In this document: positions 1 through 64,000 of the stretch, piece by piece | How positions within the stretch are numbered: the first letter of the stretch is position 1 | Layout of the letters: each line of letters opens with the position of its first letter | Assembly: GCA_041391245.1 (NCBI GenBank) | Contig: JAWKOJ010000016.1 | Coordinates: 50,607 to 114,606, forward strand | DNA length: 64,000 nt | DNA from: Caldilineales bacterium | Lineage (GTDB): Bacteria > Chloroflexota > Anaerolineae > JAAEKA01 | Reading direction: 5' to 3' | The notes under the pieces: generated by a model | Told to the model about the DNA's origin: nothing | The model's database searches: none | What the model saw: the letters and a program-made list of their open reading frames with translations, nothing else | Program-made: the position numbers and the translations under genes

Positions 1-1006
1 CCTTCGCAAACAGAACTGGATGGAAGCTGTGGCCTGGCTGGAAGCCAGTTTGGCCGACGACACCCCGCCGGAGTCCGGTAACCCATCGGGCAAACGCCCA
101 CGTCCTACTCGCTCAGGCGTACATTGGCCGTCGGAAAATGATGATCCGGCACTTGCCGATCAGCATGAAGGCTGCAAGGCAATCCTTAGCCGCATCGGGG
201 CAAAATGGGCGGACGTGCACTTCCCGCACAAACCGCCTGTTAGCATCGCCGATGCCAAAATCGCAACACCTGGTCAACCTCTTTGTACGCAAAGTGGAGA
301 ACAACTCGATGATTGACAATTCACGTTCAATGGAGGGTGAAATGGATGATTTCTTGTCCGCGAATAAGGCGTACGTGTCATTTCTCTTGATCAGCCTGGC
401 GGAGCATCGGCAGATCAGGCGGCATGATGTAGTCAAGCGAACTATGCAGTCAGGTGGTCCACAGTTGTTAGAATAGATGGAAGCGACATGGTGCTTGCGG
501 CAGTCGTAACAAGTGCCACTGATAGTACCGCCATGGTGATAAACGCCATTCAAAGCCTTGTACCCAAATATCAGCGCCATTGCTGGAGTTGTCAGCGTGT
601 CTACCTGCTCCAGGTGGATTGAGTGATGAAAACGTTTGGCAACTGGAGCGTACTTGAATCTGCGTGAGCGTCGGTCGAGTAGCGATTGAGCGTGCACAGG
701 ACGGCTGGCCATAAACCGACCAGTACCTGATCCGTGCAACTGGTGGTCGGCTGTGATACTTTCACCAAGGACTGGCGGTCCTGTTCAGGGCTGCCAGTCT
801 TGCCATGCCCGCTTGTCCTGGCGCCCCCATGGGTCAAAGATCTGAGTGCATGAAAACCATCCCTTGTGCGTTCAACTGAATAGGCGTCGGCGCTGCGCGG
901 CGACATCACCTTCTTCGTGCCGAACTCTGCGACCCGCTCTGAACCGAAGGCACACGGCCACATCGACCAGCCGTGAGCGGTTGATCAAGACAACTACCAG
1001 GTACCA

Positions 1007-1687
1007 ATGACCCGCCACAATCTCCTGCGCCAGACATCCCTCTTCGCCGGCCTGACGGACGAGGAACTACGGACGCTGGCTCTCGATCTGCACCGCCACA
1101 CCTTCGCAGCCGGCGTCATCCTCTTCCACCGCGGCGCGCCGGGCAACACGCTCTACCTGATGGAGTCGGGCCGCGTGCGCATCTTCCTCCTCAGCGACGA
1201 GGGCCAGGAGATCACCCTCAACTTCCACGGCCCTGATGACTGCTTCGGCGAGCTGGCCTTGCTGGACGGCATGCCGCGCTCGGCCGGGGCAATCACGCTG
1301 GAGCCGACGGTGGTCTACACGCTGCACCGCGACGACTTCCTGCGCCACCTGCACGCCCATCCCCACATCACTGAGAGCATCCTCGCCATGCTCAGCCAGC
1401 GGCTGCGCCAGTTGACCGACTACACCGAGACGCTGGCCTTTTTGGATGTCTACGACCGGGTGGCTGCCAAGCTGCTCGATCTTGCCGGGCGCTACGGCGT
1501 GGCAGGCGACGGCATCCTCATCGATCTGCCGCTGACGCAGGGCGAGCTTGCCACCTGGGTGGTCGCCAGCCGCGAGCGGGTCAACAAGGCGCTGGGCATG
1601 CTGCGCGACCGCGGCCTGATCGACGTGGACGGCAAGCAGATCACCATCCTCGACCCCCAGGGCCTGCGCCGCCAGATCTATCACTGA
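1007..1687 (+). CDS. Crp/Fnr-family transcription factor (cNMP-binding domain plus C-terminal HTH), paralog 1
   Basis: 226-aa ORF. cNMP-binding signature FGELALLDGMPRSA and C-terminal HTH SRERVNKALGMLRDRGLI. Same length as, and clearly paralogous to, the 17437..18117 ORF. Confidence 0.9.
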   Translation: MTRHNLLRQTSLFAGLTDEELRTLALDLHRHTFAAGVILFHRGAPGNTLYLMESGRVRIFLLSDEGQEITLNFHGPDDCFGELALLDGMPRSAGAITLEPTVVYTLHRDDFLRHLHAHPHITESILAMLSQRLRQLTDYTETLAFLDVYDRVAAKLLDLAGRYGVAGDGILIDLPLTQGELATWVVASRERVNKALGMLRDRGLIDVDGKQITILDPQGLRRQIYH

Positions 1688-1714
1688 AACATTTATTGGG
1701 GGAATCGAACAAAG

Positions 1715-1730
1715 TGTGACGAAGGTCACG
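1715..1730 (+). promoter_or_regulatory. CRP-type box TGTGA-N6-TCACG
   Basis: Read directly as TGTGACGAAGGTCACG, between the Crp gene stop (1687) and the small ORF start (1829). Confidence 0.4.
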
Positions 1731-1737
1731 GCCTTGC

Positions 1738-1753
1738 TGTGACGGCATTCATA
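1738..1753 (+). promoter_or_regulatory. CRP-type box TGTGA-N6-TCATA, extended TCATAGCG
   Basis: TGTGACGGCATTCATA followed by GCG. The same half-sites and GCG extension recur at 16798..16813. In both loci 21 nt separate the box from a weak -10-like hexamer (TATCCT at 1775..1780). Confidence 0.45.
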
Positions 1754-1828
1754 GCGCCGGCGCGCTGCGCGTGATATCCTTTGACTAGATGATCGGTCCC
1801 GCAACCTAGTTTCAAAGGAGGCAACACC

Positions 1829-2212
1829 ATGTCACAGCAAGCAGTCGAGATATTGATTGGAAGAGCGGTGGCGGAAGATGAGTTCCGTGCCACACTGTTG
1901 AGCGATCCGGATGCGGCGCTGGCCGGCCACGACCTGACCGGCTCCGAGAGCGCAGCCCTGAAGGCCATGGACGTCGAGGCCCTGGTAGATTACGCCGGAA
2001 CGCTGGATCAGCGGATCTCCAAGTCCATCGCTATCGGCCCCATGTTCGAAGACGGCACCTGGGTGCCCGACCTCAATCCTGACACCCGGTGTCCGCCAAC
2101 GCCGCCCGTCTCTGGCAGATGCGGCACTACTCCGCCGGCTTCTGATCTGAGACCACTTGCAGCGGCGGGTTGCCAAGTCAGGCAGCCCGCCGCTGTCTTG
2201 TTCCCAACGTGA
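1829..2212 (+). CDS. Small leader-peptide-like protein P1 (NHLP/Nif11-leader-like helical N-terminus)
   Basis: ATG preceded by AAGGAGG. N-terminus AVEILIGRAVAEDEFRATLLSDPDAALAGHDLTGSESAAL is shared with three other small ORFs in the window. The Pro/Thr/Cys-rich C-terminal half has weaker codon bias, so the true end is uncertain. Confidence 0.6.
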   Translation: MSQQAVEILIGRAVAEDEFRATLLSDPDAALAGHDLTGSESAALKAMDVEALVDYAGTLDQRISKSIAIGPMFEDGTWVPDLNPDTRCPPTPPVSGRCGTTPPASDLRPLAAAGCQVRQPAAVLFPT

Positions 2213-2228
2213 CGCCAGGAGATCCACC

Positions 2229-2480
2229 ATGTCACAACACACCGTGCAAGCCGTCATTGGCAAGGCGATCACCGACACGTTGTTCCGCCAAAGCATGTTT
2301 GCCGATCCTGCGGCGACCCTGGCAAGCTATGAGCTTACGCCCGAAGAGATGGACGGCCTGCGCGGATCGACTTCGAGACAATGGAGTGTTGCGCGCGTGC
2401 TGGACGACCGCATCGCCAGGGGGCGATGGTGCGACAAGTCTCTGGCGGGTTCGCACGGAGGCCAGCAGCCGGCGCAATAG
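2229..2480 (+). CDS. Small leader-peptide-like protein P2
   Basis: ATG preceded by AGGAG. TVQAVIGKAITDTLFRQSMFADPAATLASYELTPEEMDGL matches the P1/P3 pattern. Between about 2364 and 2390 the family-like residues IDFETMEC lie in another frame, suggesting two nearby indels. Confidence 0.55.
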   Translation: MSQHTVQAVIGKAITDTLFRQSMFADPAATLASYELTPEEMDGLRGSTSRQWSVARVLDDRIARGRWCDKSLAGSHGGQQPAQ

Positions 2481-2504
2481 CCGCTGTCAAAGGAGAAGTG
2501 ACCC

Positions 2505-3935
2505 GTGACCCAAACGATACCGGTGCCTCGGGCATCCGACCAGACGCCGCCGCCTGACCACCAGCCGCGCTCGCTAGACGGGAGCGCAGACGGGAAGTCA
2601 TTGGCCGCGCATCGGCCGCGGGCAGCCTCCGGCGTCGTCTGCAGCCACCTGGTGGGCCGAGACGGTCCGTACTACATCATCAGAACCGCGGACGCCCGGT
2701 CATATCATCGTCTCGATGCCCGCGATTTCTTCTTGTGGCAGCGCATGGACGGTGAGCACACAGTTGTCGATCTCGTGGTCGCGTACTTCGCCGCCTACGG
2801 CTCCTTTGCGCTGGAGCGCGTCACCGGGCTGACGTCTGCCCTGCAAACCGCCGGGTTTCTGGTGAACGAGCAGCAGCCGGGCGGTGGCCAGACGCCGGTC
2901 CGCGATCCGCGTGAGCGGGCTGCGACCGGCTGGCAGTCGTTTCTCATGAAGCAGTTTGCGGTCGGCGGAATCGACCGGCTCGTGGCGGTCCTCTATGCCC
3001 GCGGCGGTCGGCTGCTGTTCACGCGGCCGGCGCAGGTGTTGTTCGCTGCGGTCTCGCTGATCGGCGTGGCGCTATACGTCCGGCTGTGGACGTCAGCATG
3101 GCGACCTGCAGGCGGCAGCGGCGGCGCTGCCGGGGCGCTGCTGTGGCTGGTGCTGCTCAACCTGGTCTCCATCCTGCTGCACGAGCTGTCCCACGGCCTG
3201 ACGGTCAAGCACTACGGGCGGGAGGTGCGGCGGGCCGGCTTCATGATCTACTTTGGCCTGCCGGTCTTCTTCGTGGACACCACCGACATCTGGCTGGAGG
3301 GCAAGCGGGCGCGGCTGGCAGTCAGTTGGGCAGGTCCTTACTCAGGACTGATCCTGGCCGGCATCTGCGGCATCGTGCTCACGATCTGGCCGGAACTGCC
3401 CATCGGCTGGCTGCTCTTCCAGTTCGCCTTTCTCGCCCTGCTGACCGTGTTCATCAACCTCAACCCGCTGCTGGAGCTTGACGGCTACTACCTGCTGATG
3501 GACTGGCTGGAGATACCGATGTTGCGGCGCAGGTCGCTGGCATTCCTGGGCAGCGGGCTGTGGCAACGGCTGCGCGCCGGGCAGCGATGGTCGCGCGAGG
3601 ATCGCATCTTCGCCATGTTCGGGTTGCTTTCCGCGCTCTGGACCGTCTACGCAGTGGCGGTCGGCATCAGGTTCTGGCAGGGGCAACTGGCCGGCTCGCT
3701 GGACCGCCTGGCTCACAGCGCTGGCGGCGCCGACCTGCTACCTGCGCTGGCCGGGCTGCTGATCAGCCTGGTTTTCATTGCTGCTCTGGGCGTGTATCCC
3801 CTGCAACTGGCGCGGCGCGGCTTGCACCGGCTCGTCCGATTCGGCCGGACGCTCGCCGCACGACAATCCCGTCGGCCGCCAACCCCTCGCCTGACTGATC
3901 CTGGCGCAGATGTCCTGCCCCTCTCCCAACGCTGA
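2505..3935 (+). CDS. M50 (site-2-protease family) membrane metalloprotease with PqqD/RRE-like N-terminal domain
   Basis: GTG start after AAGGAGAAG. HExxH (LLHELSHGL) and NLNPLLELDGYY motifs lie within multiple hydrophobic helices. The soluble N-terminal segment YYIIRTADARSYHRLDARDFFLWQRMDGEHTVVDLV...LQTAGFLV resembles PqqD-type peptide-binding domains; this is recognition from memory. Confidence 0.8.
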   Translation: MTQTIPVPRASDQTPPPDHQPRSLDGSADGKSLAAHRPRAASGVVCSHLVGRDGPYYIIRTADARSYHRLDARDFFLWQRMDGEHTVVDLVVAYFAAYGSFALERVTGLTSALQTAGFLVNEQQPGGGQTPVRDPRERAATGWQSFLMKQFAVGGIDRLVAVLYARGGRLLFTRPAQVLFAAVSLIGVALYVRLWTSAWRPAGGSGGAAGALLWLVLLNLVSILLHELSHGLTVKHYGREVRRAGFMIYFGLPVFFVDTTDIWLEGKRARLAVSWAGPYSGLILAGICGIVLTIWPELPIGWLLFQFAFLALLTVFINLNPLLELDGYYLLMDWLEIPMLRRRSLAFLGSGLWQRLRAGQRWSREDRIFAMFGLLSALWTVYAVAVGIRFWQGQLAGSLDRLAHSAGGADLLPALAGLLISLVFIAALGVYPLQLARRGLHRLVRFGRTLAARQSRRPPTPRLTDPGADVLPLSQR

Positions 3936-4107
3936 GGGCGCGTTTTTCAATCAGGCACTGCGCAGACATCGCTCTGGCCGGTCTCCTGACCGCGCCAGCG
4001 CGCTGAAGGTGTTGATTGACGCGCTCTGACCCCCCTACTTCAAAATCACGCCGCAGCCACCGCAACCGGTTTCCCATCCACTCCTCCGAATTCCGGTCGC
4101 CGGACCA

Positions 4108-4136
4108 TTGACGCGCGAGGGTTTGTCTGATATAGT
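4108..4136 (+). promoter_or_regulatory. Sigma70-like promoter TTGACG-N17-TATAGT
   Basis: Hexamers and 17-nt spacer read directly. Lies about 255 nt upstream of the 4391 ATG. Confidence 0.35.
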
Positions 4137-4268
4137 ACAAACAGGAACACGTCGATTTCAGTCACTTTATTTGGGGCCCGAGCGGCATTGCAGGAAGGTA
4201 TCAGGTCGTAGCAAGGGTTTGAGGGAGTTGGGGACCTGACCCTCAGACAGCATGGCAGGCCCGAAAGG

Positions 4269-4289
4269 TGTTGACAAAGTGAGTCAACA
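4269..4289 (+). promoter_or_regulatory. Perfect 7-bp inverted repeat TGTTGAC-N7-GTCAACA (candidate operator)
   Basis: Read directly in the long leader upstream of the first cyclase-STAND gene. Confidence 0.3.
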
Positions 4290-4390
4290 TGGTGGAGTCA
4301 CACAGTCGCTTGCCCGCTTCCGCCGGATGACGGGCAATTCAACGCGTCCGCAGCTTCAATAACACGGCAACCGCCGCCTGGGGTAGAGCT

Positions 4391-7300
4391 ATGACATCAT
4401 TCCAGCCAGACCCGGCCACGACACCCGACATTCCGGTCGGGACTGTCACGTTTCTCTTCACCGACGTCGAAGGCTCGACACAACTGCTGGCGCGACTGCG
4501 CGACCGATACACGGAGCTGCTGGCGGAGCACCACCGACTGCTGCGCGAGATCTTCGCCCGCTGGGGTGGACGCGAGATCGGCACCCAGGGCGACTCCTTC
4601 TTCGTTGCCTTCCCCCGCGCCGGCGACGCCATCTGCGCGGTAGTCGAGGCACAGAGAGGCTTCGCGGACCACCAGTGGCCGGAGGACACCGAGGTACGCG
4701 CCGCATGGGTCTGCACACCGGCGAGCCCTGGGTGGTGGCCGAGGGCTACGTCGGCATGGACGTCCACTGCTGCCCGCATCGCCCACGCCGGCCACGGCGG
4801 GCAGGTCGCTCTCCGAGACGACCCTCGCTGGTCGCCGATGACTCCTGCGGTGTGAACCTGCTGGACCTGGGACGGCACCAGCCAGACATGCCGGCCCGAA
4901 CGCCTCCAGCAACTGGTCATCGACGGCCTGCCAGTGAGTTTCCTCCTCTCATGTCCGAGGCTCTGCCGCCCGCCTATCCCGGCAAGCTGAGCGGCAACGG
5001 CATTCGAACCGGGAGTCGGGGCAGTCCTACCGCGGGCTGGCGGCCTTTCGTGGACGACGCGCCGTTCTTCTTCGGCGCAAGACCTTCACCGAGCAGCTTG
5101 CTGCTTCAGTGCGTCAGCAAGATCTGGTGGCCGTCATCGTTGGCCCTTCCGGCTCCGGCAAGTCGTCGGTGGTTTTCGTGCTGCCGAACTGCTCCAGGAT
5201 GGTGGGTGGCTGGCGGTATCCTTGCGTCCCGGTGGCCGCCTTCCACGCTCTGGGACGCGCTGCTGCTTCATCTGGAGGGAGACCTCAGCGAAGCCGACCG
5301 TCTGATCGAGGTGGAGAAGCTGGCGCGAGCCATGGCAGCGGGCGAATTGCCTCTTCCACATCGTCTTGCGTATCCTGAACCGGCGCCCCGACGTCCAGCG
5401 CCTGCTCCTGGTCGTCGACCAGTTCGAGGAGCTGTTCACCCAGCGGCCGGATCCGGCGGAACAGCGTCAATTCTGGACGAACGCTGCGCCAGCGCGGCCC
5501 AGTCGGCCGGCTTGACCTCGCCGCTGGTGGTGTTGCTCACCCTGCGCGCGATTTATGGGCCAGGCGTGGCCACCGGCCCTTCGCCGACGCACTGCAAGAC
5601 GGCTCGCTGTTGCGGGTCCTGAACCGGGCGGAGTTGCAGGCAGTGGTCGAAAAGCCGCCGAGCGGGCGGCCTTCGAGACCGGACTGGTGTCCCGCATCTG
5701 GACGACGTGGGCGAGGAGCCGGCAACCTGCCGCTGCTGGAGTTCGCCCTGCTCTGGAGCGATGGACCGGGCTGGCTGACCCACGAAGCTACGACGCCATC
5801 GGCCGGGTGGAGGGCGCACTGGCCCGCTACGCCGAGGAGGTCTTCGAAGCGCTGCCCGAACCGCAGCAGCCTGCCGCGCAGCGCATCTTTGTCCAGTTGG
5901 TCCAGCCTGGCGAAGGAACCGAGGACACCCGGCGGGTGGCCAGCCGGGCTGAACTGGGCGACGAAAACTGGCGGTTGGTGCAGCATCTGGCCGACAAACG
6001 GCTGATAGTCACCGGCCGCGACGCGGCAGGTCAGGAAACGGTAGAGGTGGTCCACGAGGCGCTGATCCTGGGCAGCGGCGCGCGGCTGGATCGGCGCGAC
6101 GGGCTTCCGCGCTGGCAGGAGGCTGCGAGCCGCCATGCGCCAGTGGCAGGCCAACGACCGACGAGGGGCGCCGCGCGCGCCGCTGTCCGCCGAGACGCTG
6201 GCCGAACGCGGCGACGAACTCAGCCCGGCCGACGCACTTCATCGAGACAGCGTCGCTCGCCGCGAGCAGCCCGGCGTGAGCGGGCGGCGCATGATTATCG
6301 CGGCTGGCGAGTGCCTGCATCGCCCTGATCCTGCTGAGTGGCCATCTACCAGGGACCGCCACAACACGCTGAGGAGGTCCAGGCCGCTGCCGCTGAGGCG
6401 AACGTGCAAAAAGAGATCGAGGTAGCCGCCGCTACGGCCAGGCAACGCCGAGGCGAGGCCCAGGCGCGCCACCGCCCAGGCACAGACCGACCGAACGTTG
6501 CGGCGAAGAGAAGTCGGCACGCACGCCCAGGCGAACGCAGAGGCAGCGAAGTTGACGCCTGACCCAGCCAGCATCGGTTGGTTCCCAGTCGATTCAGGAG
6601 TTGCAGGTGGATTCCGGAGCGGGCACCACTTCTCGCTTGGAAGCGTTGGAGAACTACCCTACACCCGCAGGCCGAACGTGCTTGGGCCAGGCGGTCTTTT
6701 TCAACCACTTGCACACGTTCTATCCCACGAAGAGTGAACACCGCTTTCTGGTCACCGGATGTACATCGTTACGGCCACGACAAGGTAGCTCGCATATGGA
6801 CGCCGAACGGCGAGGAATTGTTCACCCTTCACCCTGAAGAAAAGGATGTGGGGGTGGGATGGTCACCAGACGGCGAACGGGGGTCATTGAAAACCTGACA
6901 ACCGGTATGGAAGCTTCGACAGGCAAACGCCTGTTTGATCTGACTGGTCACGAGGCAGCATGCATGTACCAAGTTGGTCACCCACTGGCGACCGCATACT
7001 ATCCCCAGCGACGACCAAACAGCCCGGATTTGACGCGCCACGGCGAGGAGTTGGCCGTCTTCAGGACACAACGCGACAACCTGACCTGCGGCCGTTTGCA
7101 CACCTGAATCCGCAGCCTGGTCGACGGTCATGTGGTAACCCACGACTACGCTGGGGAGGTTTTTATCTGGGATCCTGCCACTGGCGAGGAGTTGCTCCAA
7201 CTGCGTGGACATGTCGACTGGGTCAATACCGCCATGTGGGCACGACGGCCAACGGCCGCTACATCCAGCGACGACGCCACGGCAAAGATCTGGGATGCCA

Positions 7301-8565
7301 CCACCGGCGACGAATTGCTCAGTTACCTGGACCAGCGTAATAAATGCCGTCTGGTCGCCGGACAGCACAAGAGTATTGCTAACCTTCGATCTGCCTGATC
7401 CCGCCGTCATGTGGGATACATCCACTGGCGATGAAATCTTCAAATTCCGCGAGCAGATGCCGATCAAGGGAGCCGAATGGTCCGACGATGGCTCCCTGAT
7501 TGTCACATCGGACATTGACGGCAGCACCATGGTTTGGCAGTTCTCGGCAGTCTTACAATCCAGGGAAATGCTGAAGTAAATGAGACAGAATGGTCGCCCA
7601 CGTATGACCAGATACTGACCGCCAGCAGCGAGGCACTGCGAAGGTTTGGGACGTCGCAGATGAATTGACGGAGCAGTGATTCAACGATGGGCCGGGTTTC
7701 GACCGGCTGTTTCCAGCGGCGACGTACGCAGCTACGTGATGCTCGGTCAGGGTATTTGACCGAAACCGGAACGAATTGCTTTGACGCCAACACAGGAAGG
7801 TGTCCAGAAGAGTCGCATCAGTTCCGACACAGTCTCGCCGTCAGGGGAGGAGATTGGGAGTTTACTGGGGCGGAAAGCAGAACCTGGGATGCCAGGACCG
7901 GGGATCCTTTGGGAAGTGACACGCGATACCGATCTGTATGCAGGCGAATGGTCTCCGATGGAACCCGCTTTGCGCTTGGATGGGTCGAGGCGTAATCCAG
8001 GTCTATGATGCCGAACGGCCAAGAGTTGCTTTCGTACGACGGACATCCACCGGCGAAATCACCTGGATGCGCTGGTCACCGGATAGCAGCCGATTTGTGA
8101 CCACGGACAACTCGAGATCAACATTGGGAGCCCCACCGGCGAATTGTCCTTGATCCAAATCCGACAGACACATATCGAGTCACGCTGTCGCGGGTCGGCA
8201 GATGGGAGCGGCTAGGCCTCGGAGACGATGGCGTCCTCTCCATCCGGGACGCCACCACCGGAACCTTGCAGAGTATGCTGGACAAGCACAGGTGACCTGG
8301 ATCGATGTTCCCAGCACAGGATCGATCACCAGCGACAAGGGTAGATCAAGATCTGGGACGTTGAATCCGGTGCAGAAGTAGCGAGCCTCACGTTTCCTGA
8401 CATGTATATGGCGGCGTTGTCGCCTGATGGCCACCAGGTATTGGTCACGACACGCTCTGGACCGATGATCTCTTCGATATCTGGCAGTCCGCGAGGATTG
8501 ATCGACCTGGCGGAGTGCCGTCTTCCGCGACGACCCGAGAACGGCAGCAGTTCGGCTCCGCGTAG
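4391..8565 (+). pseudogene. Class III adenylate/guanylate cyclase - nSTAND1-like NTPase - WD40 repeat protein, heavily frameshifted (copy 1)
   Basis: Homologous peptide fragments are spread over all three + frames. Cyclase: GTVTFLFTDVEGST, GDSFFVAF, RMGLHTGEP, AARIAHAGHGGQV. Walker A: LVAVIVGPSGSGKSSVVF. Also QRIFVQLVQPGEGTEDTRRVASRAELG and WD40 units (SSDDATAKIWDATTGDELL, VWSPDSTRVLL). Family-typical C-terminal ERQQFG is followed by TAG at 8563. Confidence 0.75.
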
Positions 8566-8600
8566 TGAGGCCGAATAGCATCAGGGTTGTGGAGGTACAC

Positions 8601-11600
8601 GAGCGAACAAGCAATCTGGAGCCGGCATCACCCTGTCACGCACGAGGCTCGCACAACGGTTGACGATCATTGCGTCTGCGCAGCAGCTCTGCGGGAGTCC
8701 GCCCGCCCGAGACGGCAAGGGGACGGTGGTTCGCCGACCTGGAGGTGACCGCCCTGGCGACATTGGCCGGAGAGTGCAGGCGCTGCCATGGGGTCACCCG
8801 CGAGCCCGGGGTGCTGAGGTACTCGGCGACGCAGCTGCCTCTCGCCGCGGCCACGAGGTTGCTCTCCGAGACGACGGTCGCTCTGGTGTGCGACGATCTG
8901 CCGGAAGGCGTGCATCTGCTGAACATGGGAAGGCACCAACTCAAGGACATGCGCCGTCCTGAGCAGATCCAGCAACTGGCCATTGATGGCATGCCGAGGA
9001 GTTCCCCTCCGCTCAACTCGCTGGTGTCGCTCGGCCAACCGGTCCTGGCAGCGGATGGCAACGGCGTGCGCGAGCCGCGCACCGTCGGCGCGTGCCGCCC
9101 TACTGCGGCCTGGCAGCCTTCCGCGAGCTGGACGAAGGCGTCTTCTTTGGCCGCGCAGGTGTTCACCGGCCAACTTGTCGACTCGGTGCGGCAGCAAGGG
9201 CTGGTGGCTGTGATCGTCGGACCGTCGGGGTCGGGCAAGTCGTCGGTGGTCTTCGCCGGGCTGCTGCCGCTTGCAGCGCAACGACGGCTGGCTGCTGGCA
9301 ACGCTGCGCCCCGGTGGACGACCGTTCCACGCGCTAAGTCGGCGCGCTGCTGCCGCTGCTGGACGACCAACTGGGCGAGACCGACCGGCTGATCGAGGTA
9401 GAAAAGCTGGCGCGCGCGCTGCGCGCGGGGGAGTTGTCGCTGCACCCGGTGGTGGAGCGGGTCTTGCAGCGACATCCAGACGCCCAACGGTTGCTGTTGG
9501 TCGTCGACCAGTTCGAGGAACTGTTCACCCAACGACCCAATCCCACCGACCAGCGCCAGTTCCTGGACGAGGGCTCGCTGGCAGCCAGCCGGGCGGCATC
9601 CGACCGATGGACATCGCGGTTGGTGGTGCTGTTGACAATGTGCGCTGATTTCATGGGGCAGGCGCTGACCCACCGTCCATTCGCCGACGCCCTTGCAGGA
9701 GGGATCGCTGCTGCTGGGTCCCATGAACCGCAGCGAGTTGCAGGCTGTGGTGGAGAAGCCGGCCGAGCCGCGCGGCGCAGCCTTCGAGACAGGCCTGGTG
9801 GCGAGGATCCTGGACGACGTGGGCGAGGAGCCTGGCAACCTGCCGCTGCTGGAGTTCGCCCTGTCGCTGCTGTGGGAGCGGATGGATCAGGGCTGGATGA
9901 CCCACGAGGCGTATGACGCCATCGGCCGGGTGGACGGCGTTGGCCCGCTATGCCGAGGATGTCTACAGCGGGTGCCGTTTGCCGGCCAACAGGCCGCCGC
10001 CCAGCGCATCTTCATCCAACTGGTCCAGCCGGGCGAAGGAACCGAGGACACGCGCCGGGTTGCCAGCCGGGCTGAGCTGGGCATGACCCGCATTGGCCGC
10101 TGGTGCAGTACCTGGCAGACAAGCGGCTGATCGTCACCGGCCAGGACGACGCCGGTCGCGCAGACGGTGGAGGTGGTGCACGAGGCGCTGATCCGCAGTT
10201 GGCAGCGGCTGCGTTTCCGGATCGGCGCGGATCGGGCCTCCTGCGCCTGGCAGGAGGGGCTGGTGGGCCGCCATGCGCCAGTGGCAGGCCAACGAGCATG
10301 ACGAGGGGGCGTTGTTACGCGGCGCGCCGCTGGTGGCCGCCGAAACCTGGCTGGCCGAACGTGGCGACGAACTCAGCCCGGCCATGAGCGCAGCTTCATC
10401 GAGACCAGCGTCGCCTTTCGCGCCAGCGAGCAAGCCCGGCGTGAGCGACGGCGGCGCATGATTATCGCCGGTCTGGCGAGTGGCCTTGTCATCGCCCTGA
10501 TCCCGCTGGGTGTGGCCATCTACCAGGGGAACGCCGCCACCAACAGCGCTGAGGAGGTCCAGGCCGCTGCCAGCAGTTGAGGCTGAACGTGCAAAAAAAA
10601 GAGATTGAGGTAGCCGCTCGCTCCACAGCCGAGGCACAGGCTTTGATCCAGGCCAGCATCGGTTTAGCATCTCAATCGGTGCTGGAGCCCAACGTGGGGT
10701 TCCAGAGCGTGCCGTTCCCTTTCGGGCTCTTGAGGCTGTGGAGAACTATCCGTATACCTGGCATGCTGAACGGGCTTTGAGCCAGGCTGTGTTCGGAAAC
10801 CATCTACGACAAGTTCTTGTCAACGACGGTGGCGTGAATACAGCCCTCCTTTGGTCACCCGACGGCACTCGACCGTGACGGCAACCGACAAGGAGGCAAG
10901 CATTTGGGATGCCGTAACTGGCGCTCTACTATATGTTCTTCAACCCGATAGTCCAATGTACGGTGCCGGTTGGTCTCCCGATGGGAGTCGCGCTTGGATC
11001 AACGGGAACGGTTTCGCATCGCTTTGGGATGCAATGACTGGGAGCACTTGTTTACACTCAGCAGCCACGAAGGCTGGTTGAGTATGTTGAGCTGGTCACC
11101 AGATGGCAGCCGTATTCCACAACCGGCCAGGATACCACAGCCCGGATATGGATGCTTCCACTGGACAGGAATTGGTCCTTTTTCTCAGGTCATGGTGCAG
11201 CCTCTTTCTTCCTGTGTTAGTCAATGCACACCAGAAACGTCGGCCTGGTCACCCAACGGCGAGCGTGTTGTTACTATGGACGAAGCTGGCGAAGTGTTCA
11301 TCTGGGACCCCGGGACCGGGCAGGAACTGCTCGAATTGTCGGGGCATACAGCGTGGGTCGACAGCGCGATCTGGTCACCGGACGGGCGGCGAATTGCTAC
11401 AAGCAGCGACGACAACACGTCGAGAATCTGGGATGCCAACACGGGCGAAGCAGTTGGTTCAAATACACTGGCGATGGCGGAGAGGCATACGCCAGATGGT
11501 CACCAAAAGGCGATCGAGTGTTGTTGATCTACAGCCTGAACGATCTGTTGGTAGTGTGGGACGCCAATAGCGGCGAGGAGATTGTCAACTTTCGCATCAT

Positions 11601-12817
11601 GAGAACAAGGTTCTGTGGGCCGATTGGTTCGCCGGATGGCTCACGCATTGTTTCGGGAGGTCAAGATGGCAAAGCCTTGATCTGGGACAGCGCCACCGGT
11701 GAGGCATTGTACGAATTCGCAGGCCATGCCAAGGATGTCAACTTCGTCAGATGGTCGCCAACCAACGATCAGATCGTCACAGCAAGCGACGACGGCACCG
11801 CCAAGATATGGAGCCTGACAGCCCAAATGACGGCTATGGAGATTCCGGGGACCCCGGTGGCGCTTGGGCGCTTGACTGGTCTCCCTCCGGTGATCGTGTT
11901 GCCCGGAACTATATGGACGGTTCAGTACACATATTCGACGCCGTGACGGGGGAGTGAGTTGGCAGCCACCGAGGCCCAAAGCGGACGCAATAGGGCAATC
12001 GTGAACGTCGAGTTCTCGCCCCTCGGGAGATGAAATATTGACTGCTGCCATTGGTGGGTTGGCAGCAGTCTATGACGCTAGCACAGGGGAAAAGCGAATA
12101 CAGGTTGGCGAGGAGACGACCTGGGGTTTCAACGATGCTGCCTGGTCTCCCAACGGTAACGAGTTTGCGACCGGCTCCTGGGACGGAAGCGTCCAGATAT
12201 GGAATGCGCAAAACTGGGGACTTGCGCTTGACTTCAACGAACATCGGGGCACCAGTTTCCGGTTGCTTTGGTCACGGCATACGCGAACGTATCGCGTCTA
12301 CCAGCGAAGGCCAGGCCATCATTTGGAACTCCTCGACCGGCGAGGTCTTGGCTAGTCTGTATCCAGAGGACTTCGAATTCGATCTCGGTCAACCTTCCTA
12401 GTCCCCCGATGGCACACGTCTGGCCCCTGCCAGCAGTGGACGGGAAGATCACTATCTGGGATACTGCTACGGGACAATCTCTCAACACACTTCCCGGCCA
12501 GCGGAGCTGCGATCGCGTTAGTCAGTTGGTTTCCAGAACAGGATCGCATCCTGACGTCCGACTGGGGCGGCAACATCAAAATATGGGACATCGCCAGGAA
12601 CAGAAGTTGCCAGCTTTGCTTTTCCCACAACAGCTTGGCAGGTCTTCTGTCGCCCGATGGCCGCCAGTTTGTGGAGGGCGTGTGGCCTGATGGCCCGCTG
12701 GTCATTGTCAATGTCTGGCAGAACCTGGGAAGAATTGAAAGATCTGGCCCAGGAGTGCTGCGTCTTCCGCGACCTGACGTCGGATGAGCGGCAGCAGCTC
12801 TGGTTTGCCGCCGGTAG
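8601..12817 (+). pseudogene. Cyclase - nSTAND1-like NTPase - WD40 repeat protein, frameshifted, start codon lost, cyclase domain partly deleted (copy 2)
   Basis: Fragments across frames: GLVAVIVGPSGSGKSSVVFAGLLP, LLLVVDQFEELFTQ, QRIFIQLVQPGEGTEDTRRVASRAELG. Many WD40 units, e.g. IVSGGQDGKALIWDSATGEALYEFAGHAKDVNFVRWSPTNDQIVTASDDGTAKIW. The 5' end is homologous at DNA level to the N-terminus of the 12857 gene but lacks the ATG. Confidence 0.7.
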
Positions 12818-12856
12818 TGCAGGCCGAATAGCAGACTGCGTTGTGGAGAATTCACG

Positions 12857-15800
12857 ATGTCCGAAGGTACCAATCTGGAAGCGGCGATCGCCGTGCTCGA
12901 AGCGCAACGAACCGTGCTCGGCGATGCAACGGTCGATGCGTCCATCGCTGTCCTGCGCCGGCAACTTGCGGAGTCCCGAAACGGCCCTGCCCGACGAACA
13001 GCGCAAGCTGGTGACGGTGCTGTTCGCCGACCTGGCCGGCTGGACCGCCCTGGGCGAGCAGTTGGACCCGGAGGAGGTGCAGGCCATCCAGCGCGCCTAC
13101 TTCGACGCGGTCACACCGCCCATCGAGCAGCACGGCGGCAGCGTCGAGAAGTACATCGGCGACGCAGTGCTGGCCGTCTTCGGGGTCCCGCAGGCGCACG
13201 AGGACGACCCCGAGCGCGCCGTCCGCGCCGCCCTGGCCATGCAGGACGCGGTCGCTGCCCTGAACACCACGCTCGCAACATCGTCCAACTCTTCCTCTGC
13301 CCTTCTGACCTCTGTTCTTCTGCCGTCTGTCCCTCTGCCACTCTCCCTGCGCATCGGCGTCCACACCGGCCTGGTGGTCAGCAGCGTGGACGAGAGTGGT
13401 GACTTCGTGGTCACCGGCGACACGGTCAACCTGGCATCGCGCCTGCAAAGCGCCGCCGAGCCGGGCACTGTGCTGATCAGTGCGGAGACGCACCGGCTGG
13501 CCGGCTCTGCATTCGAGACGGAAGCTGTCGGACCGCTGGCGGTCAAGGGCAAGGCCGAGCCGGTGTCCGCTTGGCGCGTCCTGGCCATCAAGCCCGCGGC
13601 GCCCAAGCTGCGCGGCATCGCCGGGCTGGACTCGCCGCTGGTCGGCCGAGCGGCTGAAATGACAGCCCTGCGCGAGGCGCTGAACTACCTGCAGCGCGGT
13701 GTCGGCGGCATCGTCACGGTCGTGGGCGAGGCCGGCATCGGCAAGTCGCGCCTGCTGGCCGAACTGCGCAAGTCGCAACAGCTTTCCGACCAGCGACCAG
13801 CGATCACCGTCCACTGGCTCGAGGGCCGCTGCCTCTCGTTCGGCGCCACTATTCCTTACCTGCTTTGGCTGGACGTGCTGCGCAGCGCGCTGGAGGTAAG
13901 CCTGGACGACCCGTCGGAGGAGGTGATCGGGCGACTGCGAGCCTGGACGGAGAACTTTTGCCCGGACCGCATCTCCGACGTCTTCCCCTATCTGGCCCGC
14001 CTGATGTCGCTGCCGCTGGACGCCGAGACCCTGGCCGACCTGACGGAGCTTGACGGGCAGACTCTCAAGCAACGCACCTTCCAGGCGGTAGAAATCGCGC
14101 TGACCTGCGCCGCCTACCGCCAGCCGCTGGCGGTGGTGTTGGAGGATCTGCACTGGGCCGATCCCAGCTCGCTGGAGTTGCTGCAACATCTCGTTCCTCT
14201 GATCGATCGCTCGGCGCTACTCTTGATCCTGGTCTTCCGGCCCCACGCCGACCACGGCTCGTGGATCGTGCGCGAGACCGCCGGTCGTGACTACCACCAT
14301 CGCCACACCGACTTGTGGCTGCAGCCGCTGTCGGCTGCTGACAGCGAGGCGCTGGTGGGCAACCTGCTGCGGGTCGACGCCTTGCCGCAGTCGCTGCGCT
14401 GGCGCATCCTCGGTCGCGCCGAGGGCAACCCCTTCTTCGTCGAGGAAGTGATCCGCACCCTGATCGACATGCAGGCCATCGCCTACGACCCAACCAGCGG
14501 CCGCTGGCTGGCCACCCGCGACCTGGCCGAGGTGCCGATCCCGGAGACGTTGCAAGGGGTGATCGCAGCCCGCATCGACCGCCTGCATGGCGACACCCGC
14601 CATGTGCTGCAACTGGCGTCGGTGATCGGTCGCATCTTTCTCTACCGCGTGCTGGCGGCCATTGCCGCGGAGGAACACGCACTGGACGACAGGCTGCTGG
14701 CCTTGCAGCGGGAGGAGTTGATCCGTGAGCGGGCGCGCATCCCCGAACTGGAGTACATCTTCAAGCACGAATTGACGCGCGAGGCGGCCTACAACGGCAT
14801 CCTCAAGCGCCAGCGCAAGCAGTTCCACCGCCAGGTGGCCGAAGCACTGGAGCGACTCTTTCCCGACAGGGTTGATGAAATGGCCGGACTGCTGGCATAC
14901 CACTGGGAGCGGGCTGAGGAGTTCGACAAGGCGACCGGATGCTTGTTGACGGCCGGCGAGCAGGCGCAGTTTGCCTATGCACTCCACGAGGCCGCCGGCT
15001 TCTACGAACGCGCCTTGCTGTTGCTTGCCGAGGGGCAAGACGCCGATCGCCAGGCGCACGTGTCTGCCAGGCTGGGGATAATCCACCAGACCGCCGGCGA
15101 CTACAAGCGGTCCCGGGCCGCCTTCCAAAACAGTTTTGTCTTCTGGGAGCAGGCGTCAAGCCACTATCTTCAGTGGGGATCCTCCTCGCCCCCGGCTCCC
15201 CATCCGCTCCGCTTTCCTGCAGACGAGCCTGAACGCCTTTGTCCGATTACCATACAAGGGGGCCATAACTGGCGCCTGCTCTATCACCTTTTCCGCGGCC
15301 TAAATCGCTGGTCCTCGGTCATGGATACCAATGCTTTGGCCGACGTGGCAAGTTCATGGGAAGTATCCGAAGACGGTCGGCGGTACCTTTTTGGTCTACG
15401 CCAGAACACGACATGGAGCGATGGCACGAGGGTTTCCGCTGGCGACTTTGAGTATGCATGGCGTTACCGACTCGATCCTGGCGTCGGTGCTGCCATGGCC
15501 CCAATGCTTGATTTCGTCCAAGGAGCGCGAGCCTTTCGTATGGGAGAAGAAACCGACCCCGCCAGCATTGGCGTTCATGCGCTGGATGACGTCACACTAT
15601 CGATAGAAACTGAGAAACCCTTGACTTTGCTGCCATATCTCGTAGCCAACCTACCCACTTACCCCGTTCCACGCCATACCATTGAACGCTACGGTGAGGC
15701 TTGGACCGATCCTGATAATCTGGTGACCAATGGTCCGTTTCGGCTGGAGTCCTGGCGGCGCGGCGAGTCGATGACCGTCGGTCTGGATCCTGGCTACGAC

Positions 15801-16712
15801 CGGCCGGTCTACGGCAACATACGGCAGGTGCAGTTGTACTTCCTGCCTGACGCCGAAGCGGACCTTGCGATGTACCAGGCCGATCTCCTGGATGTGATCG
15901 ATCTGTCAGGTTTCCCGCTGCCGATGTTGGACGATCTCCGAAGGCGTTACAGCGAGGAGTTTCGTACGTTATCCAGCTATGGCCTTGATTGCCTGATCTT
16001 TCAAACCTCGCGCCCGCCGTTCGATGACCCCCAGGTACGCCGCGCCTTCGTTCATGCCGTCGATATCGAAAAGCTGGCCAACAAAGTTCTGATGGGTTAT
16101 GAACTTCCGGCCACTATGGGCCTGTTCCCACCAGGCTTTCCCGGCCATTCATCGGCTAGCGTCCTGGCACACGATCCAGAACAGGCCCAAGCGTTGCTGG
16201 CCAAGGCTGGCTATCCGGCCGGTCGCGGCCTGCCCGTTGTCGAGCTTCTTGCCGGCGGCGCGCCGGGAACCGCGGCGTGGAGCCGTCGCACCGGGTTCAA
16301 CACCGCCATTCTTGATTACGTGGCGACGCAGTGGCGGGAGGTGCTAGGGGCCGACATAGACATCCAACTCATCACGTATCTTGCACTGCGCAGCCGGCTC
16401 AAAGTACTCGTTCCTGACGTAAGATTGACCTTCTTCGAGCCCAACTATCCCGATCCTGAAAGTTTCTTGAGCTTATTCAGCACGTTCAGCCTGTGGAAGG
16501 ATTCTCGCTGCGAGCACCTGCTGGCTGCTGCGAGAAAGGAATCAGACATCGCCAGAAGAATGGCGCTTTTTGAGGCAGCGCATAAACATATCCTGGACGA
16601 GGCAACCATAGTGCCCCTTCTCTACCGGTTGGACTACTACCTGATGAAGCCCTGGAATCGCGTTGGCAAGGGCGGACGGTATTGGCAGGACTTCGTGCTG
16701 CTGCCGCATTAG
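12857..16712 (+). CDS. Class III cyclase - AAA/STAND-type ATPase - TPR - family-5 solute-binding-protein (OppA/DppA-like) domain fusion; one N-terminal frameshift
   Basis: Cyclase motifs KLVTVLFADLAGWT, EKYIGDAVLAVFG and GDTVNLASRLQ; P-loop GEAGIGKSRL. The C-terminal ~480 aa carry SBP_bac_5-like sequence (WSDGTRVSAGDFEYAW, LVTNGPFRLESW). The first ~38 codons (MSEGTNLEAAIAVLEAQRTVLGD...) are in another frame than the rest, with the shift near 12965-12990. In-frame ATGs at 12924 and 12936 are alternative starts. Confidence 0.75.
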
Positions 16713-16797
16713 TCGCAACCATCCGGTGCAGCACCAGGGCAGTCGGCCACAGGTGCTGGCGGAAACATCCTCAATTTCCGCGAGTTCCTCCTCCAGT

Positions 16798-16813
16798 TGT
16801 GAACTACTTCATA
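16798..16813 (+). promoter_or_regulatory. CRP-type box TGTGA-N6-TCATA, extended TCATAGCG
   Basis: TGTGAACTACTTCATA followed by GCG. 21 nt downstream lies GACAAT (16835..16840), which places the box centre near -41.5 of a predicted start. Confidence 0.45.
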
Positions 16814-16882
16814 GCGCAACCAGCCGTTTTGTGCGACAATAGGGATGCGGCAACATAATTCAAGGCAAAGGAGGATGGGGCA

Positions 16883-17128
16883 ATGACCAGACGCGCCGTG
16901 GAAGCTATCATTGGGAAGGCAGCGTTGGACGAGGAGTTTCGCAACGCCTTGTTTGCCGATCCTGACACGATCCTGACCGGGTTCCCGTTGACAAGAACTG
17001 AACGGGTGGCACTCATGGCAATCGACTCCGAGTCGCTGGAGTTCTTCGCCACCAGCCCCGGCGTGCTGATGGCCCAGTCCCTTCTTCTTCAACTCAACAC
17101 CCACGAGGGCATCATGCCGAGAGATTGA
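16883..17128 (+). CDS. Small leader-peptide-like protein P3
   Basis: ATG preceded by AAGGAGG. AVEAIIGKAALDEEFRNALFADPDTILTGFPLTRTERVAL matches P1/P2. Confidence 0.65.
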   Translation: MTRRAVEAIIGKAALDEEFRNALFADPDTILTGFPLTRTERVALMAIDSESLEFFATSPGVLMAQSLLLQLNTHEGIMPRD

Positions 17129-17328
17129 TGAGGGTCGGACAACCAGTCCGGCGCTGGCCGAACCGGTTTGTCGTTCCCGTTTGCCTGGAATCCCCCCTTC
17201 ACGTTCCCAGGTTGCCGCTTGCATGCGAACGACGATGTTTTCCGAGCTTGATTCCAACCCCTCTCCATCCATTTTGCCCCTGGTTTCCAATCAGCACAGC
17301 GTTGCAGCACAGCCGCCTCTCGACGCGG

Positions 17329-17357
17329 TTGCTTTTCTCTACCTTCTGAGCTATACT
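17329..17357 (+). promoter_or_regulatory. Sigma70-like promoter TTGCTT-N17-TATACT
   Basis: Read directly, about 80 nt upstream of the Crp paralog 2 start. Confidence 0.3.
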
Positions 17358-17436
17358 CCCTGTCGCCACATTCAATGGAAATGGTGGTTCGTCCCACAGT
17401 CCGATATACCACGCTGACCAATCGCGCTGGAGCACC

Positions 17437-18117
17437 ATGTCTCAGGTGGATCTGCTGCGCAAAGCCCCAATATTCGAAAGCCTCAGCGATGCTGAGCTGC
17501 AGGCGCTGGCTGCCAGCTTGAAGCAGCGAACTTTTGCGCGCGGCGTCGTGATCTTTCACAAAGGAAGTCCAGGGAACTCGCTTTACCTCATCGAGTCGGG
17601 CAAGGTGCGGATCTTCATCCTCAGCGACTCCGGCCAGGAAATCACCATCAACACTCATGGCCCGGAAGAGTGCTTTGGCGAGTTGGCGCTGCTGGATGGA
17701 CTGCCTCGCTCGGCCAGCGCGGTCAGCCTCGACCGCACGACCAGCTACGTGCTCCAGCGAGAAGACTTTCTGGCAATCCTTGAGTCGCATCCGGGCATGG
17801 TGCGCGCAATTCTTGCACTGCTGAGCGGAAGGGTTCGCCACGCGACCGCGTACGCCGAAAGCCTGGCCTTCCTGGATGTCCAGAGCCGGATCGCGGCGAC
17901 CTTGCTGGCACTGGCCGACCGCCATGGCATCGAGCGGGAAGGGATCGAGATCGACCTGCGGCTCACGCAGAGCGATCTCGCGAGCTATGTCGCGGCCTCC
18001 CGCGAGAGCGTCAACAAGGCGCTGGGCTGGCTGCGCGACCAGGGTCTCGTGGAAGTGGACGGACACACCGTCATCGTGCTCGATGCACAAAGACTGCGCG
18101 ATCTGATCCAGTACTGA
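17437..18117 (+). CDS. Crp/Fnr-family transcription factor, paralog 2
   Basis: 226 aa. FGELALLDGLPRSA and SRESVNKALGWLRDQGLV. Paralog of 1007..1687. Confidence 0.9.
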   Translation: MSQVDLLRKAPIFESLSDAELQALAASLKQRTFARGVVIFHKGSPGNSLYLIESGKVRIFILSDSGQEITINTHGPEECFGELALLDGLPRSASAVSLDRTTSYVLQREDFLAILESHPGMVRAILALLSGRVRHATAYAESLAFLDVQSRIAATLLALADRHGIEREGIEIDLRLTQSDLASYVAASRESVNKALGWLRDQGLVEVDGHTVIVLDAQRLRDLIQY

Positions 18118-18130
18118 CAGGAGTAGACAG

Positions 18131-18983
18131 ATGCAGACTCGTCGTTTTGGCCGCACAGGCCATATGAGCACCGTAGCCATCTTTGGCGCGGCCGCGCTGT
18201 GGAAGGCCACGCAGGCAGAGGCTGACGCCGTCGTGGAACAGGTGATAGCCGCTGGCGTCAACCACTTCGACGTTGCTCCCTCCTACGGACTGGCTGAAGA
18301 GCGCCTGGGACCGTGGATGCCGCGCCTGCGCGACCAGATTTTCCTCGGCTGCAAGACCATGGAGCGGGATGCGGCCGGCGCCGCCGCGGAGTTGCGTCGC
18401 TCGCTGGACCTGCTGCAAGTCGACTCGTTCGACCTATACCAGATCCACGCCGTGGAGACCATGGCCGATCTGGACGCAGCAACCCGGTCCGGCGGCGCGC
18501 TGGACGCAATCGTCAAGGCGCGACGAGGGGCTGACCAGGCACATTGGAATCACCGGCCACGGCGTCCAGTCGCCGGCCGTATTTCGCGAGGCACTGCGCC
18601 GCTTCGACTTCGACTCGGTGCTGTTCCCCATCAACTTCGTGCAGTTTGCCAACCCTGAGTACCGGCGCCACGCCGAGGCGCTGCTGGGCTCGTGCCGATC
18701 AAAAGATGTGGGCACCATGATCATCAAGGCGATCACGCGCAGTCCGTGGGGCGACATGCCAAAGACGCACCAGACCTGGTATCGGCCGTTCACCGACCCG
18801 GACGACATTCAACGCGCGGTCAACTTCGCGTTGTCGCTGGATGTAACCGGCCTCTGCACGGCCGGCGACCCCAAGGTGCTGCCGCTGATGCTGCGCGCCT
18901 GCCAGGAGTTCCAGCCGCTGGACGTGGCGCAGCGCCAGGCAATGATTGATACGGCCGCTACGTACGAGCCCCTTTTCGTCTAG
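18131..18983 (+). CDS. Aldo/keto reductase, interrupted by one frameshift near 18520
   Basis: N-terminal part in ORF 18131..18658 (RFGRTGHMSTVAIFGAAAL, DLYQIHAV). The continuation EGLTRHIGITGHG... is in ORF 18273..18983. The junction at GCGCG looks like a 1-nt deletion. Confidence 0.75.
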
Positions 18984-19202
18984 ACCATCGCCAGAAACGG
19001 GGTGTGTTGAATCTGGTTGGTCGGCGTCGGTCGAGTAGCGGGTCCGACACTCTGGTCTCGCACCTTTGCGCCGCACGCATGTGCAGGTGTCCGACGCGGT
19101 CCTTCTATGGTGCCTTACCTCAATCCGCTACCCCACTCCGGGGTGCTTCGCAATCGACCGACGTTTCGTTCTCTGCACCCTCCACCCATCTCAAACACGC
19201 CC

Positions 19203-19235
19203 TAAACAAAACCGCGCCTCGTGTTGAGACGCGGT
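19203..19235 (-). terminator. Rho-independent terminator downstream of the histidine kinase gene
   Basis: Minus-strand hairpin ACCGCGTCTC/GAGGCGCGGT followed by TTTTGTTT. Confidence 0.45.
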
Positions 19236-19267
19236 GGCTGCTACGGCCGCGATCGGGAGGCGGGCTG

Positions 19268-20233
19268 TCAGGATGGCAGATGCTGGGCTGCCGGCAGGGG
19301 CCGCTCCGCCGGAGCGTTGCTGCCAATCACTGCTGGCAGGCTGACGGTGAAGGTGCTGCCCTGATTGATGCCACGACTGGTCACGCGCACGACCCCATCA
19401 TGAGCGTGCACGATGCTTTTCACCAGCGCCAGTCCTATTCCAACCCCGTCGTCGGAACGAGTCAGACCGCGGTCGACCTGGTAGAAGCGATCGAATATCT
19501 GATCGATCTCATCCTTCGATATGCCTATGCCCTGATCGGTGATGGCGATATGGACATAGCCGTCGCGCGCCCAGACACGCAATCGGATCAGGGAGGATGG
19601 CCGGCCACCAGTGGCGTTTCCAGAGGGAGGCGCGCTACGTGCCCTTGACCGGCATCCCGCCTCGAGACCATATTTCACAGCGTTATCCAGCAAATCATCG
19701 AAGGCCTGATGCAGCATCGCCGGGTCGCCCATGATCAGCGGCAGACTTCCTGCGGTTTCTAAGGCCACCGCCCCTCCTGCGTGCTCAATCTGCGGCTGCC
19801 ACTTTTCGACAACGGTCTCGATCAGGGCGTCCAGCGGAACGGGGATCTTGTCGATCGTCCCATTGTCAACCATCTGCAGCTTGAGCATCCGCTCGACCAT
19901 GGACTGCAGGCGCCGGCCCTGTTCCAGAATGACTTCTGCGGCCTTTGCCTGCTCCTTGGTAAGCTCGCCCCAATACTCGCCGCTCAGGGTCTCGGCGTAG
20001 CCAATGATCAGTGTCAGCGGCGACCGGAACTCGTGAGAAACGTTCTGCAATATCTCATCTCTTGACCGCAAGGCGCGCGCCAACTGCACGGTGACGTCAG
20101 ACAACGCCATCCGCAGTACCTCCGGATCCTGTGTGCCGGCCGTTTCACCGGCTAGTGGCGCCTTGATCAAGGCTGGCTTGCGGGCGTCAACCGGCGGTGA
20201 GGCGCCGGCAGCAGAAAACGGTTGCAGAACCAT
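19268..20233 (-). CDS. Sensor histidine kinase (HisKA + HATPase_c) without TM or recognisable sensor domain; no response regulator nearby
   Basis: H-box SHEFRSPLT, N-box DNAVKY, G-boxes DQGIGI and GIGLALV. Confidence 0.85.
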   Translation of the reverse strand: MVLQPFSAAGASPPVDARKPALIKAPLAGETAGTQDPEVLRMALSDVTVQLARALRSRDEILQNVSHEFRSPLTLIIGYAETLSGEYWGELTKEQAKAAEVILEQGRRLQSMVERMLKLQMVDNGTIDKIPVPLDALIETVVEKWQPQIEHAGGAVALETAGSLPLIMGDPAMLHQAFDDLLDNAVKYGLEAGCRSRARSAPPSGNATGGRPSSLIRLRVWARDGYVHIAITDQGIGISKDEIDQIFDRFYQVDRGLTRSDDGVGIGLALVKSIVHAHDGVVRVTSRGINQGSTFTVSLPAVIGSNAPAERPLPAAQHLPS

Positions 20234-20262
20234 GGACGATGCTCCACAGATGGGCTGTCGCC

Positions 20263-20565
20263 CTACATGGCGGCCTGGGCGAGCGCAGGGGAATCCTCGG
20301 CCATTGCGAGCTGTTTCAGGGTCGCGTCGGTCACGTGTCGCCCGTGCTGGCGGAAGTCAATCCATTGACCCACCTGACGCGCGAACTGGCTGAAGTCCTG
20401 GGCGCGAATGGTGCCCAGCAGTTCCCACTCATCCTGATTCAGTGTGAATCCTTGACCGAAGAACCCAATTTCGGCTGCCCGGCGCGGGTCGCGCAGGAGT
20501 TGGGCGCGAAACTGATTGTTGATTGCGCCGGCACAAACCAGACGCTCTAATTCGCTATGCCGCAT
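20263..20565 (-). CDS. Small leader-peptide-like protein P4 (divergent member of the P1-P3 family)
   Basis: LERLVCAGAINNQFRAQLLRDPRRAAE...FTLNQDEWELL follows the same pattern as P1-P3. The start overlaps the upstream gene end by 19 nt. Confidence 0.55.
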   Translation of the reverse strand: MRHSELERLVCAGAINNQFRAQLLRDPRRAAEIGFFGQGFTLNQDEWELLGTIRAQDFSQFARQVGQWIDFRQHGRHVTDATLKQLAMAEDSPALAQAAM

Positions 20566-21158
20566 GATTCATCTCCATTCACGATCTGTCCTGGGCTGGA
20601 ACTTTCTGTTGAGGCAGTAAACGCCTGCCAGAACAGAGCTGCGAAACCAGCCAGGATGATGAGGTCTCCTACGCTGAACGCCGTCGGCAGCGGGAAAGGC
20701 GGCGGCACGACGATGGCGTCTGAGAGAAACCTGAGATTGATCTGATCAGCCGGTAGGATGATGTCCTTGGAGCCTTGTCGCAGCGTACCCGCGGGCCAGT
20801 CCGCTATCGTTGTGCCCGGATGAAGTCTGGTCACAGCCTCTTGCGAAATTGGCATGAATCCACCGTTGGAGGCAACCACTACGAAATTGAGCAGGAAGCC
20901 GGCCATCAGCAGGCGCGCGCCAACGTGACGCCAATTCAGGGCACAGAACAGAAACAGCAGAGAATATGACGCCAGGAACAGAAGGCTGCGCCATCCTGCT
21001 CCGCCCCACGCTTGCACCAGAGGAAGCTGCAAGATGAGAGCACAGGGCGCCAACCATAGGGCTCGCAACTCTATCTCAATGGGGCCGGTGGACCTGCGAC
21101 GACCGATCAGGGCGACTGCCGCAAGTATGACCAGGAGCAGCAGCGCAAAGAGCAACAT
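20547..21158 (-). CDS. Polytopic membrane protein, DUF5317-like
   Basis: 203 aa with 5-6 hydrophobic helices. N-terminus MLLFALLLLVILAAVALIGRRR...ELRALWLAP recalls DUF5317; the family assignment is from memory. Confidence 0.6.
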   Translation of the reverse strand: MLLFALLLLVILAAVALIGRRRSTGPIEIELRALWLAPCALILQLPLVQAWGGAGWRSLLFLASYSLLFLFCALNWRHVGARLLMAGFLLNFVVVASNGGFMPISQEAVTRLHPGTTIADWPAGTLRQGSKDIILPADQINLRFLSDAIVVPPPFPLPTAFSVGDLIILAGFAALFWQAFTASTESSSPGQIVNGDESCGIAN

Positions 21159-21171
21159 TACCTAGGTGGCG

Positions 21172-21318
21172 CTACCAGGGCAATATGAAGCCGTAGTGCG
21201 GTGCATCCGGCGCAGCGCCGGCTACTGCCAGCACAACGATTGTGATCACCAGGAGTCCAACACTGGCCTTTTTCGGCTCACTCGCGGCAGCATACGCCTT
21301 GTTGATCAGGTTTTTCAT
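21172..21318 (-). CDS. 48-aa single-pass membrane peptide (below the ORF-track length cutoff)
   Basis: My own translation: MKNLINKAYAAASEPKKASVGLLVITIVVLAVAGAAPDAPHYGFILPW. ATG preceded by AAGGAGA. First gene of the operon, 13 nt upstream of the DUF5317-like gene. Confidence 0.45.
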   Translation of the reverse strand: MKNLINKAYAAASEPKKASVGLLVITIVVLAVAGAAPDAPHYGFILPW

Positions 21319-21405
21319 GATGTGTCTCCTTCGAATTGGGGTGAACGTCGCCGCTGACTAACCAATACTGCGGTTTTCAGCGCTAATTTTATCTTACTCT
21401 GGTAA

Positions 21406-21433
21406 TGTTACTGCCTTGTTACTGCGATGTTAC
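21406..21433 (-). promoter_or_regulatory. Three direct repeats (GTAACA on the coding strand) with exact 11-bp periodicity; candidate SARP/BTAD-regulator binding site
   Basis: TGTTAC at 21406, 21417 and 21428 on the + strand. On the minus strand the last heptamer GTAACAT is followed by 8 nt and then TAAGAT (-10-like). About 90 nt upstream of the 21318 start. Confidence 0.45.
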
Positions 21434-21573
21434 CGGCGCCGGCCGCAGCAAGCAAGACAGCAGGATGTACTGTTGCCAAATCGCGGCCATCTTGGAGACT
21501 TGGCAAGACCCTGTCAGGAAAACGCCACTCGGCGGCCTGGAAAAAAACCTGTCCCGAGCGGCTTTGGGCAGAT

Positions 21574-21601
21574 CAAAACAAAGGCCGCCCGACGGGCAGC
21601 C
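21574..21601 (-). terminator. Rho-independent terminator after the regulator gene
   Basis: Minus-strand hairpin GGCUGCCC-GUC-GGGCGGCC followed by UUUGUUUUG, about 30 nt after the stop at 21634. Confidence 0.5.
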
Positions 21602-21633
21602 TCTGCAGTTCCGGAGACATGTCTTCGGCGCTG

Positions 21634-24600
21634 CTAGCGGTTCAATTCCAGAATCTGACGGTATGCCACCTGAATCGCGGGACCGGGATCAACCCCCAGA
21701 TCATCGCGCAGCAGCCTTCTGAGTTGCCGGAACGACTCCATGGCCGCGGCCCGATTGCCGCTGCTGGCCTGGGCTGACATCAGCCCCTGCCAGGCTTGCT
21801 CGTGATAAGGCTGGCGGGTCAGCACCTGCCGGAACAGGTCGATCGCCAGATCGTTCCGGCCGAGCTGGCTGCGCAGCTGGGCCAGGGCCAGAAGTGCGGA
21901 CTGGTAGTCGAGCGAGAGCTTCTCCCGCTCCGCTGTTACCCAGCCGGCAGTTACTTGCTCCATGAGATCGCCAACGTAGAGATCGATGGCCTGCTGGTAG
22001 CGCTGCGCCCGCGCGGCCGGATCGTCCCCGATACGGTGCACTTCTTGCAACAGTCGCCGGAACTCCCAGACATCATACCAGACGCCCGCGGGCAGCTCAA
22101 GGGACAGCCAACCCGACTCGGTGCCGACAGCACAGATCGCGCGCCGGAGGCGATATAGCGTCACCCGCAGCGAGCCATCGGCCTTCTGCAACGGCCAGTC
22201 GGGCCAAAACTGTTCGATAACCTCCTCTTTGCGAACCGGCTGCGGGTGACGGCTCAACAGGAAGAAGAAGAGTTCCTTGACCTGCTCGCGCTGTGCTGCC
22301 AGCTCGTCGTCGCCGAGAAGAACATGGCTTCGTCCAAACCCGTAGATGCGAAGCGAATGCACGTCGGAATGGACTGTCGCGGCGACATCAATCTCCGCGA
22401 CAGAACGGGTCTGATCGATCCGCTTCAACGCCTGCTCGAACCGCCGCCCGCTGGGCAGTCGCTGTGCTCCCAGCCGCAGCAAGCCGGGCATCTGCCGTCC
22501 ATCGACGGAAATGAAGAAATCGTAGCCCAGTTGGCTGGCGAGCCCATCGACGCGCGCCAGATGTTGCAGCGCGTCCGCTTCCCGGCCGGTTAGAAATGCG
22601 CTGAACCCCAGGAACAGCTCGGTCTGCGCCAGTTCCAGCGTGTAGCCGCCGGCGCTCATGACGTCTCTGGCGGCGTGCAAGCAGGTCAGAGCGGTTTGGT
22701 AGTCGCCGCGGTCCTGCGCCAGCGCTCCCTGGCGCAACTTGCACAGCCCGCCCAGATAGTTGGATCCGATCTTCTCTGCGCGGGCGGCTGCCTGCGACAG
22801 TTTGGCTTCGGACGCCGCACCGTTCTTCATCTGACGCAGCGTCTCCCCTTGACCACACAGGCTATAGACCACAAAGAACTCGTCGCGAACCTGCTCAGCC
22901 AGGTTCAGACTCTGGCCAAAGAGCGTCATGGCTGCATCGCGTGCACCCCGGTCGCGCTGCAGGTCGGCCTGGCTGGCCAGGATGACACTTTGCAGCCGCA
23001 ACAGCCCGCTCTGTTCTGCCGTCTCGAAAGCGCTGGCAAGTATCTGCTCAGCCTCACCCAGCTCGCCCTGAAGATAGTAGACCAGCCCCAGGCTGTTGAG
23101 CGTGTTTGCCAGCCAGCCGGGATTGCCGAGTTGAGCCCAGCACCCGAGCGCCTTGCGGTAATAGTGCACCGCCTCGCTGATCTTGCCGGCGGCGCGGTGC
23201 GAGATGCCAAGGTTGTGATACGTGCCGGCCGCGTTCTGAGTATCGCCGATGGCCACAAACATCTCAGAAGCGCTGGTCAGGCTTGCAATTGCCTCGGGCA
23301 GTTGGCCAAGCCCGTAGTAGCACAGGCCCTGACAATCCAGCAAGCGGCCGTGCAGCCCCATCCTGTCCTGCGCGCTTGTGATCCTTTCCAGCAACCCCAG
23401 CGCCGTTTCGATGTGCTGCAACGACTCGGTGTAGTTCCCGCGACGGTGCATCGCAATGGCCAGGCGCCACATAGTCTCGACCTCGTCAGGCACCTGTCCG
23501 CGTCGGCGAAATGTATCCAGTGCAAGCGCAAAGAGAGGCTGGGCAGATTCAAGGTCGCCGCGTTCGACGTAGAGTGTTGCCCGCCACGCCAGCAGGCGCG
23601 GGCGGGCGCGCACCACCGGATCGGGCAGCGCGTCCAACCACTGTGTGAGCGAATCCCAGCGGCGGGCGTCGAGAAGGATGCGCCCGGTGTGTTCCAACGT
23701 TTCGGCAGCCTCCTCGACCATCTCCAGTTCGAGGTAGATTGCAACGGTGCGCTGCCATTCGCCGCGTGCGGCGTAAAGCTGTGCACTGCGCACCAGTAGC
23801 TCCCGGTAGCGCGCAGGATCATCCTGACGCAGCCGATGGCGCAGAAAGTCGCGGTACAGGTGATGAAAGGAATAGACCTGATTGCCGGCGTGGCTCAGAA
23901 AGACGTTGCTGCGCGCCATCCGGCCAAGCATCGCACCAGAGTCGCTCCTCGCCAGCAACTGGTCGCAATCACGCGGAGTCATGCTGTCCAGCACCGACGC
24001 TTCCAGCATGAACTCACGGGCCGGAGCGGTCTGAAAACTGAGCACCTGCTCAGCCAGGTAGTCATACACCCGGCCGCTGACTTCGGGCAGGTTGACCACG
24101 CCTTTAACCAACTCGGTCCACGTCGCCTGATGGGCCGTCAGAAGAATGCCGGTGATCCAGCCATCGCTGTGCCGGGCAAGTTCTTCCGCCCGCTCGTCGG
24201 ACATCGCGAGATCATAGCTTTGCTGAACCAACTGCTGAATCTCGGATGGGGTGAACTTGAGCTCTTCCTGGCTGATGCCGATCATCTGGCCGCGGGCGGC
24301 CATCAGGGACTGGTCAGGGATTGCGGGCAGGGTCCGGCTGGCGAGCATGAGGTGGAAGCTGTCGTCGGTGTAGCGCAGCAGCAGGGAGAGGAAGTCGTTG
24401 ATCGGCTCGCTGGCTTCCAGGTTGTGAAAATCATCCAGCACCACCACGAAAAAATCGGCGATCTCGTAGATCTCGTTGGCTAGCACCGCAGCCAGGGAAT
24501 AGACGTTCGCCCCGACATCGTTGGTGTTGTCCAGCGCCGCCTGCACGCGCACACCGAATCCGGGAAACTGTACGCCAATGGAGGCAACGAGGTGGCTGAG

Positions 24601-24921
24601 AAAAACCCGTGGATCCGCGTCGTATTCGTCGAGCGCGTACCAGCAAACCGGCACATCCAACTGATGCGCCAGATCGGTGAGCACGCTGGTCTTCCCATAC
24701 CCTGCCGGCGCCGAGACCACGATCAGTTTGCGGTCGATCTGCCCGTGCAGAAAGTCCACCAGGCGCGGCCGGTGCAGCAGTTCGCCTCTGCGTGAGGGAA
24801 CCAGCAGTTTTGTAGCGATGATCGGTGTGGACGCAGACATCGTCGCGGTATCGTTGGCTGGCTGCTCAAAAAGTGACAGGTCGGTAGGTTTTGGTGACGC
24901 CCGGAGAAATCGGAGGGACAA
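21634..24921 (-). CDS. Large transcriptional regulator: MalT-like P-loop ATPase - TPR - winged-helix (OmpR-type) - BTAD (SARP-like C-terminus)
   Basis: Walker A SAPAGYGKTS with long TPR-like repeats. C-terminus: LRIYGFGRSHVLLGDDEL...VRKEEVIEQFWPD...LRVTLYRLRRAI, then BTAD-like YQQAIDLYVGDLM...WVTAEREKL...LRDDLGVDPGP. An alternative start is at 24840. Confidence 0.85.
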   Translation of the reverse strand: MSLRFLRASPKPTDLSLFEQPANDTATMSASTPIIATKLLVPSRRGELLHRPRLVDFLHGQIDRKLIVVSAPAGYGKTSVLTDLAHQLDVPVCWYALDEYDADPRVFLSHLVASIGVQFPGFGVRVQAALDNTNDVGANVYSLAAVLANEIYEIADFFVVVLDDFHNLEASEPINDFLSLLLRYTDDSFHLMLASRTLPAIPDQSLMAARGQMIGISQEELKFTPSEIQQLVQQSYDLAMSDERAEELARHSDGWITGILLTAHQATWTELVKGVVNLPEVSGRVYDYLAEQVLSFQTAPAREFMLEASVLDSMTPRDCDQLLARSDSGAMLGRMARSNVFLSHAGNQVYSFHHLYRDFLRHRLRQDDPARYRELLVRSAQLYAARGEWQRTVAIYLELEMVEEAAETLEHTGRILLDARRWDSLTQWLDALPDPVVRARPRLLAWRATLYVERGDLESAQPLFALALDTFRRRGQVPDEVETMWRLAIAMHRRGNYTESLQHIETALGLLERITSAQDRMGLHGRLLDCQGLCYYGLGQLPEAIASLTSASEMFVAIGDTQNAAGTYHNLGISHRAAGKISEAVHYYRKALGCWAQLGNPGWLANTLNSLGLVYYLQGELGEAEQILASAFETAEQSGLLRLQSVILASQADLQRDRGARDAAMTLFGQSLNLAEQVRDEFFVVYSLCGQGETLRQMKNGAASEAKLSQAAARAEKIGSNYLGGLCKLRQGALAQDRGDYQTALTCLHAARDVMSAGGYTLELAQTELFLGFSAFLTGREADALQHLARVDGLASQLGYDFFISVDGRQMPGLLRLGAQRLPSGRRFEQALKRIDQTRSVAEIDVAATVHSDVHSLRIYGFGRSHVLLGDDELAAQREQVKELFFFLLSRHPQPVRKEEVIEQFWPDWPLQKADGSLRVTLYRLRRAICAVGTESGWLSLELPAGVWYDVWEFRRLLQEVHRIGDDPAARAQRYQQAIDLYVGDLMEQVTAGWVTAEREKLSLDYQSALLALAQLRSQLGRNDLAIDLFRQVLTRQPYHEQAWQGLMSAQASSGNRAAAMESFRQLRRLLRDDLGVDPGPAIQVAYRQILELNR

Positions 24922-25054
24922 TCCGTGCGGATTGGCTGTCTTTCACAAGTGGCTACGGATCAGCGCATTGTGGCTGGCCCCAGCGTAGTCGATTCAAGCA
25001 CTCGCAACTCCCACATCAATTATGACGAAAACGGCCGGATAAAGTTATTCCCGG

Positions 25055-25083
25055 TTGCGCAATTGGTCAGCATTGATTATACT
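25055..25083 (+). promoter_or_regulatory. Sigma70-like promoter TTGCGC-N17-TATACT
   Basis: Read directly, about 185 nt upstream of the LysM protein start. Confidence 0.3.
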
Positions 25084-25266
25084 CATGCTGTGAGATACGC
25101 ATAGCGCAATCCGATCACTTGGGTTTTCTCGCTCACGCCGCTTCCGGCACGACCGGCAGCGTTGCCGCCAATTGGCCGTAACTTTCCTCAGACGCCTGCG
25201 TCATGATTTTTGCTATCGAGTAGGGCTTCTAAAGCGGGATTTCGAGTTCCAAAGGAGGAAACTGTC

Positions 25267-25917
25267 ATGCGAATCACTCGGCGATCGACCATTGCAGTTG
25301 CGCTTCTGATAGCCGCGCTGCTAATGATGGCTCTCGTGCCGGCCGCGCAGGCTGCACCGGAGGCCGTTCCGCCGGCTTCGTGCGGATATTGGTACACTGT
25401 TCAGGCGGGCCAGGGCTGGTACAGTGTGTCGGCTGCCACAGGCGTGTCCGTATCAGCGCTGCAGGCTGCCAATCCTGGCAAGGTCCGCCCGCCCAACAAC
25501 TGGCTCTACGTTGGCGAGAGCCTGTGGATTCCGTGCGGCGGCCCACCGCCACCACCTCCGCCACCTAGCTGTGGCTACTGGTACACCGTACAGCCTGGCC
25601 AGGGCTGGTACAGCGTCTCCGCAGCGACAGGTGTTTCGGTGTGGTCCTTGCAGGCAGCCAATCCCGGAAAGGTTCGTCCGCCCAACAACTGGCTGTATGC
25701 CGGCGAGAAGCTGTGGATACCGTGTGGCGCGCCGCCACCGCCACCGCCGCCGCCCCCAAGCTGCAGCTACTGGTACACCGTGCAGGCCGGACAGGGTTGG
25801 TATAGCGTCTCCGCTGCGACAGGCGTTTCGGTGTCGGCCCTGCAGGCGTGCAATCCGGGCAAGGTTCGCCCGCCCAACTACTGGCTCTACACCGGCGAGA
25901 AGCTGTGTATCCCGTAG
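25267..25917 (+). CDS. Secreted protein with three LysM domains joined by poly-proline linkers
   Basis: ATG after AAGGAGG. Signal peptide MRITRRSTIAVALLIAALLMMALVPAAQA. Three repeats of CGYWYTVQ.GQGWYSVSAATGVSV..LQA.NPGKVRPPN.WLY.GE.LWIPC, separated by P8-10 runs. Confidence 0.85.
   Translation: MRITRRSTIAVALLIAALLMMALVPAAQAAPEAVPPASCGYWYTVQAGQGWYSVSAATGVSVSALQAANPGKVRPPNNWLYVGESLWIPCGGPPPPPPPPSCGYWYTVQPGQGWYSVSAATGVSVWSLQAANPGKVRPPNNWLYAGEKLWIPCGAPPPPPPPPPSCSYWYTVQAGQGWYSVSAATGVSVSALQACNPGKVRPPNYWLYTGEKLCIP
25378..25917 (+). repeat. Three in-frame tandem repeats of 189-192 nt (the LysM units)
   Basis: Unit starts at 25378, 25567 and 25759, read from the sequence. Confidence 0.8.
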
Positions 25918-26082
25918 GCGGCATCTCCTTCACCAACTGACAGAAAGCTAGATCAAAAGCTCCGGGCACAGCACCCGGAGCTTTTGGTTTGGCTACTTGT
26001 TCCATGCTCGGTTTGGTAATGCCTTTTCCACGTGGTATCATTCCCCACGCAATCATTCCATCGACGAAGGACATTTCACTCC

Positions 26083-26547
26083 ATGGCCGACATTGACGGC
26101 GTTGCGATCAAGCAACTGACGACCTATCCCGACCAGCGCGGTTTCTTTCGTGAGGTAGTACGCGTCACGGATGACTTCTTTGGCGAAGGTTTCGGCCAAT
26201 GGAGCCACACCAAGTCATATCAGGGCGTGGTCAAGGCGTGGCACGTTCACCAGAAACAGGTGGACTGGTGGTATGTCGCCAGCGGGCGGGTCAAAGTAGC
26301 CCTCTACGACACCCGCGCCGACTCGCCCACTCACGGCCACTTGATGGAGATTCTGCTGGGAGAGGATATGGCGCCGTCCGTATTGCGGGTTCCGCCCGGA
26401 GTCGCTCACGGGTATCGCGTCCTAAGCCCCGAGGCGCATCTGTTCTACATCACCAGCCGCACCTATGATCCTGACGACGAGGGCAGGTTGCCGCACGACG
26501 ATCCAGAGATCGGCTACGACTGGGTGTCAGGTCCGCCCATCACCTGA
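26083..26547 (+). CDS. dTDP-4-dehydrorhamnose 3,5-epimerase-like cupin (RmlC family)
   Basis: DQRGFFREV, KAWHVHQKQVDWWYV, VALYDTRADSPTHG, PPGVAHGY. Confidence 0.75.
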   Translation: MADIDGVAIKQLTTYPDQRGFFREVVRVTDDFFGEGFGQWSHTKSYQGVVKAWHVHQKQVDWWYVASGRVKVALYDTRADSPTHGHLMEILLGEDMAPSVLRVPPGVAHGYRVLSPEAHLFYITSRTYDPDDEGRLPHDDPEIGYDWVSGPPIT

Positions 26548-26573
26548 TCCCCAAGACCTGTTTCATCACCGCA

Positions 26574-26619
26574 CAGAACAGCGCCCGCGCACCGCAATGC
26601 GAGGGCGCTGTTTGTTCTG
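26574..26619 (+). terminator. Long GC-rich hairpin after the cupin gene (terminator-like, no clear U-tract)
   Basis: CAGAACAGCGCCC ... GGGCGCTGTTTGTTCTG. Confidence 0.4.
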
Positions 26620-26658
26620 AGCAAAGTCCTTATTAAACCACAATCTGTTGCCTCCGAC

Positions 26659-26676
26659 ATATGATCTGGATCATAT
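26659..26676. promoter_or_regulatory. Perfect palindrome ATATGATC-TG-GATCATAT in the AT-rich region upstream of the hdr-mvh operon (candidate operator)
   Basis: Read directly. Lies in the only markedly AT-rich stretch of this intergenic region. Confidence 0.3.
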
Positions 26677-26952
26677 ACAGCAAGAGAAAGTTCTGATATT
26701 CTAGTACCAAGTTAATTACTTATTTCACAGTATCGGGTGTGATATTGATTCGCGTTGGCAGGGAGACCAAAAACTGAAACTGCGGAGTTGCTTTCAGCTT
26801 ATGTGAACGCCAGTCCAGCTTGGATCTGGCGAGGATTTGTTGGGCCTGAGTGTCACCTGAACGGCAAAAGTCTGTATCTGGTGGCTGTAGCAGGCGGTGT
26901 CACGGATGGGCCGTCATTCGACGAGCTTCCGTCGCTGACATAAGGAGGATCC

Positions 26953-27562
26953 ATGGCTGTATCGTCAGGTACCCGAGCGGTCACCGCGATTTCCTTCATG
27001 CAAGAGGTGATCGAGGCAACACCGGGCGCTTCGCCGCCTGGAACGCTGCATTCAGTGCGGCACCTGCGGCGGCTCATGTCCGTCGGGTGCGGACATGGAG
27101 CACACGCCGCGCCAGTTGTTCGCCATGATTGAGGCAGGAATGCGGGAAGAAGTGCTGCGCAGCAATACCTTCTGGTACTGCGTCTCCTGCTATTTCTGCA
27201 TGGCCCGCTGCCCCCAGGAAGTTCACATCACCGACCTGATGTACACCCTCAAGCGCATGGCGATCCGGGAGGGGTACTACCGCGAGTCGACGGCCGCCGA
27301 CGCGCCGGACTTCTCGGAGACGTTCATCGACTTCGTGGAGAACTACGGTCGGAGCTTCGAGCTGGGCCTGGCAACCCGCTATCATCTGCGCCACCATCCC
27401 ATGGGCGCGATCAAACAGGCGACGGGCATCGGCTGGAATCTGCTGCGACGGGGACGCATGGACCTCACGCCCCAGCGGATCAAAGGGGTCGATCAACTGC
27501 AAGCGATCCTCGCCAGGGCCAAAGAACTGGAGGCCGTCAACGGCGGTGGAGGTGTGCAATGA
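26953..27562 (+). CDS. hdrC: Heterodisulfide reductase subunit C-like (2x 4Fe-4S), one frameshift near 27025-27035
   Basis: ATG after AAGGAGG gives MAVSSGTRAVTAISFMQEVIEATPG. The continuation RLERCIQCGTCGGSCPSGADMEH...CVSCYFCMARCP is in the next frame (ORF 27095..27562). Confidence 0.75.
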
Positions 27563-28581
27563 AGTACGGCTACTACCCTGGCTGCTCGCTGGAACGCAAC
27601 GCCAGCGCCTACAACCAGTCAACCCTGGCAGTGGCCAGGAAGCTGGGCATCGGCTTCGCCGAGGTCGATGACTGGAACTGCTGCGGAGCGACGGAGTACA
27701 TCGCGATCAACCTGTTGCCCGCCTATGCCCTGATCGGACGCAATCTGGCGCTGGCGTCGCAGTTGCCGGTCGACCCGATCACCGGGAACAACGGCCACCA
27801 ACCGCAGAAACAACTTGTCGCGCCGTGCAGCGCCTGTTTCCTGAACCTCAGCAAGGCCGACCACTACATGGGGCAGTCACCCAAGCTCACGCGGCAGGTC
27901 AACGACGCGCTGGCAGCCGGCGGCCTGAGCTACGATCCCGGCAGCATCCGGGTGCGCCACCTGCTGGAGATCATGGTCGACGATGTCGGGTTCGAAACGA
28001 TCGGAGCCACTGTGAACCGGCCGCTCTACAACCTGCGGCTGGCGCCCTACTACGGCTGTCTGATCGTCCGCCCCGGCTTCCACGGCAAGTTCGACGACCC
28101 GGAGTACCCCACCAAACTGGACACGCTCTTGCAGACGCTGGGTGCAACGGTGGTGGACTATCCGGTCAAGACCCACTGCTGCGGCGGGCATATGACGCAG
28201 ATCAGCGAGGCGGTGGCGCACGACCTCATCCGCCGCCTGCTGAAGAACGCCGCAGACCACCAGGCAGACGCTATCGTGACGCTGTGCCCGATGTGCCAAC
28301 TCAATCTCGACGGCTATCAGGACAGCGTGAACAAGCGCTTCGGCACCAACTTCCAACTGCCGATCCTCTACTTCACCCAACTGATGGGGCTGGCGTTTGG
28401 CCTGCCCGCCTCCGACCTGGGATTCGGCAAGGAACTCGTTCCTGCGGATCTGGCGCTGAAGAAGATCGGCGTGGAGCCGCCGCCACCTTCCACAGGAAAG
28501 CGCCAGCGGCCGCCCAAGGAAGCTTTGCCGATGCCGTCGGCTGAGATACCGGAGCGCGCGCGAAAGGAGACAGTGCCATGA
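27559..28581 (+). CDS. hdrB: Heterodisulfide reductase subunit B-like (two CCG domains)
   Basis: DDWNCCGATEY and KTHCCGGHMTQ motifs. ATGA overlap with hdrC. Confidence 0.85.
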   Translation: MKYGYYPGCSLERNASAYNQSTLAVARKLGIGFAEVDDWNCCGATEYIAINLLPAYALIGRNLALASQLPVDPITGNNGHQPQKQLVAPCSACFLNLSKADHYMGQSPKLTRQVNDALAAGGLSYDPGSIRVRHLLEIMVDDVGFETIGATVNRPLYNLRLAPYYGCLIVRPGFHGKFDDPEYPTKLDTLLQTLGATVVDYPVKTHCCGGHMTQISEAVAHDLIRRLLKNAADHQADAIVTLCPMCQLNLDGYQDSVNKRFGTNFQLPILYFTQLMGLAFGLPASDLGFGKELVPADLALKKIGVEPPPPSTGKRQRPPKEALPMPSAEIPERARKETVP

Positions 28582-30611
28582 CCGAGGAACGCATCGGTGT
28601 CTATATCTGCCATTGCGGCTCGAACATCGCCGCCACTGTGGATGTGCACGATGTATCCACCTGGGCAGGAGAAGCTCTGGCGGACCGCGGCGTGGTGGTG
28701 GCGCGCGATTATCAGTTCATGTGTTCCAGCCTGGGCCAGGAGCTGATCGAAGCGGACATCCGCGAGCAGGGCCTGACCCGGGTGGTCGTGGGCGCCTGTT
28801 CGCCGCACCTGCACGAGACAACCTTCCGCAACGCCTGCCAGCGCGCCGGTCTGAACCCCTATCTGTGCGAGATGGTCTCGCTGCGCGAGCAGGTCTCATG
28901 GGTTCACACCGATCGCGCCGCGGCAACCGAGAAGTCGAAGTCCATGATCTCCGGCGGCGTCGAGCGGGTTGCGCTTCACGAGCCACTGGAGCCCCTGATC
29001 GTGCCCATCAACCCGGCCACCCTGGTGGTCGGCGGCGGCATCGCCGGCATCCAGGCGGCGCTGGAGATCGCCGACAGCGGCTACCCGGTGTACTTGGTCG
29101 AGCGCGAGCCATCTATCGGCGGCCACATGGCGCAGTTCGACAAGACCTTCCCCACGCTGGATTGCTCGGCCTGTATCCTGACGCCCAAGATGGTATCGGC
29201 TGGCGGTCATCCCAACATCACCTTGCTCACCTGGAGCGAGGTTGAGCAGGTGGACGGCTACGTCGGCAACTTCACCGCCACCGTGCGCAAGAAGGCGCGC
29301 TACGTCAACGCAGACGTCTGCACCGGCTGCGGCAACTGCATCGAAAAGTGTCCCGTGCGCGTCGTGGACGATGTTTTCGAGGCCGGGTTGGGCTACCGCA
29401 AGGCGATCTACCGACCCTTCCCGCAGGCGGTGCCGAAGTACCCGGTAATCGACGTCGACAACTGCACCTATTTCCAGCGCGGGAAATGCAAGGCATGCCA
29501 GCTTTTCTGCCCCACGGAGCCGAAGTCCATCGACTTCACGCAGCAAGACGAGATCATCCAGCTCAACGTCGGCAACATCATCCTGGCGACCGGCTACGAT
29601 CTGTTCGACTGCCGGCGCATTCCACAGTACGGCTACGGCCGGCTGGCCAACGTCTTCACCAGCCTGGAGTTCGAGCGGCTGTGCAACGCGGCCGGTCCAA
29701 CCGCGGGGGAGGTGGTGCTGCGCGACGGGATCACCAAGCCCGAATCGGTGGGCATCATCCACTGTGTTGGCAGCCGCGACAACAAGTACAACAGCTACTG
29801 CTCGGTGATCTGCTGCATGCAGAGCCTGAAGTTTGCCCATCTGGTCAAGGAACGCACCGGCGCTGACGTCTATAACTTCTACATCGACATGCGCACACCC
29901 TTCAAGGATTATGATGAGTTCTACCAGAAGGTGCTGGCGGAAGGGGTGCATTTCGTGCGCGGTCGCGTCGCCGAGGTTACCGATGCCGCCCGTAATCCAG
30001 GCGAGGAGGGCAAGATCATCGTGCAGGTCGAGGACACGTTCATCGGCAAGCAGCGCCGGATTCCGGTAGACATGATGATCCTCTCGGCTGCGCTGGAGCC
30101 GCGCCACGACTCCAACGACGTGGCCTACACCTTTGGTATCGCGTGCAGCGCCAACGGCTGGTTCATCGAGAAACACCCCAAGCTGGACCCGGTCGCTACC
30201 ATGACCGAAGGCGTGTTTATCGCTGGCTGCGCGCAGGGGCCAAAGGACATTCCGGCCACCGTTTCGCAAGGCGCAGCGGCAGCCGCCCGCGTGCTGGGAC
30301 GAATCAACCAGGGCCAGTTGGCGCTGGAGCCGGTGCGCGCCAGCGTCATCGAGGCCAGATGTTCAGGCTGCCGCATCTGCAACAACGTCTGCCCGTTCAA
30401 CGCGATCCTCTTCCACGAGGACCGTATGGTGACGGAGATCAACCCCGCGCTGTGTCAGGGCTGCGGCACCTGCGTCGCTGCCTGCCCGTCGGGTGCCATC
30501 ACCGGAACGCAGTTCAGCAACGAACAGGTGCTGGCTCAGTTGGACGGCCTGCTCATGTGGGACCTTAGCGATCTACCAGTGCGTCACCTGGAGCCGGTGA
30601 CGGTGGGTTGA
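28578..30611 (+). CDS. hdrA: Heterodisulfide reductase subunit A-like flavoprotein with multiple 4Fe-4S clusters
   Basis: FAD fold VVGGGIAGIQAA. Cluster motifs CTGCGNCIEKCP, CSGCRICNNVCP and CQGCGTCVAACP. Confidence 0.9.
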   Translation: MTEERIGVYICHCGSNIAATVDVHDVSTWAGEALADRGVVVARDYQFMCSSLGQELIEADIREQGLTRVVVGACSPHLHETTFRNACQRAGLNPYLCEMVSLREQVSWVHTDRAAATEKSKSMISGGVERVALHEPLEPLIVPINPATLVVGGGIAGIQAALEIADSGYPVYLVEREPSIGGHMAQFDKTFPTLDCSACILTPKMVSAGGHPNITLLTWSEVEQVDGYVGNFTATVRKKARYVNADVCTGCGNCIEKCPVRVVDDVFEAGLGYRKAIYRPFPQAVPKYPVIDVDNCTYFQRGKCKACQLFCPTEPKSIDFTQQDEIIQLNVGNIILATGYDLFDCRRIPQYGYGRLANVFTSLEFERLCNAAGPTAGEVVLRDGITKPESVGIIHCVGSRDNKYNSYCSVICCMQSLKFAHLVKERTGADVYNFYIDMRTPFKDYDEFYQKVLAEGVHFVRGRVAEVTDAARNPGEEGKIIVQVEDTFIGKQRRIPVDMMILSAALEPRHDSNDVAYTFGIACSANGWFIEKHPKLDPVATMTEGVFIAGCAQGPKDIPATVSQGAAAAARVLGRINQGQLALEPVRASVIEARCSGCRICNNVCPFNAILFHEDRMVTEINPALCQGCGTCVAACPSGAITGTQFSNEQVLAQLDGLLMWDLSDLPVRHLEPVTVG

Positions 30612-30760
30612 TGGGTTGGCAGGCTGCCGCTGACGACCCGGCAGCCTGCCGTCCACCATCGGCTGCTCCACGAGCGCATCGATGAATAGCTCCCGCCCTG
30701 GCCGGTCGTTGCCTGCACCCCGAAGTGGGCCGATCGCGCCAGCACCGAAGGAGAACGACT

Positions 30761-31351
30761 ATGGCTGAAGAATCCACCGCACAGAACGGCGCGACCGAGG
30801 AACGATTCGAGCCGCTGATCATCGGGTTCACCTGCAACTGGTGCAGCTACCGGGCGGCGGACCTGGCGGGCACGTCGCGCGTCAAGTATCCGCCCAACGT
30901 GCGCCTGATACGCCTGATGTGCTCTGGCCGGCTGGACCCCTCGTTCGTGCTGAAGGCGCTGGCCGGCGGGGCCGACGGCGTGCTGATCACCGGCTGCCAT
31001 CCGGGCGAGTGTCATTATCTGGAACAAAACTATAAGGCGCTGCGGCGAGTCACGCTCCTGCAGCACATGCTCGCCCAGTTCGGCATCGAGCGGCAGCGCG
31101 TCAAGCTGGTCTGGGCCAGCGCGGCCGAAGGGCTGCGGCTGGCCAACGAGATCACAACCATGGTCGAGGAAGTGCGCGCGTTGGGACCGCTGAACTGGAA
31201 GCAGGTCAGCCGCGAGCCAGCGGCCGTGCTGGCGGCCGGCAACGGCCACGAGACCGACATGAGCATGCCTGCCGGCGCACCGGTTCCGATTGCAGCCGCC
31301 GGCAACGGCCAGGGCGTGCGGACCGCCGCGCTCGAGGAGGTGACAGCATGA
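30761..31351 (+). CDS. mvhD: Methyl-viologen-reducing hydrogenase delta subunit-like protein
   Basis: ATG after AAGGAGA. FTCNWCSYRAADLAG...LMCSGRLDP...GCHPGECHY. Confidence 0.85.
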   Translation: MAEESTAQNGATEERFEPLIIGFTCNWCSYRAADLAGTSRVKYPPNVRLIRLMCSGRLDPSFVLKALAGGADGVLITGCHPGECHYLEQNYKALRRVTLLQHMLAQFGIERQRVKLVWASAAEGLRLANEITTMVEEVRALGPLNWKQVSREPAAVLAAGNGHETDMSMPAGAPVPIAAAGNGQGVRTAALEEVTA

Positions 31352-32364
31352 CCGCATCAGACAACGGCAAGCCGACGCTTGCGATGTACTGGGCTTCTTC
31401 CTGCGGCGGCTGCGAGATCTCGACGTTGAACATCGGTGAAAACATCCTGGTCGTGGACGAGGTCTTCGATCTGGCGTTCTTTCCCTGCATCGCCGATTTC
31501 AAAGTCAAGGACGTCGAAGGCTACCCCGACGGCCACATCGACGTCTGCCTGTTCAACGGGGCAATCCGCAACTCTGAAAACGAGCACATGGCGCGCCTGC
31601 TGCGGCAGAAGTCCAAGGTGTTGGTGGCGTTTGGCTCTTGCTCCTACGAGGGATGCATCCCGGCGCTCTCCAACCTGACGTCGCGTGATGCCACCCTGCG
31701 CACGGTGTTCCTCGATAACCCGTCCATCGACAACCCGGACCGCGTGCTGCCGCAAACGTTGGTCGCGGCGCCGGAGGGCGATCTCACGTTGCCTTCGTTC
31801 TACAACACGGTAAAGTCGCTGGATCAGGTGGTGGATGTGGACTATTACCTGCCCGGCTGCCCGCCGGAGCCGCATCAGATCTGGGCGGTCTTGCAGGTGG
31901 TCGTGGCCGCGTTGACGGCCGGTGGGCCGCTGCCTGCCAAGGGGTCGGTGGTCGGCACCGGCGAGGTGGCGGTGTGCGAGGAGTGCCCGCTGGAAAAGCA
32001 TGAGAAGTCGGTGGCCCGCTTCTACCGTCCCTACGAGGTCAACCCGGTGCCGGGGCTGTGCCTGCTGGAACAGGGGCTGATGTGCCTGGGGCCGGCTACG
32101 GTCAGCGGCTGCGGCGCGCTCTGCCCGCAGGTTGGTATGGGGTGCCGCGGCTGCTACGGCCCGCTGCCTGGCGTGCTGGATCAGGGCGCGCGCATGGTGG
32201 CCGCTATCGGCTCGGCCATCGACGTCAGCGGCAAGCCGGGCGACAACGAGGAAGCGCTCGCGCACAAGGTCGAGCAGGCTGTTGCCACCGTGGCCGACCC
32301 TGCCGGCACCTTCTACCGCTTCAGCCTGGCGCACTCGCTTCTGGTGCGGGCGCGTAATCAGTAA
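31348..32364 (+). CDS. mvhG: NiFe hydrogenase small subunit (group 3c, MvhG-like)
   Basis: WASSCGGCEIS, YLPGCPP, and C-terminal Cys clusters CGALCPQVGMGCRGC. Confidence 0.85.
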   Translation: MTASDNGKPTLAMYWASSCGGCEISTLNIGENILVVDEVFDLAFFPCIADFKVKDVEGYPDGHIDVCLFNGAIRNSENEHMARLLRQKSKVLVAFGSCSYEGCIPALSNLTSRDATLRTVFLDNPSIDNPDRVLPQTLVAAPEGDLTLPSFYNTVKSLDQVVDVDYYLPGCPPEPHQIWAVLQVVVAALTAGGPLPAKGSVVGTGEVAVCEECPLEKHEKSVARFYRPYEVNPVPGLCLLEQGLMCLGPATVSGCGALCPQVGMGCRGCYGPLPGVLDQGARMVAAIGSAIDVSGKPGDNEEALAHKVEQAVATVADPAGTFYRFSLAHSLLVRARNQ

Positions 32365-32448
32365 ACAGTAAACGGTGAACAGTAGACGGTTGGCGCCCGA
32401 AACTTCCGGTCACCGGTCACTGTCCACGGTTGACTGATCACTGTTCTT
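32359..32448. repeat. Two inverted arrays of 7-nt tandem repeats (CAGTAAA-type x5, then GGTCAC/TGATCAC-type x6)
   Basis: Units phased by hand: 32359-32393 and 32407-32448. Located between the mvhG stop and the mvhA ribosome-binding site. Confidence 0.6.
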
Positions 32449-32465
32449 CAGAACGGAGTGATCGC

Positions 32466-33953
32466 ATGAAACGAGTCACGATAGACCCCATCACCCGGCT
32501 GGAAGGCCACGGCAAGATCGAGATCTTCCTCGACGGCCAGGGAGAGGTGGCCAACGCGTATTTCCAGATACCGGAGTTGCGCGGCTTCGAGCAGTTCTGT
32601 GTTGGGCGGCCCGCCGAGGAGATGCCGCGCATCACCAACCGCATCTGCGGCGTCTGCCCGGAAGCGCACCATATGGCAGCCACGAAGGCGCTGGATGCGC
32701 TCTTCCATGTCGAGCCGAGCAGCGCGGTGAAAAAGCTGCGCGAGCTGTTCTATATGGCGTTCTACGTCACCGACCATACGACACACTTCTACGCGCTGGG
32801 AGGGCCGGACTTCGTGGTCGGACCCGACGCGCCGGCGGCCGAGCGCAACATCCTGGGTGTGATCCACAAGGTCGGCGTGGACATCGGCAAGCAGGTCATC
32901 GACTGCCGGATGCGCAATCATCATGTCATCAAGCTGCTGGGCGGCCGCGGTGTGCATCCTGTGGCCGGTCTGCCGGGCGGCTGGAGCCGGTCGATCAACG
33001 ACGAAGAGCGCGCCGAGATCGAAGCCATCGCACGCCAGAACGTCGAGTTCGGCCTGTTCAGCCTGAAGATCTTTGACGACATCGTGCTGGCCAACCAGGG
33101 CTACGTCGATCTGATCTTGTCTGACGCGTACACGGACAGGACCTACTACATGGGCACTGTGGACAAGGAGAACCGGATCAACTTCTACGACGGCATGATC
33201 CGGGTCGTCGGGCCGGACGGCAAGGAGTTCGTCAAATACCACCCGCGCGACTATGCCCAACATGTGGCCGAGCGGGTCGAGCCCTGGACTTACCTCAAGT
33301 TTCCTTACCTCAAGGGTGTTGGCTGGAACGGGTTTGTTGACGGCCCTGAGAGCTGCGTCTACTGTGCGACGCCGCTATCCCGCCTCAACGCGGCCGATAA
33401 CCTGGCGACGCCGCTGGCCCAGGAAGCGTTCGAACGCTTCTACGACACCCTGGGAAGCAAGCGCCGGAACGGGCGCTACGCGCCGGTCCACCAACGCCTG
33501 GCCACCCACTGGGCGCGTCTGATTGAGCTGCTCTACGCGGCTGAGCGGATGCTGGAGTTGGTGCAAGACCCGGAGATCACCGATCCCAACGTGCGTCCGG
33601 TCATCACGAACACGCCCGACGAGGGCATCGGCAGCGTGGAGGCGCCGCGCGGCACGTTGACTCATCACTACCGCACCGACAAGGACGGCATCCTGACGGC
33701 CGTCAACCTGATCGTCGGCACGACCAACAACTACGCGCCGATTGCGATGTCGGTCAAGAAGGCGGCCGCGTCGTTGATCCACAACGGCACGGTGATCGGC
33801 GATGGCCTGCTGAATCGGGTCGAGATGGCGTTTCGCTCCTACGACCCGTGCATGTCCTGCGCCACCCACGCGCTGCCCGGGCAGATGCCGCTGGAGGTGA
33901 CGATCCGCGACGCAGGCGGCAACGTTGCCCAACGGCTGAGCCAGTTTGTGTGA
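32466..33953 (+). CDS. mvhA: NiFe hydrogenase large subunit (group 3c, MvhA-like)
   Basis: RLEGHGKIEIFLD. L1 motif RICGVCPEAHH and L2 motif DPCMSCATH, followed by a 31-aa C-terminal extension (protease substrate). Confidence 0.9.
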   Translation: MKRVTIDPITRLEGHGKIEIFLDGQGEVANAYFQIPELRGFEQFCVGRPAEEMPRITNRICGVCPEAHHMAATKALDALFHVEPSSAVKKLRELFYMAFYVTDHTTHFYALGGPDFVVGPDAPAAERNILGVIHKVGVDIGKQVIDCRMRNHHVIKLLGGRGVHPVAGLPGGWSRSINDEERAEIEAIARQNVEFGLFSLKIFDDIVLANQGYVDLILSDAYTDRTYYMGTVDKENRINFYDGMIRVVGPDGKEFVKYHPRDYAQHVAERVEPWTYLKFPYLKGVGWNGFVDGPESCVYCATPLSRLNAADNLATPLAQEAFERFYDTLGSKRRNGRYAPVHQRLATHWARLIELLYAAERMLELVQDPEITDPNVRPVITNTPDEGIGSVEAPRGTLTHHYRTDKDGILTAVNLIVGTTNNYAPIAMSVKKAAASLIHNGTVIGDGLLNRVEMAFRSYDPCMSCATHALPGQMPLEVTIRDAGGNVAQRLSQFV

Positions 33954-33960
33954 GAGGACA

Positions 33961-34111
33961 GGTAGATTGGTAGATTGGGAAACTGGTACATTGGGAAGCG
34001 CTGGGTTGGAAGATCGGGACATGCCAACCAGCCTACCAACCTACCAACCTACCAACCCACCAATCTACCAGTTTACCAACCTACCAATTAACCAATCTAC
34101 CACTTTACCAG
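33961..34111. repeat. Inverted arrays of 8-nt tandem repeats: GGTAGATT-type x5-6, then YYTACCAA-type x11
   Basis: Second array phased exactly at 34024-34111 (11 units). It ends 3 nt before the ATG at 34115. Confidence 0.7.
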
Positions 34112-34114
34112 CCC

Positions 34115-34624
34115 ATGAAAACCCTTGTAATCGGTCTCGGCAACCCGATTCTGACCGACGATGGCGTGGGAGTTTGGGCAGCGCGCCGGGTTGAGCAACG
34201 GCTGCAAAAGTCGGCAGGTGCGGATGTGACTGTGACCGAGGCCAGCGTCGGCGGGCTGCGCCTGATGGAGATGATGGTCGGGTACGAGCGCGTCTTCCTG
34301 ATCGATGCCTCTCTGGACCGCGATCTGCCGCCGGGCAGCATCTGCCGCATGGATCTGGACGATCTTGCTGCGACCAGCCCGCCGCAGCACCTCGCCTCGG
34401 CCCATGACACGACGCTGGTCACCGCGCTCACTGCCGGGCGCCGCATGAAGATGGCATTGCCCGACGACGTAATCATCTACGCCATCGCGGCCGAGAACGT
34501 GATGGAGTTCGGCGATCGGCCGACAGACGCGGTGGCGGCAGCGATTGCGCCGGTCGCCGAAGCCGTGCTGAACGAGTTGCAACTCGCTGCCTGTGGTTTG
34601 GAGGTTGACCATGGTTTCGCCTGA
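34115..34624 (+). CDS. Hydrogenase maturation endopeptidase (HycI/HoxW family)
   Basis: Canonical N-terminus MKTLVIGLGNPILTDDGVG. Confidence 0.85.
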   Translation: MKTLVIGLGNPILTDDGVGVWAARRVEQRLQKSAGADVTVTEASVGGLRLMEMMVGYERVFLIDASLDRDLPPGSICRMDLDDLAATSPPQHLASAHDTTLVTALTAGRRMKMALPDDVIIYAIAAENVMEFGDRPTDAVAAAIAPVAEAVLNELQLAACGLEVDHGFA

Positions 34625-35111
34625 ATTGATCCGCCGCTATCCATTTTTCGCCGGCCTGAAGCACGCCAACATCGTCACCCTCGCGGACGCAGCCAGCGAG
34701 CAGGTCGTCGAGCCCAACCACGTTTTCTTTCGCGAGGGCGAGATGCTGCAGCAGTTTTTCCTGTTGCTGGAGGGCGCCCTTGCGATCGTGATCGAGTTGC
34801 CCGACAGCCACGAGGCGCAGCCGGTGTCCGATCAGCTGCTGGGCACGCTTCACACGGAAGATGTCGTGGTCAGCACCATCGGTCCGGGCGAAGTATTTGG
34901 CTGGTCAGGACTCGTGCCGCCGCCGACAACCACCGCCAAAGCCAAGGCGCTGACCCGCTGCCGCGTTCTGGTGTTTGACTGCCCGGCCCTGCTGCAAGCG
35001 TTCAACGAGGACTGCGAGTTTGGCTACCTGATGATGCAGCGCGCCGCACGGGTTATCCGCAACCGCCTGCACGACATGCACATCCAGTCGCTGGCGGCCG
35101 TGACAGGGTGA
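34611..35111 (+). CDS. Stand-alone cyclic-nucleotide-binding domain protein
   Basis: ATG after GGAGG. FFAGL...VFFREGE...GEVFGWSGL...A.TRCRVLVFD. Overlaps the protease gene end by 14 nt. Confidence 0.75.
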   Translation: MVSPELIRRYPFFAGLKHANIVTLADAASEQVVEPNHVFFREGEMLQQFFLLLEGALAIVIELPDSHEAQPVSDQLLGTLHTEDVVVSTIGPGEVFGWSGLVPPPTTTAKAKALTRCRVLVFDCPALLQAFNEDCEFGYLMMQRAARVIRNRLHDMHIQSLAAVTG

Positions 35112-35201
35112 CCTCCGCTCAATTCGTTGACAGAAGCACCTCGCGGGGGTATAATCGGCCTCACCAGGCGGCAACCAGCCGCCTTTTTGTGAGGTGAATC
35201 T

Positions 35202-36386
35202 TTGGAACCAATTACTCTGTATCTGATCGCCGCGGTGTTCTTCGTCCTCGGACTGGCAGCAGCCGGCGGCGCTATTTTTGGCCGGCGGCGCAGCCCGCGC
35301 ATCATCCTTGGCCTGGCCGGCCTGCTTCTGTGGTCCGTCGCTCTGGCGGGCTGCAATGAGGCGACGACCACGGCGACGGCCACCAGGGCGCCGTCGCCGG
35401 TCGATACCGCTACCCCGGTCGCTGCACAGACTGAAGCCGCGCCAGCTGCCTCGCCCACCACACCGCCAAGCCCGGTGGAAGCGCCCGATCAACCGGTTGT
35501 GTTGCCGCCGGTTCCACCGTTCCCCGGACGCATCGCCTTTCACTCCGACCGCGGTGGAGATCTGGACATCTACAGCATGAACGCCGACGGCAGCGACGTG
35601 CAACAGCTCACCGACTCCCCCGGCCGCGACTTCGAGCCGGCCTGGTCGCCCGATGGCAGCACGATCGTCTTCTCCACCGACCGTGACGATCCTACCAACG
35701 CCCAACTCTACCTGATGGACGCGGACGGGAGCAACCAGCGCCCGCTGATGCCGTTCACGCCGGCAGATTATCTGGGCGCGCGCTGGTCGCCCGACGGCCA
35801 GTGGATTCTGTTTCACAGCAATCTGGACGTCGACGGCGTCCCCTGGTTCAACGTCTACAAGGTGCGGCCCGACGGCAGCGATCTCACCGACCTGACCAAC
35901 TCGGTGGACAACAGCTTTCGCCCCGATTGGTCGCCCGACGGAGAGCGCATTGTCTTCATGTCCGAGCGCGACGGTAACCGCGAGCTGTACGTGATGAACG
36001 CGGACGGCAGCAACCCGGTCCGGCTGACCGACAACGTGGGCGACGACAACCAGCCGCGCTGGTCGCCCGACGGCAGCACCATTCTATTCGAGAGCAACCG
36101 CGACGGCGCCAACACGGTGCTCTATCTGATGGACGCGCCGCCCGCGGACGTGGCCGGACCACAGGAAGAGTCGATCCGTCTGCTTTCCTTCCCCGGTTTC
36201 AACAGCCAAAACGGCTCATGGGCCGACGGCGGCAAGATGATCGTCTTCAGCGCAGACCGCGATTCCACCCACAACCAGAACTGGGACGTGTACATTATGC
36301 CGGCCGATGCGTCGGAGATCCACCGGCTGACGGGAGGAGAGGCGCTGGATCGCTTCCCCGTGTGGACGGCCGGCGCAGCCCAGTGA
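35202..36386 (+). CDS. Membrane-anchored PD40/TolB-like beta-propeller repeat protein
   Basis: N-terminal TM helix and an Ala/Pro/Thr linker. Six repeats of the type D(I/L)Y.M.ADGS....LT.......P.WSPDG..I.F.S.RDG. Confidence 0.8.
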   Translation: MEPITLYLIAAVFFVLGLAAAGGAIFGRRRSPRIILGLAGLLLWSVALAGCNEATTTATATRAPSPVDTATPVAAQTEAAPAASPTTPPSPVEAPDQPVVLPPVPPFPGRIAFHSDRGGDLDIYSMNADGSDVQQLTDSPGRDFEPAWSPDGSTIVFSTDRDDPTNAQLYLMDADGSNQRPLMPFTPADYLGARWSPDGQWILFHSNLDVDGVPWFNVYKVRPDGSDLTDLTNSVDNSFRPDWSPDGERIVFMSERDGNRELYVMNADGSNPVRLTDNVGDDNQPRWSPDGSTILFESNRDGANTVLYLMDAPPADVAGPQEESIRLLSFPGFNSQNGSWADGGKMIVFSADRDSTHNQNWDVYIMPADASEIHRLTGGEALDRFPVWTAGAAQ

Positions 36387-36506
36387 ACCGTCCCACGGGG
36401 GCAGACCAGCGCATCTGTCCGTAGCCAGGTGCTTCGCAAAGGATGCGCAATCGGCAACGAGGGGATCGCGCCGTGGAGTTCGCATTCTCGGACGTGAGTT
36501 GTAGTG

Positions 36507-37121
36507 CTAAGCCTCGCCTGCTACCTCCAGATCCAGTCTGTGAAAGAACTCGACCATGACCCGATGCCGGTCGGCCGCGATGCGGCGCGCGGTCGGGGTG
36601 GTCAGCATGTCGGCCAGGCGCGCCAGCTTGTAGACGAACTCATGGCTGGGCGTGTAGGTGTCGTAGCCGGGCGGTGGCTCGTTGGCGTCGATGGAGTCCA
36701 GCGGCTGCGTCCAGATGCGCTGGCCGTGGATCGCCCCATAGGCGACGGCGCGCGCCACGCCGACCGCACCGATGGCGTCCAGTTTGTCGGCGTCGAAGAG
36801 ACAGCAGGCCTCGATGGTGGCCGGCGCGGGGCCTTTGCGGAAGCGATGCGCCTCGATCGCGTGACAGACGGCCTCGACCCGCTCGGCCGGCTGGCCGGCC
36901 AGTATCTCCCGGGCGCGCGCTGCGCCCAGTTGCTGATGATCCGGCTCCAGCCGCGCGATGTCGTGCAGCAGTGTCGCGGTGCGGACGACCTCAAGATCGG
37001 CCCCTTCGGCGACGGCGATGTGTTCCGCCAGCGCCAGCACCCGCAGGATGTGGTCGAAGCTGTGGGCCGCGTCGGCGCCGCTGTACAGCGCCCGCGCCTC
37101 GTCGATGGTGATCATGGTCAT
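36507..37121 (-). CDS. HD-domain phosphohydrolase
   Basis: HSFDHILRV and LLHDIARLE. ATGA overlap with the upstream gene at 37118-37121. Confidence 0.8.
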   Translation of the reverse strand: MTMITIDEARALYSGADAAHSFDHILRVLALAEHIAVAEGADLEVVRTATLLHDIARLEPDHQQLGAARAREILAGQPAERVEAVCHAIEAHRFRKGPAPATIEACCLFDADKLDAIGAVGVARAVAYGAIHGQRIWTQPLDSIDANEPPPGYDTYTPSHEFVYKLARLADMLTTPTARRIAADRHRVMVEFFHRLDLEVAGEA

Positions 37122-38110
37122 GAGGTTGGCTGACCGGCGGCGACCGGCGGGTTCTCCTCGTCGCTGGCCTGCCGCATTCGCAGCCACAGGAGGCCGCCTG
37201 GCAAGCTGGCAACGATAACGATAAACGACATCAAGACACTGACTGCCACCGCCTGGGCAGCCGGCACCCCGGCCATCCCGTAGAAGAACGGATACGCCCG
37301 CTGGATGACTCCCAGGCCGCCAACGCTGATGGGCACCAGCAACACGAGCGCAATCAGCGGGTTGAACAGCATGACGTAAGCCAGGGGAACGTCGGCGCCG
37401 GTAGCGTGGAAAAGCAGCCAGTTGACCAGATTGGTCAGCATCAGCCCGACCAGCGCGATGGCGAACGCCTTGATCAGCGCACGATACTCAAACCGATAGG
37501 CCTCGAAGGCTGAGGAAACGCCCTCATACATGGGCGCAAACGGCTGCAAGGGCCGCCACCGAAAGAACTGTGCGATGATCCGCCGCAGTCGCCGGCTGAG
37601 CAGGATGGCCAGTGCGCCGCCGATCGCTGCCAGCGAGATGAATGCCAGCCCCTCCAGCCAGCGCAGGCTGCTCTGTCCCAGAAACACAACCAGAACGATG
37701 GACATCACCGCGGCGGTCGCCATGTAGGCAATCAAGCCGATGAAGCGGTCCAGAACGACCGAAACGGCGGCCTGTGCGGTGCGGTCGGTGTAGCGCGCCA
37801 TGCCGTAGCCGCGCATGACGTCACCGCCGATGTTGGCCGGCAGCACGTTGTTGAAGAAGGAGCCGACGAACATGTATTGCAGCACAACGCGGAAGGGGAC
37901 GTTGACCTGTAGCGCGCGCAGCAGGACCAACCATTTCACGCCGTTGGTGGCGACCGCCAGGAGATAGAAGACGAACGCCAACAGGATCCACCAGGGGTTG
38001 GCGGCTCTCAGGCTGGCTGCCACCTCATCTACGGGGACCTTGGAAAAAACATACGCGATCAGCCCAAGGCTGACCGCGATCTTGGCAAAGGTGAAGAGTT
38101 TGCTTTTCAA
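37118..38110 (-). CDS. UPF0104 / lysyl-PG-synthase-TM-like (flippase-like) membrane protein
   Basis: TTG start. KIAVSLGLIAYVF...WWILLAF...NNVLPANIGGDVMRGY. Typical partner of GT2 genes. Confidence 0.75.
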   Translation of the reverse strand: MKSKLFTFAKIAVSLGLIAYVFSKVPVDEVAASLRAANPWWILLAFVFYLLAVATNGVKWLVLLRALQVNVPFRVVLQYMFVGSFFNNVLPANIGGDVMRGYGMARYTDRTAQAAVSVVLDRFIGLIAYMATAAVMSIVLVVFLGQSSLRWLEGLAFISLAAIGGALAILLSRRLRRIIAQFFRWRPLQPFAPMYEGVSSAFEAYRFEYRALIKAFAIALVGLMLTNLVNWLLFHATGADVPLAYVMLFNPLIALVLLVPISVGGLGVIQRAYPFFYGMAGVPAAQAVAVSVLMSFIVIVASLPGGLLWLRMRQASDEENPPVAAGQPTS

Positions 38111-38122
38111 AGACTTGCGTCC

Positions 38123-38156
38123 AGAAACCGAGTTTCTTCGGAGAAACTCGGTTTCT
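38123..38156. other. Perfect 15-bp stem / 4-nt loop hairpin between two cistrons
   Basis: AGAAACCGAGTTTCT-TCGG-AGAAACTCGGTTTCT, read directly. Confidence 0.5.
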
Positions 38157-38164
38157 TTCTGGGT

Positions 38165-39169
38165 TCAGCCGTTGATCTGCTGGCGGCCGTTGGGCAGGCC
38201 GCTGACAGCCACGGGCCGGGCCGGTTGATCGCTTCCCTCGTGGGTGCGCAGGTCCTGCACGTTTTGCTTCTGCGTCATGGCCATATCCCAGACGACGTGA
38301 CGGTCGCGCTTGATGGCGTAATCATACCAGCCCAGCACGCGACTCCAGGCTTCCAGCACCGCCAGAAAAAACAGGGTGTATACCAGGCGGAAGGCGCCCC
38401 AGGCTTCTCGCAGCGCGATCTTGGCCACCCGGTTGTTCTGCAAGCTGGACACCTGATGGCCGTACTTGTGCTGCAAGAAAAGGTGGCCGGCGTGGTTACG
38501 CCGCCGCTGGCGCACGAAATCGCTGACCGTGTCGGGACCGGTGTTGTAGACGATGGCGTCGGGCGAGTAGATCACCCGCAGATCGTGCTTGATGACGATG
38601 GCCTCCACAAAGGCTTCGTCCATGGCCACGTCTGGCGGCAACTGATCCAGCACCCGGCGAAAAGCGATCATCTCGCCCAGCCGCGGGATGTCCAGGCACA
38701 ACTCGTGCTCCATGCGCAGCCGCAGGTGGGTGAACAGCCCGACCAGGTGATCCGGCGTGTTGACCGGTATCTTGTGGGCGCCGGTCATGCCAACGGTGGG
38801 GTCCTGGAAGACGCGCACCAGGTTTTCGACCGTGTTCTCGTGCGGCAACGTGTCGCCGCTTTCCAGCACCAGGATGTCCTCGCTTGCCGCCGCCAGGAAC
38901 AGGTTGATGGCCGACGTCTTGCCGCGGCGCTCCGGCTGCTCGATCAGCCTGATGCGCGGGTCACGCTCGGCGAACGTCTGGACAATGGGCACGGTATTGT
39001 CGGTGCAGCCGCTGGCCACAACGATGATCTCGCTGATCTCCACGTCGTGAAGGTGCTGGTCGATCATGGCCTCCAGCAGCGGGCCGATGTTATCCTGCTC
39101 GTTGTAGGCGGTGATGCCGACGCTGCAGCGCAACGAAGGCTCGTGGTGGGGCGAGGTTGACATGGTCAC
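38165..39169 (-). CDS. Family-2 glycosyltransferase
   Basis: VGITAYNEQDNIGPLLEA, VVASGCTDNT, LESGD. GTG start at 39169, or ATG at 39163. Confidence 0.85.
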   Translation of the reverse strand: MTMSTSPHHEPSLRCSVGITAYNEQDNIGPLLEAMIDQHLHDVEISEIIVVASGCTDNTVPIVQTFAERDPRIRLIEQPERRGKTSAINLFLAAASEDILVLESGDTLPHENTVENLVRVFQDPTVGMTGAHKIPVNTPDHLVGLFTHLRLRMEHELCLDIPRLGEMIAFRRVLDQLPPDVAMDEAFVEAIVIKHDLRVIYSPDAIVYNTGPDTVSDFVRQRRRNHAGHLFLQHKYGHQVSSLQNNRVAKIALREAWGAFRLVYTLFFLAVLEAWSRVLGWYDYAIKRDRHVVWDMAMTQKQNVQDLRTHEGSDQPARPVAVSGLPNGRQQING

Positions 39170-39399
39170 AGGTGTTTTCGCACAGAGTCGGCCACTTCGG
39201 CGTACTCGGCGTGGCGGCCCGTGGCTTTCTTGGAGTAGATCAGTTGGTCGTTGACCGTCACTTCAAACCGTCCGCCGTCGCTGGGCAGCAGCGTCAACTC
39301 GGTGATATACGGTTCGAAGTCGCGAAGTAGTTGTTCCGTCAGCCTGACGGCGCGTGGGGCGTAGTTTCAGACACCACAGTATTCGATACTGATTTTCAT
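39166..39399 (-). CDS. SelW/Rdx-family selenoprotein (CxxU redox motif), in-frame TGA at 39367-39369
   Basis: My own translation: MKISIEYCGVUNYAPRAVRLTEQLLRDFEPYITELTLLPSDGGRFEVTVNDQLIYSKKATGRHAEYAEVADSVRKHL. GGAGA lies 11 nt upstream of the ATG. The stop overlaps the GT2 GTG start (GTGA). Absent from the ORF track because of the TGA. Confidence 0.75.
39336..39350 (-). promoter_or_regulatory. Candidate bacterial SECIS hairpin
   Basis: On the mRNA, the 6-bp stem CCGUCA/UGACGG with apical loop GGC begins 16 nt after the UGA, so the loop starts 22 nt after it. Loop starts with G. Confidence 0.45.
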
Positions 39400-39648
39400 C
39401 GGGTCGGGTTGTCTCCTGTCGATACCAGGCTCCGATTATGCCATAGCTCCGGGGATTGAACAAAACGACCCGTCTTCACATACCCTCGTTGCGGTTGTTT
39501 TGTGGTACAATAGGTGCAACCAGCAACGAAACATCCTTTCTCCTCAACCGTATTGTAGTGTGCAAAGCCTGATTACCGCTATCGTGATGCAACTGCACGA
39601 GTTGTGTTGGGTCGCCTGCTTCGGCAGGCCCGTCGGAGAGTCATAACC

Positions 39649-41577
39649 ATGCGCAAGGCAAGCGTATTTGCACTTCTGGTGCTCCTGGTCGTTGTTGTGG
39701 CATTTCCTGCCGCCACGGCGCTTGCACAGGAGCGATCGGTCTACTGGGAAAACTACGATGTCGATATCACGATCCAGCCTGACGGATCGTTCAGAGTCGC
39801 GGAGGCGCAGCAGTTGGAGTTCGTAGGCGGGCCGTTCCGTTATGGCCTGCGCACTATCCCCACCGACTCGCTGAACGCCATCCGCGATGTGACCGTCCGC
39901 GAGGTGGGCGGCCAGGATTACCTCGAGTCCGCCAGCGGCGATCCCAACACCTTCCAAACGTACAGCGACAGCGAGGGCTTCAACATTCGCTACAACTTCG
40001 ACCCGACCACCAACGCCGGCCGCGAGATCGTGCTGGAGTACACGGTGGACGGCGGACTGCTGTACTACGAAGGCGGCGATCAACTGGTCTGGAAGGCCGT
40101 CCCTGCCAACGCCAACTTCCCCATCCAGGCATCCTCGGTCACCGTTCACCTGCCGCCCGGCGCGACGCTGGACAACTGGGACGCGACCGGGCCGGCCGGC
40201 ACCTACGATCTCATCGACGACGGCGTGCGCTTCACGGCCAGCGAGCCGATTCGCGCCGGTGGGCAGGACTTCGCGGTGCGCGTGCAGTGGCCGCACGGCA
40301 TCGTGGCCGGCGCGCCGGCCGCCTGGCAGCAGACCATCGACCAGCAGGAGCGCGTTGGCCCGCTGGCCGATCTGGGCGCCCTGGGGCTGACGCTCTTCGC
40401 CATCGTCGGCGGACTGTTGGCCCTGTTCCTGCTCTGGTACAGCGCCGGCCGCGACGCGCCGGTCAAGCTACCGGCTGACTGGATTCCCGAGCCGCCCAGC
40501 GATCTGCCGGCAGGCATGGCCGGCACGTTGGTCGATGAACGGGCTGACACCAAGGATGTCATCGCAACCCTGGTCGATCTGGCGCGCCGCGGCGTGCTGG
40601 CGATTCAGGACGAAACGACGCCGGGACTCTTCGGCATCGGCGAGAACCACGAGTTCACCTATCACCTGGAGAACGTCGCGCTGCCGATGCGACCCTACGA
40701 GAAGTACCTGATCGACAACATCTTCGGCGAAGAGACTGAGAAGAAGCAGTCCGAACTGCAAGCCAAGTTCTACACCCACCTCGACAAGGCCAAGAAGCAG
40801 ATCTACGAGGCAACGGTGGCGGACGGCTACTTCCCATCCAGCCCTGAGCGAACGCGCACGACCTGGGCCGTGATAGGCGTTGCAGTGTTGATTGTGGCCG
40901 CCGTTATCGGGTGCTTTGCGTTGATCGGTCTGGGCGCCTTCACCTCCTTCGCCATCTGTGTGCCGGTGGGTCTGGCCGTGCCAGCTATCGGCTTGCTGAT
41001 CCTGGCGCGCTACATGCCGCGCAAGACGCCCAAGGGCGCCGAGGAGGCCGCCAAGTGGCTGGCCTTCAAGCGCTACATGGAGAACCTGGAGCAGTACACC
41101 AAGGTCGAGGAGGCCAAGGAGATCTTCGATCGCTACCTGCCCTACGCGGTGGCGTTCGGGCTGGAGAAGAGCTGGATACAGAAGTTCACCAAGGTCGACA
41201 CGGCCCCACCGCCCTGGTTCTATCCCGGTCCCTACCTCGGGCCGCGGCCGCGCCGCTACATCTGGTGGACAGGCGCGGGCTACGGGCCGGTGGGCAGCGG
41301 CGGTGGCCTTTCGCCCGCTGAGGGCGGCCACGGCGCACCACCCAGCATGAGCGACATGTCGCGCGGCATGGGCGCCTCACTGGCCGGCATGAGCGCCGGG
41401 CTGGGCGCGATGCTGTCGTCTGCATCCAGCACCCTGTCGAGCCGGCCCGCGCCGCAGTCTGGCAGCGGCAGTTGGGGCGGCAGCAGTTGGAGCGGCGGCA
41501 GAGGCTTTGGCGGCGGCGGCTGGAGCGGCGGCGGCGGCTTCGGCGGCGGCGGTGGCGGCGGCAGTTCGTTCGGATAA
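39649..41577 (+). CDS. DUF2207-family membrane protein with Gly-rich C-terminal tail
   Basis: Signal/TM helix MRKASVFALLVLLVVVVAF, then YWENYDVDITIQPDGSFRVAEAQQLEFVGGPFRYGLRTIP. Internal TM helices. Tail GGGGWSGGGGFGGGGGGGSSFG. Confidence 0.75.
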   Translation: MRKASVFALLVLLVVVVAFPAATALAQERSVYWENYDVDITIQPDGSFRVAEAQQLEFVGGPFRYGLRTIPTDSLNAIRDVTVREVGGQDYLESASGDPNTFQTYSDSEGFNIRYNFDPTTNAGREIVLEYTVDGGLLYYEGGDQLVWKAVPANANFPIQASSVTVHLPPGATLDNWDATGPAGTYDLIDDGVRFTASEPIRAGGQDFAVRVQWPHGIVAGAPAAWQQTIDQQERVGPLADLGALGLTLFAIVGGLLALFLLWYSAGRDAPVKLPADWIPEPPSDLPAGMAGTLVDERADTKDVIATLVDLARRGVLAIQDETTPGLFGIGENHEFTYHLENVALPMRPYEKYLIDNIFGEETEKKQSELQAKFYTHLDKAKKQIYEATVADGYFPSSPERTRTTWAVIGVAVLIVAAVIGCFALIGLGAFTSFAICVPVGLAVPAIGLLILARYMPRKTPKGAEEAAKWLAFKRYMENLEQYTKVEEAKEIFDRYLPYAVAFGLEKSWIQKFTKVDTAPPPWFYPGPYLGPRPRRYIWWTGAGYGPVGSGGGLSPAEGGHGAPPSMSDMSRGMGASLAGMSAGLGAMLSSASSTLSSRPAPQSGSGSWGGSSWSGGRGFGGGGWSGGGGFGGGGGGGSSFG

Positions 41578-41593
41578 GCGCAAGGAGGAGCGG

Positions 41594-42124
41594 ATGCGTG
41601 GAAGTGGCCGTATCATCGGCATCATATTGATCGTCTTCGGCATTGCTGCGTGTGGCATTGCCGGAATCTGGGCCGCAGCGGAGATGTCCAGCGGCGGCAG
41701 CCTGACGGCCGGCGGGGCTGCATTGGCGCTGGCGATTGTGTTCTTTCTGGTGTTTGCGCCGACTGTCGGCGTGGGCATCTACCTGCTGGTGCGCGGCCAG
41801 CGCGAGGCCCGGGAACTGGCCGAAGTTGACAAGGAGCGCCAATTGCTTAACATCGTGCTCACCCGCGGCCAGGTCACCATTGCCGATCTGGTGCTGGAGC
41901 TGCGCTCGACCAGTGACCAGGTCAAGGCGTGGATCTACGATCTGGTAGGCAAGGGCCTGTTCAGCGGCTACGTTAACTGGAACGACGGCGTCCTGTACTC
42001 ACGCCAGGCCAGCCAGATGCGGGAAGGCAAGAAATGTCCCAACTGCGGCGGTGAACAAGCATTCGCCGGCAAGGGCGTGATCGTCTGTCCCTACTGCGGC
42101 AGCGAACTGTTCCTGGCGACGTGA
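41594..42124 (+). CDS. Two-TM protein with C-terminal zinc ribbon
   Basis: ATG after AAGGAGG. CPNCGG...CPYCGSELF. Confidence 0.6.
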   Translation: MRGSGRIIGIILIVFGIAACGIAGIWAAAEMSSGGSLTAGGAALALAIVFFLVFAPTVGVGIYLLVRGQREARELAEVDKERQLLNIVLTRGQVTIADLVLELRSTSDQVKAWIYDLVGKGLFSGYVNWNDGVLYSRQASQMREGKKCPNCGGEQAFAGKGVIVCPYCGSELFLAT

Positions 42125-42164
42125 CGGCCAGAGTGATAGAGAGATGGCGTTGAAGCGGGCTGGA

Positions 42165-42259
42165 ACGTGAAACGTAATACGTAATACGTAATACGTAATA
42201 CGTAACCTTGGCTCAGCGAGAAAATTCACGTTTCACGGTTCACGCCTTCACATTCACGA
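42165..42259. repeat. Inverted arrays of 7-nt tandem repeats: ACGTRAW x6, then TTCACGN x5
   Basis: Units phased by hand at 42165-42206 and 42225-42259. The first and last unit types are exact reverse complements (ACGTGAA / TTCACGT). Confidence 0.7.
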
Positions 42260-42315
42260 TCGATCGACAAGCAACCCCAAACAGAGCCACAGCTTGTGAA
42301 GAAGGAGTAACTTAC

Positions 42316-42882
42316 ATGACCGACGAATTGATGAACCAGGCGACTGAAGGCATGAACGCCTTTGAAAAGGTCCTCCACGGCGTACCCGGCTACCACGGCT
42401 ACAAGGAGAAGGAGCTGCGCCGCGAGACCGACAAGACCGTGCGCGAGATGGTGGCGCGCCTGTTGACCGACCAGCGCGCCCGCCTGACCGCTGTTCAGGC
42501 CGACCTGGTAGCCGATGGCCAGCTTTCGCTGCTGGACAACCTGGAGCGCGCCGACCGCAAGCTGGTGCTGCTGGCCGACCGCGTCCGCACAGCCAGCTAC
42601 GGCTACGCACCGCTGTTCGACGACCTGCGGGTCAAGGAAGCGGAGCTGGATGCGCTGGCGCGCTTCGACGAAGCGCTGTACGGTGATGTCAGCCGCGTCA
42701 CGGCGATCATCGACAACCTGACAACGCTGGCAGGCCGGCCGGAGAGCGACTGGGCCGAGAGCATCCGCGCCCTGATCACCGCCCTCGATACCATGAACAC
42801 CGACTTCGGCCACCGCGGCGAGGTCATCATCGGGGCCAGCTCGGCCGGCGCCACTAGCAGTACCGATCTTGTAACCAGCTAA
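42316..42882 (+). CDS. Hypothetical helical protein
   Basis: ATG after AAGGAG; good codon bias; no family recognised. Confidence 0.55.
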   Translation: MTDELMNQATEGMNAFEKVLHGVPGYHGYKEKELRRETDKTVREMVARLLTDQRARLTAVQADLVADGQLSLLDNLERADRKLVLLADRVRTASYGYAPLFDDLRVKEAELDALARFDEALYGDVSRVTAIIDNLTTLAGRPESDWAESIRALITALDTMNTDFGHRGEVIIGASSAGATSSTDLVTS

Positions 42883-42916
42883 CCACAGATCCACCTCTGG
42901 AAGGAGAAACTGAACG

Positions 42917-43963
<1,047 letters not shown>

Positions 43964-44029
43964 ACGCGCAACGTGCTGCGCAGTGCGCCATACGCGCGCC
44001 CATCCCTTTGACTCACATACAAGAAGTGC

Positions 44030-44076
44030 ATCGCCCGCCGAGAGCCATGATAGCTTCGGCGGGCGATCTTGTTGTT
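44030..44076 (+). terminator. Rho-independent terminator
   Basis: Perfect 12-bp stem ATCGCCCGCCGA/TCGGCGGGCGAT followed by CTTGTTGTT. Confidence 0.6.
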
Positions 44077-44175
44077 ACCCTGCAAAGTGGCGGCTGGTCC
44101 GGAGCTGGGAGGTGTTGGAACGCCAGTTGAGAGTAACCTTTCCGATCGGGAGTGCGGGGGAGAATTGAGGTAGGG

Positions 44176-44691
44176 TCAGTTGGATGCCCCGGATTTCCAT
44201 TGTTGCAGCCAGCGACTGACTTCAGTCGAGCGGGAGCGATAGCGCTGCCAGTTGACGTTGCTCTGAACCAGAATCTGGCGCAGGCTTTCCCGACTGATCT
44301 CTGGCACGATTTCGTTGGTCAGAAGATATTCGCGCAACGAGTCCAGCGTCCAGTTTGTACGCAAGAGGCCAAGCTGCCTCGGCGGCGTGGAAGCTACTTC
44401 GATAATCTTGAGACGGGTCTCCGAGTCGAACTTGCCCCGTGGTCCCGGTTTGCGCCGCGGTGGCTGTAAGCCTTGCAAGCCGCTTCTGTTGAACCTGATG
44501 ACCCACTTGCGCACTTTGTCGACGTGCAGGCCGACCATCGGTGCAATTTCTGGCACTCGAAACTGCTCTTCTGACGACAGCAGGACGATCAGCGCTCGCT
44601 GCTTCAATGCCTGGTTCTGCCCAGCCATGATTTGTTCAAGCGCCTTTTTTTCCTCAGCGGTCAGAGAGCGGACGAACAAGAGTTTCGGCAT
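44176..44691 (-). mobile_element. IS630-family transposase N-terminal (HTH) fragment; DDE catalytic domain missing
   Basis: MPKLLFVRSLTAEEKKALEQ...LKQRALIVLLS...VDKVRKWVIRFNRSGLQGL...LGLLRTNWTLDSLREYL. The ORF ends where the DDE domain should begin, and only about 210 nt remain before the next gene. Confidence 0.65.
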
Positions 44692-44971
44692 GATGGAATT
44701 CCTCTTTCCGTGACATTTTCTGGGTAAGCGACGCTGACTCGACCGTAGCATAGGTCCTCTGGAGACCAAGACCGTCGCGAGGCAGGGTGTGTCCCATGGT
44801 GCCACTACGCCGCTGATACTTTGAAGTATAGCAGCCAAGACGCATCAATTCAATAGGACTTCAGTACGAGCGTAGCAAAAGATTTCTTTTGGTGATTCAG
44901 GCGGTAGGGATATAATTCAACCGCCAAAGAAAATGCTTCACGAGCAATACAGAGCCTGAGAGGCTGACGGA

Positions 44972-45286
44972 ATGCCTGTTTACGAATATCAATGTGAGAT
45001 CTGCAGCAATCGTTTTGAAAAACGCCAGCGCTTCAGCGATGAGCCTTTGACCGAATGCCCTGTGTGCGGCGGTCTTTTGCACAAAGTCATCCAGCCTGTC
45101 GGTGTCATCTTCAAAGGGTCCGGCTTTTACGTGACCGACAACCGCGGCAAGTCGTCGACGACCCCGCCAGCGCGCAAGGAGGGCGATAGCGCAGGAAGTG
45201 GCGAAAGTGCGACAAGCAGCGAAGGTAAAGCGGAGTCGACCAAGACGGAGACTGCAGCACCCGCCGCGGTTAGCGGGGGCGAATGA
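44972..45286 (+). CDS. FmdB-family zinc-ribbon protein
   Basis: MPVYEYQCEICSNRFE...CPVCGG. Confidence 0.8.
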   Translation: MPVYEYQCEICSNRFEKRQRFSDEPLTECPVCGGLLHKVIQPVGVIFKGSGFYVTDNRGKSSTTPPARKEGDSAGSGESATSSEGKAESTKTETAAPAAVSGGE

Positions 45287-45418
45287 AAAGCGGCTGAAAC
45301 CGTTCAGACGCTCACGGCGTCATGATCGGGGAGAACGGAACCGCCTCGCATACAGTGCGGTTCACCAACGGGATGGATAGCCGGTCCCCTGCCGAAATCA
45401 GTTCCAAGCGCCATACGG

Positions 45419-45721
45419 TCAGAGCTGAAAGCTCCCGCTGGCAGCCACAACCTTATGATCGAAATTGGTAACGTAGGTCAAGAGCTGATCGCGCAGGGCT
45501 TTCCAGTCGTCGCTGGCCAGTAGGGTGTTCATCGCATCCATGTCGCTGGTCACCCCCCCGGAAAGAATCTGTGGCCCGTCTCCGTAGACTGTATACCACG
45601 CCTCTGTAGGCTGAAGACCAAGCCGCATCAACTTTGGGGCAAACTCTCTGACGATGAACTCGAAATAGGGCTGTTCACGCCCAGCTTTGATGTCCCAACT
45701 CATCAGCAGCTTCATCATCAT
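45419..45721 (-). CDS. Hypothetical 100-aa protein
   Basis: Intact ORF with reasonable codon bias; no family recognised. Confidence 0.5.
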   Translation of the reverse strand: MMMKLLMSWDIKAGREQPYFEFIVREFAPKLMRLGLQPTEAWYTVYGDGPQILSGGVTSDMDAMNTLLASDDWKALRDQLLTYVTNFDHKVVAASGSFQL

Positions 45722-45880
45722 TCAGGTGGCTCCTTGCAACCAGGGTCGGCCAAATGCGCCGATGGCCCAAAGTGTTCGAGAAGTGGCAATTGCCTACTTG
45801 CCATCAGGCAATAATAGCATACCAGTTCTAACCCGAAATGGCAAGTTGTTTGCTTCCAACGGCAAGGGGCCGCAGCCTAC

Positions 45881-45909
45881 TTGACACGAAGGCTTCGACT
45901 TCTTACAAT
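45881..45909 (+). promoter_or_regulatory. Near-consensus sigma70-like promoter TTGACA-N17-TACAAT
   Basis: Read directly. It would give a ~160-nt structured leader before the 46076 ATG. Confidence 0.4.
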
Positions 45910-46075
45910 CTGTAAGCGTTGCTGCCCCGGTTGCGTTTTGGGGCAGCCCGGTGCGATTGAACTTCAGACTGACAGCGGTTGTGTTAAGTCATGCGTCCTT
46001 CGCTGCTCCAGAGGTGACGCCAAGGCGAAGACTTTCAAAGTCTGAGACCGAACTGTTTTGCAAAGGAACGTATAG

Positions 46076-48419
46076 ATGCAGACATCTGCACCCAAGACAT
46101 CCTCCCGGTTTCTCGTCCCCGGTGCATGGATCTCAGCAATTCTGCTGGCGGCAATGCTCTTGAACCTGGCAATGTCCATAAGCTCCGCCGGTTGGACTGA
46201 CGGCCTGGGTGTGCTGGGGGTCATCGTATTGGGCGGCTTCCTTTTCGGATTGGCGATGAGCTACTCCAGGTGGAGCGGGCTGTTCCCTCTTGTGCAAAGC
46301 CTCGTCGTGGGGCTGGTCTGGGTGTTGATCTGGGTTGGAAGAACGCCGGAGATACCCGATGGCGTGGTCGGGGCCGAGCGCGTTGTGGTCATCGGCCAGG
46401 ATCTATGGAACTGGTTCATGCTGCTCTTTGGCGAGACGCCGGCGCGCAGCAATCTGGTGTTCATCCTGGAGCTGGCAATTCTCATGTGGTGGCTGGGCTA
46501 CCTGTCAGCGTGGGCGGTCTTTCGCGAGGGGCGAGTCTGGCGGGCCATCATCCCCATCGGCCTCGTGTTGGTGGTCAACGTCTATTTTGGCCCCTCCAAT
46601 CTGGGATTTCACCTGGCAATTTTCATCATCTGTGCGCTGCTGCTGGCGGTGCGCAGCAACCTCTCGGAGCAGGAAATCAACTGGCGAATCGAGGGTATTC
46701 GCTATCCCACCGACATTCAGTTTGACTTCCTGCGCGATGGACTGATCCTGGCGGTGGTCGTCATGTTGTTGGCCTTCTTTCTGCCAAACGCCGGCGGCAA
46801 CGGCGCTGGCCTCGGCGGTCGACCCGCTGCGGGAGCCCTGGTACGACATCCAGCAGGAATGGGGTCGCCTCTTCAGCACGTTGAACTACCAGGGAGGCAC
46901 AGCCGGCGTGGCGGCCTTTGGCGACACCTTGACACTGGGCGGCGAGCGCAACCTGGGCAACACGCCAATTATGGATGTGCGCACGACGGCCGGTCGCTAT
47001 TGGCGCGCTGTGGCCTATGATACGTTCACCGGCCGACGCTGGCTGAACACCGGCACGCTGATCCAGTCCATCGACGCCGCCAACAACGTTATCACACCCC
47101 AGTTCTCCGGCCGGGAGGAGATCACCCATACCATCCCGGTGTTGGCGCCTTCGGGCAACGTGTTGTTTGCCGCGTCACAGCCGCTACGCGTCAGCCTGCG
47201 CGCCGAGGCCGACCTGAAAGTGATCGAGCGCAACGCAGAGGGCGACCTGCCGCTGGCAGAGATTGCTATGCTGCGGCGGGCCGGACCGCCGCTGGAAATG
47301 GGCGACACCTATCAGGTGGTATCATCGCTGTCGGACGCAACCGTCGAGGATCTGCAGGGCGCCGGCACGGACTACCCCGACTGGGTCACAGACCTTTATC
47401 TCGACCTGCCGCAAGACATGTCCGCGCGGGTCGGGGAGCTGGCCCAGGAGATTACCGCCGACGCCGAGACTCCCTACGACAAGGTAGTTGCTCTCGAAAC
47501 CTATCTGCGCGGCTTCACCTACAACGACCAGATACCGGCGCCGCCGCCCGGCGAAAACGCGGTCGATTACTTCCTCTTCGACGTCAAGGAGGGCTACTGC
47601 GACTACTATGCCAGCAGCCTGGCGATGATGGCCCGCTCGCTGGGCATCCCGGCGCGCGTCTCGGCCGGCTACTCCCAGGGCGAATACCTGGAGCAGGCCG
47701 ACGTCTACCGCGTGCGTGAATACAACGCCCACTCCTGGCCTGAGGTGTTCTTCCCCGATTACGGCTGGGTTGAGTTCGAGCCCACAGCCTCTGAGGTGCA
47801 GATCGTACGCAAGACACGCGAGGATGAGCAGCCTTTCCTCGCACCCGGCGCCACGCCGACCCTCGACCGGTTGCTTGAGGAAGAGCAGTTCGGTGAGAAC
47901 CCGGATTTGGGCGAAGGTGATGGACAGTTGCCCGACACCGGTCCCAGCACCCTGCCTGTGTCCGGCAACTGGTGGATCGGTCTGGTCCTGATGCTGGTCG
48001 TGGTAGCAGTCGGAGCGGTGGTAATGCTGCGTTCCGGCGCCCGGCGGTCCCGGGCGGAGCAAGTGCGACAGGATCCGCAGTTCACCAGCAAGCTCTTTGG
48101 CAAGCTGGTGCAGTGGGCCCAGCGACTTAAGCTGCCGTTGCTGCCCAGCCAGACACCTCATGAACAGGCGGCGCTGCTGGCTCGCGTGGCGCCCGAAGGG
48201 CGCACCGCCATCATGTCAATCACCGATCTCTATGTCGAGGACCTGTTCAGCCCCTACGATATAGACGAGCGGCGGGCCGTCAACGCGGCCACGGCCTGGG
48301 ACGGTCTGCAAAAGCTATTCCGCCGCGAGTGGGTCCGCGGCTGGTTCAAGCCGCTGGACGACATGCGGGGCCGACTGCGCCGCCGGCCTGCATCAACACC
48401 GGAAGACGAACATCCGTAA
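46076..48419 (+). CDS. Transglutaminase-domain membrane protein (TgpA-like), one frameshift near 46790
   Basis: N-terminal multi-TM part in ORF 46076..47020. The continuation AVDPLREPWYDIQQEW... is in the frame of ORF 46881..48419. Catalytic-core motifs GYCDYYASS, HSWPEVF and WVEFEPT. Confidence 0.8.
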
Positions 48420-48528
48420 CACGATTCTCCAAATTGTGTCGCTGCCTGTGCAAAAACGACCGCCGGACCTTCTTGGGTCCGGCGGTCGTTTTGGGGCGTA
48501 CCCCCGACAGCGCATAGCCTCGGCCAGA

Positions 48529-49833
48529 TCAGGCCAGCCCGCTCTTGATTACCTTGCCCAGCCGGCCGGCCTCCGTCTTGCGGTGCGGTCCAACCACGGC
48601 AAGGCGTGCACCGGCATCGACGAAGACGCGGCCGGCGACGCGGCGAAGATCGTCGCTGGTGACCGCTTCCAGCCGCTGCACCACCTCTTCGATCGTCAAT
48701 ATCTCCTGGCCCAGCGCGTGCTGCCGCCCGAACCAGCCTGCCACCGACAGGGTGTCCTCCAATCCCATCAACATGCGCCCCTTCAGATACTCCTTGGCTT
48801 CCGCCAGCGTCACGTCGTCCACCGGCTCCTGGCGCAGCCGCACCAACTGCTCGGTGACAGCGTGCAGCGCCTCGGTCAGCCGTCCCGGCGCGACAGCCGC
48901 GTAGACGCCAACTACCCCGGTGTCGGTCAGGGAGCTGGCGTACGACTCGACGGTGTAGGCCAGACCCAGATTCTCCCGTATCTCCATGAAGAGACGCGAG
49001 CTCATTCCCTCGCCCAAAATGACGTTGAGCACGCTGAGGGCAAACCGGTCGGGTCCGTTCGCGAGAAGCCCGGCAAATTGAGCGAGAAATGGCTCTGCTC
49101 AGTCTTCTTGTGGACCACATCGCAGCGTCGCCGCTCCGTCCACAGGGGCGGGCATGCAGGCCAGCCGCGGCGCCGGCTGCCAGTCGCCCAGCAGAGCGTC
49201 GGCCAGCTCGACGGCCCGGTCGTGATTGACATCGCCGGCGATGCTGAGAACGATGTTCTGCGGCCCATAATACTGGCCGAGAAACAAGCGCAATGCGTCT
49301 TCGCTGAGGCCGGCAACGCTCTCGGGGGTGCCGGCCACGTCCCAGCCCAGCGGGTGGCCGGGCCACGTCATGTCCTGCGCCAGGAGACCGACCAACTCTT
49401 CAGGGATGTCCTGGGACGAGAGCAGTTCCTCCAGGATGACCCGCCGCTCCTTCTCGACCTCCGCATTGACCAGCAGGCTGTTGCGCAGCATATCGGCCAT
49501 GACGTCGATCGCCACGGCCAGATGCGGCTTCTGCATCTTGGCCCACAGCACGGTCATCTCCTGGCCGGTGCTGGCATTGAAAATCCCGCCACGCCCCTCG
49601 ATCTCGCGCGCGATGATGTCTGGTGCAGGCCGGCGCGCCGTGCCCTTGAAGATCATATGTTCAACAAAATGAGCAGCCCCGGCATTGGCACTTTCCTCGT
49701 AGCGCGACCCGACAGACAAATAGAACCCCACACCCACAGAGTAGGTGTGAGGCATCGCGCAGCTCAGAATGCTAAGTCCGTTCGGTAATACTGTAGTTCG
49801 CAGTTCCAGCTTCAATCTGTTCCTCGTCGTCAA
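48529..49833 (-). CDS. M16 (pitrilysin-family) zinc peptidase, two frameshifts between about 49040 and 49170
   Basis: HFVEHMIFKG (HxxEH) in ORF 49099..49833. The homologous stretch RRRCDVVHKKTEQSHFSLNLPGFSRTDP is in another frame. It then returns to LNVILGEGMSSRLF... in ORF 48529..49032. Confidence 0.8.
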
Positions 49834-49842
49834 AATAGGTTG

Positions 49843-49916
49843 GTAGTCGGCGCTTCAGCGCCGTTTCGCCAGCGTTAGTTGCAACGCGCCTGGAACGGCG
49901 CTGAAGCGCCGACTAC
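49843..49916. repeat. REP-like element: perfect 21-nt inverted repeat GTAGTCGGCGCTTCAGCGCCG with a 32-nt loop
   Basis: Arms at 49843-49863 and 49896-49916. Each arm contains the palindrome GGCGCTTCAGCGCC. Related single copies at 51392-51412 and 62592-62612. Confidence 0.7.
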
Positions 49917-49933
49917 GAGCAACACATGGCAGG

Positions 49934-50521
49934 CTATTGGCCGGCTTGTAACGCTTCCAATGTGGCCTGGGCGGCCGGCCCTGCAGCTGGATCCTGGCCC
50001 GGGCCAACCTTCAGGAAACGTTCGAACGCCTTGATGGCTTCCTCGCGGTCGCCTTGCAGTTGATACAGCGCACCCAGTCCAAAATAGGGCTCTGGCAGGT
50101 CTGGATCAAGCTCGGTAGCAGCCTCCAGATTACTTTGGGCGTCGTCCATCCGGTCTAGCTGGAGATAGGTTGCGCCCAGCAGGTAGTGCAGTTCGGCGTC
50201 ATCTGGCTCAGCTTCCAGTCCGCTCAGGAAAGCCTGCTCGGCATCCTCAAGCTGGCCCAGCGAGTAGTAGGTAACGCCCAGGTTGGTCCAGTAGGCTGCG
50301 TTGGTCGGATCGATCTCCAACGCTTGCTTGAAGGCTTGCTCGGCCTCCGCCAGGTTGCCGACCTCGAACGCGGCGTTGCCCTGCTGAAAAAGCCCGTTCG
50401 CGTCGCCGGCTGGCGTCGCCTCGGGTGTGTTCGCGTTGCATCCGGCCAGCAGCATCCCGGCCAACGCAGCCGCCAGCACAATGAGGATCGCCCGCTTACC
50501 GCGCACAAGATCGCCAGACAT
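49934..50521 (-). CDS. TPR-repeat lipoprotein
   Basis: Lipobox LLAGCN and TPR consensus repeats (AEQAFKQALEIDPTNAAYWTNLGVTY...). Confidence 0.8.
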   Translation of the reverse strand: MSGDLVRGKRAILIVLAAALAGMLLAGCNANTPEATPAGDANGLFQQGNAAFEVGNLAEAEQAFKQALEIDPTNAAYWTNLGVTYYSLGQLEDAEQAFLSGLEAEPDDAELHYLLGATYLQLDRMDDAQSNLEAATELDPDLPEPYFGLGALYQLQGDREEAIKAFERFLKVGPGQDPAAGPAAQATLEALQAGQ

Positions 50522-50531
50522 GTCCTGTCCC

Positions 50532-51167
50532 CTACTTCGGGTCCATCAGCACCACCTGGGTCTCTTCAGGCAGTTGCGTCTTGCTGATCTTCAACACGCT
50601 AACCGGCTCCGGCGCGGGGATGCCCATCTCTTTCAGAAAGCGTTCCACCGGCTCCAGATGCCCGGCAGTGCCATCCGTGTAGTAGTGCATAGGAATCACG
50701 ATCGCCGGCTCGATGATGCTGATCACTTCGGCGGCCAGGGTGGCGTCCAGCGTGTGCCGGCCACCGACCGGGATGATCAGAACGTTGATGTCCGGCATGG
50801 CCTCCACCTGCGCCTCAGTCAGCACATGGCCGAGGTCGCCGAGATGGCAGACGGTCAAATCGGGGAACTCGAACAGGAAGATCGTATTCGGCTCGGCTTC
50901 CCCGTTGTCGTTCTTACCATGGAAGGTGGCAATGCCGGTGATAAAAACGCCCTCGATCTCATACTCGCCCGGCCCGGTGAACACCTGCCGGTAGTCTTTG
51001 ACACCATCCACGTAACTGTGGCCCGGCGCGTCGTGGCTGACGGTCACCACGTCCGCCTTGTGCCGCGGCAACGGGAGTCCTATGTTCTTGTCGTAGGGAT
51101 CGCAGACGACTGTCAGATTGCGATCCTTCAGCCTGAAGCAGGCATGTCCATACCAATTGATCTCCAC
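50532..51167 (-). CDS. MBL-fold metal-dependent hydrolase (UPF0173-like)
   Basis: MEINWYGHACFRLKD...VVCDPYD...VTVSHDAPGH. Confidence 0.85.
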   Translation of the reverse strand: MEINWYGHACFRLKDRNLTVVCDPYDKNIGLPLPRHKADVVTVSHDAPGHSYVDGVKDYRQVFTGPGEYEIEGVFITGIATFHGKNDNGEAEPNTIFLFEFPDLTVCHLGDLGHVLTEAQVEAMPDINVLIIPVGGRHTLDATLAAEVISIIEPAIVIPMHYYTDGTAGHLEPVERFLKEMGIPAPEPVSVLKISKTQLPEETQVVLMDPK

Positions 51168-51391
51168 AGAATAGCCTCCAAAAGTCCGATAGTGCCTGGT
51201 TGAGATGAGACCCGCTCATTATATCGCACATGTGTGCGCAAGAAAAAAAGACGACGGGAAAACCACACGCCTCCGCCCGTAGAACGACGTTCCAGATCGT
51301 TGCCCTGTGCTCGCGAACGGGAGCGACAATTCAGAGAATTGTCCTACGAGTACGCAATAGCACCACAGACGGTATGCGCCGGGGCCAGGGA

Positions 51392-51412
51392 CGGCGCTGA
51401 AGCGCCTTCTAC
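51392..51412. repeat. REP-like element copy (CGGCGCTGAAGCGCCTTCTAC)
   Basis: Reverse-orientation relative of the 49843 element; overlaps the stop codon region of the desulfhydrase-family gene. Confidence 0.5.
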
Positions 51413-52449
51413 AAACCCTGTTGCAGCCCATCTTCGTAGGCGAAGATGGCCGGCAGGCCGCCGGTGTGCCAAAACACCACCGTTTCATCTGCCCGGAAGC
51501 GGCCGCGCCGGATCAGGTCCAGCAGACCGGCCAACGCGCGGCCGGTGTAGACCGGATCAGCCAACAGTCCCTCGCTGCGAGCCAGCAGACCGATAGCTTC
51601 CCGCTCGGCTGCGCCCAACACGCCGTAGCCGCCGCCCAGGTACTCGTCATGCACGATAAAGTCGTCGCGCGCCAGTGCCAGCGGCAGCTGCAAGAAGCCA
51701 GCAGTGCGCACTCCCAGGTCCCGTAGATTCGACACCAGCGTCTCCCTGTCCTGGTCGATGCTGATCCCGTGAACCTGAACCGCGGTCGCCAGCGCACGAA
51801 CGCCGACCACCATCCCTGCCTGTGTGCCGCCGCTGCTGGAGGCAACGATCACATGATCGGGCGAAGCCCCTCCCGCGTAACATTGGCCCAGCAGTTCCGC
51901 CATCGCCAGCACATAGGCCGCCGCGCCGACCGGGCTGGACCCGCCATAGGTGATGACATAAGGTCGCCGTCCGCGAGCGGTGAGGTCTTCAGCGACTTGC
52001 TGCATGACCGCCAGTCTGTCGTCGGTGCCGGCGAAGACGATCTGTGCGCCGAACAGCCGGTCGAGCAGCAGATTGCCGCCCTGAAGCATGGGAGCGTTGC
52101 CGCCCAGCACCAACGTACATCCTAATCCCGCCCGCGCCGCGGCTGCCGCCGTCTGGCGACAGTGGTTCGACTGGGGCGCGCCGGTGGTGACCAGCGTGTC
52201 GGCGCCTTTCGCCTGCGCCTCGGCCACCAGCAGTTCCAGCTTGCGCGTCTTGTTGCCGCCGGTTGCCAGTCCGGTCTGGTCGTCACGTTTGACCAACAGC
52301 CGGGGGACGCGCCGCCCGCCCAGTTCCTCTTGCAGCGCGGCGCGCAGTCGCGACATTCCCTCCAGCGGGGTTGGCAGGTGTGCCAGGGGAAAACGGTGTA
52401 GTTCAGGCAAGATCATGAGGTGCTCCATCCTCGACATCGAAAAGGGCAA
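51409..52449 (-). CDS. PLP-dependent D-cysteine desulfhydrase / ACC deaminase family protein
   Basis: GGNKTRKLE (PLP lysine) and ..SSGGTQAG... The start is uncertain (52449, 52428 or 52416); every option overlaps the upstream gene end. Confidence 0.85.
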   Translation of the reverse strand: MPFSMSRMEHLMILPELHRFPLAHLPTPLEGMSRLRAALQEELGGRRVPRLLVKRDDQTGLATGGNKTRKLELLVAEAQAKGADTLVTTGAPQSNHCRQTAAAAARAGLGCTLVLGGNAPMLQGGNLLLDRLFGAQIVFAGTDDRLAVMQQVAEDLTARGRRPYVITYGGSSPVGAAAYVLAMAELLGQCYAGGASPDHVIVASSSGGTQAGMVVGVRALATAVQVHGISIDQDRETLVSNLRDLGVRTAGFLQLPLALARDDFIVHDEYLGGGYGVLGAAEREAIGLLARSEGLLADPVYTGRALAGLLDLIRRGRFRADETVVFWHTGGLPAIFAYEDGLQQGL

Positions 52450-54826
52450 GCTGGCGGCCCGGCAACGTGACCACCGGATCCAGGCCGACCCGCGCCCGAA
52501 AGCTGGCCAACGTCAGATCCGGCATGGCAGCCAAACGCCGGATGTGGCGAAACTTAATGAACTCCCAGCCTGACCACGCCAGTTGCTCGCGCCAGGCAGG
52601 CGAGCGCCGTAGCTTGAAAGACAGCAACTCGGCCCGTCCGCCCGGCAGCACCACGTAGCGCGGCAGGTACTCCAGCGGCCCGGGTACGGCGGACAGCCAC
52701 GGACGCAACGTCGTTTGGTCGGTCAGCGCGAAGACAAACTGCGGGCCTTCTGCGTCGTGCCAGACCACGCTGGCGGGTGACCACTGCGCGTCGTCCGGCC
52801 CGCTCTGTCCCAGCGGCACCAGGCCCTGCGCCGCGGCCTGCAGCTCCGCTGCGATCCAGACCCGCAACCCCAACGAATGGCCCAGGCTGTGCAGCCGCAG
52901 AAGCATCTCGCTGAGGTCGCGGCTGCGCCGGTCGGGCTGGTCCTCGGCGCGCAATCGCCAGCCCGTCTCCCCGCGCGCGGCATACGATCCAAGGCAGGCG
53001 TCGACCAGTTCGGCGTCAGGTGTCTCCCAACCGGGGAACGCATCGTAAACCGCGGACTGAATGGCAGCGTCACTCTGGTCGCCCGCTCGCAGCTGAGCGG
53101 CGATGAACACTTCGACCCGATCGGCCAGCGGGGCGTCCACCGGCATCTCCTCAAGGTGCCATTGGATGGGCTCGCGGCTGCCCGGCGTGTAGGGACGCAA
53201 TCCCGGCGGCGGCAGTTCGGGACTGAGCGCCAGCCGCGCCTGGTCAAGCAACACAGAAACGGGTCGGCGGATGCCCTCGGCAGGCAGGCTGCCAGGCGAC
53301 AGCAACCCTGCACCCGACCAGCGCGCCGCGCCCGCGGTGACGATCAGCGGCCACGGCGTTGGCTCGGCCCGCAGCGCAAGCAACTCGACGGCTGCCTCCT
53401 GAAAGGTGGCCTGCAACGCGGCTGACCCATCGCGGCGCGGCGGTTCATCGACCGATTGAGCGGGGGCGAAGACCAGCCGCCAGGTGCTCGGTCCGGCCTG
53501 CACTGCAGGAGACTGGACGGCCTGTGCCACGAGCTGCCAACCCGACCTGGCAGCCGCTGCCATCAGCGCCACCACTCGTCGCGTCGACCTGTCATGAAAC
53601 GCCAGCACCATGCGCCCGTCGTCTCGCACCAGCGGACGCAAACCGCCCAGCGCCGTCGTCATGGCGCGCGCATACCAGTCCCAACTCCAGTGCTCGATGG
53701 AAAGCGCAGCCTTGCTGTGACTGGCCGCCTCCCTGCCAAAAAGCCAGCCTGTCCACAGGAAACCCAGCAGATACGCGCCTGGATCGAAGGCCGGCGGTTC
53801 GGTCAGAATGAGCGCCACCGAGCCGGGCATCAACCGATCGGCCAGATCAGGCACGTTCAGCGAGTCCGCCGCGACTCGGCCTGCGCCCGATGGACCACGC
53901 AGCGCAACAAGATTCGTCGCCCAGAGAACCGGAGGCGCAGCCCGCTCCCGCAGCGCGCGGCGGGCCTCTTCCAACGCGTGCCATGCGTTGCGCTCCACGA
54001 AGCGCCGTGGTGGGTCCAGCACGCTGGCGACGTGCGCCGGGCCGGCCCCATCGGGCGCGTCTGGGGTGTGCAGCGTGCTGGTCTGCTGCAAGACGTGCAA
54101 AATCATTGCGCGCGCCGCCTGTTGCTCTGCCGCATCGCGGATGCGCTGCTCAACGGCAGTAATCATCTCGTTGACAGCCAGCAATGTCCGTGGCGTGTAG
54201 AGGTCGATCAGGGCGCGCGCCTTTGTTGTGAGCGAATCGCCTGGCGCCACCAATCGGCTCAACAGTCCCCAATAGGCAGCGCCGCGGATCTCCAGCGTCG
54301 CCAGCCGGGCAAGGTCGTCCATGTCCACTGGCACAAGCCCGCTTTCATGGCAGTGTGGACACACGACCTGCTTCTGTTGCGGTTCTCCGGTCGCCCGATC
54401 CCAGATGAAAGCGTCTGCCGTGGCCGTGCCCGCGCAGTTGGGGCACATGGTAGCGTAAAGGCTGCGCAGGTGGTCCGCCAGCGTCTGGCCGCGACGGGGC
54501 GCATCGGCGATGCGGGTAAAGGCGCCATCAACGATCTGTGCGCCCGGCGGATCGGCGCTTGTCATCACGGCCAGGAGGCTCGCCGGAATAGCGTTGTTGA
54601 CCACCACGCGCCGGCGGCTGGCGCTTGCGTGGCGAATAAGCGAGGTCTGGCTGGCAAACGGATCGAGCACCGTATCGCCGGGCTGGCTGAACTGGTCAAG
54701 ATAGCGACGCGGCAGGGCGGCCGACCATTGACGCTGCTCCAGCGACCACAACGGATCGGGAACCGGCGGATCGTCCGGGAGGAATGGCTCGGACCACGTC
54801 AACGGGGTGGATGTAGCGGGCGGCAT
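52403..54826 (-). CDS. Large methyltransferase-like protein with internal Zn ribbon and degenerate catalytic motifs; function uncertain
   Basis: PGDTVLDPFASQTS resembles MTase motif I but lacks the glycines. Zn ribbon CPNC...CPHC. LILTEPPAF resembles motif IV (xPPY/F). The C-terminal ~250 aa are unassigned. Start taken at MPPATSTPL (54826). Confidence 0.5.
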   Translation of the reverse strand: MPPATSTPLTWSEPFLPDDPPVPDPLWSLEQRQWSAALPRRYLDQFSQPGDTVLDPFASQTSLIRHASASRRRVVVNNAIPASLLAVMTSADPPGAQIVDGAFTRIADAPRRGQTLADHLRSLYATMCPNCAGTATADAFIWDRATGEPQQKQVVCPHCHESGLVPVDMDDLARLATLEIRGAAYWGLLSRLVAPGDSLTTKARALIDLYTPRTLLAVNEMITAVEQRIRDAAEQQAARAMILHVLQQTSTLHTPDAPDGAGPAHVASVLDPPRRFVERNAWHALEEARRALRERAAPPVLWATNLVALRGPSGAGRVAADSLNVPDLADRLMPGSVALILTEPPAFDPGAYLLGFLWTGWLFGREAASHSKAALSIEHWSWDWYARAMTTALGGLRPLVRDDGRMVLAFHDRSTRRVVALMAAAARSGWQLVAQAVQSPAVQAGPSTWRLVFAPAQSVDEPPRRDGSAALQATFQEAAVELLALRAEPTPWPLIVTAGAARWSGAGLLSPGSLPAEGIRRPVSVLLDQARLALSPELPPPGLRPYTPGSREPIQWHLEEMPVDAPLADRVEVFIAAQLRAGDQSDAAIQSAVYDAFPGWETPDAELVDACLGSYAARGETGWRLRAEDQPDRRSRDLSEMLLRLHSLGHSLGLRVWIAAELQAAAQGLVPLGQSGPDDAQWSPASVVWHDAEGPQFVFALTDQTTLRPWLSAVPGPLEYLPRYVVLPGGRAELLSFKLRRSPAWREQLAWSGWEFIKFRHIRRLAAMPDLTLASFRARVGLDPVVTLPGRQLALFDVEDGAPHDLA

Positions 54827-54902
54827 CGTGCAGCCATGGTAGCACAGGTGAGCGCTTCTCACAAAGGGTGAGAATTCATCAGGTTGTGCTATAATTCTGT
54901 CT

Positions 54903-55847
54903 ATGCGATTCCTTATCACTGGTGGGGCCGGCTTCATCGGCACCACATTGGCCAACCATTTGGTTCGCAGCGGCCACTATGTTCGCGCACTGGACGACCT
55001 GAGTGCAGGCGATCCGGCGCGTCTCGACACACGGGTGCTTTTCTCGCGCGGCGATGTGCGCAACGTCCCCAACTTGTGGACGCTCCTGCAGGACGTTGAG
55101 TGCGTCTTCCATCTGGCGGCGCGCATCTCCGTTCCTGAGTCGGGGCTATATCCGCAGGAGTATAACGACGTCAACGTCGCCGGGACGGTAGCCCTGCTGA
55201 CTGCCGTGCGCGACGTGGGGGTGCCGCGGGTGGTGCTTGCCTCGTCCGGCGCCGTCTACGGCAACCAATCAAAGCAGCCAGTACATGAACGGATGCGCAT
55301 CAGCCCGCAGTCACCGTACGCCATCACAAAAATCGCCGCCGAGCATTACCTGTTCACACTTGGCCGGCTCTACGGCTGCGAGACCGTGGCGCTGCGGATT
55401 TTCAACGCCTATGGACCTGGACAACGCATTCCTCCAGCCCACGCGCCTGTGGCGCCGCTGTTCCTGAAGCGGGCCCTGACAGGCGGATCGCTGGTGGTGC
55501 ACGGCGACGGCAGCCAGACGCGCGACTTCGTGCATATCGACGACGTGGTGCAGGCGCTGGTGGCTGCGGCTACCGTGGCCGAGGCCGACGGCCAGGTAAT
55601 CAACATCGGCTCCGGCGTTGAGATAAGCATCCGCGACCTGGCGCGTGCTGTAGGCGCGGCGGCTGGCCGCGCGCCGTCGATCATCTACAACGAAAGTCAG
55701 CCGCCTGGTGTGGCTCGTCTGGTAGCCGACATCTCTCAGGCGCGCGCGCTGCTCGGCTACATTCCCAAGGTCGACCTGGAACAGGGGCTGAGCGACCTGC
55801 TGAAAGCCGATACGCAGTTTGAACGACGCCGGCTGGCGGTTGCCTAG
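54903..55847 (+). CDS. NAD-dependent sugar epimerase/dehydratase (SDR family)
   Basis: ITGGAGFIGTTL and PYAITKIAAE (YxxxK). Confidence 0.9.
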   Translation: MRFLITGGAGFIGTTLANHLVRSGHYVRALDDLSAGDPARLDTRVLFSRGDVRNVPNLWTLLQDVECVFHLAARISVPESGLYPQEYNDVNVAGTVALLTAVRDVGVPRVVLASSGAVYGNQSKQPVHERMRISPQSPYAITKIAAEHYLFTLGRLYGCETVALRIFNAYGPGQRIPPAHAPVAPLFLKRALTGGSLVVHGDGSQTRDFVHIDDVVQALVAAATVAEADGQVINIGSGVEISIRDLARAVGAAAGRAPSIIYNESQPPGVARLVADISQARALLGYIPKVDLEQGLSDLLKADTQFERRRLAVA

Positions 55848-55932
55848 TGCTGAACTGTCATCCAAGCGCGACGCCGGCAGACAGCGACCAGCAGTCTCTG
55901 ATCGTGGGCCGCGGCCGTCCGACCACTTTCCA

Positions 55933-55967
55933 CCGATTACCGTTCACTGATTACTGATCACTGACCC
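55933..55967. repeat. Five phased 7-nt repeats (CCGATTA CCGTTCA CTGATTA CTGATCA CTGACCC) abutting the sbcC start codon
   Basis: Phased by hand. The array ends 1 nt before the ATG at 55969. Same unit type as part of the 32407-32448 array. Confidence 0.6.
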
Positions 55968-55968
55968 G

Positions 55969-58530
55969 ATGATCCCGCTCAAACTCTCGCTGCACAACTT
56001 CCTCTGCTACAGGGACCCGGATCCGCTGGATTTCAACGGGCTGCACCTGGCCTGCCTGTCGGGCAACAACGGCCACGGCAAATCGGCCCTGCTGGACGCC
56101 ATGACCTGGGCATTGTGGGGCAAGGCGCGCACCAGCTCGGCCGACGACTTGGTGCATCTGGGCGAGACCGACATGTGGGTCGATTTCGAGTTCGGCCTTG
56201 GTCCCGACCACTACCGTGTGGTGCGCAGCCGCTCGCGCAAGGGGCGCGGCAGGAGCGATCTCCAGCTTCAGGTCCGTGCGCCTGCGGGCGGCGACGAGTG
56301 GCGCCCCATCACCGAGCCGACCCTGCGCGACACCGAGGCGCGCATCGTCGATCTCCTGCGCATGGACTACGACACCTTCGTCAACTCCGCCTATCTGGTG
56401 CAGGGCAAGGCCGACGAGTTCACCGTCAAGCCGCCCGGCCAGCGCAAGCAGATCCTGGCCGACATTCTGGGGCTGGCGCTGTACGACGAGTTCGAGAGCC
56501 GCGCCAAGGAAAGCGCCCGCGAACAGCGCCAGATGGCCGGCCGCACCGAGGCATTGATCGGCGAGATCGACGCTGAGCTGGCCAACGAGCCGACCTATCA
56601 GCGCGAGCTGGAACAGGCGCAGCAGGCCATGATCGACGTGCAGGAGGAGTTGCGGGCCGCGGATCAGACGCTGCAGGCGCTGCGCACCCAGCAGCAGGAG
56701 CTGAGCGCACAGGGGCGCGCGCTGGCCGATCTGGAGCGCCGCATTGGGCACGGCACGCGCGAGCTGGCCGCGGCCCAGGAGCAGTTTGCAGAGGCGGAGA
56801 ACGCACTGGCCCGCACACAGACGATTCTGGCGCAGCAGGACGATATCAGGTCTGGCTACCAGGAGCTTCAGCAGGCGCGGGCCTCCGACCAGAGATGGAA
56901 CGAGAAGCTGGCGCGCCACGCTGCCCTGCAAGGCGACCAGGCGCGTGTGCGCAGCCAGATCGCACAGGCCCGCAGCCAGATCGAGGCGGAGCGACGGGTT
57001 GCTGACAGCCGGGTGACGCAGCTGCGCGGCCAGGCTGAGCGTGCGGAGCAGTTGGAGGAATTGCTGCTCGCCGCACAGGAAAAGCTGGCCTGGATCGCCG
57101 ACCTGGAGAAGCAGCACGCGGAGCTGCAGGCCAGCGTGCAGGCGTTGCGGGACGAGTGGACCAGTTTGCGGGGCGACGTGCAGCGCTGGGAGGCCGAAGC
57201 GGCCGACCTGAACGAGAAACTGGCGATGTTGGGCGAAGCCGACGCGCCCTGTCCTGTCTGCAACCGTCCGTTGGGGCACGCCGAGCGTGAGCGGGTGCGC
57301 GAGGATTTCCAGGCCCGCGACGAAGCGCTGCGCAACGAGATTGTCGTCGGCCGCGCCCGCCTCGACGCGGTCAAACGGGATGGCGAGGTAGCCAGGGACG
57401 CACAGCGCAAGCTGGAGCCGTCGCTGCACGAGAAGGCGCACTGGGAACGGCAACACGGCCAGGCTGAGGATCGTTTGAAGGAGGCCCGCGAGGCCGCCAC
57501 AGCACTGGCCGCCGCCCTGGCTGCGGTCGAACACCTGGACGAGCGGCTGGCGGCCGGCGACTACGCGCTCGAGGCGCAGGCCGAGTTGTCCCGCCTTGAC
57601 GCCGCCGTCGCCGCCCTGGCCTACGACGTCGACGCGCACCAGGCAGCGCGCGACGCGGTGATCGAGTTCAGCCCCTTCGAGCAGCGCCAGGCCGAACTGC
57701 TGACCGCCCAGGAGCGCTCGGCTGATCTCCAAACCCGGATCGAGCAGCTGCAGGCGAGCGTGCTGCGTTGGCAGGAGACGCTGGCTGCCGATGAGCAGCA
57801 GCGGGCCGAGTTGACGGACGTGGTGGCCGGCCTGCCGGAGATCACCCAGCAGATCGCGCAGCGCAGCCTCGACGTGCGTCGCCTGGAGGATGCGACCAAC
57901 CAGGCCCGCCAGCGCTTCGGGGCAGCCCGCCAGCGGCTGGAGACGTGTCGCGCCCAAGCTGAGCGGCGCGTCCAGCTGGCAGACGAGTTGGAGGACACGC
58001 TGACGCGCCAGTCGATCTACGAAGAGCTGCAGGCCGCCTTTGGCAAGAAGGGCCTGCAGGCGATGATCATCGAGGCCGCGATCCCGGAGATCGAGAGCGA
58101 GGCCAACCGGCTGCTGAACCGCATGACCGACGGGCGGATGGCCGTGCGCCTGGAAACCCAGCGCGAGACCAAGAGTACCCAGGAGGTGCGCGAGACGCTG
58201 GACATCATCATCAGCGACGAGTTGGGCAGCCGCGACTACAGCCTCTTCTCCGGCGGCGAGGCGTTCCGGGCCAACTTCGCCATCCGCATCGCGCTGAGCA
58301 AGTTGCTGGCGCGGCGGGCCGGCGCTGCCCTGCAGACGCTGATCATCGACGAGGGCTTCGGCACCCAGGACGCCCAGGGCCGCGAACGGCTGGTGGAGGC
58401 GATCACGTCGATCCAGGACGACTTCGAGCGCGTGCTGGTCATCACCCACATCGACGAACTGAAGGACCTCTTCCCGGCGCGCATCGAGGTAGTGAAAACC
58501 CCCGATGGGTCGCAGATCAGCGTCACCTGA
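55969..58530 (+). CDS. sbcC: SbcC/Rad50-family SMC-like ATPase with zinc hook
   Basis: Walker A GNNGHGKSALLDAM, long coiled coil, hook CPVCNRPL, signature LSGGEAFRANFAIRIALS, Walker B LIIDEGFGTQD. Confidence 0.85.
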   Translation: MIPLKLSLHNFLCYRDPDPLDFNGLHLACLSGNNGHGKSALLDAMTWALWGKARTSSADDLVHLGETDMWVDFEFGLGPDHYRVVRSRSRKGRGRSDLQLQVRAPAGGDEWRPITEPTLRDTEARIVDLLRMDYDTFVNSAYLVQGKADEFTVKPPGQRKQILADILGLALYDEFESRAKESAREQRQMAGRTEALIGEIDAELANEPTYQRELEQAQQAMIDVQEELRAADQTLQALRTQQQELSAQGRALADLERRIGHGTRELAAAQEQFAEAENALARTQTILAQQDDIRSGYQELQQARASDQRWNEKLARHAALQGDQARVRSQIAQARSQIEAERRVADSRVTQLRGQAERAEQLEELLLAAQEKLAWIADLEKQHAELQASVQALRDEWTSLRGDVQRWEAEAADLNEKLAMLGEADAPCPVCNRPLGHAERERVREDFQARDEALRNEIVVGRARLDAVKRDGEVARDAQRKLEPSLHEKAHWERQHGQAEDRLKEAREAATALAAALAAVEHLDERLAAGDYALEAQAELSRLDAAVAALAYDVDAHQAARDAVIEFSPFEQRQAELLTAQERSADLQTRIEQLQASVLRWQETLAADEQQRAELTDVVAGLPEITQQIAQRSLDVRRLEDATNQARQRFGAARQRLETCRAQAERRVQLADELEDTLTRQSIYEELQAAFGKKGLQAMIIEAAIPEIESEANRLLNRMTDGRMAVRLETQRETKSTQEVRETLDIIISDELGSRDYSLFSGGEAFRANFAIRIALSKLLARRAGAALQTLIIDEGFGTQDAQGRERLVEAITSIQDDFERVLVITHIDELKDLFPARIEVVKTPDGSQISVT

Positions 58531-59177
58531 TGAGCACGCGCGCCTACCACCTGCACGAACTTGAGATTGCCCGGTCGCAGGAGGACAGCCGGCGGGTGAT
58601 GCCCGAAATCCGTCCCCAGCACCGACGGGTGCTGGACCTTGGCTGCGGCGCCGGGCAGACGCTGATCGCCAGCGACCTGCCGGCCGGGACGTGGGCGGCA
58701 GGCGTGGACGTCGATTTCGACGCGCTGCTGCTGGGACAGGAATTGGCCGCGCCGCTGGCCTTCGTCAACGGGTTGGCCGAGGGGTTGCCCTTTGCCGACG
58801 CTGTGTTCGATCTGGTGATCGCGCGCGTGGTGCTGCCTTTCGTGCGCATCCGGCCCGCGCTGGCGGAGATCGGGCGTGTGCTGCGGCCGGGCGGCGACCT
58901 GTGGATGCTGGTGCATCCGCCGCGGCGCGCCTGGCGCAGCCTGCGGGCCGCGGCGGGCGCGCGCAACGGGCAGGGCGCGCTGCACCAGGGATATGTGCTT
59001 GCTAACGGTGCCTTGTTTCATCTCATCGGCGAGGTCGCGCCATCGCCTGCCAGCGGCCGCTACGAGTCGTTCCAGACTGCCCACGCCATGATCCGCGAGC
59101 TGCGGAGGGTGCGGCTGAACGATGTGATCGTGGTGCGCGCCAGACATCACACCGTGATGACCGCAGTGAAGCGGTAG
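58530..59177 (+). CDS. Class I SAM-dependent methyltransferase
   Basis: VLDLGCGAGQT and PFADAVFDLVIARVVL. The start overlaps the sbcC stop (TGATG). Confidence 0.8.
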   Translation: MSTRAYHLHELEIARSQEDSRRVMPEIRPQHRRVLDLGCGAGQTLIASDLPAGTWAAGVDVDFDALLLGQELAAPLAFVNGLAEGLPFADAVFDLVIARVVLPFVRIRPALAEIGRVLRPGGDLWMLVHPPRRAWRSLRAAAGARNGQGALHQGYVLANGALFHLIGEVAPSPASGRYESFQTAHAMIRELRRVRLNDVIVVRARHHTVMTAVKR

Positions 59178-59228
59178 TACGGCTTCCCACGATGCAGCTA
59201 CCTCCGCAAGCGTACGCCGCCCTATTCT

Positions 59229-59510
59229 CGCGGAGTGCGCATCCTCAGATGCGCACGGGTGAGGTCAAGCGAAGCACCGCACACCGGCGGCGAGTCGCGT
59301 GACCGGGCCATTTGCATTTGAGAATGCGAACTCCACAACGTGAGGCCACCACTGCCGCGGAGTGCGCATCCTCAGATGCGCACGGGTGAGGTCAGCGAAG
59401 CACCGCACACCGGCGGCGAGTCGCGACCGGGCCATTCGCATTTGAGAATGCGAACTCCACGACGCGAATAGCCACACCGCGAGTGCGCATCCTCAGATGC
59501 GCACGGGCGC
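59229..59510 (+). repeat. Tandem repeat, 2.3 copies of a 122-127-nt unit containing two strong hairpins
   Basis: Unit starts at 59229, 59356 and 59478. Hairpins GTGCGCATC-CTCA-GATGCGCAC and TTCGCATT-TGAG-AATGCGAA. GGAGT...ACTCC could close each unit. A diverged inverted relative lies at about 36409-36489. Confidence 0.8.
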
Positions 59511-59543
59511 ATGGTTCTTCTCGAATCACGCTGAGAACTGACT

Positions 59544-60695
59544 TTGAAGGCTTTCCTCCTAACACATGGCAAATACCTGGCCGTCGTCGTGCTCGCGGCG
59601 GCGGTCATGCTCTGGCTGTGGGGACAGATCAACTGGCACATCCTGCCCTTCAGCGAGTGGGACGGATGGCACTACCGCAAAATCGCCGAGGCTGCGCCGG
59701 CTCTGTCGGCCGAAGCGAGGGAGCCCTTCCGCTTCCGGCTGCTGGGACCGTGGACAATCGGGGTTCTCTTCGACAACTACATCGCGGGGTTTACGCTGGC
59801 CAACTATGTCGCCAGTCTTGGGCTGGTCGTCGCCCTGTATTTCTTCCTCTGCTACGTCGGGATCAGCCGGCCGGTCGCGACCTACACCTCGGTGCTGTTC
59901 ACGTTCAACACCTACCTGTTCGGGGTCACGGTCTGGTACATCTTCCACATCAACGATTTTCTGGCGTTGTTGCTGTTGCTGCTGGGGTTCTGGGCGATGA
60001 TGGAGCGACGCTGGGCGGTGTTTGCCGTCGCACTGTTTCTCGGCGCGCTGGCCAGGGAGACGTGGTTGCTGCTGCCGCCAACCGCGCTGGTGTTGCTGTG
60101 GGAAAGAGGTGCGCTGCGCGGCAATGTGCTGAAGCTGGTGCTTGCTGTCCTGCCGGCCATCGCGGTGACGGTCGTCCTGCGTCTCACCATGTCGCTGGTC
60201 CTTCCGGGCAACCTGGAGCCGATGCAGGCGTTCATCCGGTTTGCGCCCAAGGTGTTGGCGCCGGAGTTCTGGGCGCGGCAGTTCGGCAACACGCTCAAGC
60301 CGGTGACGTTCCTGCCCCTGATCTTCCTGGGCACGACGTTGGCCTTCTTGCGCGCCAATAAATTCATGGCGGTGTTTGTCTTGCTGACTCTGGTCAGCAC
60401 GTTGTTTGGATCGGGCAACGAGCGGCTGATGGCGCCGGCCTTCGTGGCGTTCTACTGGCTGCTGGCGCTGATCTTCCAGCGCGACTTGTGGTCCAGCAAA
60501 TGGATGCTGGGCCTGGTTGCGGTGGCCTGCTTCGTGGCGAGTCTGCACTACCAGCAGGCTCGTTTCCCCCTGCCCAGCCGCGAGCTGACCGTGATCCTCG
60601 GCGGGCTGGCGTGGCTGGTGGTGACGGGCGCCGCGGTGGTGTACCGGCTGCGGCACTGGCGGGGCGGCGGCGAGATCAGCACAACAGCCGGATAG
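59544..60695 (+). CDS. Polytopic membrane protein, GT-C-type glycosyltransferase-like (PIG-V/DUF2029-like)
   Basis: About 10 hydrophobic helices. WDGWHYRKIAE resembles the conserved loop of GT-C mannosyltransferase-like families. Start uncertain: TTG 59544 or ATG 59607. Confidence 0.55.
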   Translation: MKAFLLTHGKYLAVVVLAAAVMLWLWGQINWHILPFSEWDGWHYRKIAEAAPALSAEAREPFRFRLLGPWTIGVLFDNYIAGFTLANYVASLGLVVALYFFLCYVGISRPVATYTSVLFTFNTYLFGVTVWYIFHINDFLALLLLLLGFWAMMERRWAVFAVALFLGALARETWLLLPPTALVLLWERGALRGNVLKLVLAVLPAIAVTVVLRLTMSLVLPGNLEPMQAFIRFAPKVLAPEFWARQFGNTLKPVTFLPLIFLGTTLAFLRANKFMAVFVLLTLVSTLFGSGNERLMAPAFVAFYWLLALIFQRDLWSSKWMLGLVAVACFVASLHYQQARFPLPSRELTVILGGLAWLVVTGAAVVYRLRHWRGGGEISTTAG

Positions 60696-60702
60696 CGCTC
60701 CC

Positions 60703-61629
60703 ATGCATCCCCTGTCACCCTTCACATCGACCAATCTGGTGATGACGTTTCACAGCGTGCCGTCAGGCGCGTGGTTCCGGCGCGCGCTGGAGACGATCGG
60801 GCGCTGGCACCGCCTGGTCGAGGTTGAGGAGGTGCGTGACTACTTCACAACTGGGCGACGCTTCAACAGCGGCTGCCTGGTGACCTTTGACGACGGGGAG
60901 CGCAGCTTCGCGGATGAGGCGCTGCCTGTTTTGGAGGCGATGGGCGTTTCGGCGGTTCTGTTCGTATCCCCCGGGGTTCTGAGCAGCGGCGGCAACTACT
61001 GGTTTCAGGATCTGCGCACCCTGCGCGCCCTGGTCGGCGACGATGCAATCCGGCGAGCCGCGGCAGGGCAGTTTGGGGGTGCGTCAGAAGGGCACAGCGT
61101 TTCGGCGCTGCTTAAATCGCTGCGGCTGGAGGAGATCAGACGGCTGCTGGACGACATTGCCGCGCAGAACCATGTTTCGTTCGATCAGCGCTGGAATCTG
61201 ACTCTGGGCGAGGTCGCCCGGCTGGATCGCCATCCGCTGGTAACCATCGGGGCGCACTCGATGCACCATCCAATCCTTGCTAACGAGACGGACGAAACTG
61301 CCCGGCACGAGATCGCGGAATCGGTCAGCGCGCTGCAATCGCTGCTGGGCCGGCCGGTGGACCTTTTCGCGTATCCTAACGGCGCGCACGGGTTGGACTT
61401 CGGACCACGCGAACAGAGCCTGTTACGCGAATGCGGCGTCCGGCTGGCCTTTGTCACCGACACCGGGTTCTTTGATGGGCGAACGGATCCGCTGGCGATC
61501 CCCCGAGCGGCGCTGGGTGGCCACGAAAGCATGCGCTCGATCCAGGCGCGACTGGCGGCTGTGCCGGTATGGGATCGACTGCGGACGGGACGGGAACGGG
61601 GCGAGCGTCAGGCGCTGCGTCGAACTTGA
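60703..61629 (+). CDS. Polysaccharide deacetylase (NodB homology domain)
   Basis: VTFDDGERSF, GAHSMHHP, FAYPNG. Confidence 0.85.
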   Translation: MHPLSPFTSTNLVMTFHSVPSGAWFRRALETIGRWHRLVEVEEVRDYFTTGRRFNSGCLVTFDDGERSFADEALPVLEAMGVSAVLFVSPGVLSSGGNYWFQDLRTLRALVGDDAIRRAAAGQFGGASEGHSVSALLKSLRLEEIRRLLDDIAAQNHVSFDQRWNLTLGEVARLDRHPLVTIGAHSMHHPILANETDETARHEIAESVSALQSLLGRPVDLFAYPNGAHGLDFGPREQSLLRECGVRLAFVTDTGFFDGRTDPLAIPRAALGGHESMRSIQARLAAVPVWDRLRTGRERGERQALRRT

Positions 61630-61652
61630 TGCGCGCCAGCCATGCGCCACAT

Positions 61653-62573
61653 TCAGCTCTGAGGCGGCGAGAAGAGTCTGGCGCAAAACTCCGCGATCGC
61701 GTTCACCGCTTGCCTGGTCTCAGGCAAGAATGAAATCAGTTGGAAGACGTGAAACATCTCGGCCCACACCTGCAACGTGACGTCAACCCCGGCTATCCTG
61801 GCCCGTTCAGCCAGGCGGATGGCATCGTCCAGCAGGATTTCATCGGTTCCCACCTGAATCAACAGCGGGGGCAGGCCCGTCATGTCGGCAAACACTGGCG
61901 AGAGCAGCGGCGTGGCCAGAGGCTGGTCGGCGGCGTAGCAGCGGGCGTACATCCGCAGGCTATCCGGGTCGAGAATCGGGTCGAGTTCGGCCTGGCTCTG
62001 CACCGATGCGCCGCTCAAAGTCAGATCTGCCCACGGTGAGATGCAAACGGCTCCGGCGGGAAGATGCTCCCCGGCGTCGCGCAGGGCCAGCAGCGCGGCA
62101 ACTGCCAGCCCGCCTCCGGCAGAATCGCCGGCAAGCACGATATCGGAGGACCGAACACCCTGGTCGAGCAGCCAGCGGTAGGCCGCGAGCGTGTCTTCGA
62201 GGGCGCAGGGAAACGGGTGTTCAGGAGCCAGGCGGTAGTTGATCGCCAGCGCGCGTGTGCCGGTTGCCTTGGCCAGCCGGGCGATCCATTCTCGGTGGCC
62301 GTCGACAGACCCCAGTACATACGCGCCGCCATGCAGGTACAGGATCACGCCCGCGCCCGCGGCTGGCCCTTCCACCCACTCGGCTGCCACGCCATTCGCC
62401 AGGACGTTGCGGCACTTGACGCCGGCCGGCAGCCTCATCAGGCGGGTAGATCTTTCCTGGCGCGCCCGCTGCTCCTCAATCGACCCCTGCGACCAGCCGG
62501 AGAACTGCCGTCGGAGCAATCGTTTGACCAACCCGGAGACCAAGCTCACCTGATGTCCTTTTGGTGCATTCAA
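61653..62573 (-). CDS. Alpha/beta hydrolase, HSL-type esterase/lipase
   Basis: LHGGAY (HGG box) and GDSAGG nucleophile elbow. Confidence 0.85.
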   Translation of the reverse strand: MNAPKGHQVSLVSGLVKRLLRRQFSGWSQGSIEEQRARQERSTRLMRLPAGVKCRNVLANGVAAEWVEGPAAGAGVILYLHGGAYVLGSVDGHREWIARLAKATGTRALAINYRLAPEHPFPCALEDTLAAYRWLLDQGVRSSDIVLAGDSAGGGLAVAALLALRDAGEHLPAGAVCISPWADLTLSGASVQSQAELDPILDPDSLRMYARCYAADQPLATPLLSPVFADMTGLPPLLIQVGTDEILLDDAIRLAERARIAGVDVTLQVWAEMFHVFQLISFLPETRQAVNAIAEFCARLFSPPQS

Positions 62574-62591
62574 AAGAGGTTGAGATCGTTC

Positions 62592-62612
62592 GTAGTTGGC
62601 GCTTCAGCGCCG
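62592..62612. repeat. REP-like element copy (GTAGTTGGCGCTTCAGCGCCG)
   Basis: Differs at one position from the 49843 arm. Intergenic, between two hydrolase genes. Confidence 0.5.
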
Positions 62613-62688
62613 CCGTTGCACTGAGGAGAGTGCTGCGCACCAACCCATATTGAACACGCCCATGTCCTTTTTCAATGGCCGGCTGTGC

Positions 62689-63444
62689 TCAGCGCGCTGC
62701 TGACACAGTTTCCAGGAGACCCAGGGTCGATTGAACGATCTGCTGCTGTTGGGAAAGGCGGTCAAGGGTTGCGTGATGTTCGTCCGGGTTGATCTTGTAC
62801 GAACCAAATTGATGGTGGTCACCGCCATCGATGCGAACGATCGAAGCATCCGGCGGCAGCAAAGGCAGGCGTTTCGTGACGCTGGCGTCGTTTACCCTGG
62901 GATCGAGGCTTCCGTAGATCAGGAGCGCGGGCAAAGCATCGCCGGACAGGTTGGCATTGTCCGCTGGATAGGAAGCCCAGATCGCCAGGCCGTCCACCGT
63001 CTCCGCGTGGGCGCCCGCGTACTGGGCAGCCATCGTGCCGCCCACCGAATGGCCGCCGATCACCCAGTGGGAGACCTCCGGATGCGCTGCAATGATATCA
63101 TCGGCTGTGTTGGGGCGAAAGACGGCCATATTCAGCGGCATCTCGGGGACTACCACCAGATAGCCTGCCTCCGCGATCGCCCGCATGAGCGGCGCATAGC
63201 CGCGCGGATCGATTCGTCCGCCGGGGTAGAAGATGAAACCGGCAGAGGGGGTTACATGGGCCGGTGTGAACGTCAGCCAGGGGTCCTGCGTCATCTGAAC
63301 CACGTCGTCGCTGGCGAGGGCTTCAACTGCTTCGGGCAGGGGTGGTCTGGCGTAAGTGGCCCAGCGAACCGCAAAAAAGCCGATCACTACGACCAGCAGG
63401 AGTACCGCGAGTAAGACAATCTGTTTTCTTGAGAGAGAACGCAA
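62689..63444 (-). CDS. Membrane-anchored alpha/beta hydrolase
   Basis: N-terminal TM helix and GGHSVGG nucleophile elbow. Confidence 0.75.
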   Translation of the reverse strand: MRSLSRKQIVLLAVLLLVVVIGFFAVRWATYARPPLPEAVEALASDDVVQMTQDPWLTFTPAHVTPSAGFIFYPGGRIDPRGYAPLMRAIAEAGYLVVVPEMPLNMAVFRPNTADDIIAAHPEVSHWVIGGHSVGGTMAAQYAGAHAETVDGLAIWASYPADNANLSGDALPALLIYGSLDPRVNDASVTKRLPLLPPDASIVRIDGGDHHQFGSYKINPDEHHATLDRLSQQQQIVQSTLGLLETVSAAR

Positions 63445-63462
63445 GGGCTATCCTCTTTGCTA

Positions 63463-63945
63463 TCACGCGATGGATTTGTGGTACTCGTCGAACTGGCGCA
63501 CGCGGCGCATGCCCACTCGCTCGTAGAGGCGATAGGCGGTCTCGTTGGCAGCCTCGACGCCCAGCGCAACCCGCATCTTGCCCCGCCGGTAGAACTCACC
63601 GAACACGTGTCGCAGCAGCATCGAACCGATGCCACGCCGGCGCCAGGTGTCAGCCACGGCCAGGTGACGTACCCAACCATACGGGTCGTAATCGTAGCAC
63701 ACAGCTGTCCCAATCAGCTCCCCCTGCGAATACAGCAGAAACCACAGATCCGGCCTGAAATGGTCGGGGCGCATCATGTAGTCGCGCCATTCCCCGAACG
63801 GCTGCGGCGTCCGTCCGGGCCGGGCGAACGCTTCCTCGATGAAATGAAACACAGCCTCATCGTCCTCGCCGGGGCGAACGGTGCGCAGCGCGCAGCCATC
63901 GGGCCAGACCGGCTTGGCCGGCGGGCCGGTCATGTCGATCTGCAT
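63463..63945 (-). CDS. GNAT-family N-acetyltransferase (may extend upstream beyond the listed start towards the window edge)
   Basis: Acetyl-CoA motif WRRRGIGSMLLRHV. Confidence 0.75.
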   Translation of the reverse strand: MQIDMTGPPAKPVWPDGCALRTVRPGEDDEAVFHFIEEAFARPGRTPQPFGEWRDYMMRPDHFRPDLWFLLYSQGELIGTAVCYDYDPYGWVRHLAVADTWRRRGIGSMLLRHVFGEFYRRGKMRVALGVEAANETAYRLYERVGMRRVRQFDEYHKSIA

Positions 63946-64000
63946 GCGAAAGTGATACTTCTCCGGCGCGAACCCTGCCTCGCTCAGCGCGTCGCGGCCA

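Follow-up and report, generated by a model that had tools for sequence, protein, structure and literature searches.

A probable cyclic-nucleotide- and Crp-controlled cassette for leader-guided peptide proteolysis in Chloroflexota

Introduction

Do the Crp-type regulators, small ORFs, M50 protease and cyclase genes clustered in a 64,000-nucleotide stretch of a Caldilineales bacterium genome (hereafter the window) form one regulatory circuit, and has such a circuit been described? An earlier note on this DNA had proposed a self-contained circuit in which cyclic nucleotides (cNMPs), acting through Crp, control processed or secreted small proteins, and could not map it onto any described system. 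For the parts, the latter statement was wrong. Os1348/PosA-family small proteins are NHLP-type RiPP precursors (PMC7726476, PMC12636437); PosA and PflA of this family are experimentally modified, the N-terminus acting as a leader (PMC12636437). In daptides, the leader is removed by a site-2 protease carrying an N-terminally fused RRE, and RRE domains bind leaders and deliver substrates (PMC10036551). A conceptually parallel peptide-processing system is known from Actinobacteria, in which metallopeptidase and small-peptide modules are coupled to STAND ATPases and occasionally to CRP-like factors (PMC7159879, section 24). No description of the wiring of these known families to cyclic nucleotides was found in the literature.

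Loci and searches

Features of the window are listed in Table 1. The comparison set consisted of 81 related loci (L numbers below). All evidence is computational and was obtained from genomes of uncultured organisms. HMM searches recovered the Crp, cyclase, SBP_bac_5, M50 and PqqD-like domains that the earlier note had named, and nSTAND1 and WD40 in an intact relative (L004) of the disrupted genes.

Table 1. Features of the window, in order of position
Feature	Position	Strand	Remarks
Crp1	1007..1687	+	226 aa; GlxR/Mtb-Crp-like cNMP receptor regulator
Distal CRP box TGTGACGAAGGTCACG	1715..1730	.	Upstream of P1; about -64.5 relative to inferred start
Proximal CRP box TGTGACGGCATTCATA	1738..1753	.	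Upstream of P1; about -41.5; 23 bp from distal box
Extended -10-like element TGaTATCCT	1772..1780	+	P1 promoter; inferred
P1	1829..2212	+	NHLP/Os1348-family precursor; NF038399 67.7 bits
P2	2229..2480	+	Second precursor paralog, LDDRIAR junction; NF038399 56.9 bits
RRE-fused M50 (site-2-type) intramembrane metalloprotease	2505..3935	+	Short form, without cNMP-binding domains
Sigma-70-like promoter TTGACG-17-TATAGT with TG	4108..4136	+	Ahead of gene A; consensus match only
Gene A, disrupted cyclase-nSTAND1-WD40	4391..8556	+	61% identity to L004 protein over 1366 codons
Gene B, disrupted cyclase-nSTAND1-WD40 paralog	8576..12828	+	70% identity to L004 protein over 1420 codons
Class III cyclase - AAA_16 STAND - helical arm - SBP_bac_5	12657..16712	+	Intact
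Single proximal-type CRP box TGTGAACTACTTCATA	16798..16813	.	Upstream of P3
P3	16883..17128	+	Divergent precursor paralog; NF038399 59.9 bits
Crp2	17437..18117	+	Second Crp, separate lineage
P4	20263..20565	-	Marginal family member; NF038399 40.7 bits
Stand-alone cNMP-binding ORF	34593..35111		Last gene of hydrogenase/Hdr operon, 16 kb away

Precursor proteins

The four small ORFs that had been grouped as one family (P1 to P4) all matched the NCBIfam model NF038399, "Os1348 family NHLP clan protein" (cutoff 40 bits), and also Pfam PF14407, each under the gathering score. A leader profile retrieved the Os1348 crystal structure 6LK7 (E 1e-10), followed by nitrile hydratase alpha, NHLP leader structures and SonA. 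On the basis of these profile matches, P1 to P4 are assigned to the Os1348/Frankia_peptide NHLP-clan family of RiPP precursors. A 65-residue leader with C-terminal LD(E/Q)RISK is common to family members, the end of the motif falling at residue 65 in most of them, followed by a hypervariable tail of 2 to 309 residues that is unalignable between orthologs. Long tandem-repeat tails were found in L012, L013, L014 and L028, and many tails comprise only 2-5 residues.

P1 consists of a 65-aa leader with C-terminal LDQRISK and a 62-aa tail; its leader is 67-71% identical to those of the L001, L003 and L004 orthologs, and the tails cannot be aligned. Frameshift-aware alignment placed two compensating frameshifts in P2, near 2361 and 2399, and the alternative frame encodes IDFETMECCAR, matching the orthologs. 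The P3 leader is nearest to the L005/L006 type (53-59% identity), and the LD(E)RISK junction motif was not found in any of its three frames. P4, the fourth member, does match the family model, but marginally: no other member is more than 27% identical to it, it has neither junction motif nor upstream CRP box, and it sits in a DUF5317-P4-histidine kinase operon. P4 is probably outside the cassette.

RRE-M50 protease

The ORF following P2 had been described as an RRE-like M50 protease, which its N-terminus and catalytic motifs bear out. HExxH and NxxPxxxxDG (H226, E227, H230, N318...D326) are invariant in the family alignment, and 17 of the 18 family segments from the PqqD/RRE-like N-terminal domain match PF05402, the window's own with E 0.017. 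Two curated cutoffs were not reached, that of Pfam for Peptidase_M50 (E 1.7e-4) and that of the daptide protease model NF041824 (164 bits, cutoff 300). The YydH/LiaK model gave 50 bits. The protein contains several hydrophobic segments. Using its AF2 model (pLDDT 80.9), Foldseek retrieved SpoIVFB and the lasso RRE proteins TbiB1/6jx3 with probability 1.00, and the best structural match of the core was SpoIVFB in complex with pro-sigmaK. Daptide MpaP has the same RRE and site-2-protease architecture.

Conservation of the cassette

The suggested co-occurrence check was carried out on the related loci. In the closest 20 or so, with protease identity down to about 40%, the order Crp, precursor(s), optional M16 peptidase and RRE-M50 recurs. 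A precursor lies within 4 kb of the protease in 40 of the 81 loci, a cNMP-binding domain is present in 41/81, and Crp-type regulators occurred in loci with a precursor in 14 of 15 cases. The 27 loci with a distant protease type, which serve as an internal control, have neither precursor nor cNMP-binding domain. As judged from this sequence comparison, the cassette is conserved in Chloroflexota (Anaerolineae/Caldilineae).

Two cNMP_binding domains are fused to the protease itself in many relatives, and the cassette has cNMP-PP2C and cNMP-MFS genes as neighbours. Nine relatives have the M16 peptidase between precursor and M50, an interval in which it was the only tailoring enzyme seen. STAND cyclases are, together with the cNMP-PP2C genes, frequent neighbours, adjoining the cassette in varied orders (L001, L003, L004, L005, L012, L015, L018, L054, L062 and L065), and a cyclase occurs within 10 kb in only 11 of the 81 loci.

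Regulators and promoters

Both Crp paralogs carry the expected domains, with cNMP_binding and HTH_Crp_2 scoring 84.8 and 67.1 bits (Pfam) in Crp1 and 92.6 and 66.7 bits in Crp2. Among PDB entries, Crp1 is most closely related to GlxR and M. tuberculosis Crp; the nucleotide contacts FGEL...RSA and the recognition helix RE.VNKAL align with GlxR. Crp1 is 88% identical to the Crp encoded upstream of the L004 precursors. Crp2 is 58% identical to Crp1 and 56-60% identical to all cassette Crp proteins. The "Crp-bracketed" layout of the earlier note is not conserved: relatives have a single Crp, upstream of the precursor.

CRP-type boxes had been claimed for the small-gene promoters, and candidates were indeed present ahead of P1 (two) and P3 (one), but not ahead of P4. 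Conservation of the P1 distal box extends to L001, L003, L004 and L015, and in about 20 loci a near-perfect TGTGA-N6-TCACA occupies its position. Tandem boxes 23 bp apart, then 17 nt and TGnTAnnAT, are found in all 21 promoters from loci where a Crp gene is adjacent; the extended -10-like element of P1 aligns with this TGnTAnnAT at equal offset. The proximal box of these loci stands about 29 bp ahead of the extended -10, a class II layout also present at P1. Box spacers vary while the 23-bp spacing and the distance to the -10 stay fixed; in L001 both boxes are conserved and the flanks have diverged. The P3 promoter retains the proximal box only, followed by 18 nt and TGcGACAAT (16832-16840), and GCGC directly continues the proximal boxes of both P1 and P3.

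Of 66 precursor upstream regions, 21 matched the consensus at 9 or more of 10 positions, compared with 0.7% of random 200-nt windows, and none of the 21 belonged to a locus without an adjacent Crp gene. Within the 64 kb, TGTGAN6TCAYA at up to one mismatch occurred four times, three being the P1 pair and the P3 box, a raw count not above chance (13 of 100 shuffles reached four). The evidence for these predicted boxes is their placement and cross-species conservation, not their number. With a single box and no LD(E)RISK junction, P3 is, on sequence features, part of a separate divergent module with Crp2, which is probably a second, partly degenerate version of the Crp1/P1 cassette.

Cyclase genes

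Genes A and B were compared with an intact 1511-aa relative in L004 (nSTAND1 411 bits, plus WD40). Their identity as cyclase-nSTAND-WD40 genes stood, but "frameshifted" understates their condition: gene A contains 41 frameshifts and 3 in-frame stops, and gene B 34 frameshifts and 2 stops. The same alignment method gave 0-1 disruption events on neighbouring intact genes. At the DNA level A and B are only 75% identical. The disruption reflects either real decay or locally poor consensus. With 34-41 frameshifts in each of the two, at most one cyclase gene is demonstrably intact, and the count of three cNMP-producing genes could not be upheld. Together with the P2 frameshifts and the missing P3 junction, the disruption makes the window's copy look partly degraded.

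The start of the intact gene is uncertain, at about 12857-12924. Pfam recovered Guanylate_cyc (90 bits), AAA_16 (87) and SBP_bac_5 (203), as had been proposed, but the supposed TPR region did not reach E 0.01; TIGR03903 gave 288 bits against a cutoff of 706. The cyclase domain is closest to CyaB (3R5G), and both metal Asp, the Lys, Asn and Arg align. The nucleotide product is uncertain because the second purine-specifying residue is a non-canonical Val instead of the usual Asp or Thr. Neither a TM segment nor a signal peptide was convincingly identified in the protein. Its orthologs adjoin the cassette in L001, L005, L015 and L018.

Proposed mechanism and alternatives

We consider it likely that the cassette conserved in Chloroflexota carries out cNMP/Crp-activated, leader-guided proteolytic maturation of a peptide. 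The class III cyclase-STAND ATPase would make cAMP, or another cNMP, once its sensor domain is engaged, the sensor being SBP_bac_5 in the intact gene and WD40 in the two disrupted neighbours; gene linkage suggests that these cyclases may feed the Crp proteins. Nucleotide-bound Crp1 would occupy the tandem boxes centred near -64.5 and -41.5, the proximal one replacing the -35 element in a class II activating layout, and activate transcription of P1-P2, which probably runs on across gaps of 16 and 24 nt into the protease gene. The PqqD-like RRE domain would then dock the helical NHLP/Os1348-type leader, and the membrane-embedded M50 active site would cut at or just after the junction, freeing a tail peptide that may act as signal or toxin. 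Many relatives probably use the same messenger to gate the protease directly as well, by way of the two fused cNMP-binding domains. The regulator-to-small-gene link of the earlier note and its idea of processed small proteins gain support from the recurrent Crp-precursor-RRE-M50 order, the fixed box geometry, the cNMP-binding domains fused to the protease and the cyclase-STAND genes beside the cassette.

Chance juxtaposition of common Chloroflexota signalling genes, the boxes being random matches, is very improbable. In its favour, these genomes are rich in Crp, cyclase and STAND genes, the box count does not exceed the shuffled expectation, and neither Crp2 nor P4 nor the solo cNMP-binding gene is a conserved part. 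The explanation is nevertheless contradicted by the recurrent gene order, by the 27 distant-protease control loci, which lack both precursor and cNMP-binding domain, by the fixed box geometry despite variable spacers, and by the physical fusion of cNMP-binding domains to the protease; nor are the loci near-identical copies of one mobile segment, protease identity ranging from 33% to 79%. A quite doubtful alternative is that the small proteins are folded regulators or adaptors that stay uncleaved, the RRE-like domain binding them as cofactor or inhibitor of an intramembrane protease that acts on another substrate, as in SpoIVFB control. The Os1348 crystal is a dimer and its full-length form was detected in cells (PMC7726476), the protease core best matches the SpoIVFB-pro-sigmaK complex, and no exporter or modifying enzyme was found in the window's island; many tails, moreover, have only 2-5 residues, and those of 2-4 leave little length for a bioactive product, which also counts against the preferred reading. 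Against uncleaved adaptors stand the strict conservation of the junction at residue 65 and the unconstrained, sometimes long and tandemly repeated tail beyond it, together the signature of leader and cleaved cargo, the substrate-delivering role of RRE domains, the M16 peptidase of nine relatives, and the lack of any conserved alternative substrate, such as an anti-sigma factor, near the cassette in related loci.

It is also rather unlikely that the locus serves conflict or programmed death in a multicellular bacterium, with STAND sensors (WD40, TPR, SBP) of invaders or damage switching on cyclases. In such a system cNMP would activate the gated protease and PP2C phosphatase effectors with cNMP-binding domains, and Crp would boost the supply of toxin precursors whose hypervariable peptides, once released, kill the cell or its neighbours or halt their growth. 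The cyclase-nSTAND1-WD40 architecture is typical of conflict systems in multicellular prokaryotes, and the same source describes the STAND-coupled metallopeptidase and small-peptide modules (PMC7159879, section 24). Hypervariable tails, fusion of cNMP-binding domains to an enzyme effector and the seeming turnover or decay of genes A and B fit as well. Cyclase and cNMP domains match Pycsar models, but generically: PADLOC matches are at domain level only, the protease has none, and no Pycsar-type TM/TIR effector is present. Control by a transcription factor at a class II promoter points to a slow, regulated response and not to abortive infection, the PP2C, MFS and HD partners resemble ordinary signalling components, the tails contain no recognisable toxin domain, and no phage or mobile-element context was seen. 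Regulated peptide maturation remains our preferred reading.

The nearby stand-alone cNMP-binding protein of the earlier note is a real ORF but belongs to the hydrogenase operon.

Conservation of the cassette

All objects described in the earlier note were found at the positions it gave; the table lists them, apart from the stand-alone cNMP-binding gene (34593-35111). When the island was compared with plasmid records at near identity, the matches were confined to trivial cyclase fragments. The unit considered here is a cassette consisting of a Crp regulator, one or more small NHLP-type precursors and an M50-type protease with an RRE-like N-terminal domain (RRE-M50). It is defined by its layer of cyclic-nucleotide control: Crp with class II tandem sites, cNMP-binding domains fused to the protease of relatives, and linked STAND cyclases.

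Features of the window and the matches or sequences assigned to them
Feature	Coordinates	Strand	Match or sequence
Crp1	1007-1687	+	cNMP_binding + HTH_Crp_2
P1 distal box	1715-1730		TGTGACGAAGGTCACG
P1 proximal box	1738-1753		TGTGACGGCATTCATA
P1	1829-2212	+	NF038399, 67.7 bits (cutoff 40)
P2	2229-2480	+	NF038399, 56.9 bits (cutoff 40)
M50-type protease	2505-3935	+	M50 motifs, PqqD-like N-terminal segment
Genes A and B, disrupted	~4302/4391-12828	+	Recognisable solely as broken cyclase-nSTAND1-WD40 copies
Cyclase-SBP5	12657-16712	+	Guanylate_cyc, AAA_16, SBP_bac_5
P3 single box	16798-16813		TGTGAACTACTTCATA
P3	16883-17128	+	NF038399, 59.9 bits (cutoff 40)
Crp2	17437-18117	+	cNMP_binding + HTH_Crp_2
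P4	20263-20565	minus	NF038399, 40.7 bits (cutoff 40)

Related loci were collected with the protease alignment as query, each species being represented by a single genome. This yielded 513 relatives, the best 80 of which were kept, corresponding to 79 distinct loci; with two further loci added, the set comprised 81, and the island families were searched in these using locally built profiles. Among the best 80 of 513, the order Crp, one to three precursors, RRE-M50 was kept in the closest ~20 loci (L001, L003-L018, L021 and L029). Cyclase-AAA-SBP5 or cyclase-STAND genes adjoined the cassette in L001, L003, L004, L005, L012, L015 and L018, and occurred in another arrangement in L054, L062 and L065. 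A precursor was present within 4 kb at 40 of the 81 loci, a cNMP-binding domain at 41 and both at 27, and of 15 Crp-type regulators 14 were located in loci with a precursor. Another 27 of the 81 loci, carrying the most distant protease type, had neither precursor nor cNMP-binding domain and thus serve as an internal control.

At nine loci (L005, L006, L007, L009, L010, L014, L017, L021 and L029) an M16 peptidase was located between precursor and protease. The inserted enzyme is a two-domain, insulinase-type peptidase with an HxxEH motif; the clade of the window is without it and carries a second precursor paralog at that position instead. Other cNMP-linked neighbours in relatives were cNMP-binding-PP2C fusions, an MFS-cNMP protein, an HD-domain protein and a response-regulator-cyclase-HD protein. 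In L008 (8714-9445) and L018 (8178-9137) the HD-domain gene, whose product is possibly a cyclic-nucleotide phosphodiesterase, is flanked on both sides by a precursor gene, and both of these precursors have tandem CRP boxes of their own.

Small precursor ORFs

The small ORFs P1 to P4 were scored against NCBIfam model NF038399 ('Os1348 family NHLP clan protein'; curated cutoff 40 bits) and also matched Pfam PF14407 (Frankia_peptide), under its gathering score of 48. Judged from these profiles, all four are members of an already known family of the Os1348/NHLP clan. When a profile of 23 leaders from the window and its relatives was searched against the PDB, the crystal structure of Os1348, 6LK7, ranked first (E 1.1e-10); nitrile hydratase alpha, structures of NHLP leaders and SonA, a LigA-like precursor, ranked behind it. 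Os1348 (Os17; PMC7726476) has as homologues PosA and PflA, both of which are RiPP precursors that undergo modification and have a leader-like N-terminus (PMC12636437). A single-sequence search with the P1 leader returned 393 cluster representatives among 1.84 billion proteins, as expected of a genuine precursor family of moderate size.

A junction motif, L-D-[EDQ]-R-[IVL]-[ST]-K, was found between leader and tail in 58 of 68 family members from related loci, ending at residue 65 in most. In P1 and P2 it reads LD[QD]RI[SA][KR] at residues 59-65 and is followed by a variable tail; it is absent from P3 and P4. Accordingly, a conserved leader with a distinct C-terminal core region was recognised in P1 and P2 and not in P3 and P4. 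The tail following the junction measured 2 to 309 residues (median 13.5) and could not be aligned even among orthologs with leaders ~70% identical. Tails were short and hydrophobic or aromatic (WGY, SGLL, GPYW, IF), mid-sized, or made of long tandem repeats. The last residue is Thr in P1, but Ser or Ala in its orthologs. P2 contains two compensating frameshifts, at 2361 and 2399, where the sequence is rich in GCGCG; translated in the alternative frame, the segment from one to the other gives IDFETMECCAR, an exact match to orthologs.

Tails of 160-310 residues, consisting of tandem repeats or low-complexity sequence, were observed in precursors of L012 (8817-9770), L013 (489-1286), L014 (7225-8349), L004 (9186-9872) and L028 (13683-14543). 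In one example the unit GVPAIDRGGEELT is repeated ~11 times and others are GITGDHGVTGAS-like; the remaining long tails are of low complexity, Ala/Asn-rich or Pro-rich. Such proteins could be multi-core precursors.

RRE-M50 protease

The reading of ORF 2505-3935 as an RRE-like M50 protease, made in the earlier note, was upheld. The protein is 100% identical to one from a Caldilineales (Chloroflexota) metagenome-assembled genome. Residues H226, E227, H230, N318, P321 and D326 (HExxH, NxxPxxxxDG) were invariant in an alignment of 30 homologs, and hydrophobic segments were found, with a Pfam M50 score of 21.5 bits, below the gathering score of 27.2. The closest curated models were the daptide intramembrane metalloprotease NF041824 (164 bits, cutoff 300) and then YydH/LiaK. 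The N-terminal segment was matched by PF05402 (PqqD-like) in 17 of 18 family members, the segment of the window itself giving E 0.017, and a sequence-only PDB search with the RRE profile reached PqqD at just E 0.98.

The AlphaFold model (pLDDT 80.9) contains a winged helix of three strands and three helices at residues 44-115 (DSSP: E44-51, E54-61, E67-71, H72-80, H87-98, H103-115), followed by a helical membrane core. With this model, Foldseek retrieved SpoIVFB (probability 1.00) as well as the lasso-pathway leader-binding RRE proteins TbiB1 and 6jx3 (target-normalised TM-score 0.72-0.75, probability 1.00). For the predicted structure, the structure-based search settled the identity of the N-terminal domain as an RRE (PqqD-like wHTH). 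We infer that this domain docks the precursor leader.

In many loci the protease is ~1100-1170 aa long and has two cNMP_binding domains at its end. In the long protease of L004, residues ~520-900 (11252-12499) form a ~350-residue linker from the M50 core to the two cNMP-binding domains, without a Pfam match.

Crp regulators and precursor promoter

Crp1 and Crp2 are 58% identical. The nearest solved relatives of Crp1 are GlxR and M. tuberculosis Crp, and alignment to GlxR (4BYY) showed conservation of FGEL...RSA (cAMP contacts) and SRE.VNKAL (recognition helix).

As the earlier note had claimed, the small genes carry like CRP-type boxes, two upstream of P1 and one upstream of P3. Those of P1 are 23 bp apart, centre to centre. 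At every locus with an adjacent Crp, the promoter of the first precursor has a near-perfect TGTGA-N6-TCACA followed after 7 bp by TGTGA-N6-TCAT(A/G); 3′ of this proximal box come 17 variable nt and then an extended -10-like element, TGnTAnnAT. This layout was seen in 21 promoters. The predicted box centres lie at ~-41.5 (proximal) and ~-64.5 (distal) of a start that is placed by the -10-like element and not by a mapped transcript, and these distances correspond to class II activating geometry. Box matches of at least 9/10 were obtained in 21 of 66 precursor upstream regions compared with 0.7% of random 200-nt windows, and an adjacent Crp gene was present at all loci of the 21 regions. On this sequence evidence, cNMP-bound Crp probably turns on the precursor-protease operon.

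The notion that two Crp genes bracket the island did not hold. Crp2 shows 56-60% identity to each of the cassette Crp proteins, and its partner is P3, which has no junction; it is therefore regarded as part of a second, divergent module.

Cyclase genes and disrupted reading frames

The gene described earlier as cyclase-AAA-TPR-SBP5 (cyclase-SBP5) was confirmed for its Guanylate_cyc, AAA_16 and SBP_bac_5 domains, but Pfam showed no TPR region in it. Its cyclase domain aligned best to CyaB, with the two metal aspartates as well as lysine, asparagine and arginine in place, and a valine at the position where Asp or Thr usually specifies adenine. These features identify the predicted protein as a class III nucleotidyl cyclase fused to a STAND NTPase and a sensor domain. 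Neither a signal peptide nor a convincing membrane segment was found in it, and its SBP_bac_5 domain is therefore expected to be cytoplasmic. The 5′ end of the gene is ambiguous: the first ~90 codons of the ORF (12657-12990), which run across the end of gene B, do not look genuine. Guided by orthologs, the alignment begins at ~12836-12857 in a different frame and shifts near 12989; translation might also start from the in-frame ATG at 12924.

Genes A and B remained recognisable as the cyclase-nSTAND1-WD40 pair of the earlier note, though far more disrupted than 'frameshifted' implies. Frameshift-aware alignment to the intact L004 protein gave 41 frameshifts and three in-frame stops for gene A (61% identity), and 34 frameshifts and two in-frame stops for gene B (70% identity), together 75 frameshifts against five nonsense codons. 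The same method gave no events in Crp1 and P1, and 0-2 in the M50 and cyclase-SBP5 genes, all within poorly conserved N-terminal parts; uniform sequencing error was rejected on these counts. A collapsed or unpolished tandem repeat was likewise rejected because the two copies are just 75% identical in DNA. The 75:5 ratio is unusually indel-heavy for natural decay, and this excess leaves two readings, real decay or a locally poor consensus; it may reflect an assembly consensus of locally poor quality, in an insert that varies between strains. With 34-41 frameshifts beside intact neighbours, the reading frames of these genes are not reliable without raw reads.

Genes are missing from the position of A and B in L001, the closest relative, and L004 carries an intact 1511-aa cyclase-nSTAND1-WD40 gene 3′ of the protease, at the exact site of the broken copies. 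Genes split across many frames were also observed in several relatives from one long-read MAG series, L015 (6862-11339; SBP5, M50) and L018 (9851-15424; M50, cyclase), showing that frame disruption in this neighbourhood is not unique to the window. Directly after Crp2, an aldo/keto reductase gene occupies one frame at 18131-18658 and another at 18273-18983, so that a frameshift is suspected.

Comparison with described systems

The earlier note could not map the island onto any described system. Judged by their sequences, its parts belong to known families. For their assembly, the combination of Crp with conserved tandem class II sites, NHLP precursor, RRE-M50 (often with fused cNMP-binding domains) and linked STAND cyclase, no description was found in the searchable literature, the founding paper of PF14407 lying outside this comparison.

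With Os1348 and PosA-PflA of Pseudomonas, P1-P3 have in common the NHLP/LigA-like helical leader domain, above the curated cutoff, and the double-glycine site typical of NHLP leaders is absent in both (PMC12636437). The Pseudomonas clusters comprise GNAT, alpha-KG HExxH enzyme, MNIO-nitroreductase and efflux genes and no protease, and are under Gac/Rsm control (PMC7726476, PMC12636437). In contrast, the partners here are Crp, RRE-M50 and cyclases, with M16 in relatives, and the hypervariable tails are without the Gln-run/ARMD motif. Partners of the Pseudomonas type (GNAT, alpha-KG HExxH, MNIO-nitroreductase/SagB-like) were not found among the annotated ORFs at 1-25 kb.

In daptide MpaP/DapP, an RRE is fused N-terminally to an intramembrane site-2 protease for leader removal (PMC10036551). 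The window protease has the same architecture and presumably the same role, RRE-guided leader removal at the membrane; it differs in its precursor family and in the two cNMP-binding domains added in many relatives. A daptide cluster was rejected, as the NF041824 score is below cutoff and the defining genes (DUF-RRE accessory, oxidative decarboxylase, aminotransferase, methyltransferase) were not found in the island. Daptide precursors also end in Thr, which holds for P1 and not for its orthologs.

Actinobacterial peptide-processing systems (Kaur et al. 2020, PMC7159879, section 24) combine a metallopeptidase, a fast-diverging precursor releasing a C-terminal peptide, STAND/AP-ATPases and sometimes a CRP-like factor. 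Their logic is the same, including a STAND NTPase with repeat sensors and a cNMP-sensing transcription factor. They use a zincin-like soluble peptidase, FxSxx-COOH-type peptides and radical SAM enzymes (PMC7159879), whereas the present system, in Chloroflexota, has an RRE-M50 membrane protease, NHLP-type leaders and no radical SAM.

Tandem cNMP domains are also tied to NHLP-clan peptide handling in TIGR03896, a cyanobacterial bacteriocin-transport-associated family with two cNMP-binding domains that stems from work on NHLP/Nif11 peptides. That protein accompanies HlyD and C39-ABC exporters, not a protease, and a link to Crp or CRP boxes is outside its definition. The Crp and solo cNMP proteins of the window matched it weakly (24-34 bits, cutoff 161). 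In Eep-type M50 processing, a short C-terminal pheromone is released from a small precursor and sensed via OppA and TPR (RRNPP) receptors. The likeness is one of analogy only: here an OppA-family SBP_bac_5 and a helical repeat arm are inside the cyclase-STAND protein, the SBP being fused to a cytoplasmic cyclase without signal peptide, and the readout would be cyclic nucleotide and Crp. Neither an Opp permease nor an RRNPP regulator was found.

Pycsar, or another catalogued defence system, was rejected, since only domain-level PycC and cNMP-binding matches were obtained. For the Pycsar two-gene pairing, no TIR or TM effector was found and the protease gave no match.

Proposed mechanism and alternatives

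Ribosomal peptide systems usually come to light through the enzymes that tailor the peptide, and it is rarely known how they are regulated. The cassette described here is a possible second-messenger switch for such peptides. On the observed gene families, linkage, promoter layout and leader/tail anatomy, a mechanism can be proposed in which cNMP-bound Crp would activate the precursor-protease operon, the RRE would dock the leader and the M50 site would cut near the junction. The released peptide would be a signal or a toxin, and in relatives the messenger would also gate the protease. If so, second-messenger control of peptide maturation becomes testable in a poorly studied phylum, and a hypervariable peptide family, whether of signals or of weapons, becomes available for study. 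For genome mining, an RRE-M50 gene adjoining an NF038399-family ORF and CRP boxes provides a searchable signature.

That the cyclase detects the peptide through its SBP_bac_5 domain, closing a loop, is speculative, and the complete four-step circuit is considered unlikely. RRE-M50 would free the variable peptide and in many relatives would itself be gated by two cNMP-binding domains; the OppA-like SBP_bac_5 of the cytoplasmic STAND cyclase would recognise peptide or leader; the cyclase would make cAMP, and Crp would feed back on the precursor promoter. If true, filamentous Chloroflexota would possess a circuit for strain-specific autoinduction or kin recognition, and an intramembrane protease gated by cyclic nucleotides and a STAND adenylate cyclase that senses peptides would each be the first of their kind.

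A conflict system like those on record for multicellular bacteria (PMC7159879) would account for the nSTAND1-WD40 genes and the variable tails; it is nevertheless improbable, the transcriptional layer and the absence of known effectors not fitting it. Os1348 has been reported in full-length form (PMC7726476), and the small protein might similarly remain uncleaved and act as an adaptor. This is rather more doubtful, as neither the pattern of junction and tail nor the extra M16 peptidase fits an uncleaved protein. Chance juxtaposition of genes and boxes is hardly credible, being excluded by the recurring gene order, the linkage counts and the conserved tandem boxes.

Genes outside the cassette

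Two further genes, which the earlier note mentioned as lying nearby, are not included in the cassette. P4 has no box and is at most 27% identical to the other members. In the region 19268-24921 (minus strand) it belongs to an operon of DUF5317 (membrane), P4 and a HisKA/HATPase_c kinase, bounded by terminator-like hairpins and adjoined by a gene for a 1095-aa AAA-TPR-BTAD regulator. The solo cNMP-binding protein is the last gene of a hydrogenase/Hdr operon (27095-35111), which encodes Hdr-like proteins (CCG-domain and Fe-S/flavin oxidoreductase), a protein resembling MvhD/FlpD, both subunits, small and large, of a NiFe hydrogenase, and a HycI-type protease. A perfect FNR/CRP-like palindrome, TATGATCTGGATCATA, is located at 26660-26675, ~430 nt upstream of this operon.

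Rfam and tRNA scans of the window returned no RNA gene. The GC content of the window is ~63%; at 44001-46000 it falls to 0.553, compared with ~0.63 elsewhere, and almost no long high-GC3 ORFs are present at ~43964-46880.

Follow-up and report, generated by a model that had tools for sequence, protein, structure and literature searches.

Two tandem genes for small, leader-like proteins, P1 and P2, followed directly by the gene of a membrane metalloprotease, raise the question of whether the protease recognises and cleaves its neighbours and, if so, what kind of product would result. We analysed a 64,000-nucleotide stretch of a Caldilineales bacterium contig, here called the window, in which this arrangement had been noted from the nucleotide sequence. 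The core of that preliminary description held, but not all of its details did.

By open reading frame calls, P1 (1829..2212 as read), P2 (2229..2480 as read) and a 476-residue protease with a GTG start codon (2505..3935) all lie on the plus strand behind AGGAG-type ribosome-binding sites, in the order first described. Directly 5' of P1 is a Crp/Fnr-family regulator (1007..1687, plus strand), with a cNMP-binding domain (PF00027, 4e-24) and a Crp-type helix-turn-helix (HTH_Crp_2, PF13545, 1.4e-18). Downstream of the protease are two tandem cyclase-nSTAND1-WD40 genes (4289..12650, plus strand), represented by Guanylate_cyc, nSTAND1 and WD40 fragments with many frameshifts and stops, and a cyclase-STAND protein (12657..16712, plus strand) comprising Guanylate_cyc and AAA_16 domains, a TPR region and a C-terminal SBP_bac_5 domain (Pfam). 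The latter lies directly 5' of a third small protein, P3 (16883..17128, plus strand), which is followed by a second Crp/Fnr-family regulator (17437..18117, plus strand), a paralogue of the first. Further downstream, P4 (20263..20565, minus strand) sits between genes for a DUF5317 protein (20547..21158) and a HisKA/HATPase_c histidine kinase (19268..20233). Gene calls and domain searches bore out that no radical-SAM, YcaO, LanM-type or transporter gene adjoins P1, P2 and the protease in the window. A promoter and terminator consensus scan of positions 900-4500 returned nothing useful, and a search of the contig index found no record of the window's own protease sequence.

Domains of the protease and the small proteins

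The protease had been described as a polytopic M50 enzyme with HELSH and NxxPxxxLDG motifs. The catalytic region (3180..3485, plus strand) carries HELSH at 3180-3194, with residues H226, E227 and H230, and NLNPLLELDG at 3456-3485, spanning N318 to G327. Across 80 homologues, H226, E227, H230 and P321 are invariant, with N318, D326 and G327 at least 90% conserved. In a Foldseek search with the AF2 model (pLDDT 86, pTM 0.81), the best match of the protease body was SpoIVFB in its complex with pro-sigmaK (8vjl, prob 1.0), at a sequence identity of 19%. The two motifs and the polytopic fold together identify the 476-residue protein as an M50 site-2 protease. The Pfam M50 model PF02163 gives the window protease 21.5 bits (GA 27.2) and matches 60 of the 80 homologues.

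The N-terminal 100 residues or so had been likened to a PqqD-type peptide-recognition element (RRE), a likeness that the predicted structure supports. Residues 44-115 (2634..2849, plus strand) adopt a β3-α3 fold in the AF2 model, with strands at 44-51, 54-61 and 67-71 and helices at 72-80, 87-98 and 103-115 (DSSP; pLDDT 86-97). The best Foldseek matches of this domain are lasso-peptide RREs solved with bound leader, namely the TbiB1-leader complexes 5v1u/5v1v and 6jx3 (prob 1.0, TMt 0.69-0.77). Pfam PqqD (PF05402) matches 46 of the 80 homologues; the window protease itself gave only TIGR04248 (E 0.015), and neither the Pfam thresholds for M50 and PqqD nor any NCBIfam equivalog cutoff is reached by it. 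Relatives are numerous: a representative library in which each protein stands for one 50%-identity cluster contains 553 at E<=1e-30, a number that rises to 4971 at E<=1e-10. Most relatives carry two fused C-terminal cNMP-binding domains, which the window protease, a short form, lacks.

The helical N-terminal pattern that had been noticed in P1-P4 proved to be a real domain. A comparison of the four with leader HMMs, suggested in the preliminary description, came out in part: the window reads of P1, P2, P3 and P4 exceed the 40-bit cutoff of NCBIfam NF038399, 'Os1348 family NHLP clan protein', with 67.7, 56.9, 59.9 and, in the borderline case of P4, 40.7 bits, whereas the NHLP leader model TIGR03793 gives 12-18 bits (cutoff 50.9). 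There is no Gly-Gly site; the domain ends in LDxRISK. When the frameshifts described below are corrected, P2 scores 67.3 bits on NF038399, and P0305, the equivalent of P1, scores 69. The proteins had also been called leader-like, in keeping with their placement in the NHLP/LigA-like clan of RiPP-type leaders and with the NCBI label 'Franean1_4349 family RiPP' on some close relatives. On Pfam PF14407 (Frankia_peptide), the window reads of P1 and P2 reach 46.6 and 46.1 bits (gathering threshold 48), and a precomputed match exists for almost every relative, the 99%-identical P0305 among them.

A sequence search relates P1 to the crystal structure of Os1348, 6LK7 (E 1e-3), and chains 6lk7_A/B/C are the best Foldseek matches of the P0305 model (prob 1.0, TMt 0.61-0.69). 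The predicted fold of P1 also matches SonA and proteusin precursors. The P1 monomer model is of low confidence overall (pTM 0.37), and therefore only its top PDB matches were used; within the domain its confidence is moderate (pLDDT 60-75). Helices occupy residues 3-63 in the P0305/P1 model, with a tail of pLDDT<50 that is predicted to be disordered. Conservation across the family is much stronger in the helical N-domain of about 65 residues, where L59, D60, R62 and K65 each reach at least 90%, than in the tails. These sort into separate subfamilies of 5, 8, about 31, 38 and 40 residues, each conserved within itself and some repeat-containing, and several loci encode multiple paralogous precursors, three in the case of L006. 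P3 belongs to a distinct subfamily of 80-81 residues without the LDxRISK junction, whose members P0342, P0345 and P0348 are conserved over their whole length.

Related loci and the proposed role of cleavage

Family peptides occur, one to three within a few kb, at 18 of the 22 non-actinobacterial loci that encode a protease relative, a synteny that supports a substrate-enzyme relation. The usual order is Crp regulator, one to three peptides, sometimes an M16 peptidase, and the RRE-M50 protease. The same order was recovered with peptide P0283 as the starting point; this reciprocal, peptide-first test comprised four peptide look-ups, and a narrower N-domain alignment gave only 10 loci. No radical-SAM, YcaO, lanthipeptide or transporter/export gene recurs across the related loci. 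The M16 peptidase is the only recurrent extra enzyme in the 22 loci, which contain no conserved tailoring enzyme for the modification beyond proteolysis that defines a RiPP; tailoring enzymes encoded elsewhere may still act in trans. Some family peptides lie beside cyclase-STAND genes with no M50 gene within 8 kb (P0327 and P0331, and also P3 and P4 here), and the protease is thus not obligatory for them. The module is a conserved Chloroflexota gene set of which the window holds one copy; our literature searches found no description of it.

A feature that the preliminary description left out is the link to cyclic nucleotides, provided by the Crp regulator 5' of P1 and by the cNMP domains on most protease relatives. 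Orthologues of this regulator occupy the same position in L001-L005, L007-L009, L011, L081-L083 and L094, and of the first 81 related loci retrieved, about 70 have a Crp regulator adjacent. Other neighbours in related loci include cNMP-PP2C phosphatases, cNMP-SpoIIE proteins, FHA proteins, ECF sigma factors, one of which lies between two peptides in L013/L017, and cyclase-STAND genes. Proteins of the Guanylate_cyc-AAA_16-TPR-SBP_bac_5 type adjoin the module in L008, L081 and L083, and cyclase-AAA_16 proteins do so in L001, L088, L090 and L092. P0327 is separated from a Guanylate_cyc-AAA_16-TPR gene by a gap of 19 nt.

The best reading of the module, to which we give about even weight, is RRE-guided, cyclic-nucleotide-linked proteolysis that frees a variable, unmodified C-terminal peptide. 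The cytoplasmic RRE would dock the precursor via its conserved helical N-terminal domain of about 65 residues, and the M50 site would cut at or just after the near-invariant LDxRI(S/T)K junction, or in the hydrophobic, Gly/Pro-containing stretch beyond it. Such a cut would free a C-terminal peptide that is genetically variable and otherwise unmodified, with the M16 peptidase, where encoded, possibly trimming or clearing fragments. Transcription would run through the adjacent Crp regulator, and the cNMP domains fused to most relatives, together with the cyclase-STAND proteins alongside, would tie the process to cyclic nucleotides. Given this context, an antibiotic is a less likely product than a peptide with a regulatory or signalling role or a substrate of regulated proteolysis. 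The conserved N-domain, the discrete tail subfamilies, the disordered P1 tail, the multiple paralogues and a hairpin behind P1 point to a leader/core logic, and synteny suggests that the RRE may bind the co-encoded precursor leader. RREs normally bind an extended leader strand. The N-domain here forms a folded helical bundle instead, and Os1348 itself is a six-helix dimer (PMC7726476), which counts against the docking step.

Alternatively, the small proteins, or their tails, could be regulatory partners that bind and control the adjacent cyclase-STAND or Crp proteins, their N-domain being functional in itself rather than a leader and the M50 enzyme serving to remove or activate them; we consider this possible but somewhat unlikely. 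Regulated intramembrane-type proteolysis has precedents in SpoIVFB acting on pro-sigmaK and RseP acting on RseA. SpoIVFB of Bacillus sporulation is likewise an M50 enzyme, it cuts a soluble, non-transmembrane pro-protein, and its complex with pro-sigmaK is the best match of the protease body. It also has a cytoplasmic regulatory CBS domain that binds ATP, an analogue of the cNMP domains that most of the present relatives carry; unlike the present protease, SpoIVFB is without an RRE, takes a sigma factor as its substrate and carries a nucleotide-binding domain that is CBS, not cNMP-binding. The signalling neighbours (Crp, cNMP-PP2C, FHA, ECF sigma), the family peptides that adjoin Guanylate_cyc-AAA_16-TPR genes without an M50 gene (P0327, P3), the conservation of the N-domain far above that of the tails and the stable dimeric fold of Os1348 (PMC7726476) would all suit regulatory partners. 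The tails, however, form conserved subfamilies, including 5-residue and repeat-containing ones, and paralogues with different tails at each locus, together with the RRE, fit a precursor logic. An adjacent M16 peptidase would also be left unexplained unless fragments matter.

We further speculate that the small proteins or the cut peptides could be ligands of the TPR or SBP_bac_5 (OppA-like) sensors of cyclase-STAND proteins and switch cAMP/cGMP synthesis, with feedback, although we regard this as unlikely. Cyclic nucleotide would then feed back on transcription via Crp and on processing via the protease-fused cNMP domains. In pheromone processing by the M50 protease Eep of enterococci and streptococci and in the Phr pentapeptide/Opp systems of Bacillus, proteolysis frees short C-terminal peptides, hydrophobic or of five residues and without modification, which TPR-type or SBP family-5 proteins then sense. 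The 5-residue tails in the present family and the TPR/SBP_bac_5 sensor domains on neighbouring cyclases may be analogous; unlike in those systems, there are no signal peptides, lipoprotein precursors or RRNPP receptor here. Such a loop would amount to a new type of peptide-hormone circuit in bacteria, present widely across Chloroflexota and also, with other peptides, across Actinomycetota. If RRE-guided proteolysis as preferred above is correct, the module would be a tractable example of peptide maturation gated by a second messenger, in phyla from which few signalling peptides have been characterised, and would give the unexplained Os1348/Franean1_4349 family a function.

Frameshifts in P1 and P2

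Window positions 1722-3260 have a counterpart of 99% identity in Logan contig L089 (SRR32022564). Relative to this contig, the window has four 1-2-nt deletions, all in G or GC runs: a G after 2080 (CCTGGAC>CCTGAC), a G after 2418 (G6>G5) and, each in a GCGCGC run, a C after 2364 and a GC after 2390. Corrected P1 (1829..2145, plus strand) has 105 residues in place of the 127 read in the window, and ends in ...DGTWVPDLNPGHPVSANAARLWQMRHYSAGF with its stop at 2143-2145, in agreement with orthologues, which finish ...H[LV]P[EQ]GA. It lacks Cys and is not rich in Pro or Thr; the Pro/Thr-rich tail with three Cys that had been attributed to P1 is a frameshift artefact of the G missing after 2080, as comparison with L089 and the orthologues indicates. 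Corrected P2 (2229..2557, plus strand) has 110 residues in place of 83, includes AIDFETMECCAR and overlaps the start of the M50 gene. By tblastn, its segment IDFETMECCAR is present in another frame of the window. The C-terminal tails first read for P1 and P2 are not confirmed, both reads being frameshifted relative to L089.

Just 3' of the true P1 stop is a GC-rich 16-bp stem-loop (2159..2196, plus strand; ΔG about -37 kcal/mol), which P1 as read in the window crosses. Equivalent hairpins (-34 to -39 kcal/mol) follow the P1-type stop codon in L081, L001, L008 and L002, making five of five aligned loci. The element, which separates the precursor gene from the genes downstream of it, probably acts as a leaky terminator or stabilises the mRNA; the consensus scan did not pick it up because its T-tract is weak.

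If the indels in P1 and P2 are real, the local copy is defective. Decay of the local module into a non-functional state, through real mutations in P1, P2 and the downstream cyclase genes, would account for four frameshifting indels inside 340 nt of P1 and P2 and for the 8.4-kb stretch directly downstream (4289-12650), which has stops in all three frames. We hold this to be quite improbable. Each of the four indels falls within a homopolymer or GC-repeat run, and unrelated distant genes are split alike (AKR, 18131-18983, at 18.6 kb; TgpA, 46076-48419, at 46.9 kb). The genes are intact in the near-identical L089, as are the protease, both Crp genes and P3 in the window. In L002 and L094, the M50 gene is likewise followed by an orthologue of the cyclase-nSTAND1-WD40 gene, which is intact there. 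Given the homopolymer context and the fact that unrelated genes are broken similarly, assembly indels are the likeliest cause of the P1 and P2 frameshifts. 'Core peptide' sequences taken from long-read metagenome assemblies can thus be frameshift artefacts and call for caution.

Relation to known maturation systems

To our knowledge, the only RRE-fused site-2 proteases described so far are the leader peptidases that serve daptides, which are heavily tailored RiPPs; here, a large branch pairs the RRE-M50 architecture with NHLP-clan precursors and cyclic-nucleotide sensors, without tailoring enzymes. The RRE-dependent daptide leader peptidase MpaP is an RRE fused to a site-2 protease (bioRxiv 10.1101/2023.03.08.531785), so the earlier suggestion of a possibly unrecognised class does not extend to the enzyme, whose architecture is already published. 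The module is a variant of that architecture: the enzyme has the same two parts, NF041824 (daptide_HExxH) matches residues 57-396 across both the RRE and the M50 part, and several small precursor genes adjoin. The score of 164 bits is, however, far below the 300-bit equivalog cutoff. The precursors are unrelated: those here have an NHLP-clan helical domain, whereas daptides have a short ELExMEAP leader plus a C-terminal Thr that is invariant, and cyclic-nucleotide domains and a Crp regulator stand in place of the MpaB/C/D/M tailoring genes. The set of DUF-RRE, alcohol dehydrogenase, aminotransferase and methyltransferase genes is absent from the window and the related loci. On the curated cutoff and these context features, we rejected membership in the daptides.

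YydH/EpeP/LiaK and TglG/TmoG are likewise M50 membrane proteases that mature ribosomal peptides (PMC10885120). The YydH/LiaK model NF058609 matches the window protease weakly, with 50 bits over the catalytic core against a cutoff of 225, and the radical-SAM epimerase or PEARL/TglHI chemistry genes of the epipeptide and pearlin systems are absent here. With that score and no adjacent radical-SAM gene, an assignment to the epipeptides was rejected.

The NHLP/Nif11 systems use leaders of the same clan (Haft 2010, PMC2887384), but there is no Gly-Gly site, C39-ABC/HlyD exporter, cyclodehydratase or LanM here; neither the window flank nor the related loci hold a C39-ABC exporter. Classical NHLP membership was rejected on the TIGR03793 scores and the missing context features. 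An ATP-grasp partner, as reported for graspetide-type families (PMC8939145), is also absent. The prototype of NF038399, which P1 matches in sequence and fold, is Os1348 from cluster OS3 of Pseudomonas sp. Os17 (PMC7726476; 6LK7), a suspected precursor processed by a co-encoded HExxH peptidase. The partners in that cluster, which lies next to an RND efflux pump, are a GNAT protein, a soluble gluzincin/HExxH protein and a dehydrogenase of the SagB type; it has no M50, RRE, Crp or cyclase gene.

A conventional RiPP antibiotic cluster, with its tailoring and export genes elsewhere in the genome and the M50 enzyme only as leader peptidase as in daptides and epipeptides, is very unlikely. In its favour, proteusins, lanthipeptides and borosins use the clan to which the peptides belong (PMC12353581), and among protease models those for daptide and YydH/LiaK maturation come nearest. 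Against it, wherever a related locus has sufficient flank, the module has no radical-SAM, YcaO, Lan, ATP-grasp, SagB or ABC/C39 export gene beside it; a double-glycine motif is missing, as are the daptide hallmarks (C-terminal Thr, MpaB/C/D/M), and the conserved partners are regulators. A cNMP-domain accessory protein does have a precedent in NHLP-type systems, TIGR03896 'cyc_nuc_ocin' (Haft 2010, PMC2887384), to which the Crp regulator 5' of P1 and the fused cNMP domains give sub-threshold matches.

The RRE-M50 protease and the small-protein family

The locus, assigned with the rest of the window to Chloroflexota from base composition (~63% GC) and closest relatives, runs on the plus strand from a Crp/Fnr-family regulator (1007..1687) through the small leader-like proteins P1 (1829..2212) and P2 (2229..2480), as read in the window, to a 476-aa protease ORF with a GTG start (2505..3935); the last three each carry an AGGAG-type RBS. 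Two further small proteins, P3 (16883..17128) and P4 (20263..20565, minus strand), are encoded elsewhere in the window.

An AlphaFold2 model of the protease, built from an 80-homologue alignment (pLDDT 86, pTM 0.81), comprises a β3α3 N-terminal domain (residues 44-115) followed by a polytopic helical body. Against the PDB, the N-terminal domain matches the lasso-peptide RRE proteins TbiB1 and B1 (prob 1.0, TMt 0.69-0.77), whose matching structures contain bound leader peptides, and the body matches the SpoIVFB:pro-σK complex. The motifs HELSH (226-230) and NLNPLLELDG (318-327) vary little or not at all across the 80 homologues, of which 46 match PqqD and 60 match Peptidase_M50 in Pfam; some bear the NCBI name 'PqqD family peptide modification chaperone'. 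Both the M50 motifs (HELSH/NxxPxxxLDG) and the PqqD/RRE-like N-terminal domain proposed in the preliminary description are thus borne out.

The best curated model, NF041824 for the daptide intramembrane metalloprotease, aligns with residues 57-396, its similarity spanning both the RRE and the M50 parts; at 164 bits, well under the 300-bit cutoff, assignment to that equivalog was rejected. The daptide enzyme, a site-2 protease with an RRE joined to its N-terminus, removes the leader (10.1101/2023.03.08.531785), so the architecture is already known, and automated annotation already labels both gene types. Our literature search returned no account of a Crp/cNMP-linked branch without tailoring enzymes and with NHLP-clan precursors. 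In a representative library of one protein per 50%-identity cluster, the protease has 9650 matches at E ≤ 1e-3, 4971 at E ≤ 1e-10 and 553 at E ≤ 1e-30, many of these relatives measuring ~1100 aa. Long forms contain a ~300-aa region between the M50 body and two cNMP domains (e.g. L005:7216-8145), which has no Pfam match and is kept among the related loci L002-L007, L011, L016, L082 and L083.

All four small proteins pass the NCBIfam model NF038399, 'Os1348 family NHLP clan protein' (cutoff 40 bits; P1 67.7, P2 56.9), and the window reads of P1 and P2 fall slightly under the 48-bit threshold of Pfam PF14407, Frankia_peptide (46.6 and 46.1). An HMM built on the N-terminal segments of those two and P3, run on the six-frame translation of the whole window, finds its three ORFs and one weaker match, P4. 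The N-terminal pattern originally seen in all four is a real domain. Os1348, the family prototype, has a crystal structure (PDB 6LK7) that matches P1 in sequence (E 1e-3) and is the best PDB match of a model of frame-corrected P1 (prob 1.0, TMt 0.61-0.69); below it rank LigA-like domains and the precursors of a borosin (SonA) and a proteusin, in agreement with the ECOD placement of Frankia_peptide, Nif11 and NHase-alpha in one LigA-like group (PMC12353581).

Reading frames, junction and tails of the small proteins

Alignment of orthologous loci places the conserved P1-type end, ...H[LV]P[EQ]GA*, out of frame in the window, where 11 P2 codons are also misframed; orthologues read AIDFETMECCAR there. 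Comparison with a near-identical contig, L089 (Logan assembly of SRR32022564; 99% identity to window 1722-3260), settles the question. Measured against it, the window has four short deletions: a G is missing after 2080 (in a GG run), a C after 2364 and GC after 2390 (each in a GCGCGC run), and a G after 2418 (in a G6 run). The P1 and P2 tails as read in the window are therefore not real. Corrected P1 has 105 aa and ends ...RISKSIAIGPMFEDGTWVPDLNPGHPVSANAARLWQMRHYSAGF (stop 2143-2145); corrected P2, of 110 aa, runs to 2557, past the start of the protease gene, an overlap also seen in orthologues. The Pro/Thr-rich, three-Cys P1 tail first described is wrong-frame read-through across a GC hairpin (2159-2196), and the P2 tail has to be withdrawn likewise, as a product of the deletions.

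Assembly indels are the likeliest cause, since the same kind of split affects unrelated window genes: an aldo/keto reductase (18131-18983, truncated at profile position 117 of 291), a TgpA-like transglutaminase (46076-48419, TgpA_N 3-178 and 194-330 over two overlapping ORFs) and two tandem cyclase-nSTAND1-WD40 genes (4289-12650, stops in all frames). The pattern suggests scattered errors of the long-read-assembly type behind several split genes; real mutation of P1, P2 and the split genes is less likely. On the minus strand, 45 kb from the module, an M16 peptidase query matches two overlapping ORFs (48254..49366 and 49099..49833, together 48254-49833) that may be another frameshifted gene.

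In the family alignment, the N-domain spans ~65 residues and closes with a nearly invariant LDxRI(S/T)K, with L59, D60, R62 and K65 kept in at least 90% of sequences. The tails that follow sort into discrete, internally conserved classes of 5 residues ([GSAI]K then three mostly hydrophobic residues; about 23 proteins), 8 residues (TGGAGFML), about 31 residues (AFAIGIYAGMASAGG...EEGF), 38 residues (MKLLLFLDGVTS...) and, in the P1 type, 40 residues (SIPIGVMxEDGxWV...HLPEGA); the P1 tail is predicted to be disordered. The hairpin of the window (16-bp stem, ΔG about -37 kcal/mol) recurs directly 3' of the stop codon of the P1-type gene in each of the five loci aligned (window, L081, L001, L008 and L002; 14-16-bp stems, -34 to -39 kcal/mol), followed by only a weak T-tract, and is likely an attenuator or stabiliser setting the precursor-to-enzyme ratio. 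Taken together, these features fit leader/core logic: the N-terminal part is conserved, the C-terminal parts vary but are conserved by subfamily, a locus can encode several paralogues, and a hairpin follows the first precursor gene.

The 5-residue class consists of relatives of 68-70 aa (P0293-P0343) that end five residues past LDERITK, for example in GKMIF, GKIVL, SKVVM or GKIHF; a cut at the junction would release pentapeptides from them, recalling Phr-type signals. At the other extreme of length, the L082 peptide (7001-7600) has a very long low-complexity tail with about 20 copies of GGPGITGDHGIT, and those of L002 (4901-5869) and L005 (3901-4416) have long Ala-rich AANAA/AADQAA repeat tails, which could all be multi-copy cores or mere linkers.

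Conserved gene neighbourhood

Local HMMs were used to scan 81 loci with protease relatives, and three more came from the peptide query. One to three NF038399-type peptides lie within a few kb of the protease in 18 of the 22 distinct non-actinobacterial loci; two of the four peptide-less loci have <1.2 kb of upstream sequence available. The usual gene order is Crp regulator, peptide(s), M50, and nine loci include an M16 peptidase (Peptidase_M16 plus M16_C) with sub-threshold likeness to PqqF, mostly between peptide and protease. Two cNMP-binding domains are fused at the protease C-terminus in thirteen of the non-actinobacterial loci and in nearly all of the ~60 actinobacterial ones; the short form of the window is common to its closest relatives, L001 and L081.

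Signalling proteins surround the module, among them cNMP-binding SpoIIE/PP2C phosphatases (L002, L007, L094), a double-FHA protein with an ECF sigma factor (L013, L017) and a Guanylate_cyc-AAA_16-TPR cyclase-STAND gene, with or without SBP_bac_5 (L001, L008, L015, L081, L083 and the window, there at 12657..16712, directly before P3). A cyclase-nSTAND1-WD40 gene lies directly 3' of the M50 gene in L002, L094 and, as a broken copy, the window. Among the related loci, genes of the radical-SAM, YcaO, lanthipeptide, ATP-grasp, SagB and ABC/C39 types do not recur, consistent with the initial remark that no radical-SAM, YcaO, LanM-type or transporter gene is adjacent.

Two loci (L013:4937-9909, L017:4895-9923) show the variant order double-FHA, short RRE-M50, peptide, ECF sigma, peptide, M16, which brings a sigma factor gene within the module. 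In the closest intact relative, a 739-aa protein without a confident Pfam domain (L081:807-3026) sits between the Crp gene and two peptide genes; it is absent from the window.

Possible roles of the module

The best-supported reading, to which we give roughly even chances, is RRE-guided M50 proteolysis of the small proteins. The RRE would guide the M50 enzyme onto them, a cut at or just after the LDxRISK junction would free an unmodified C-terminal peptide, and the entire process would be embedded in cyclic-nucleotide control. In the main rival, which we regard as possible at a distinctly lower probability, the small proteins would instead work as partners of cyclase-STAND or Crp proteins in regulation, and the M50 enzyme would only remove or activate them, as SpoIVFB does with pro-σK. 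Seen from the peptide side, the locus of one relative, P0283, keeps the order Crp, peptide, long M50, cNMP-PP2C, cyclase-nSTAND1-WD40. Two others have no M50 gene within 8 kb: P0327, separated by 19 nt from the cyclase-AAA_16-TPR gene upstream of it, and P0331, which adjoins such a gene. P3 and the L088 (Kouleothrix) peptide are placed likewise. The peptide family's link with cyclase-STAND proteins is therefore no weaker than its link with the protease.

A feedback loop between peptide and cNMP, with the freed peptide sensed by the cyclase through its TPR or SBP_bac_5 domain, is doubtful. That the locus makes a conventional antibiotic RiPP, its tailoring enzymes being encoded elsewhere, is very unlikely and finds poor support in the neighbourhoods scanned.

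In the window region 19268-24921 (minus strand), a 1095-aa AAA/TPR/BTAD STAND regulator is followed downstream by P4, which has a DUF5317 membrane protein on one side and a histidine kinase on the other; here again an Os1348-like protein has signalling genes around it, and no protease. In the actinobacterial loci L020-L080, two conserved small ORFs (e.g. L021:7996-8205 and L021:8380-8499) lie between the M50-2xcNMP gene and a downstream Crp gene, and may be substrates of that protease branch. The first encodes a ~70-aa Cys-rich protein (MDCWHCRRTAVGxCRFCGRGICEDH...) with a weak DUF2180 match, and the second a basic peptide of ~40-50 aa (MAEKKITPKAA...ATRVTKR); its tail repeats a short unit that differs between loci, for example KKLSH, THKA, QTKR, VQK or KMKT.

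Follow-up and report, generated by a model that had tools for sequence, protein, structure and literature searches.

The RRNPP quorum-sensing systems of the Firmicutes (Rap/Phr, PlcR/PapR, NprR/NprX) pair a cytoplasmic TPR regulator with a small peptide encoded beside it. Small proteins that act on histidine kinases include the anti-kinases Sda and KipI and, in the membrane, the modulators MgrB and SafA of the sensor kinase PhoQ, while MASE9 (PF20972) modules are N-terminal input domains of c-di-GMP enzymes. In MalT and the other STAND ATPases the NTPase is followed by a helical-repeat sensor region, and the DNA-binding domain of MalT is of the LuxR type. The SARPs (AfsR, ActII-ORF4 and the "large" SARPs of Streptomyces) are regulators of antibiotic gene clusters in the Actinomycetota, with an N-terminal winged-helix and BTAD module that AfsR joins to an NTPase and TPR region. 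Their promoters follow a rule given in PMC10936776: the repeats are spaced by 11 or 22 bp, and 8 bp lie between the 3' repeat and the -10 element. For the Pseudomonas sp. Os17 protein Os1348 (PDB 6lk7) a role as bacteriocin precursor is discussed in PMC7726476, and according to PMC12353581 ECOD places Os1348, LigA, DesB and borosin precursor entries in the LigA-like domain.

The window, that is the whole stretch of 64,000 nucleotides analysed, contains features recalling each of these systems (Table 1). Sequence comparisons strongly support the view that this region is a kinase-output copy of a conserved five-gene cassette of the Anaerolineae (Chloroflexota), which consists of a large switch-like regulator and an operon, probably under its control, for a micropeptide, a DUF5317 protein, P4 and a signalling enzyme. 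The usual output enzyme of the cassette is c-di-GMP-degrading (HD-GYP); here its place is taken by a bare histidine kinase. No description of the cassette was found in the literature searched. All five genes lie where the earlier note, made from the letters of the window, had placed them, and so do the phased repeats, three in number, and the two terminator-like hairpins.

Table 1. Features of the window discussed in the text
Feature	Position	Strand	Basis
P1	1829-2212		NF038399, 69 bits
P2	about 2229-2480		NF038399, 57 bits
P3	16883-17128		NF038399, 60 bits
Terminator-like hairpin closing the operon	19211-19235	-	10 pairs, 7 G-C, T-run
Histidine kinase, soluble, 321 aa	19268-20233	-	HisKA 58-125 and HATPase_c 169-301
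P4, 100 aa	20263-20565	-	NF038399, 40.7 bits (cut-off 40)
DUF5317 membrane protein, 203 aa	20547-21158	-	PF17248, E 8.8e-29
Micropeptide, 48 aa	21172-21318	-	ORF call, conserved micro-ORF
-10-like hexamer TAAGAT	21391-21396	-	8 bp 3' of the third heptamer GTAACAT
Putative operator, GTAACA x3 at 11-bp spacing	21406-21433	-	motif search, shuffles
Terminator-like hairpin closing the regulator unit	21578-21606	-	13 pairs, 8 G-C, T-rich tail
Regulator, 1095 aa	21634-24921	-	ORF call and domain searches

Among 80 species-level Chloroflexota loci a full-length regulator homologue lies directly 5' of the DUF5317 gene in 58 of the 60 whose upstream flank reaches 3.6 kb or more, the set to which this count was limited (11/20 in a first-round sample). 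A one-helix micro-ORF separates the two genes in 67 of 68 regulator-linked loci, and a P4-like gene (Os1348/NHLP clan) adjoins DUF5317 in 76/78. Regulator, operator, micropeptide, DUF5317 and P4 thus appear to travel together across species, a conclusion which is strongly supported. The gene order, whose conservation the earlier note had left to be checked, is kept across these loci and in a sister species (G303/L133) holding the complete unit. Between the two species identity is 76.5% for the regulator (dN/dS 0.10), 81% for the micropeptide (0.12), 84% for P4 and 69% for the kinase (0.08), which occupies the same slot. The overall range of dN/dS is 0.08-0.14 for four genes, with P4 giving a dN of 0.085 at saturated dS, and this comparison indicates that all five genes are under purifying selection. 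Distribution among close kin is patchy: of 17 further genomes from this family, the cassette was found in 1.

The regulator has a MalT-type STAND NTPase, a TPR region and a C-terminal winged-helix and BTAD module of the SARP type, with matches to AAA_22/AAA_16, TPR, Trans_reg_C (weak, E 3.9e-4) and BTAD (E 5e-27). Its residues 34-467 align with MalT model NF003420 (E 1.9e-61), though the score of 208 bits is far below the equivalog cut-off of 537; residues 34-388 match the MalT structure 8bob (E 2.4e-27), and residues 870-1092 match AfsR 8hvr (E 6.2e-10). The protein combines a MalT-like N-terminal part with a DNA-binding domain that is SARP-type rather than LuxR-type. It shares with AfsR the same set of domains and differs from the SARPs in the C-terminal position of the module, the MalT-like NTPase, its host phylum and its target, a membrane/signalling operon. 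That the regulator is transcribed as its own unit, apart from the downstream operon, is strongly supported, as the earlier note had proposed. A comparable hairpin and T-run was seen by eye 3' of the regulator gene in five relatives (L036, L037, L038, L040 and L041); the terminator scan itself yielded 6 sites against 4.6 expected, a count which is insignificant by itself.

The triple GTAACA repeat between regulator and operon occurs once in the window as against 0 times in 100 shuffles, and is the sole such site in the 5.2-Mb assembly, allowing up to 2 mismatches. In the sister species GTAAC(A/G) is retained three times, 11 bp apart, while the remaining spacer has diverged, and TACGAT lies at the identical 8-bp offset. 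There is strong support for equating the geometry of the repeats and the -10-like hexamer with the SARP promoter rule of PMC10936776. A consensus promoter scan made no call at the TAAGAT hexamer, presumably because there is no -35 hexamer there. Repeats of period 11 or 12 with at least 9 of 10 positions matching were present in 9/12 spacers of a first set; tandem repeats of these periods were present in 38 of 66 relatives' spacers, and none were found at the 9-of-10 threshold in the other 28. The 12-bp period is the commoner (30 of 39 spacers scoring at least 9/10, the 39 including one N-run artefact, L195, of period 11), so that many relatives depart from the 11-bp spacing of the SARPs. The repeat sequence varies between cassette sub-lineages.

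The four genes that follow are separated by a 13-nt gap (micropeptide-DUF5317), a 19-nt overlap (DUF5317-P4) and a 29-nt gap (P4-kinase), and the same terminator scan found no terminator-like site on the minus strand within 19268-21318. The reading of these tightly packed genes as a single conserved operon is strongly supported. Metatranscriptome-library contigs cover the micropeptide (21167-21373, 0 differences), DUF5317 (20802-21091, 0 differences, and 20573-20742, 2 differences) and the kinase (19302-19506, 3 differences), with P4 uncovered. They give a hint of expression of these three genes, being contigs from which strand, ends and a single transcript are not readable and in which DNA carry-over is possible.

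We estimate at roughly 60% the probability that the locus as a whole is best explained as a kinase-output cassette with a regulator-driven operon. The STAND regulator would be the primary sensor, an ATP-dependent switch binding its ligand via the TPR region; once activated it would bind the repeats and recruit RNA polymerase to a promoter lacking a -35 element. The operon would then provide a membrane module (micropeptide and DUF5317), P4 as a cytoplasmic accessory protein (its fold being LigA-like and protein-binding) and a kinase without input domain, whose activity may be governed by its abundance and possibly also by its docking onto the module. Phosphate would pass from the kinase to an unlinked response regulator; as had been noted, none is encoded in the window, which holds 0 of the genome's 42 PF00072 matches. 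The roles given here to DUF5317, the micropeptide and P4 are inferred.

That the first two genes supply a membrane component is upheld, since both encode membrane proteins. The micropeptide has a basic N-terminus, a single hydrophobic helix, a conserved G/A-A-P junction and a variable tail. Five transmembrane helices are predicted for DUF5317, along with a beta-rich loop at residues 98-162, and its AlphaFold2 model has a mean pLDDT of 87 and a pTM of 0.78. In 55 sequences Q44, G87, N91, N98, M102, P103, L145, D147, S162, G164, D165 and G171 are invariant and K131 nearly so. By the positive-inside rule D147, D165, S162 and K131 probably face outward, as the G-A-P junction of the micropeptide is also predicted to do. 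DUF5317 is also found without regulator, micropeptide or P4, and 12/20 long ORFs join it to an MFS transporter; such fusions suit a role linked to transport no less than they suit a sensory role. Like MASE9 it is a small polytopic module accompanying HD-GYP enzymes, and in one relative (L101) a MASE9-HD-GYP gene lies directly 5' of it; unlike MASE9 it is a separate protein and not the enzyme's N-terminal domain, and it also occurs in the MFS fusions.

These features could also belong to a peptide-signal loop of the RRNPP kind, which we consider unlikely. The micropeptide would be a pro-peptide whose tail is set free outside the cell by a cut at G-A-P, made either by signal peptidase or by DUF5317 in the part of a peptidase; the regulator's TPR region would sense the tail or P4 and induce the operon, and the kinase would be a co-induced effector. 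In its favour, the 67 peptides resemble signal peptides (basic N-terminus, hydrophobic core, small residues, A-P and a short lineage-variable tail), the four conserved DUF5317 residues probably face outward, the fusions are to MFS exporters, the TPR region is large, and a dedicated loop would predict an operator that is unique in the genome. As in RRNPP systems, the gene of a cytoplasmic TPR regulator stands beside that of a small exported-looking peptide, possibly its target. However, within lineages the micropeptide's cytoplasmic N-terminal portion is well conserved, beyond the needs of a disposable signal peptide; DUF5317 showed no similarity to solved peptidases (Foldseek E >1; best VIA Z 7.4, the match being to generic helices); an export signal is absent from P4; and no peptide importer, Opp included, is linked to the cassette. 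The locus further differs from RRNPP systems in DNA-binding domain, STAND ATPase and phylum, nothing there corresponds to its additional membrane protein or to P4, and peptide release is here hypothetical.

The output gene bears on the role of P4. In the kinase only HisKA and HATPase_c were matched, and domain and sequence searches revealed neither PAS nor GAF domain nor hydrophobic segment, in agreement with its earlier description as lacking sensor and transmembrane domains. In the 80 loci the Pfam-checked content of this slot is HD-GYP in 39, kinase in 11, receiver-only in 11, MFS in 1, and other or none in 14, which have no recognised signalling gene; four had no room. No transmembrane-like segment was present in the 10 complete ORFs recovered for 12 kinase-hit loci. 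The last gene of the cassette is a swappable soluble signalling enzyme, as is strongly supported. Since the output is varied and mostly soluble signalling, the kinase is an interchangeable output rather than P4's conserved partner. The kinases and HD-GYP enzymes of other cassettes often bear PAS or GAF domains of their own, so the output may be controlled independently of the membrane module. In a regulator tree of 39 loci and the window, output type follows clades; the closest grouping of the window (support 99) is with one HD-GYP and one "other" locus, apart from the PAS-kinase clade.

P4 is cytoplasmic and all-helical, also in its AlphaFold2 model; it is a member of the Os1348/NHLP clan (LigA-like domain) and ends in a tail of 30 residues that varies. 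Over residues 5-67 the profile of the P4 family matches 6lk7 (E 2.5e-7); structural matches, among them 6lk7, LigA (1b4u), DesB and borosin precursors, are weak (Z 4.0-4.5, within noise). As first noticed, P1-P3 belong to the same family, and P1-P4 are the only NF038399 matches of the whole genome. The earlier note suggested that P4 may partner the kinase as ligand or adaptor and that P1-P3 may do so for the Crp regulators; P4 would then be, for instance, an anti-kinase on the DHp domain like Sda or KipI. This model now seems improbable. It is true that the P4 and kinase genes are neighbours, both retained in the sister species, as is the P3-Crp2 pair, that all four NHLP-clan genes of the genome have transcription or signalling genes close by in the window, and that the tail found in this P4 lineage is absent from most HD-GYP-linked homologues. 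The presence beside a histidine kinase gene of genes for a one-helix peptide some 48 residues long and for a small soluble protein also recalls MgrB, SafA, Sda and KipI, although this kinase is soluble and is not the conserved partner. Yet the constant neighbours of P4 are regulator, micropeptide and DUF5317 whatever the output, and as the output swaps a dedicated P4-kinase pairing is unlikely; it is the folded domain of P4 that is conserved, not the tail. Of 29 loci fetched from elsewhere in the phylum, a sample dominated by one family, only 1 has a Crp gene adjoining an NHLP-clan gene. The wider proposal of P-family proteins as partners of varied transducers is accordingly not supported in the form given; as to the suggested co-occurrence, DUF5317 and P4 adjoin in nearly all loci, and a kinase follows in 11 of the 80.

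Less probable still is RiPP biosynthesis, in which P4 would be a precursor with an NHLP-type leader and DUF5317 a maturation, export or immunity protein. P4 passes the Os1348 cut-off and weakly matches Frankia_peptide, and the prototype Os1348 has GNAT, HEXXH-peptidase and SagB-type genes in its cluster and an effect on antibiotic activity (PMC7726476). P4, on the other hand, lies beside DUF5317 and signalling proteins, with no modifying enzyme in the cassette at any locus examined; its homologues mostly stop 5-15 residues past the folded domain and have neither a Gly-Gly site nor a Cys/Ser/Thr-rich core. Chance neighbours without common function, the small ORFs not being genes, would suit terminator-like and promoter-like scans that did not exceed shuffle expectation in the region, but this reading has a negligible likelihood, being contradicted by the order kept over 80 loci, purifying selection on both small ORFs and the shuffle test of the triple repeat.

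As a cassette with exchangeable output, then, the unit is widened beyond its HD-GYP form by the kinase and receiver outputs.

The five genes treated here form a real, conserved and unstudied cassette, which the window carries in a new output variant. The regulator, the operator upstream of the micropeptide gene, the micropeptide, the DUF5317 protein and P4 are a conserved unit under purifying selection, and the output slot, that is the gene after P4, holds a histidine kinase. An ORF listing returned the five minus-strand ORFs at exactly the coordinates that the earlier note had read from the sequence.

Features of the cassette and of its surroundings, with positions counted along the whole stretch
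Feature	Position	Strand	Remark
Crp-family regulator	1007-1687	+	
P1 (NHLP clan)	1829-2212	+	
P2 (NHLP clan)	about 2229-2480	+	
Polytopic membrane protein	2505-3935	+	476 aa
Long ORFs	about 4400-12700		many without Pfam match
nSTAND1 fragment	5555-6328		
WD40 fragment	11224-11946		
Cyclase-ATPase-solute-binding fusion	12657-16712	+	1351 aa
P3 (NHLP clan) and Crp2	16883-18117	+	P3 at 16883-17128, 81 aa
Aldo-keto reductase	18131-18983	+	frames 18131-18658 (Pfam match) and 18273-18983
Terminator-like hairpin after kinase	19235-19211	-	
Histidine kinase	19268-20233	-	
P4 (NHLP clan)	20263-20565	-	
DUF5317 protein	20547-21158	-	
Micropeptide	21172-21318	-	
Triple GTAACA, 11-bp spacing	21406-21433	-	1 match in window, 0 in 100 shuffles
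Terminator-like hairpin after regulator	21606-21578	-	
Regulator	21634-24921	-	1095 aa
LysM-repeat protein	25210-25917	+	

The ATPase-TPR-wHTH-BTAD architecture proposed for the regulator is borne out by the ORF and domain scans, which gave AAA_22/AAA_16, many TPR matches, a weak Trans_reg_C match under the gathering score (residues 883-933; 3.9e-4) and BTAD (residues 950-1091; 5e-27). Residues 870-1092 match AfsR (PDB 8hvr; 6.2e-10), and EmbR is also matched (PDB 2fez; 1e-9). The protein thus has the OmpR-type winged helix followed by BTAD that marks a SARP. In AfsR and other large SARPs this module is N-terminal, whereas here it is C-terminal (residues about 870-1092 of 1095). The N-terminus matches MalT (PDB 8bob; 2.4e-27), and residues 34-467 align with the MalT model NF003420 (1.9e-61). 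Assignment as a MalT equivalog was rejected, the score of 208.2 bits being far under the cut-off of 537, only 34-467 being aligned and a LuxR-type C-terminal domain being absent.

A sister species of the same genus (genome G303) possesses all five genes in the same order, with identities of 76.5% for the regulator, 81% each for the micropeptide and DUF5317, 84% for P4 and 69% for the kinase. Between the two species dN/dS is 0.10 for the regulator, 0.12 for the micropeptide, 0.14 for DUF5317 and 0.08 for the kinase; for P4 dN is 0.085 with dS saturated. From the micropeptide ratio and the P4 dN, both small ORFs are therefore real genes. Two further genomes of that genus, 85% and 75% complete, gave no DUF5317 match, nor did 14 from other genera within the family, and the distribution of the cassette among close kin is patchy.

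Gene order in more distant relatives was followed in two rounds. Of the 16-kb stretches around the 20 best DUF5317 matches, 11 have a full-length regulator homolog as the next gene upstream, in the same orientation. A profile of P1 to P4 found a P4-like ORF beside DUF5317 in 10 of these 11 loci, in none of the other nine and in none of 20 further loci with DUF5317 in a long ORF. A one-helix small ORF stands between regulator and DUF5317 in these relatives too, and an HD-GYP phosphodiesterase follows P4 in six of the 11. Since the P4 alignment has no stretch conserved enough for a wider genome scan, species-representative genomes were scanned with the DUF5317 alignment in its place, and the best 80 of 217 relatives were kept; their records are titled Chloroflexota/Chloroflexi, Anaerolineae/Anaerolineales/Anaerolineaceae, Anaerolinea, Bellilinea, Chloroflexia or Chloroflexus. 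Being centred on DUF5317 and one peptide pattern, this census therefore samples the cassette-type subfamily. The regulator is directly upstream of DUF5317 in 58 of the 60 loci whose upstream flank extends 3.6 kb or more, a one-helix micro-ORF separates them in 67 of 68, and a P4-family ORF is adjacent in 76 of the 78 loci with room for one. The gene order, on whose conservation in relatives the earlier note had made its reading depend, is kept across the 80 loci.

By comparison the last gene is variable, though in most loci (61/80) it specifies a soluble signalling protein: HD-GYP in 39, a histidine kinase in 11 and receiver domains only in 11. The remainder comprise one MFS protein, 14 with another gene or none (including L173, which has a HisKA match) and four with too little sequence. 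Ten complete ORFs were recovered from the kinase-hit loci; nine contain HisKA plus HATPase_c by Pfam, six PAS, one GAF and five a fused receiver, and a crude hydrophobicity count gave no transmembrane-like segment in any. The ORF of L157, among the kinase-hit loci, is a double receiver. Receivers form a third flavour of the cassette. In six loci (L140, L142, L149, L154, L159, L164) the P4-like gene is followed by a single-domain receiver and then a double-receiver protein, and these loci lack a kinase; L141 and L146 have a single receiver only. The order is changed in L098 (genome G338), which reads regulator, NHLP-clan gene, DUF5317 and a soluble PAS-HisKA-HATPase-receiver hybrid kinase. An unrooted FastTree phylogeny of the window regulator and 39 census regulators (in the other 41 loci the rule used recovered no complete regulator ORF) has two well-supported halves, one with HD-GYP in 18 of 20. 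The window regulator clusters (support 99) with one HD-GYP locus and one "other" locus, outside the clade of PAS kinases, and the kinase label requires at least two changes on the tree. Tree and census outputs together therefore indicate that outputs have been exchanged on a conserved core.

The three phased repeats reported upstream of the operon were confirmed by shuffling. With up to two mismatches allowed they are the sole such site in the 5.2-Mb assembly, and no second operator copy marks another regulon member in the genome. The third repeat is followed by 8 bp and a -10-like TAAGAT hexamer. In the sister species the spacer has diverged, yet three GTAAC(A/G) repeats at 11-bp spacing, the 8 bp and a TAnGAT hexamer are kept. 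According to a rule described for SARPs, the direct repeats have a spacing of 11 or 22 bp, and 8 bp separate the 3' repeat from the -10 element (PMC10936776). The geometry of the window promoter fits this rule exactly, making it a putative binding site of the regulator. Tandem direct repeats of period 11 or 12, with at least 9 of 10 positions matching, occur in nine of 12 spacers of a first set, for each of which at most 6 of 500 shuffles reached the same score, and in 38 of 66 census spacers (L195, where an N run had scored, was left out). Several weaker-scoring spacers hold recognizable copies of the same repeat unit; a third copy is present in five census spacers and a partial one in another. 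From the end of the repeats it is about 8-12 nt to a TAnnnT-like hexamer and about 45-60 nt to the start codon of the micropeptide. The unit itself varies among cassette sub-lineages, which looks like the pattern expected of co-evolving regulator-operator pairs.

The operon genes are separated by a 13-nt gap, a 19-nt overlap and a 29-nt gap with no terminator-like site between them, and the terminators claimed after regulator and kinase were located as terminator-like hairpins. No Rfam family, riboswitches included, matched the window at gathering scores, or 19000-21800 at E up to 1, and base composition around the cassette gave no island signal. Two wastewater metatranscriptome libraries yielded a contig identical to 21167-21373, spanning the whole micropeptide gene and part of the leader; further contigs lie on 20802-21091 (0 differences), 20573-20742 (2) and 19302-19506 (3). 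Such contigs carry no strand, end or single-transcript information and may include DNA carry-over. P4 had no contig and the regulator a 33-nt piece only, in runs selected with this stretch and so no guide to relative expression. The RNA contig ends at 21373, on the downstream side of the predicted -10, whereas a DNA contig of the same study reaches 21433, which is no more than a weak hint.

The DUF5317 protein (203 aa) is a full-length member of PF17248 (8.8e-29; 100.9 bits against a gathering score of 25; profile positions 1-150 of 151). Sampling of 301 genomes of the phylum found the family in 91, a tally that counts one unpublished genome (G227). Among 20 long ORFs from across the phylum, 12 have it as the N-terminal domain of MFS transporters (MFS_1/MFS_3; 640-740 aa; loci L056-L069), and the DUF5317-MFS fusions in the Atlas are mainly from Actinomycetota. 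The structure, confidently predicted (pLDDT 87, pTM 0.78), comprises five helices, with residues 98-162 forming a beta-rich loop. Searches with Foldseek (nothing below E 1) and VIA-align (best Z 7.4, on generic helical segments), which also served to compare it with solved peptidases, found no solved structure resembling it; the Atlas matched it to clusters of DUF5317, to its fusions with MFS and, at TM 0.50, to the membrane part at the N-terminus of SpoIIE-family phosphatases. Twelve residues are invariant in 55 sequences (Q44, G87, N91, N98, M102, P103, L145, D147, S162, G164, D165, G171) and K131 is nearly so. By the positive-inside rule the DUF5317 loop and these polar residues would face outward, as would the conserved G/A-A-P junction and variable tail of the micropeptide. 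A complex prediction for DUF5317, micropeptide and P4 gave P4 scores of 0.00 and 0.30, the mark being 0.32, in runs made without controls, and so counts on neither side of the question of binding.

P4 is a borderline member of NF038399, the Os1348 family of the NHLP clan (40.7 bits by hmmscan and 40.0 in six-frame search; cut-off 40). P1 to P4 are the sole matches to this HMM in the genome, upholding the placement of all four in one family; tblastn found no P4 paralog in the window, the kinship being seen with the HMM only. P4 consists of a helical domain, about 65 residues long, and ends that vary; conservation lies in the domain and not the tails. The P4-family profile matches the Os1348 crystal structure 6lk7 (2.5e-7); with the P4 model Foldseek found nothing and VIA-align gave 6lk7 at Z 4.1, the level of noise. 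Os1348 is described as an 85-aa dimeric protein whose gene adjoins GNAT, HEXXH and SagB-type genes, with a connection to antibiotic activity (PMC7726476), whereas P4 is accompanied by none of these genes. In ECOD the family is described as belonging to a LigA-like group, made up of accessory subunits and RiPP leaders (PMC12353581). An NHLP-type RiPP precursor was considered for P4 and rejected, there being no modifying enzyme in the scanned cassette loci and the tails being short, variable or absent.

Several neighbouring genes deserve mention. P1 and P2 follow a Crp-family gene and precede the 476-aa membrane protein, which has an HExxH-type motif and no Pfam match; its homologs adjoin NHLP-clan genes in L124 (8.7e-47) and L131 (1.8e-18, plus a Crp gene), and these genes look like a separate peptide-maturation or export unit. 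P3 lies directly upstream of the second Crp-family gene (Crp2), which is convergent with the kinase; the sister species keeps the pair in this position, with a Crp2 that is 87% identical. Between the two Crp/NHLP pairs stands an unusual fusion of adenylate/guanylate cyclase, AAA_16 STAND-type ATPase and family-5 solute-binding (peptide-binding type) domain. The nSTAND1 and WD40 fragments are possibly remains of large STAND genes. The aldo-keto reductase gene between Crp2 and the kinase is apparently split over overlapping frames, which may be a frameshift or assembly error. Beyond the regulator lies a gene whose product looks secreted and has three almost identical LysM repeats joined by poly-proline linkers.

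Our best explanation, cassette and roles together, has a probability of about 0.6. That the genes make up one regulon and cassette is highly probable; the roles assigned to the products are tentative, falling somewhat short of even odds. The STAND regulator would sense a cue and turn the operon on, the micropeptide and DUF5317 would form a membrane module, P4 would be a cytoplasmic accessory, and the input-less kinase would transmit by abundance or by docking.

The main alternative, peptide signalling in a loop with the micropeptide tail released by DUF5317, is unlikely. The cassette may also recall RRNPP systems, in which a TPR regulator binds the product of a neighbouring peptide gene once this has been processed and taken up again, the likeness lying in gene arrangement and peptide layout only. 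A further reading, decidedly unlikely, would have the micropeptide as a pro-signal cut outside at G-A-P by DUF5317 and read by the STAND-TPR-SARP with P4 as co-factor, auto-inducing the operon, with different soluble outputs plugged into the last slot in the course of evolution.

The kinase has HisKA (1.9e-16) with the H-box His visible in translation, followed by HATPase_c (5.3e-24), the core of a sensor histidine kinase. As had been described, it lacks a sensor domain, no further Pfam domain offering an input of its own, and has no response regulator in the window, where none of the genome's 42 receiver matches lies. Among cassette loci this bare architecture is common to the window and sister species only. 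A partner sought with the L140 cassette receivers gave only generic 30-37% matches in this genome. The observations of the earlier note thus stand and its interpretation holds in part; its pairing of P4 with the kinase, as ligand or adaptor, is very improbable, because what stays constant beside P4 is the core of the cassette and not the output gene.

Returning to the cassette as a whole, full-text searches, with subscription-only papers outside their coverage, returned no paper for DUF5317 or for NHLP together with HD-GYP, none on this cassette for Os1348, Frankia_peptide or PF14407, and, judged by title and abstract, none of relevance for Chloroflexi with BTAD/SARP. The swappable last gene is a natural experiment, and the conserved core is therefore an input or regulatory device and not an enzyme pathway. 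Were the pro-signal reading true, DUF5317 would represent a new family of juxtamembrane peptidases or binding proteins, in which Asp147, Ser162 and Asp165 are invariant and Lys131 almost so, and one input would be converted to c-di-GMP turnover or phosphorelay by the HD-GYP, histidine kinase and receiver outputs, in a self-contained signalling circuit of a previously undescribed kind. The promoter extends the SARP rule of phased repeats 8 bp from the -10 beyond Actinomycetota, and an "orphan, sensor-less" kinase becomes explicable through its cassette. Anaerolineae are abundant in wastewater and sediments and are poorly tractable. The unit of one regulator, one operator and one operon is widespread among them, and it provides a firm, testable context for four unstudied components: a micropeptide family, DUF5317, a non-RiPP NHLP/LigA-like branch and a SARP of reversed architecture.
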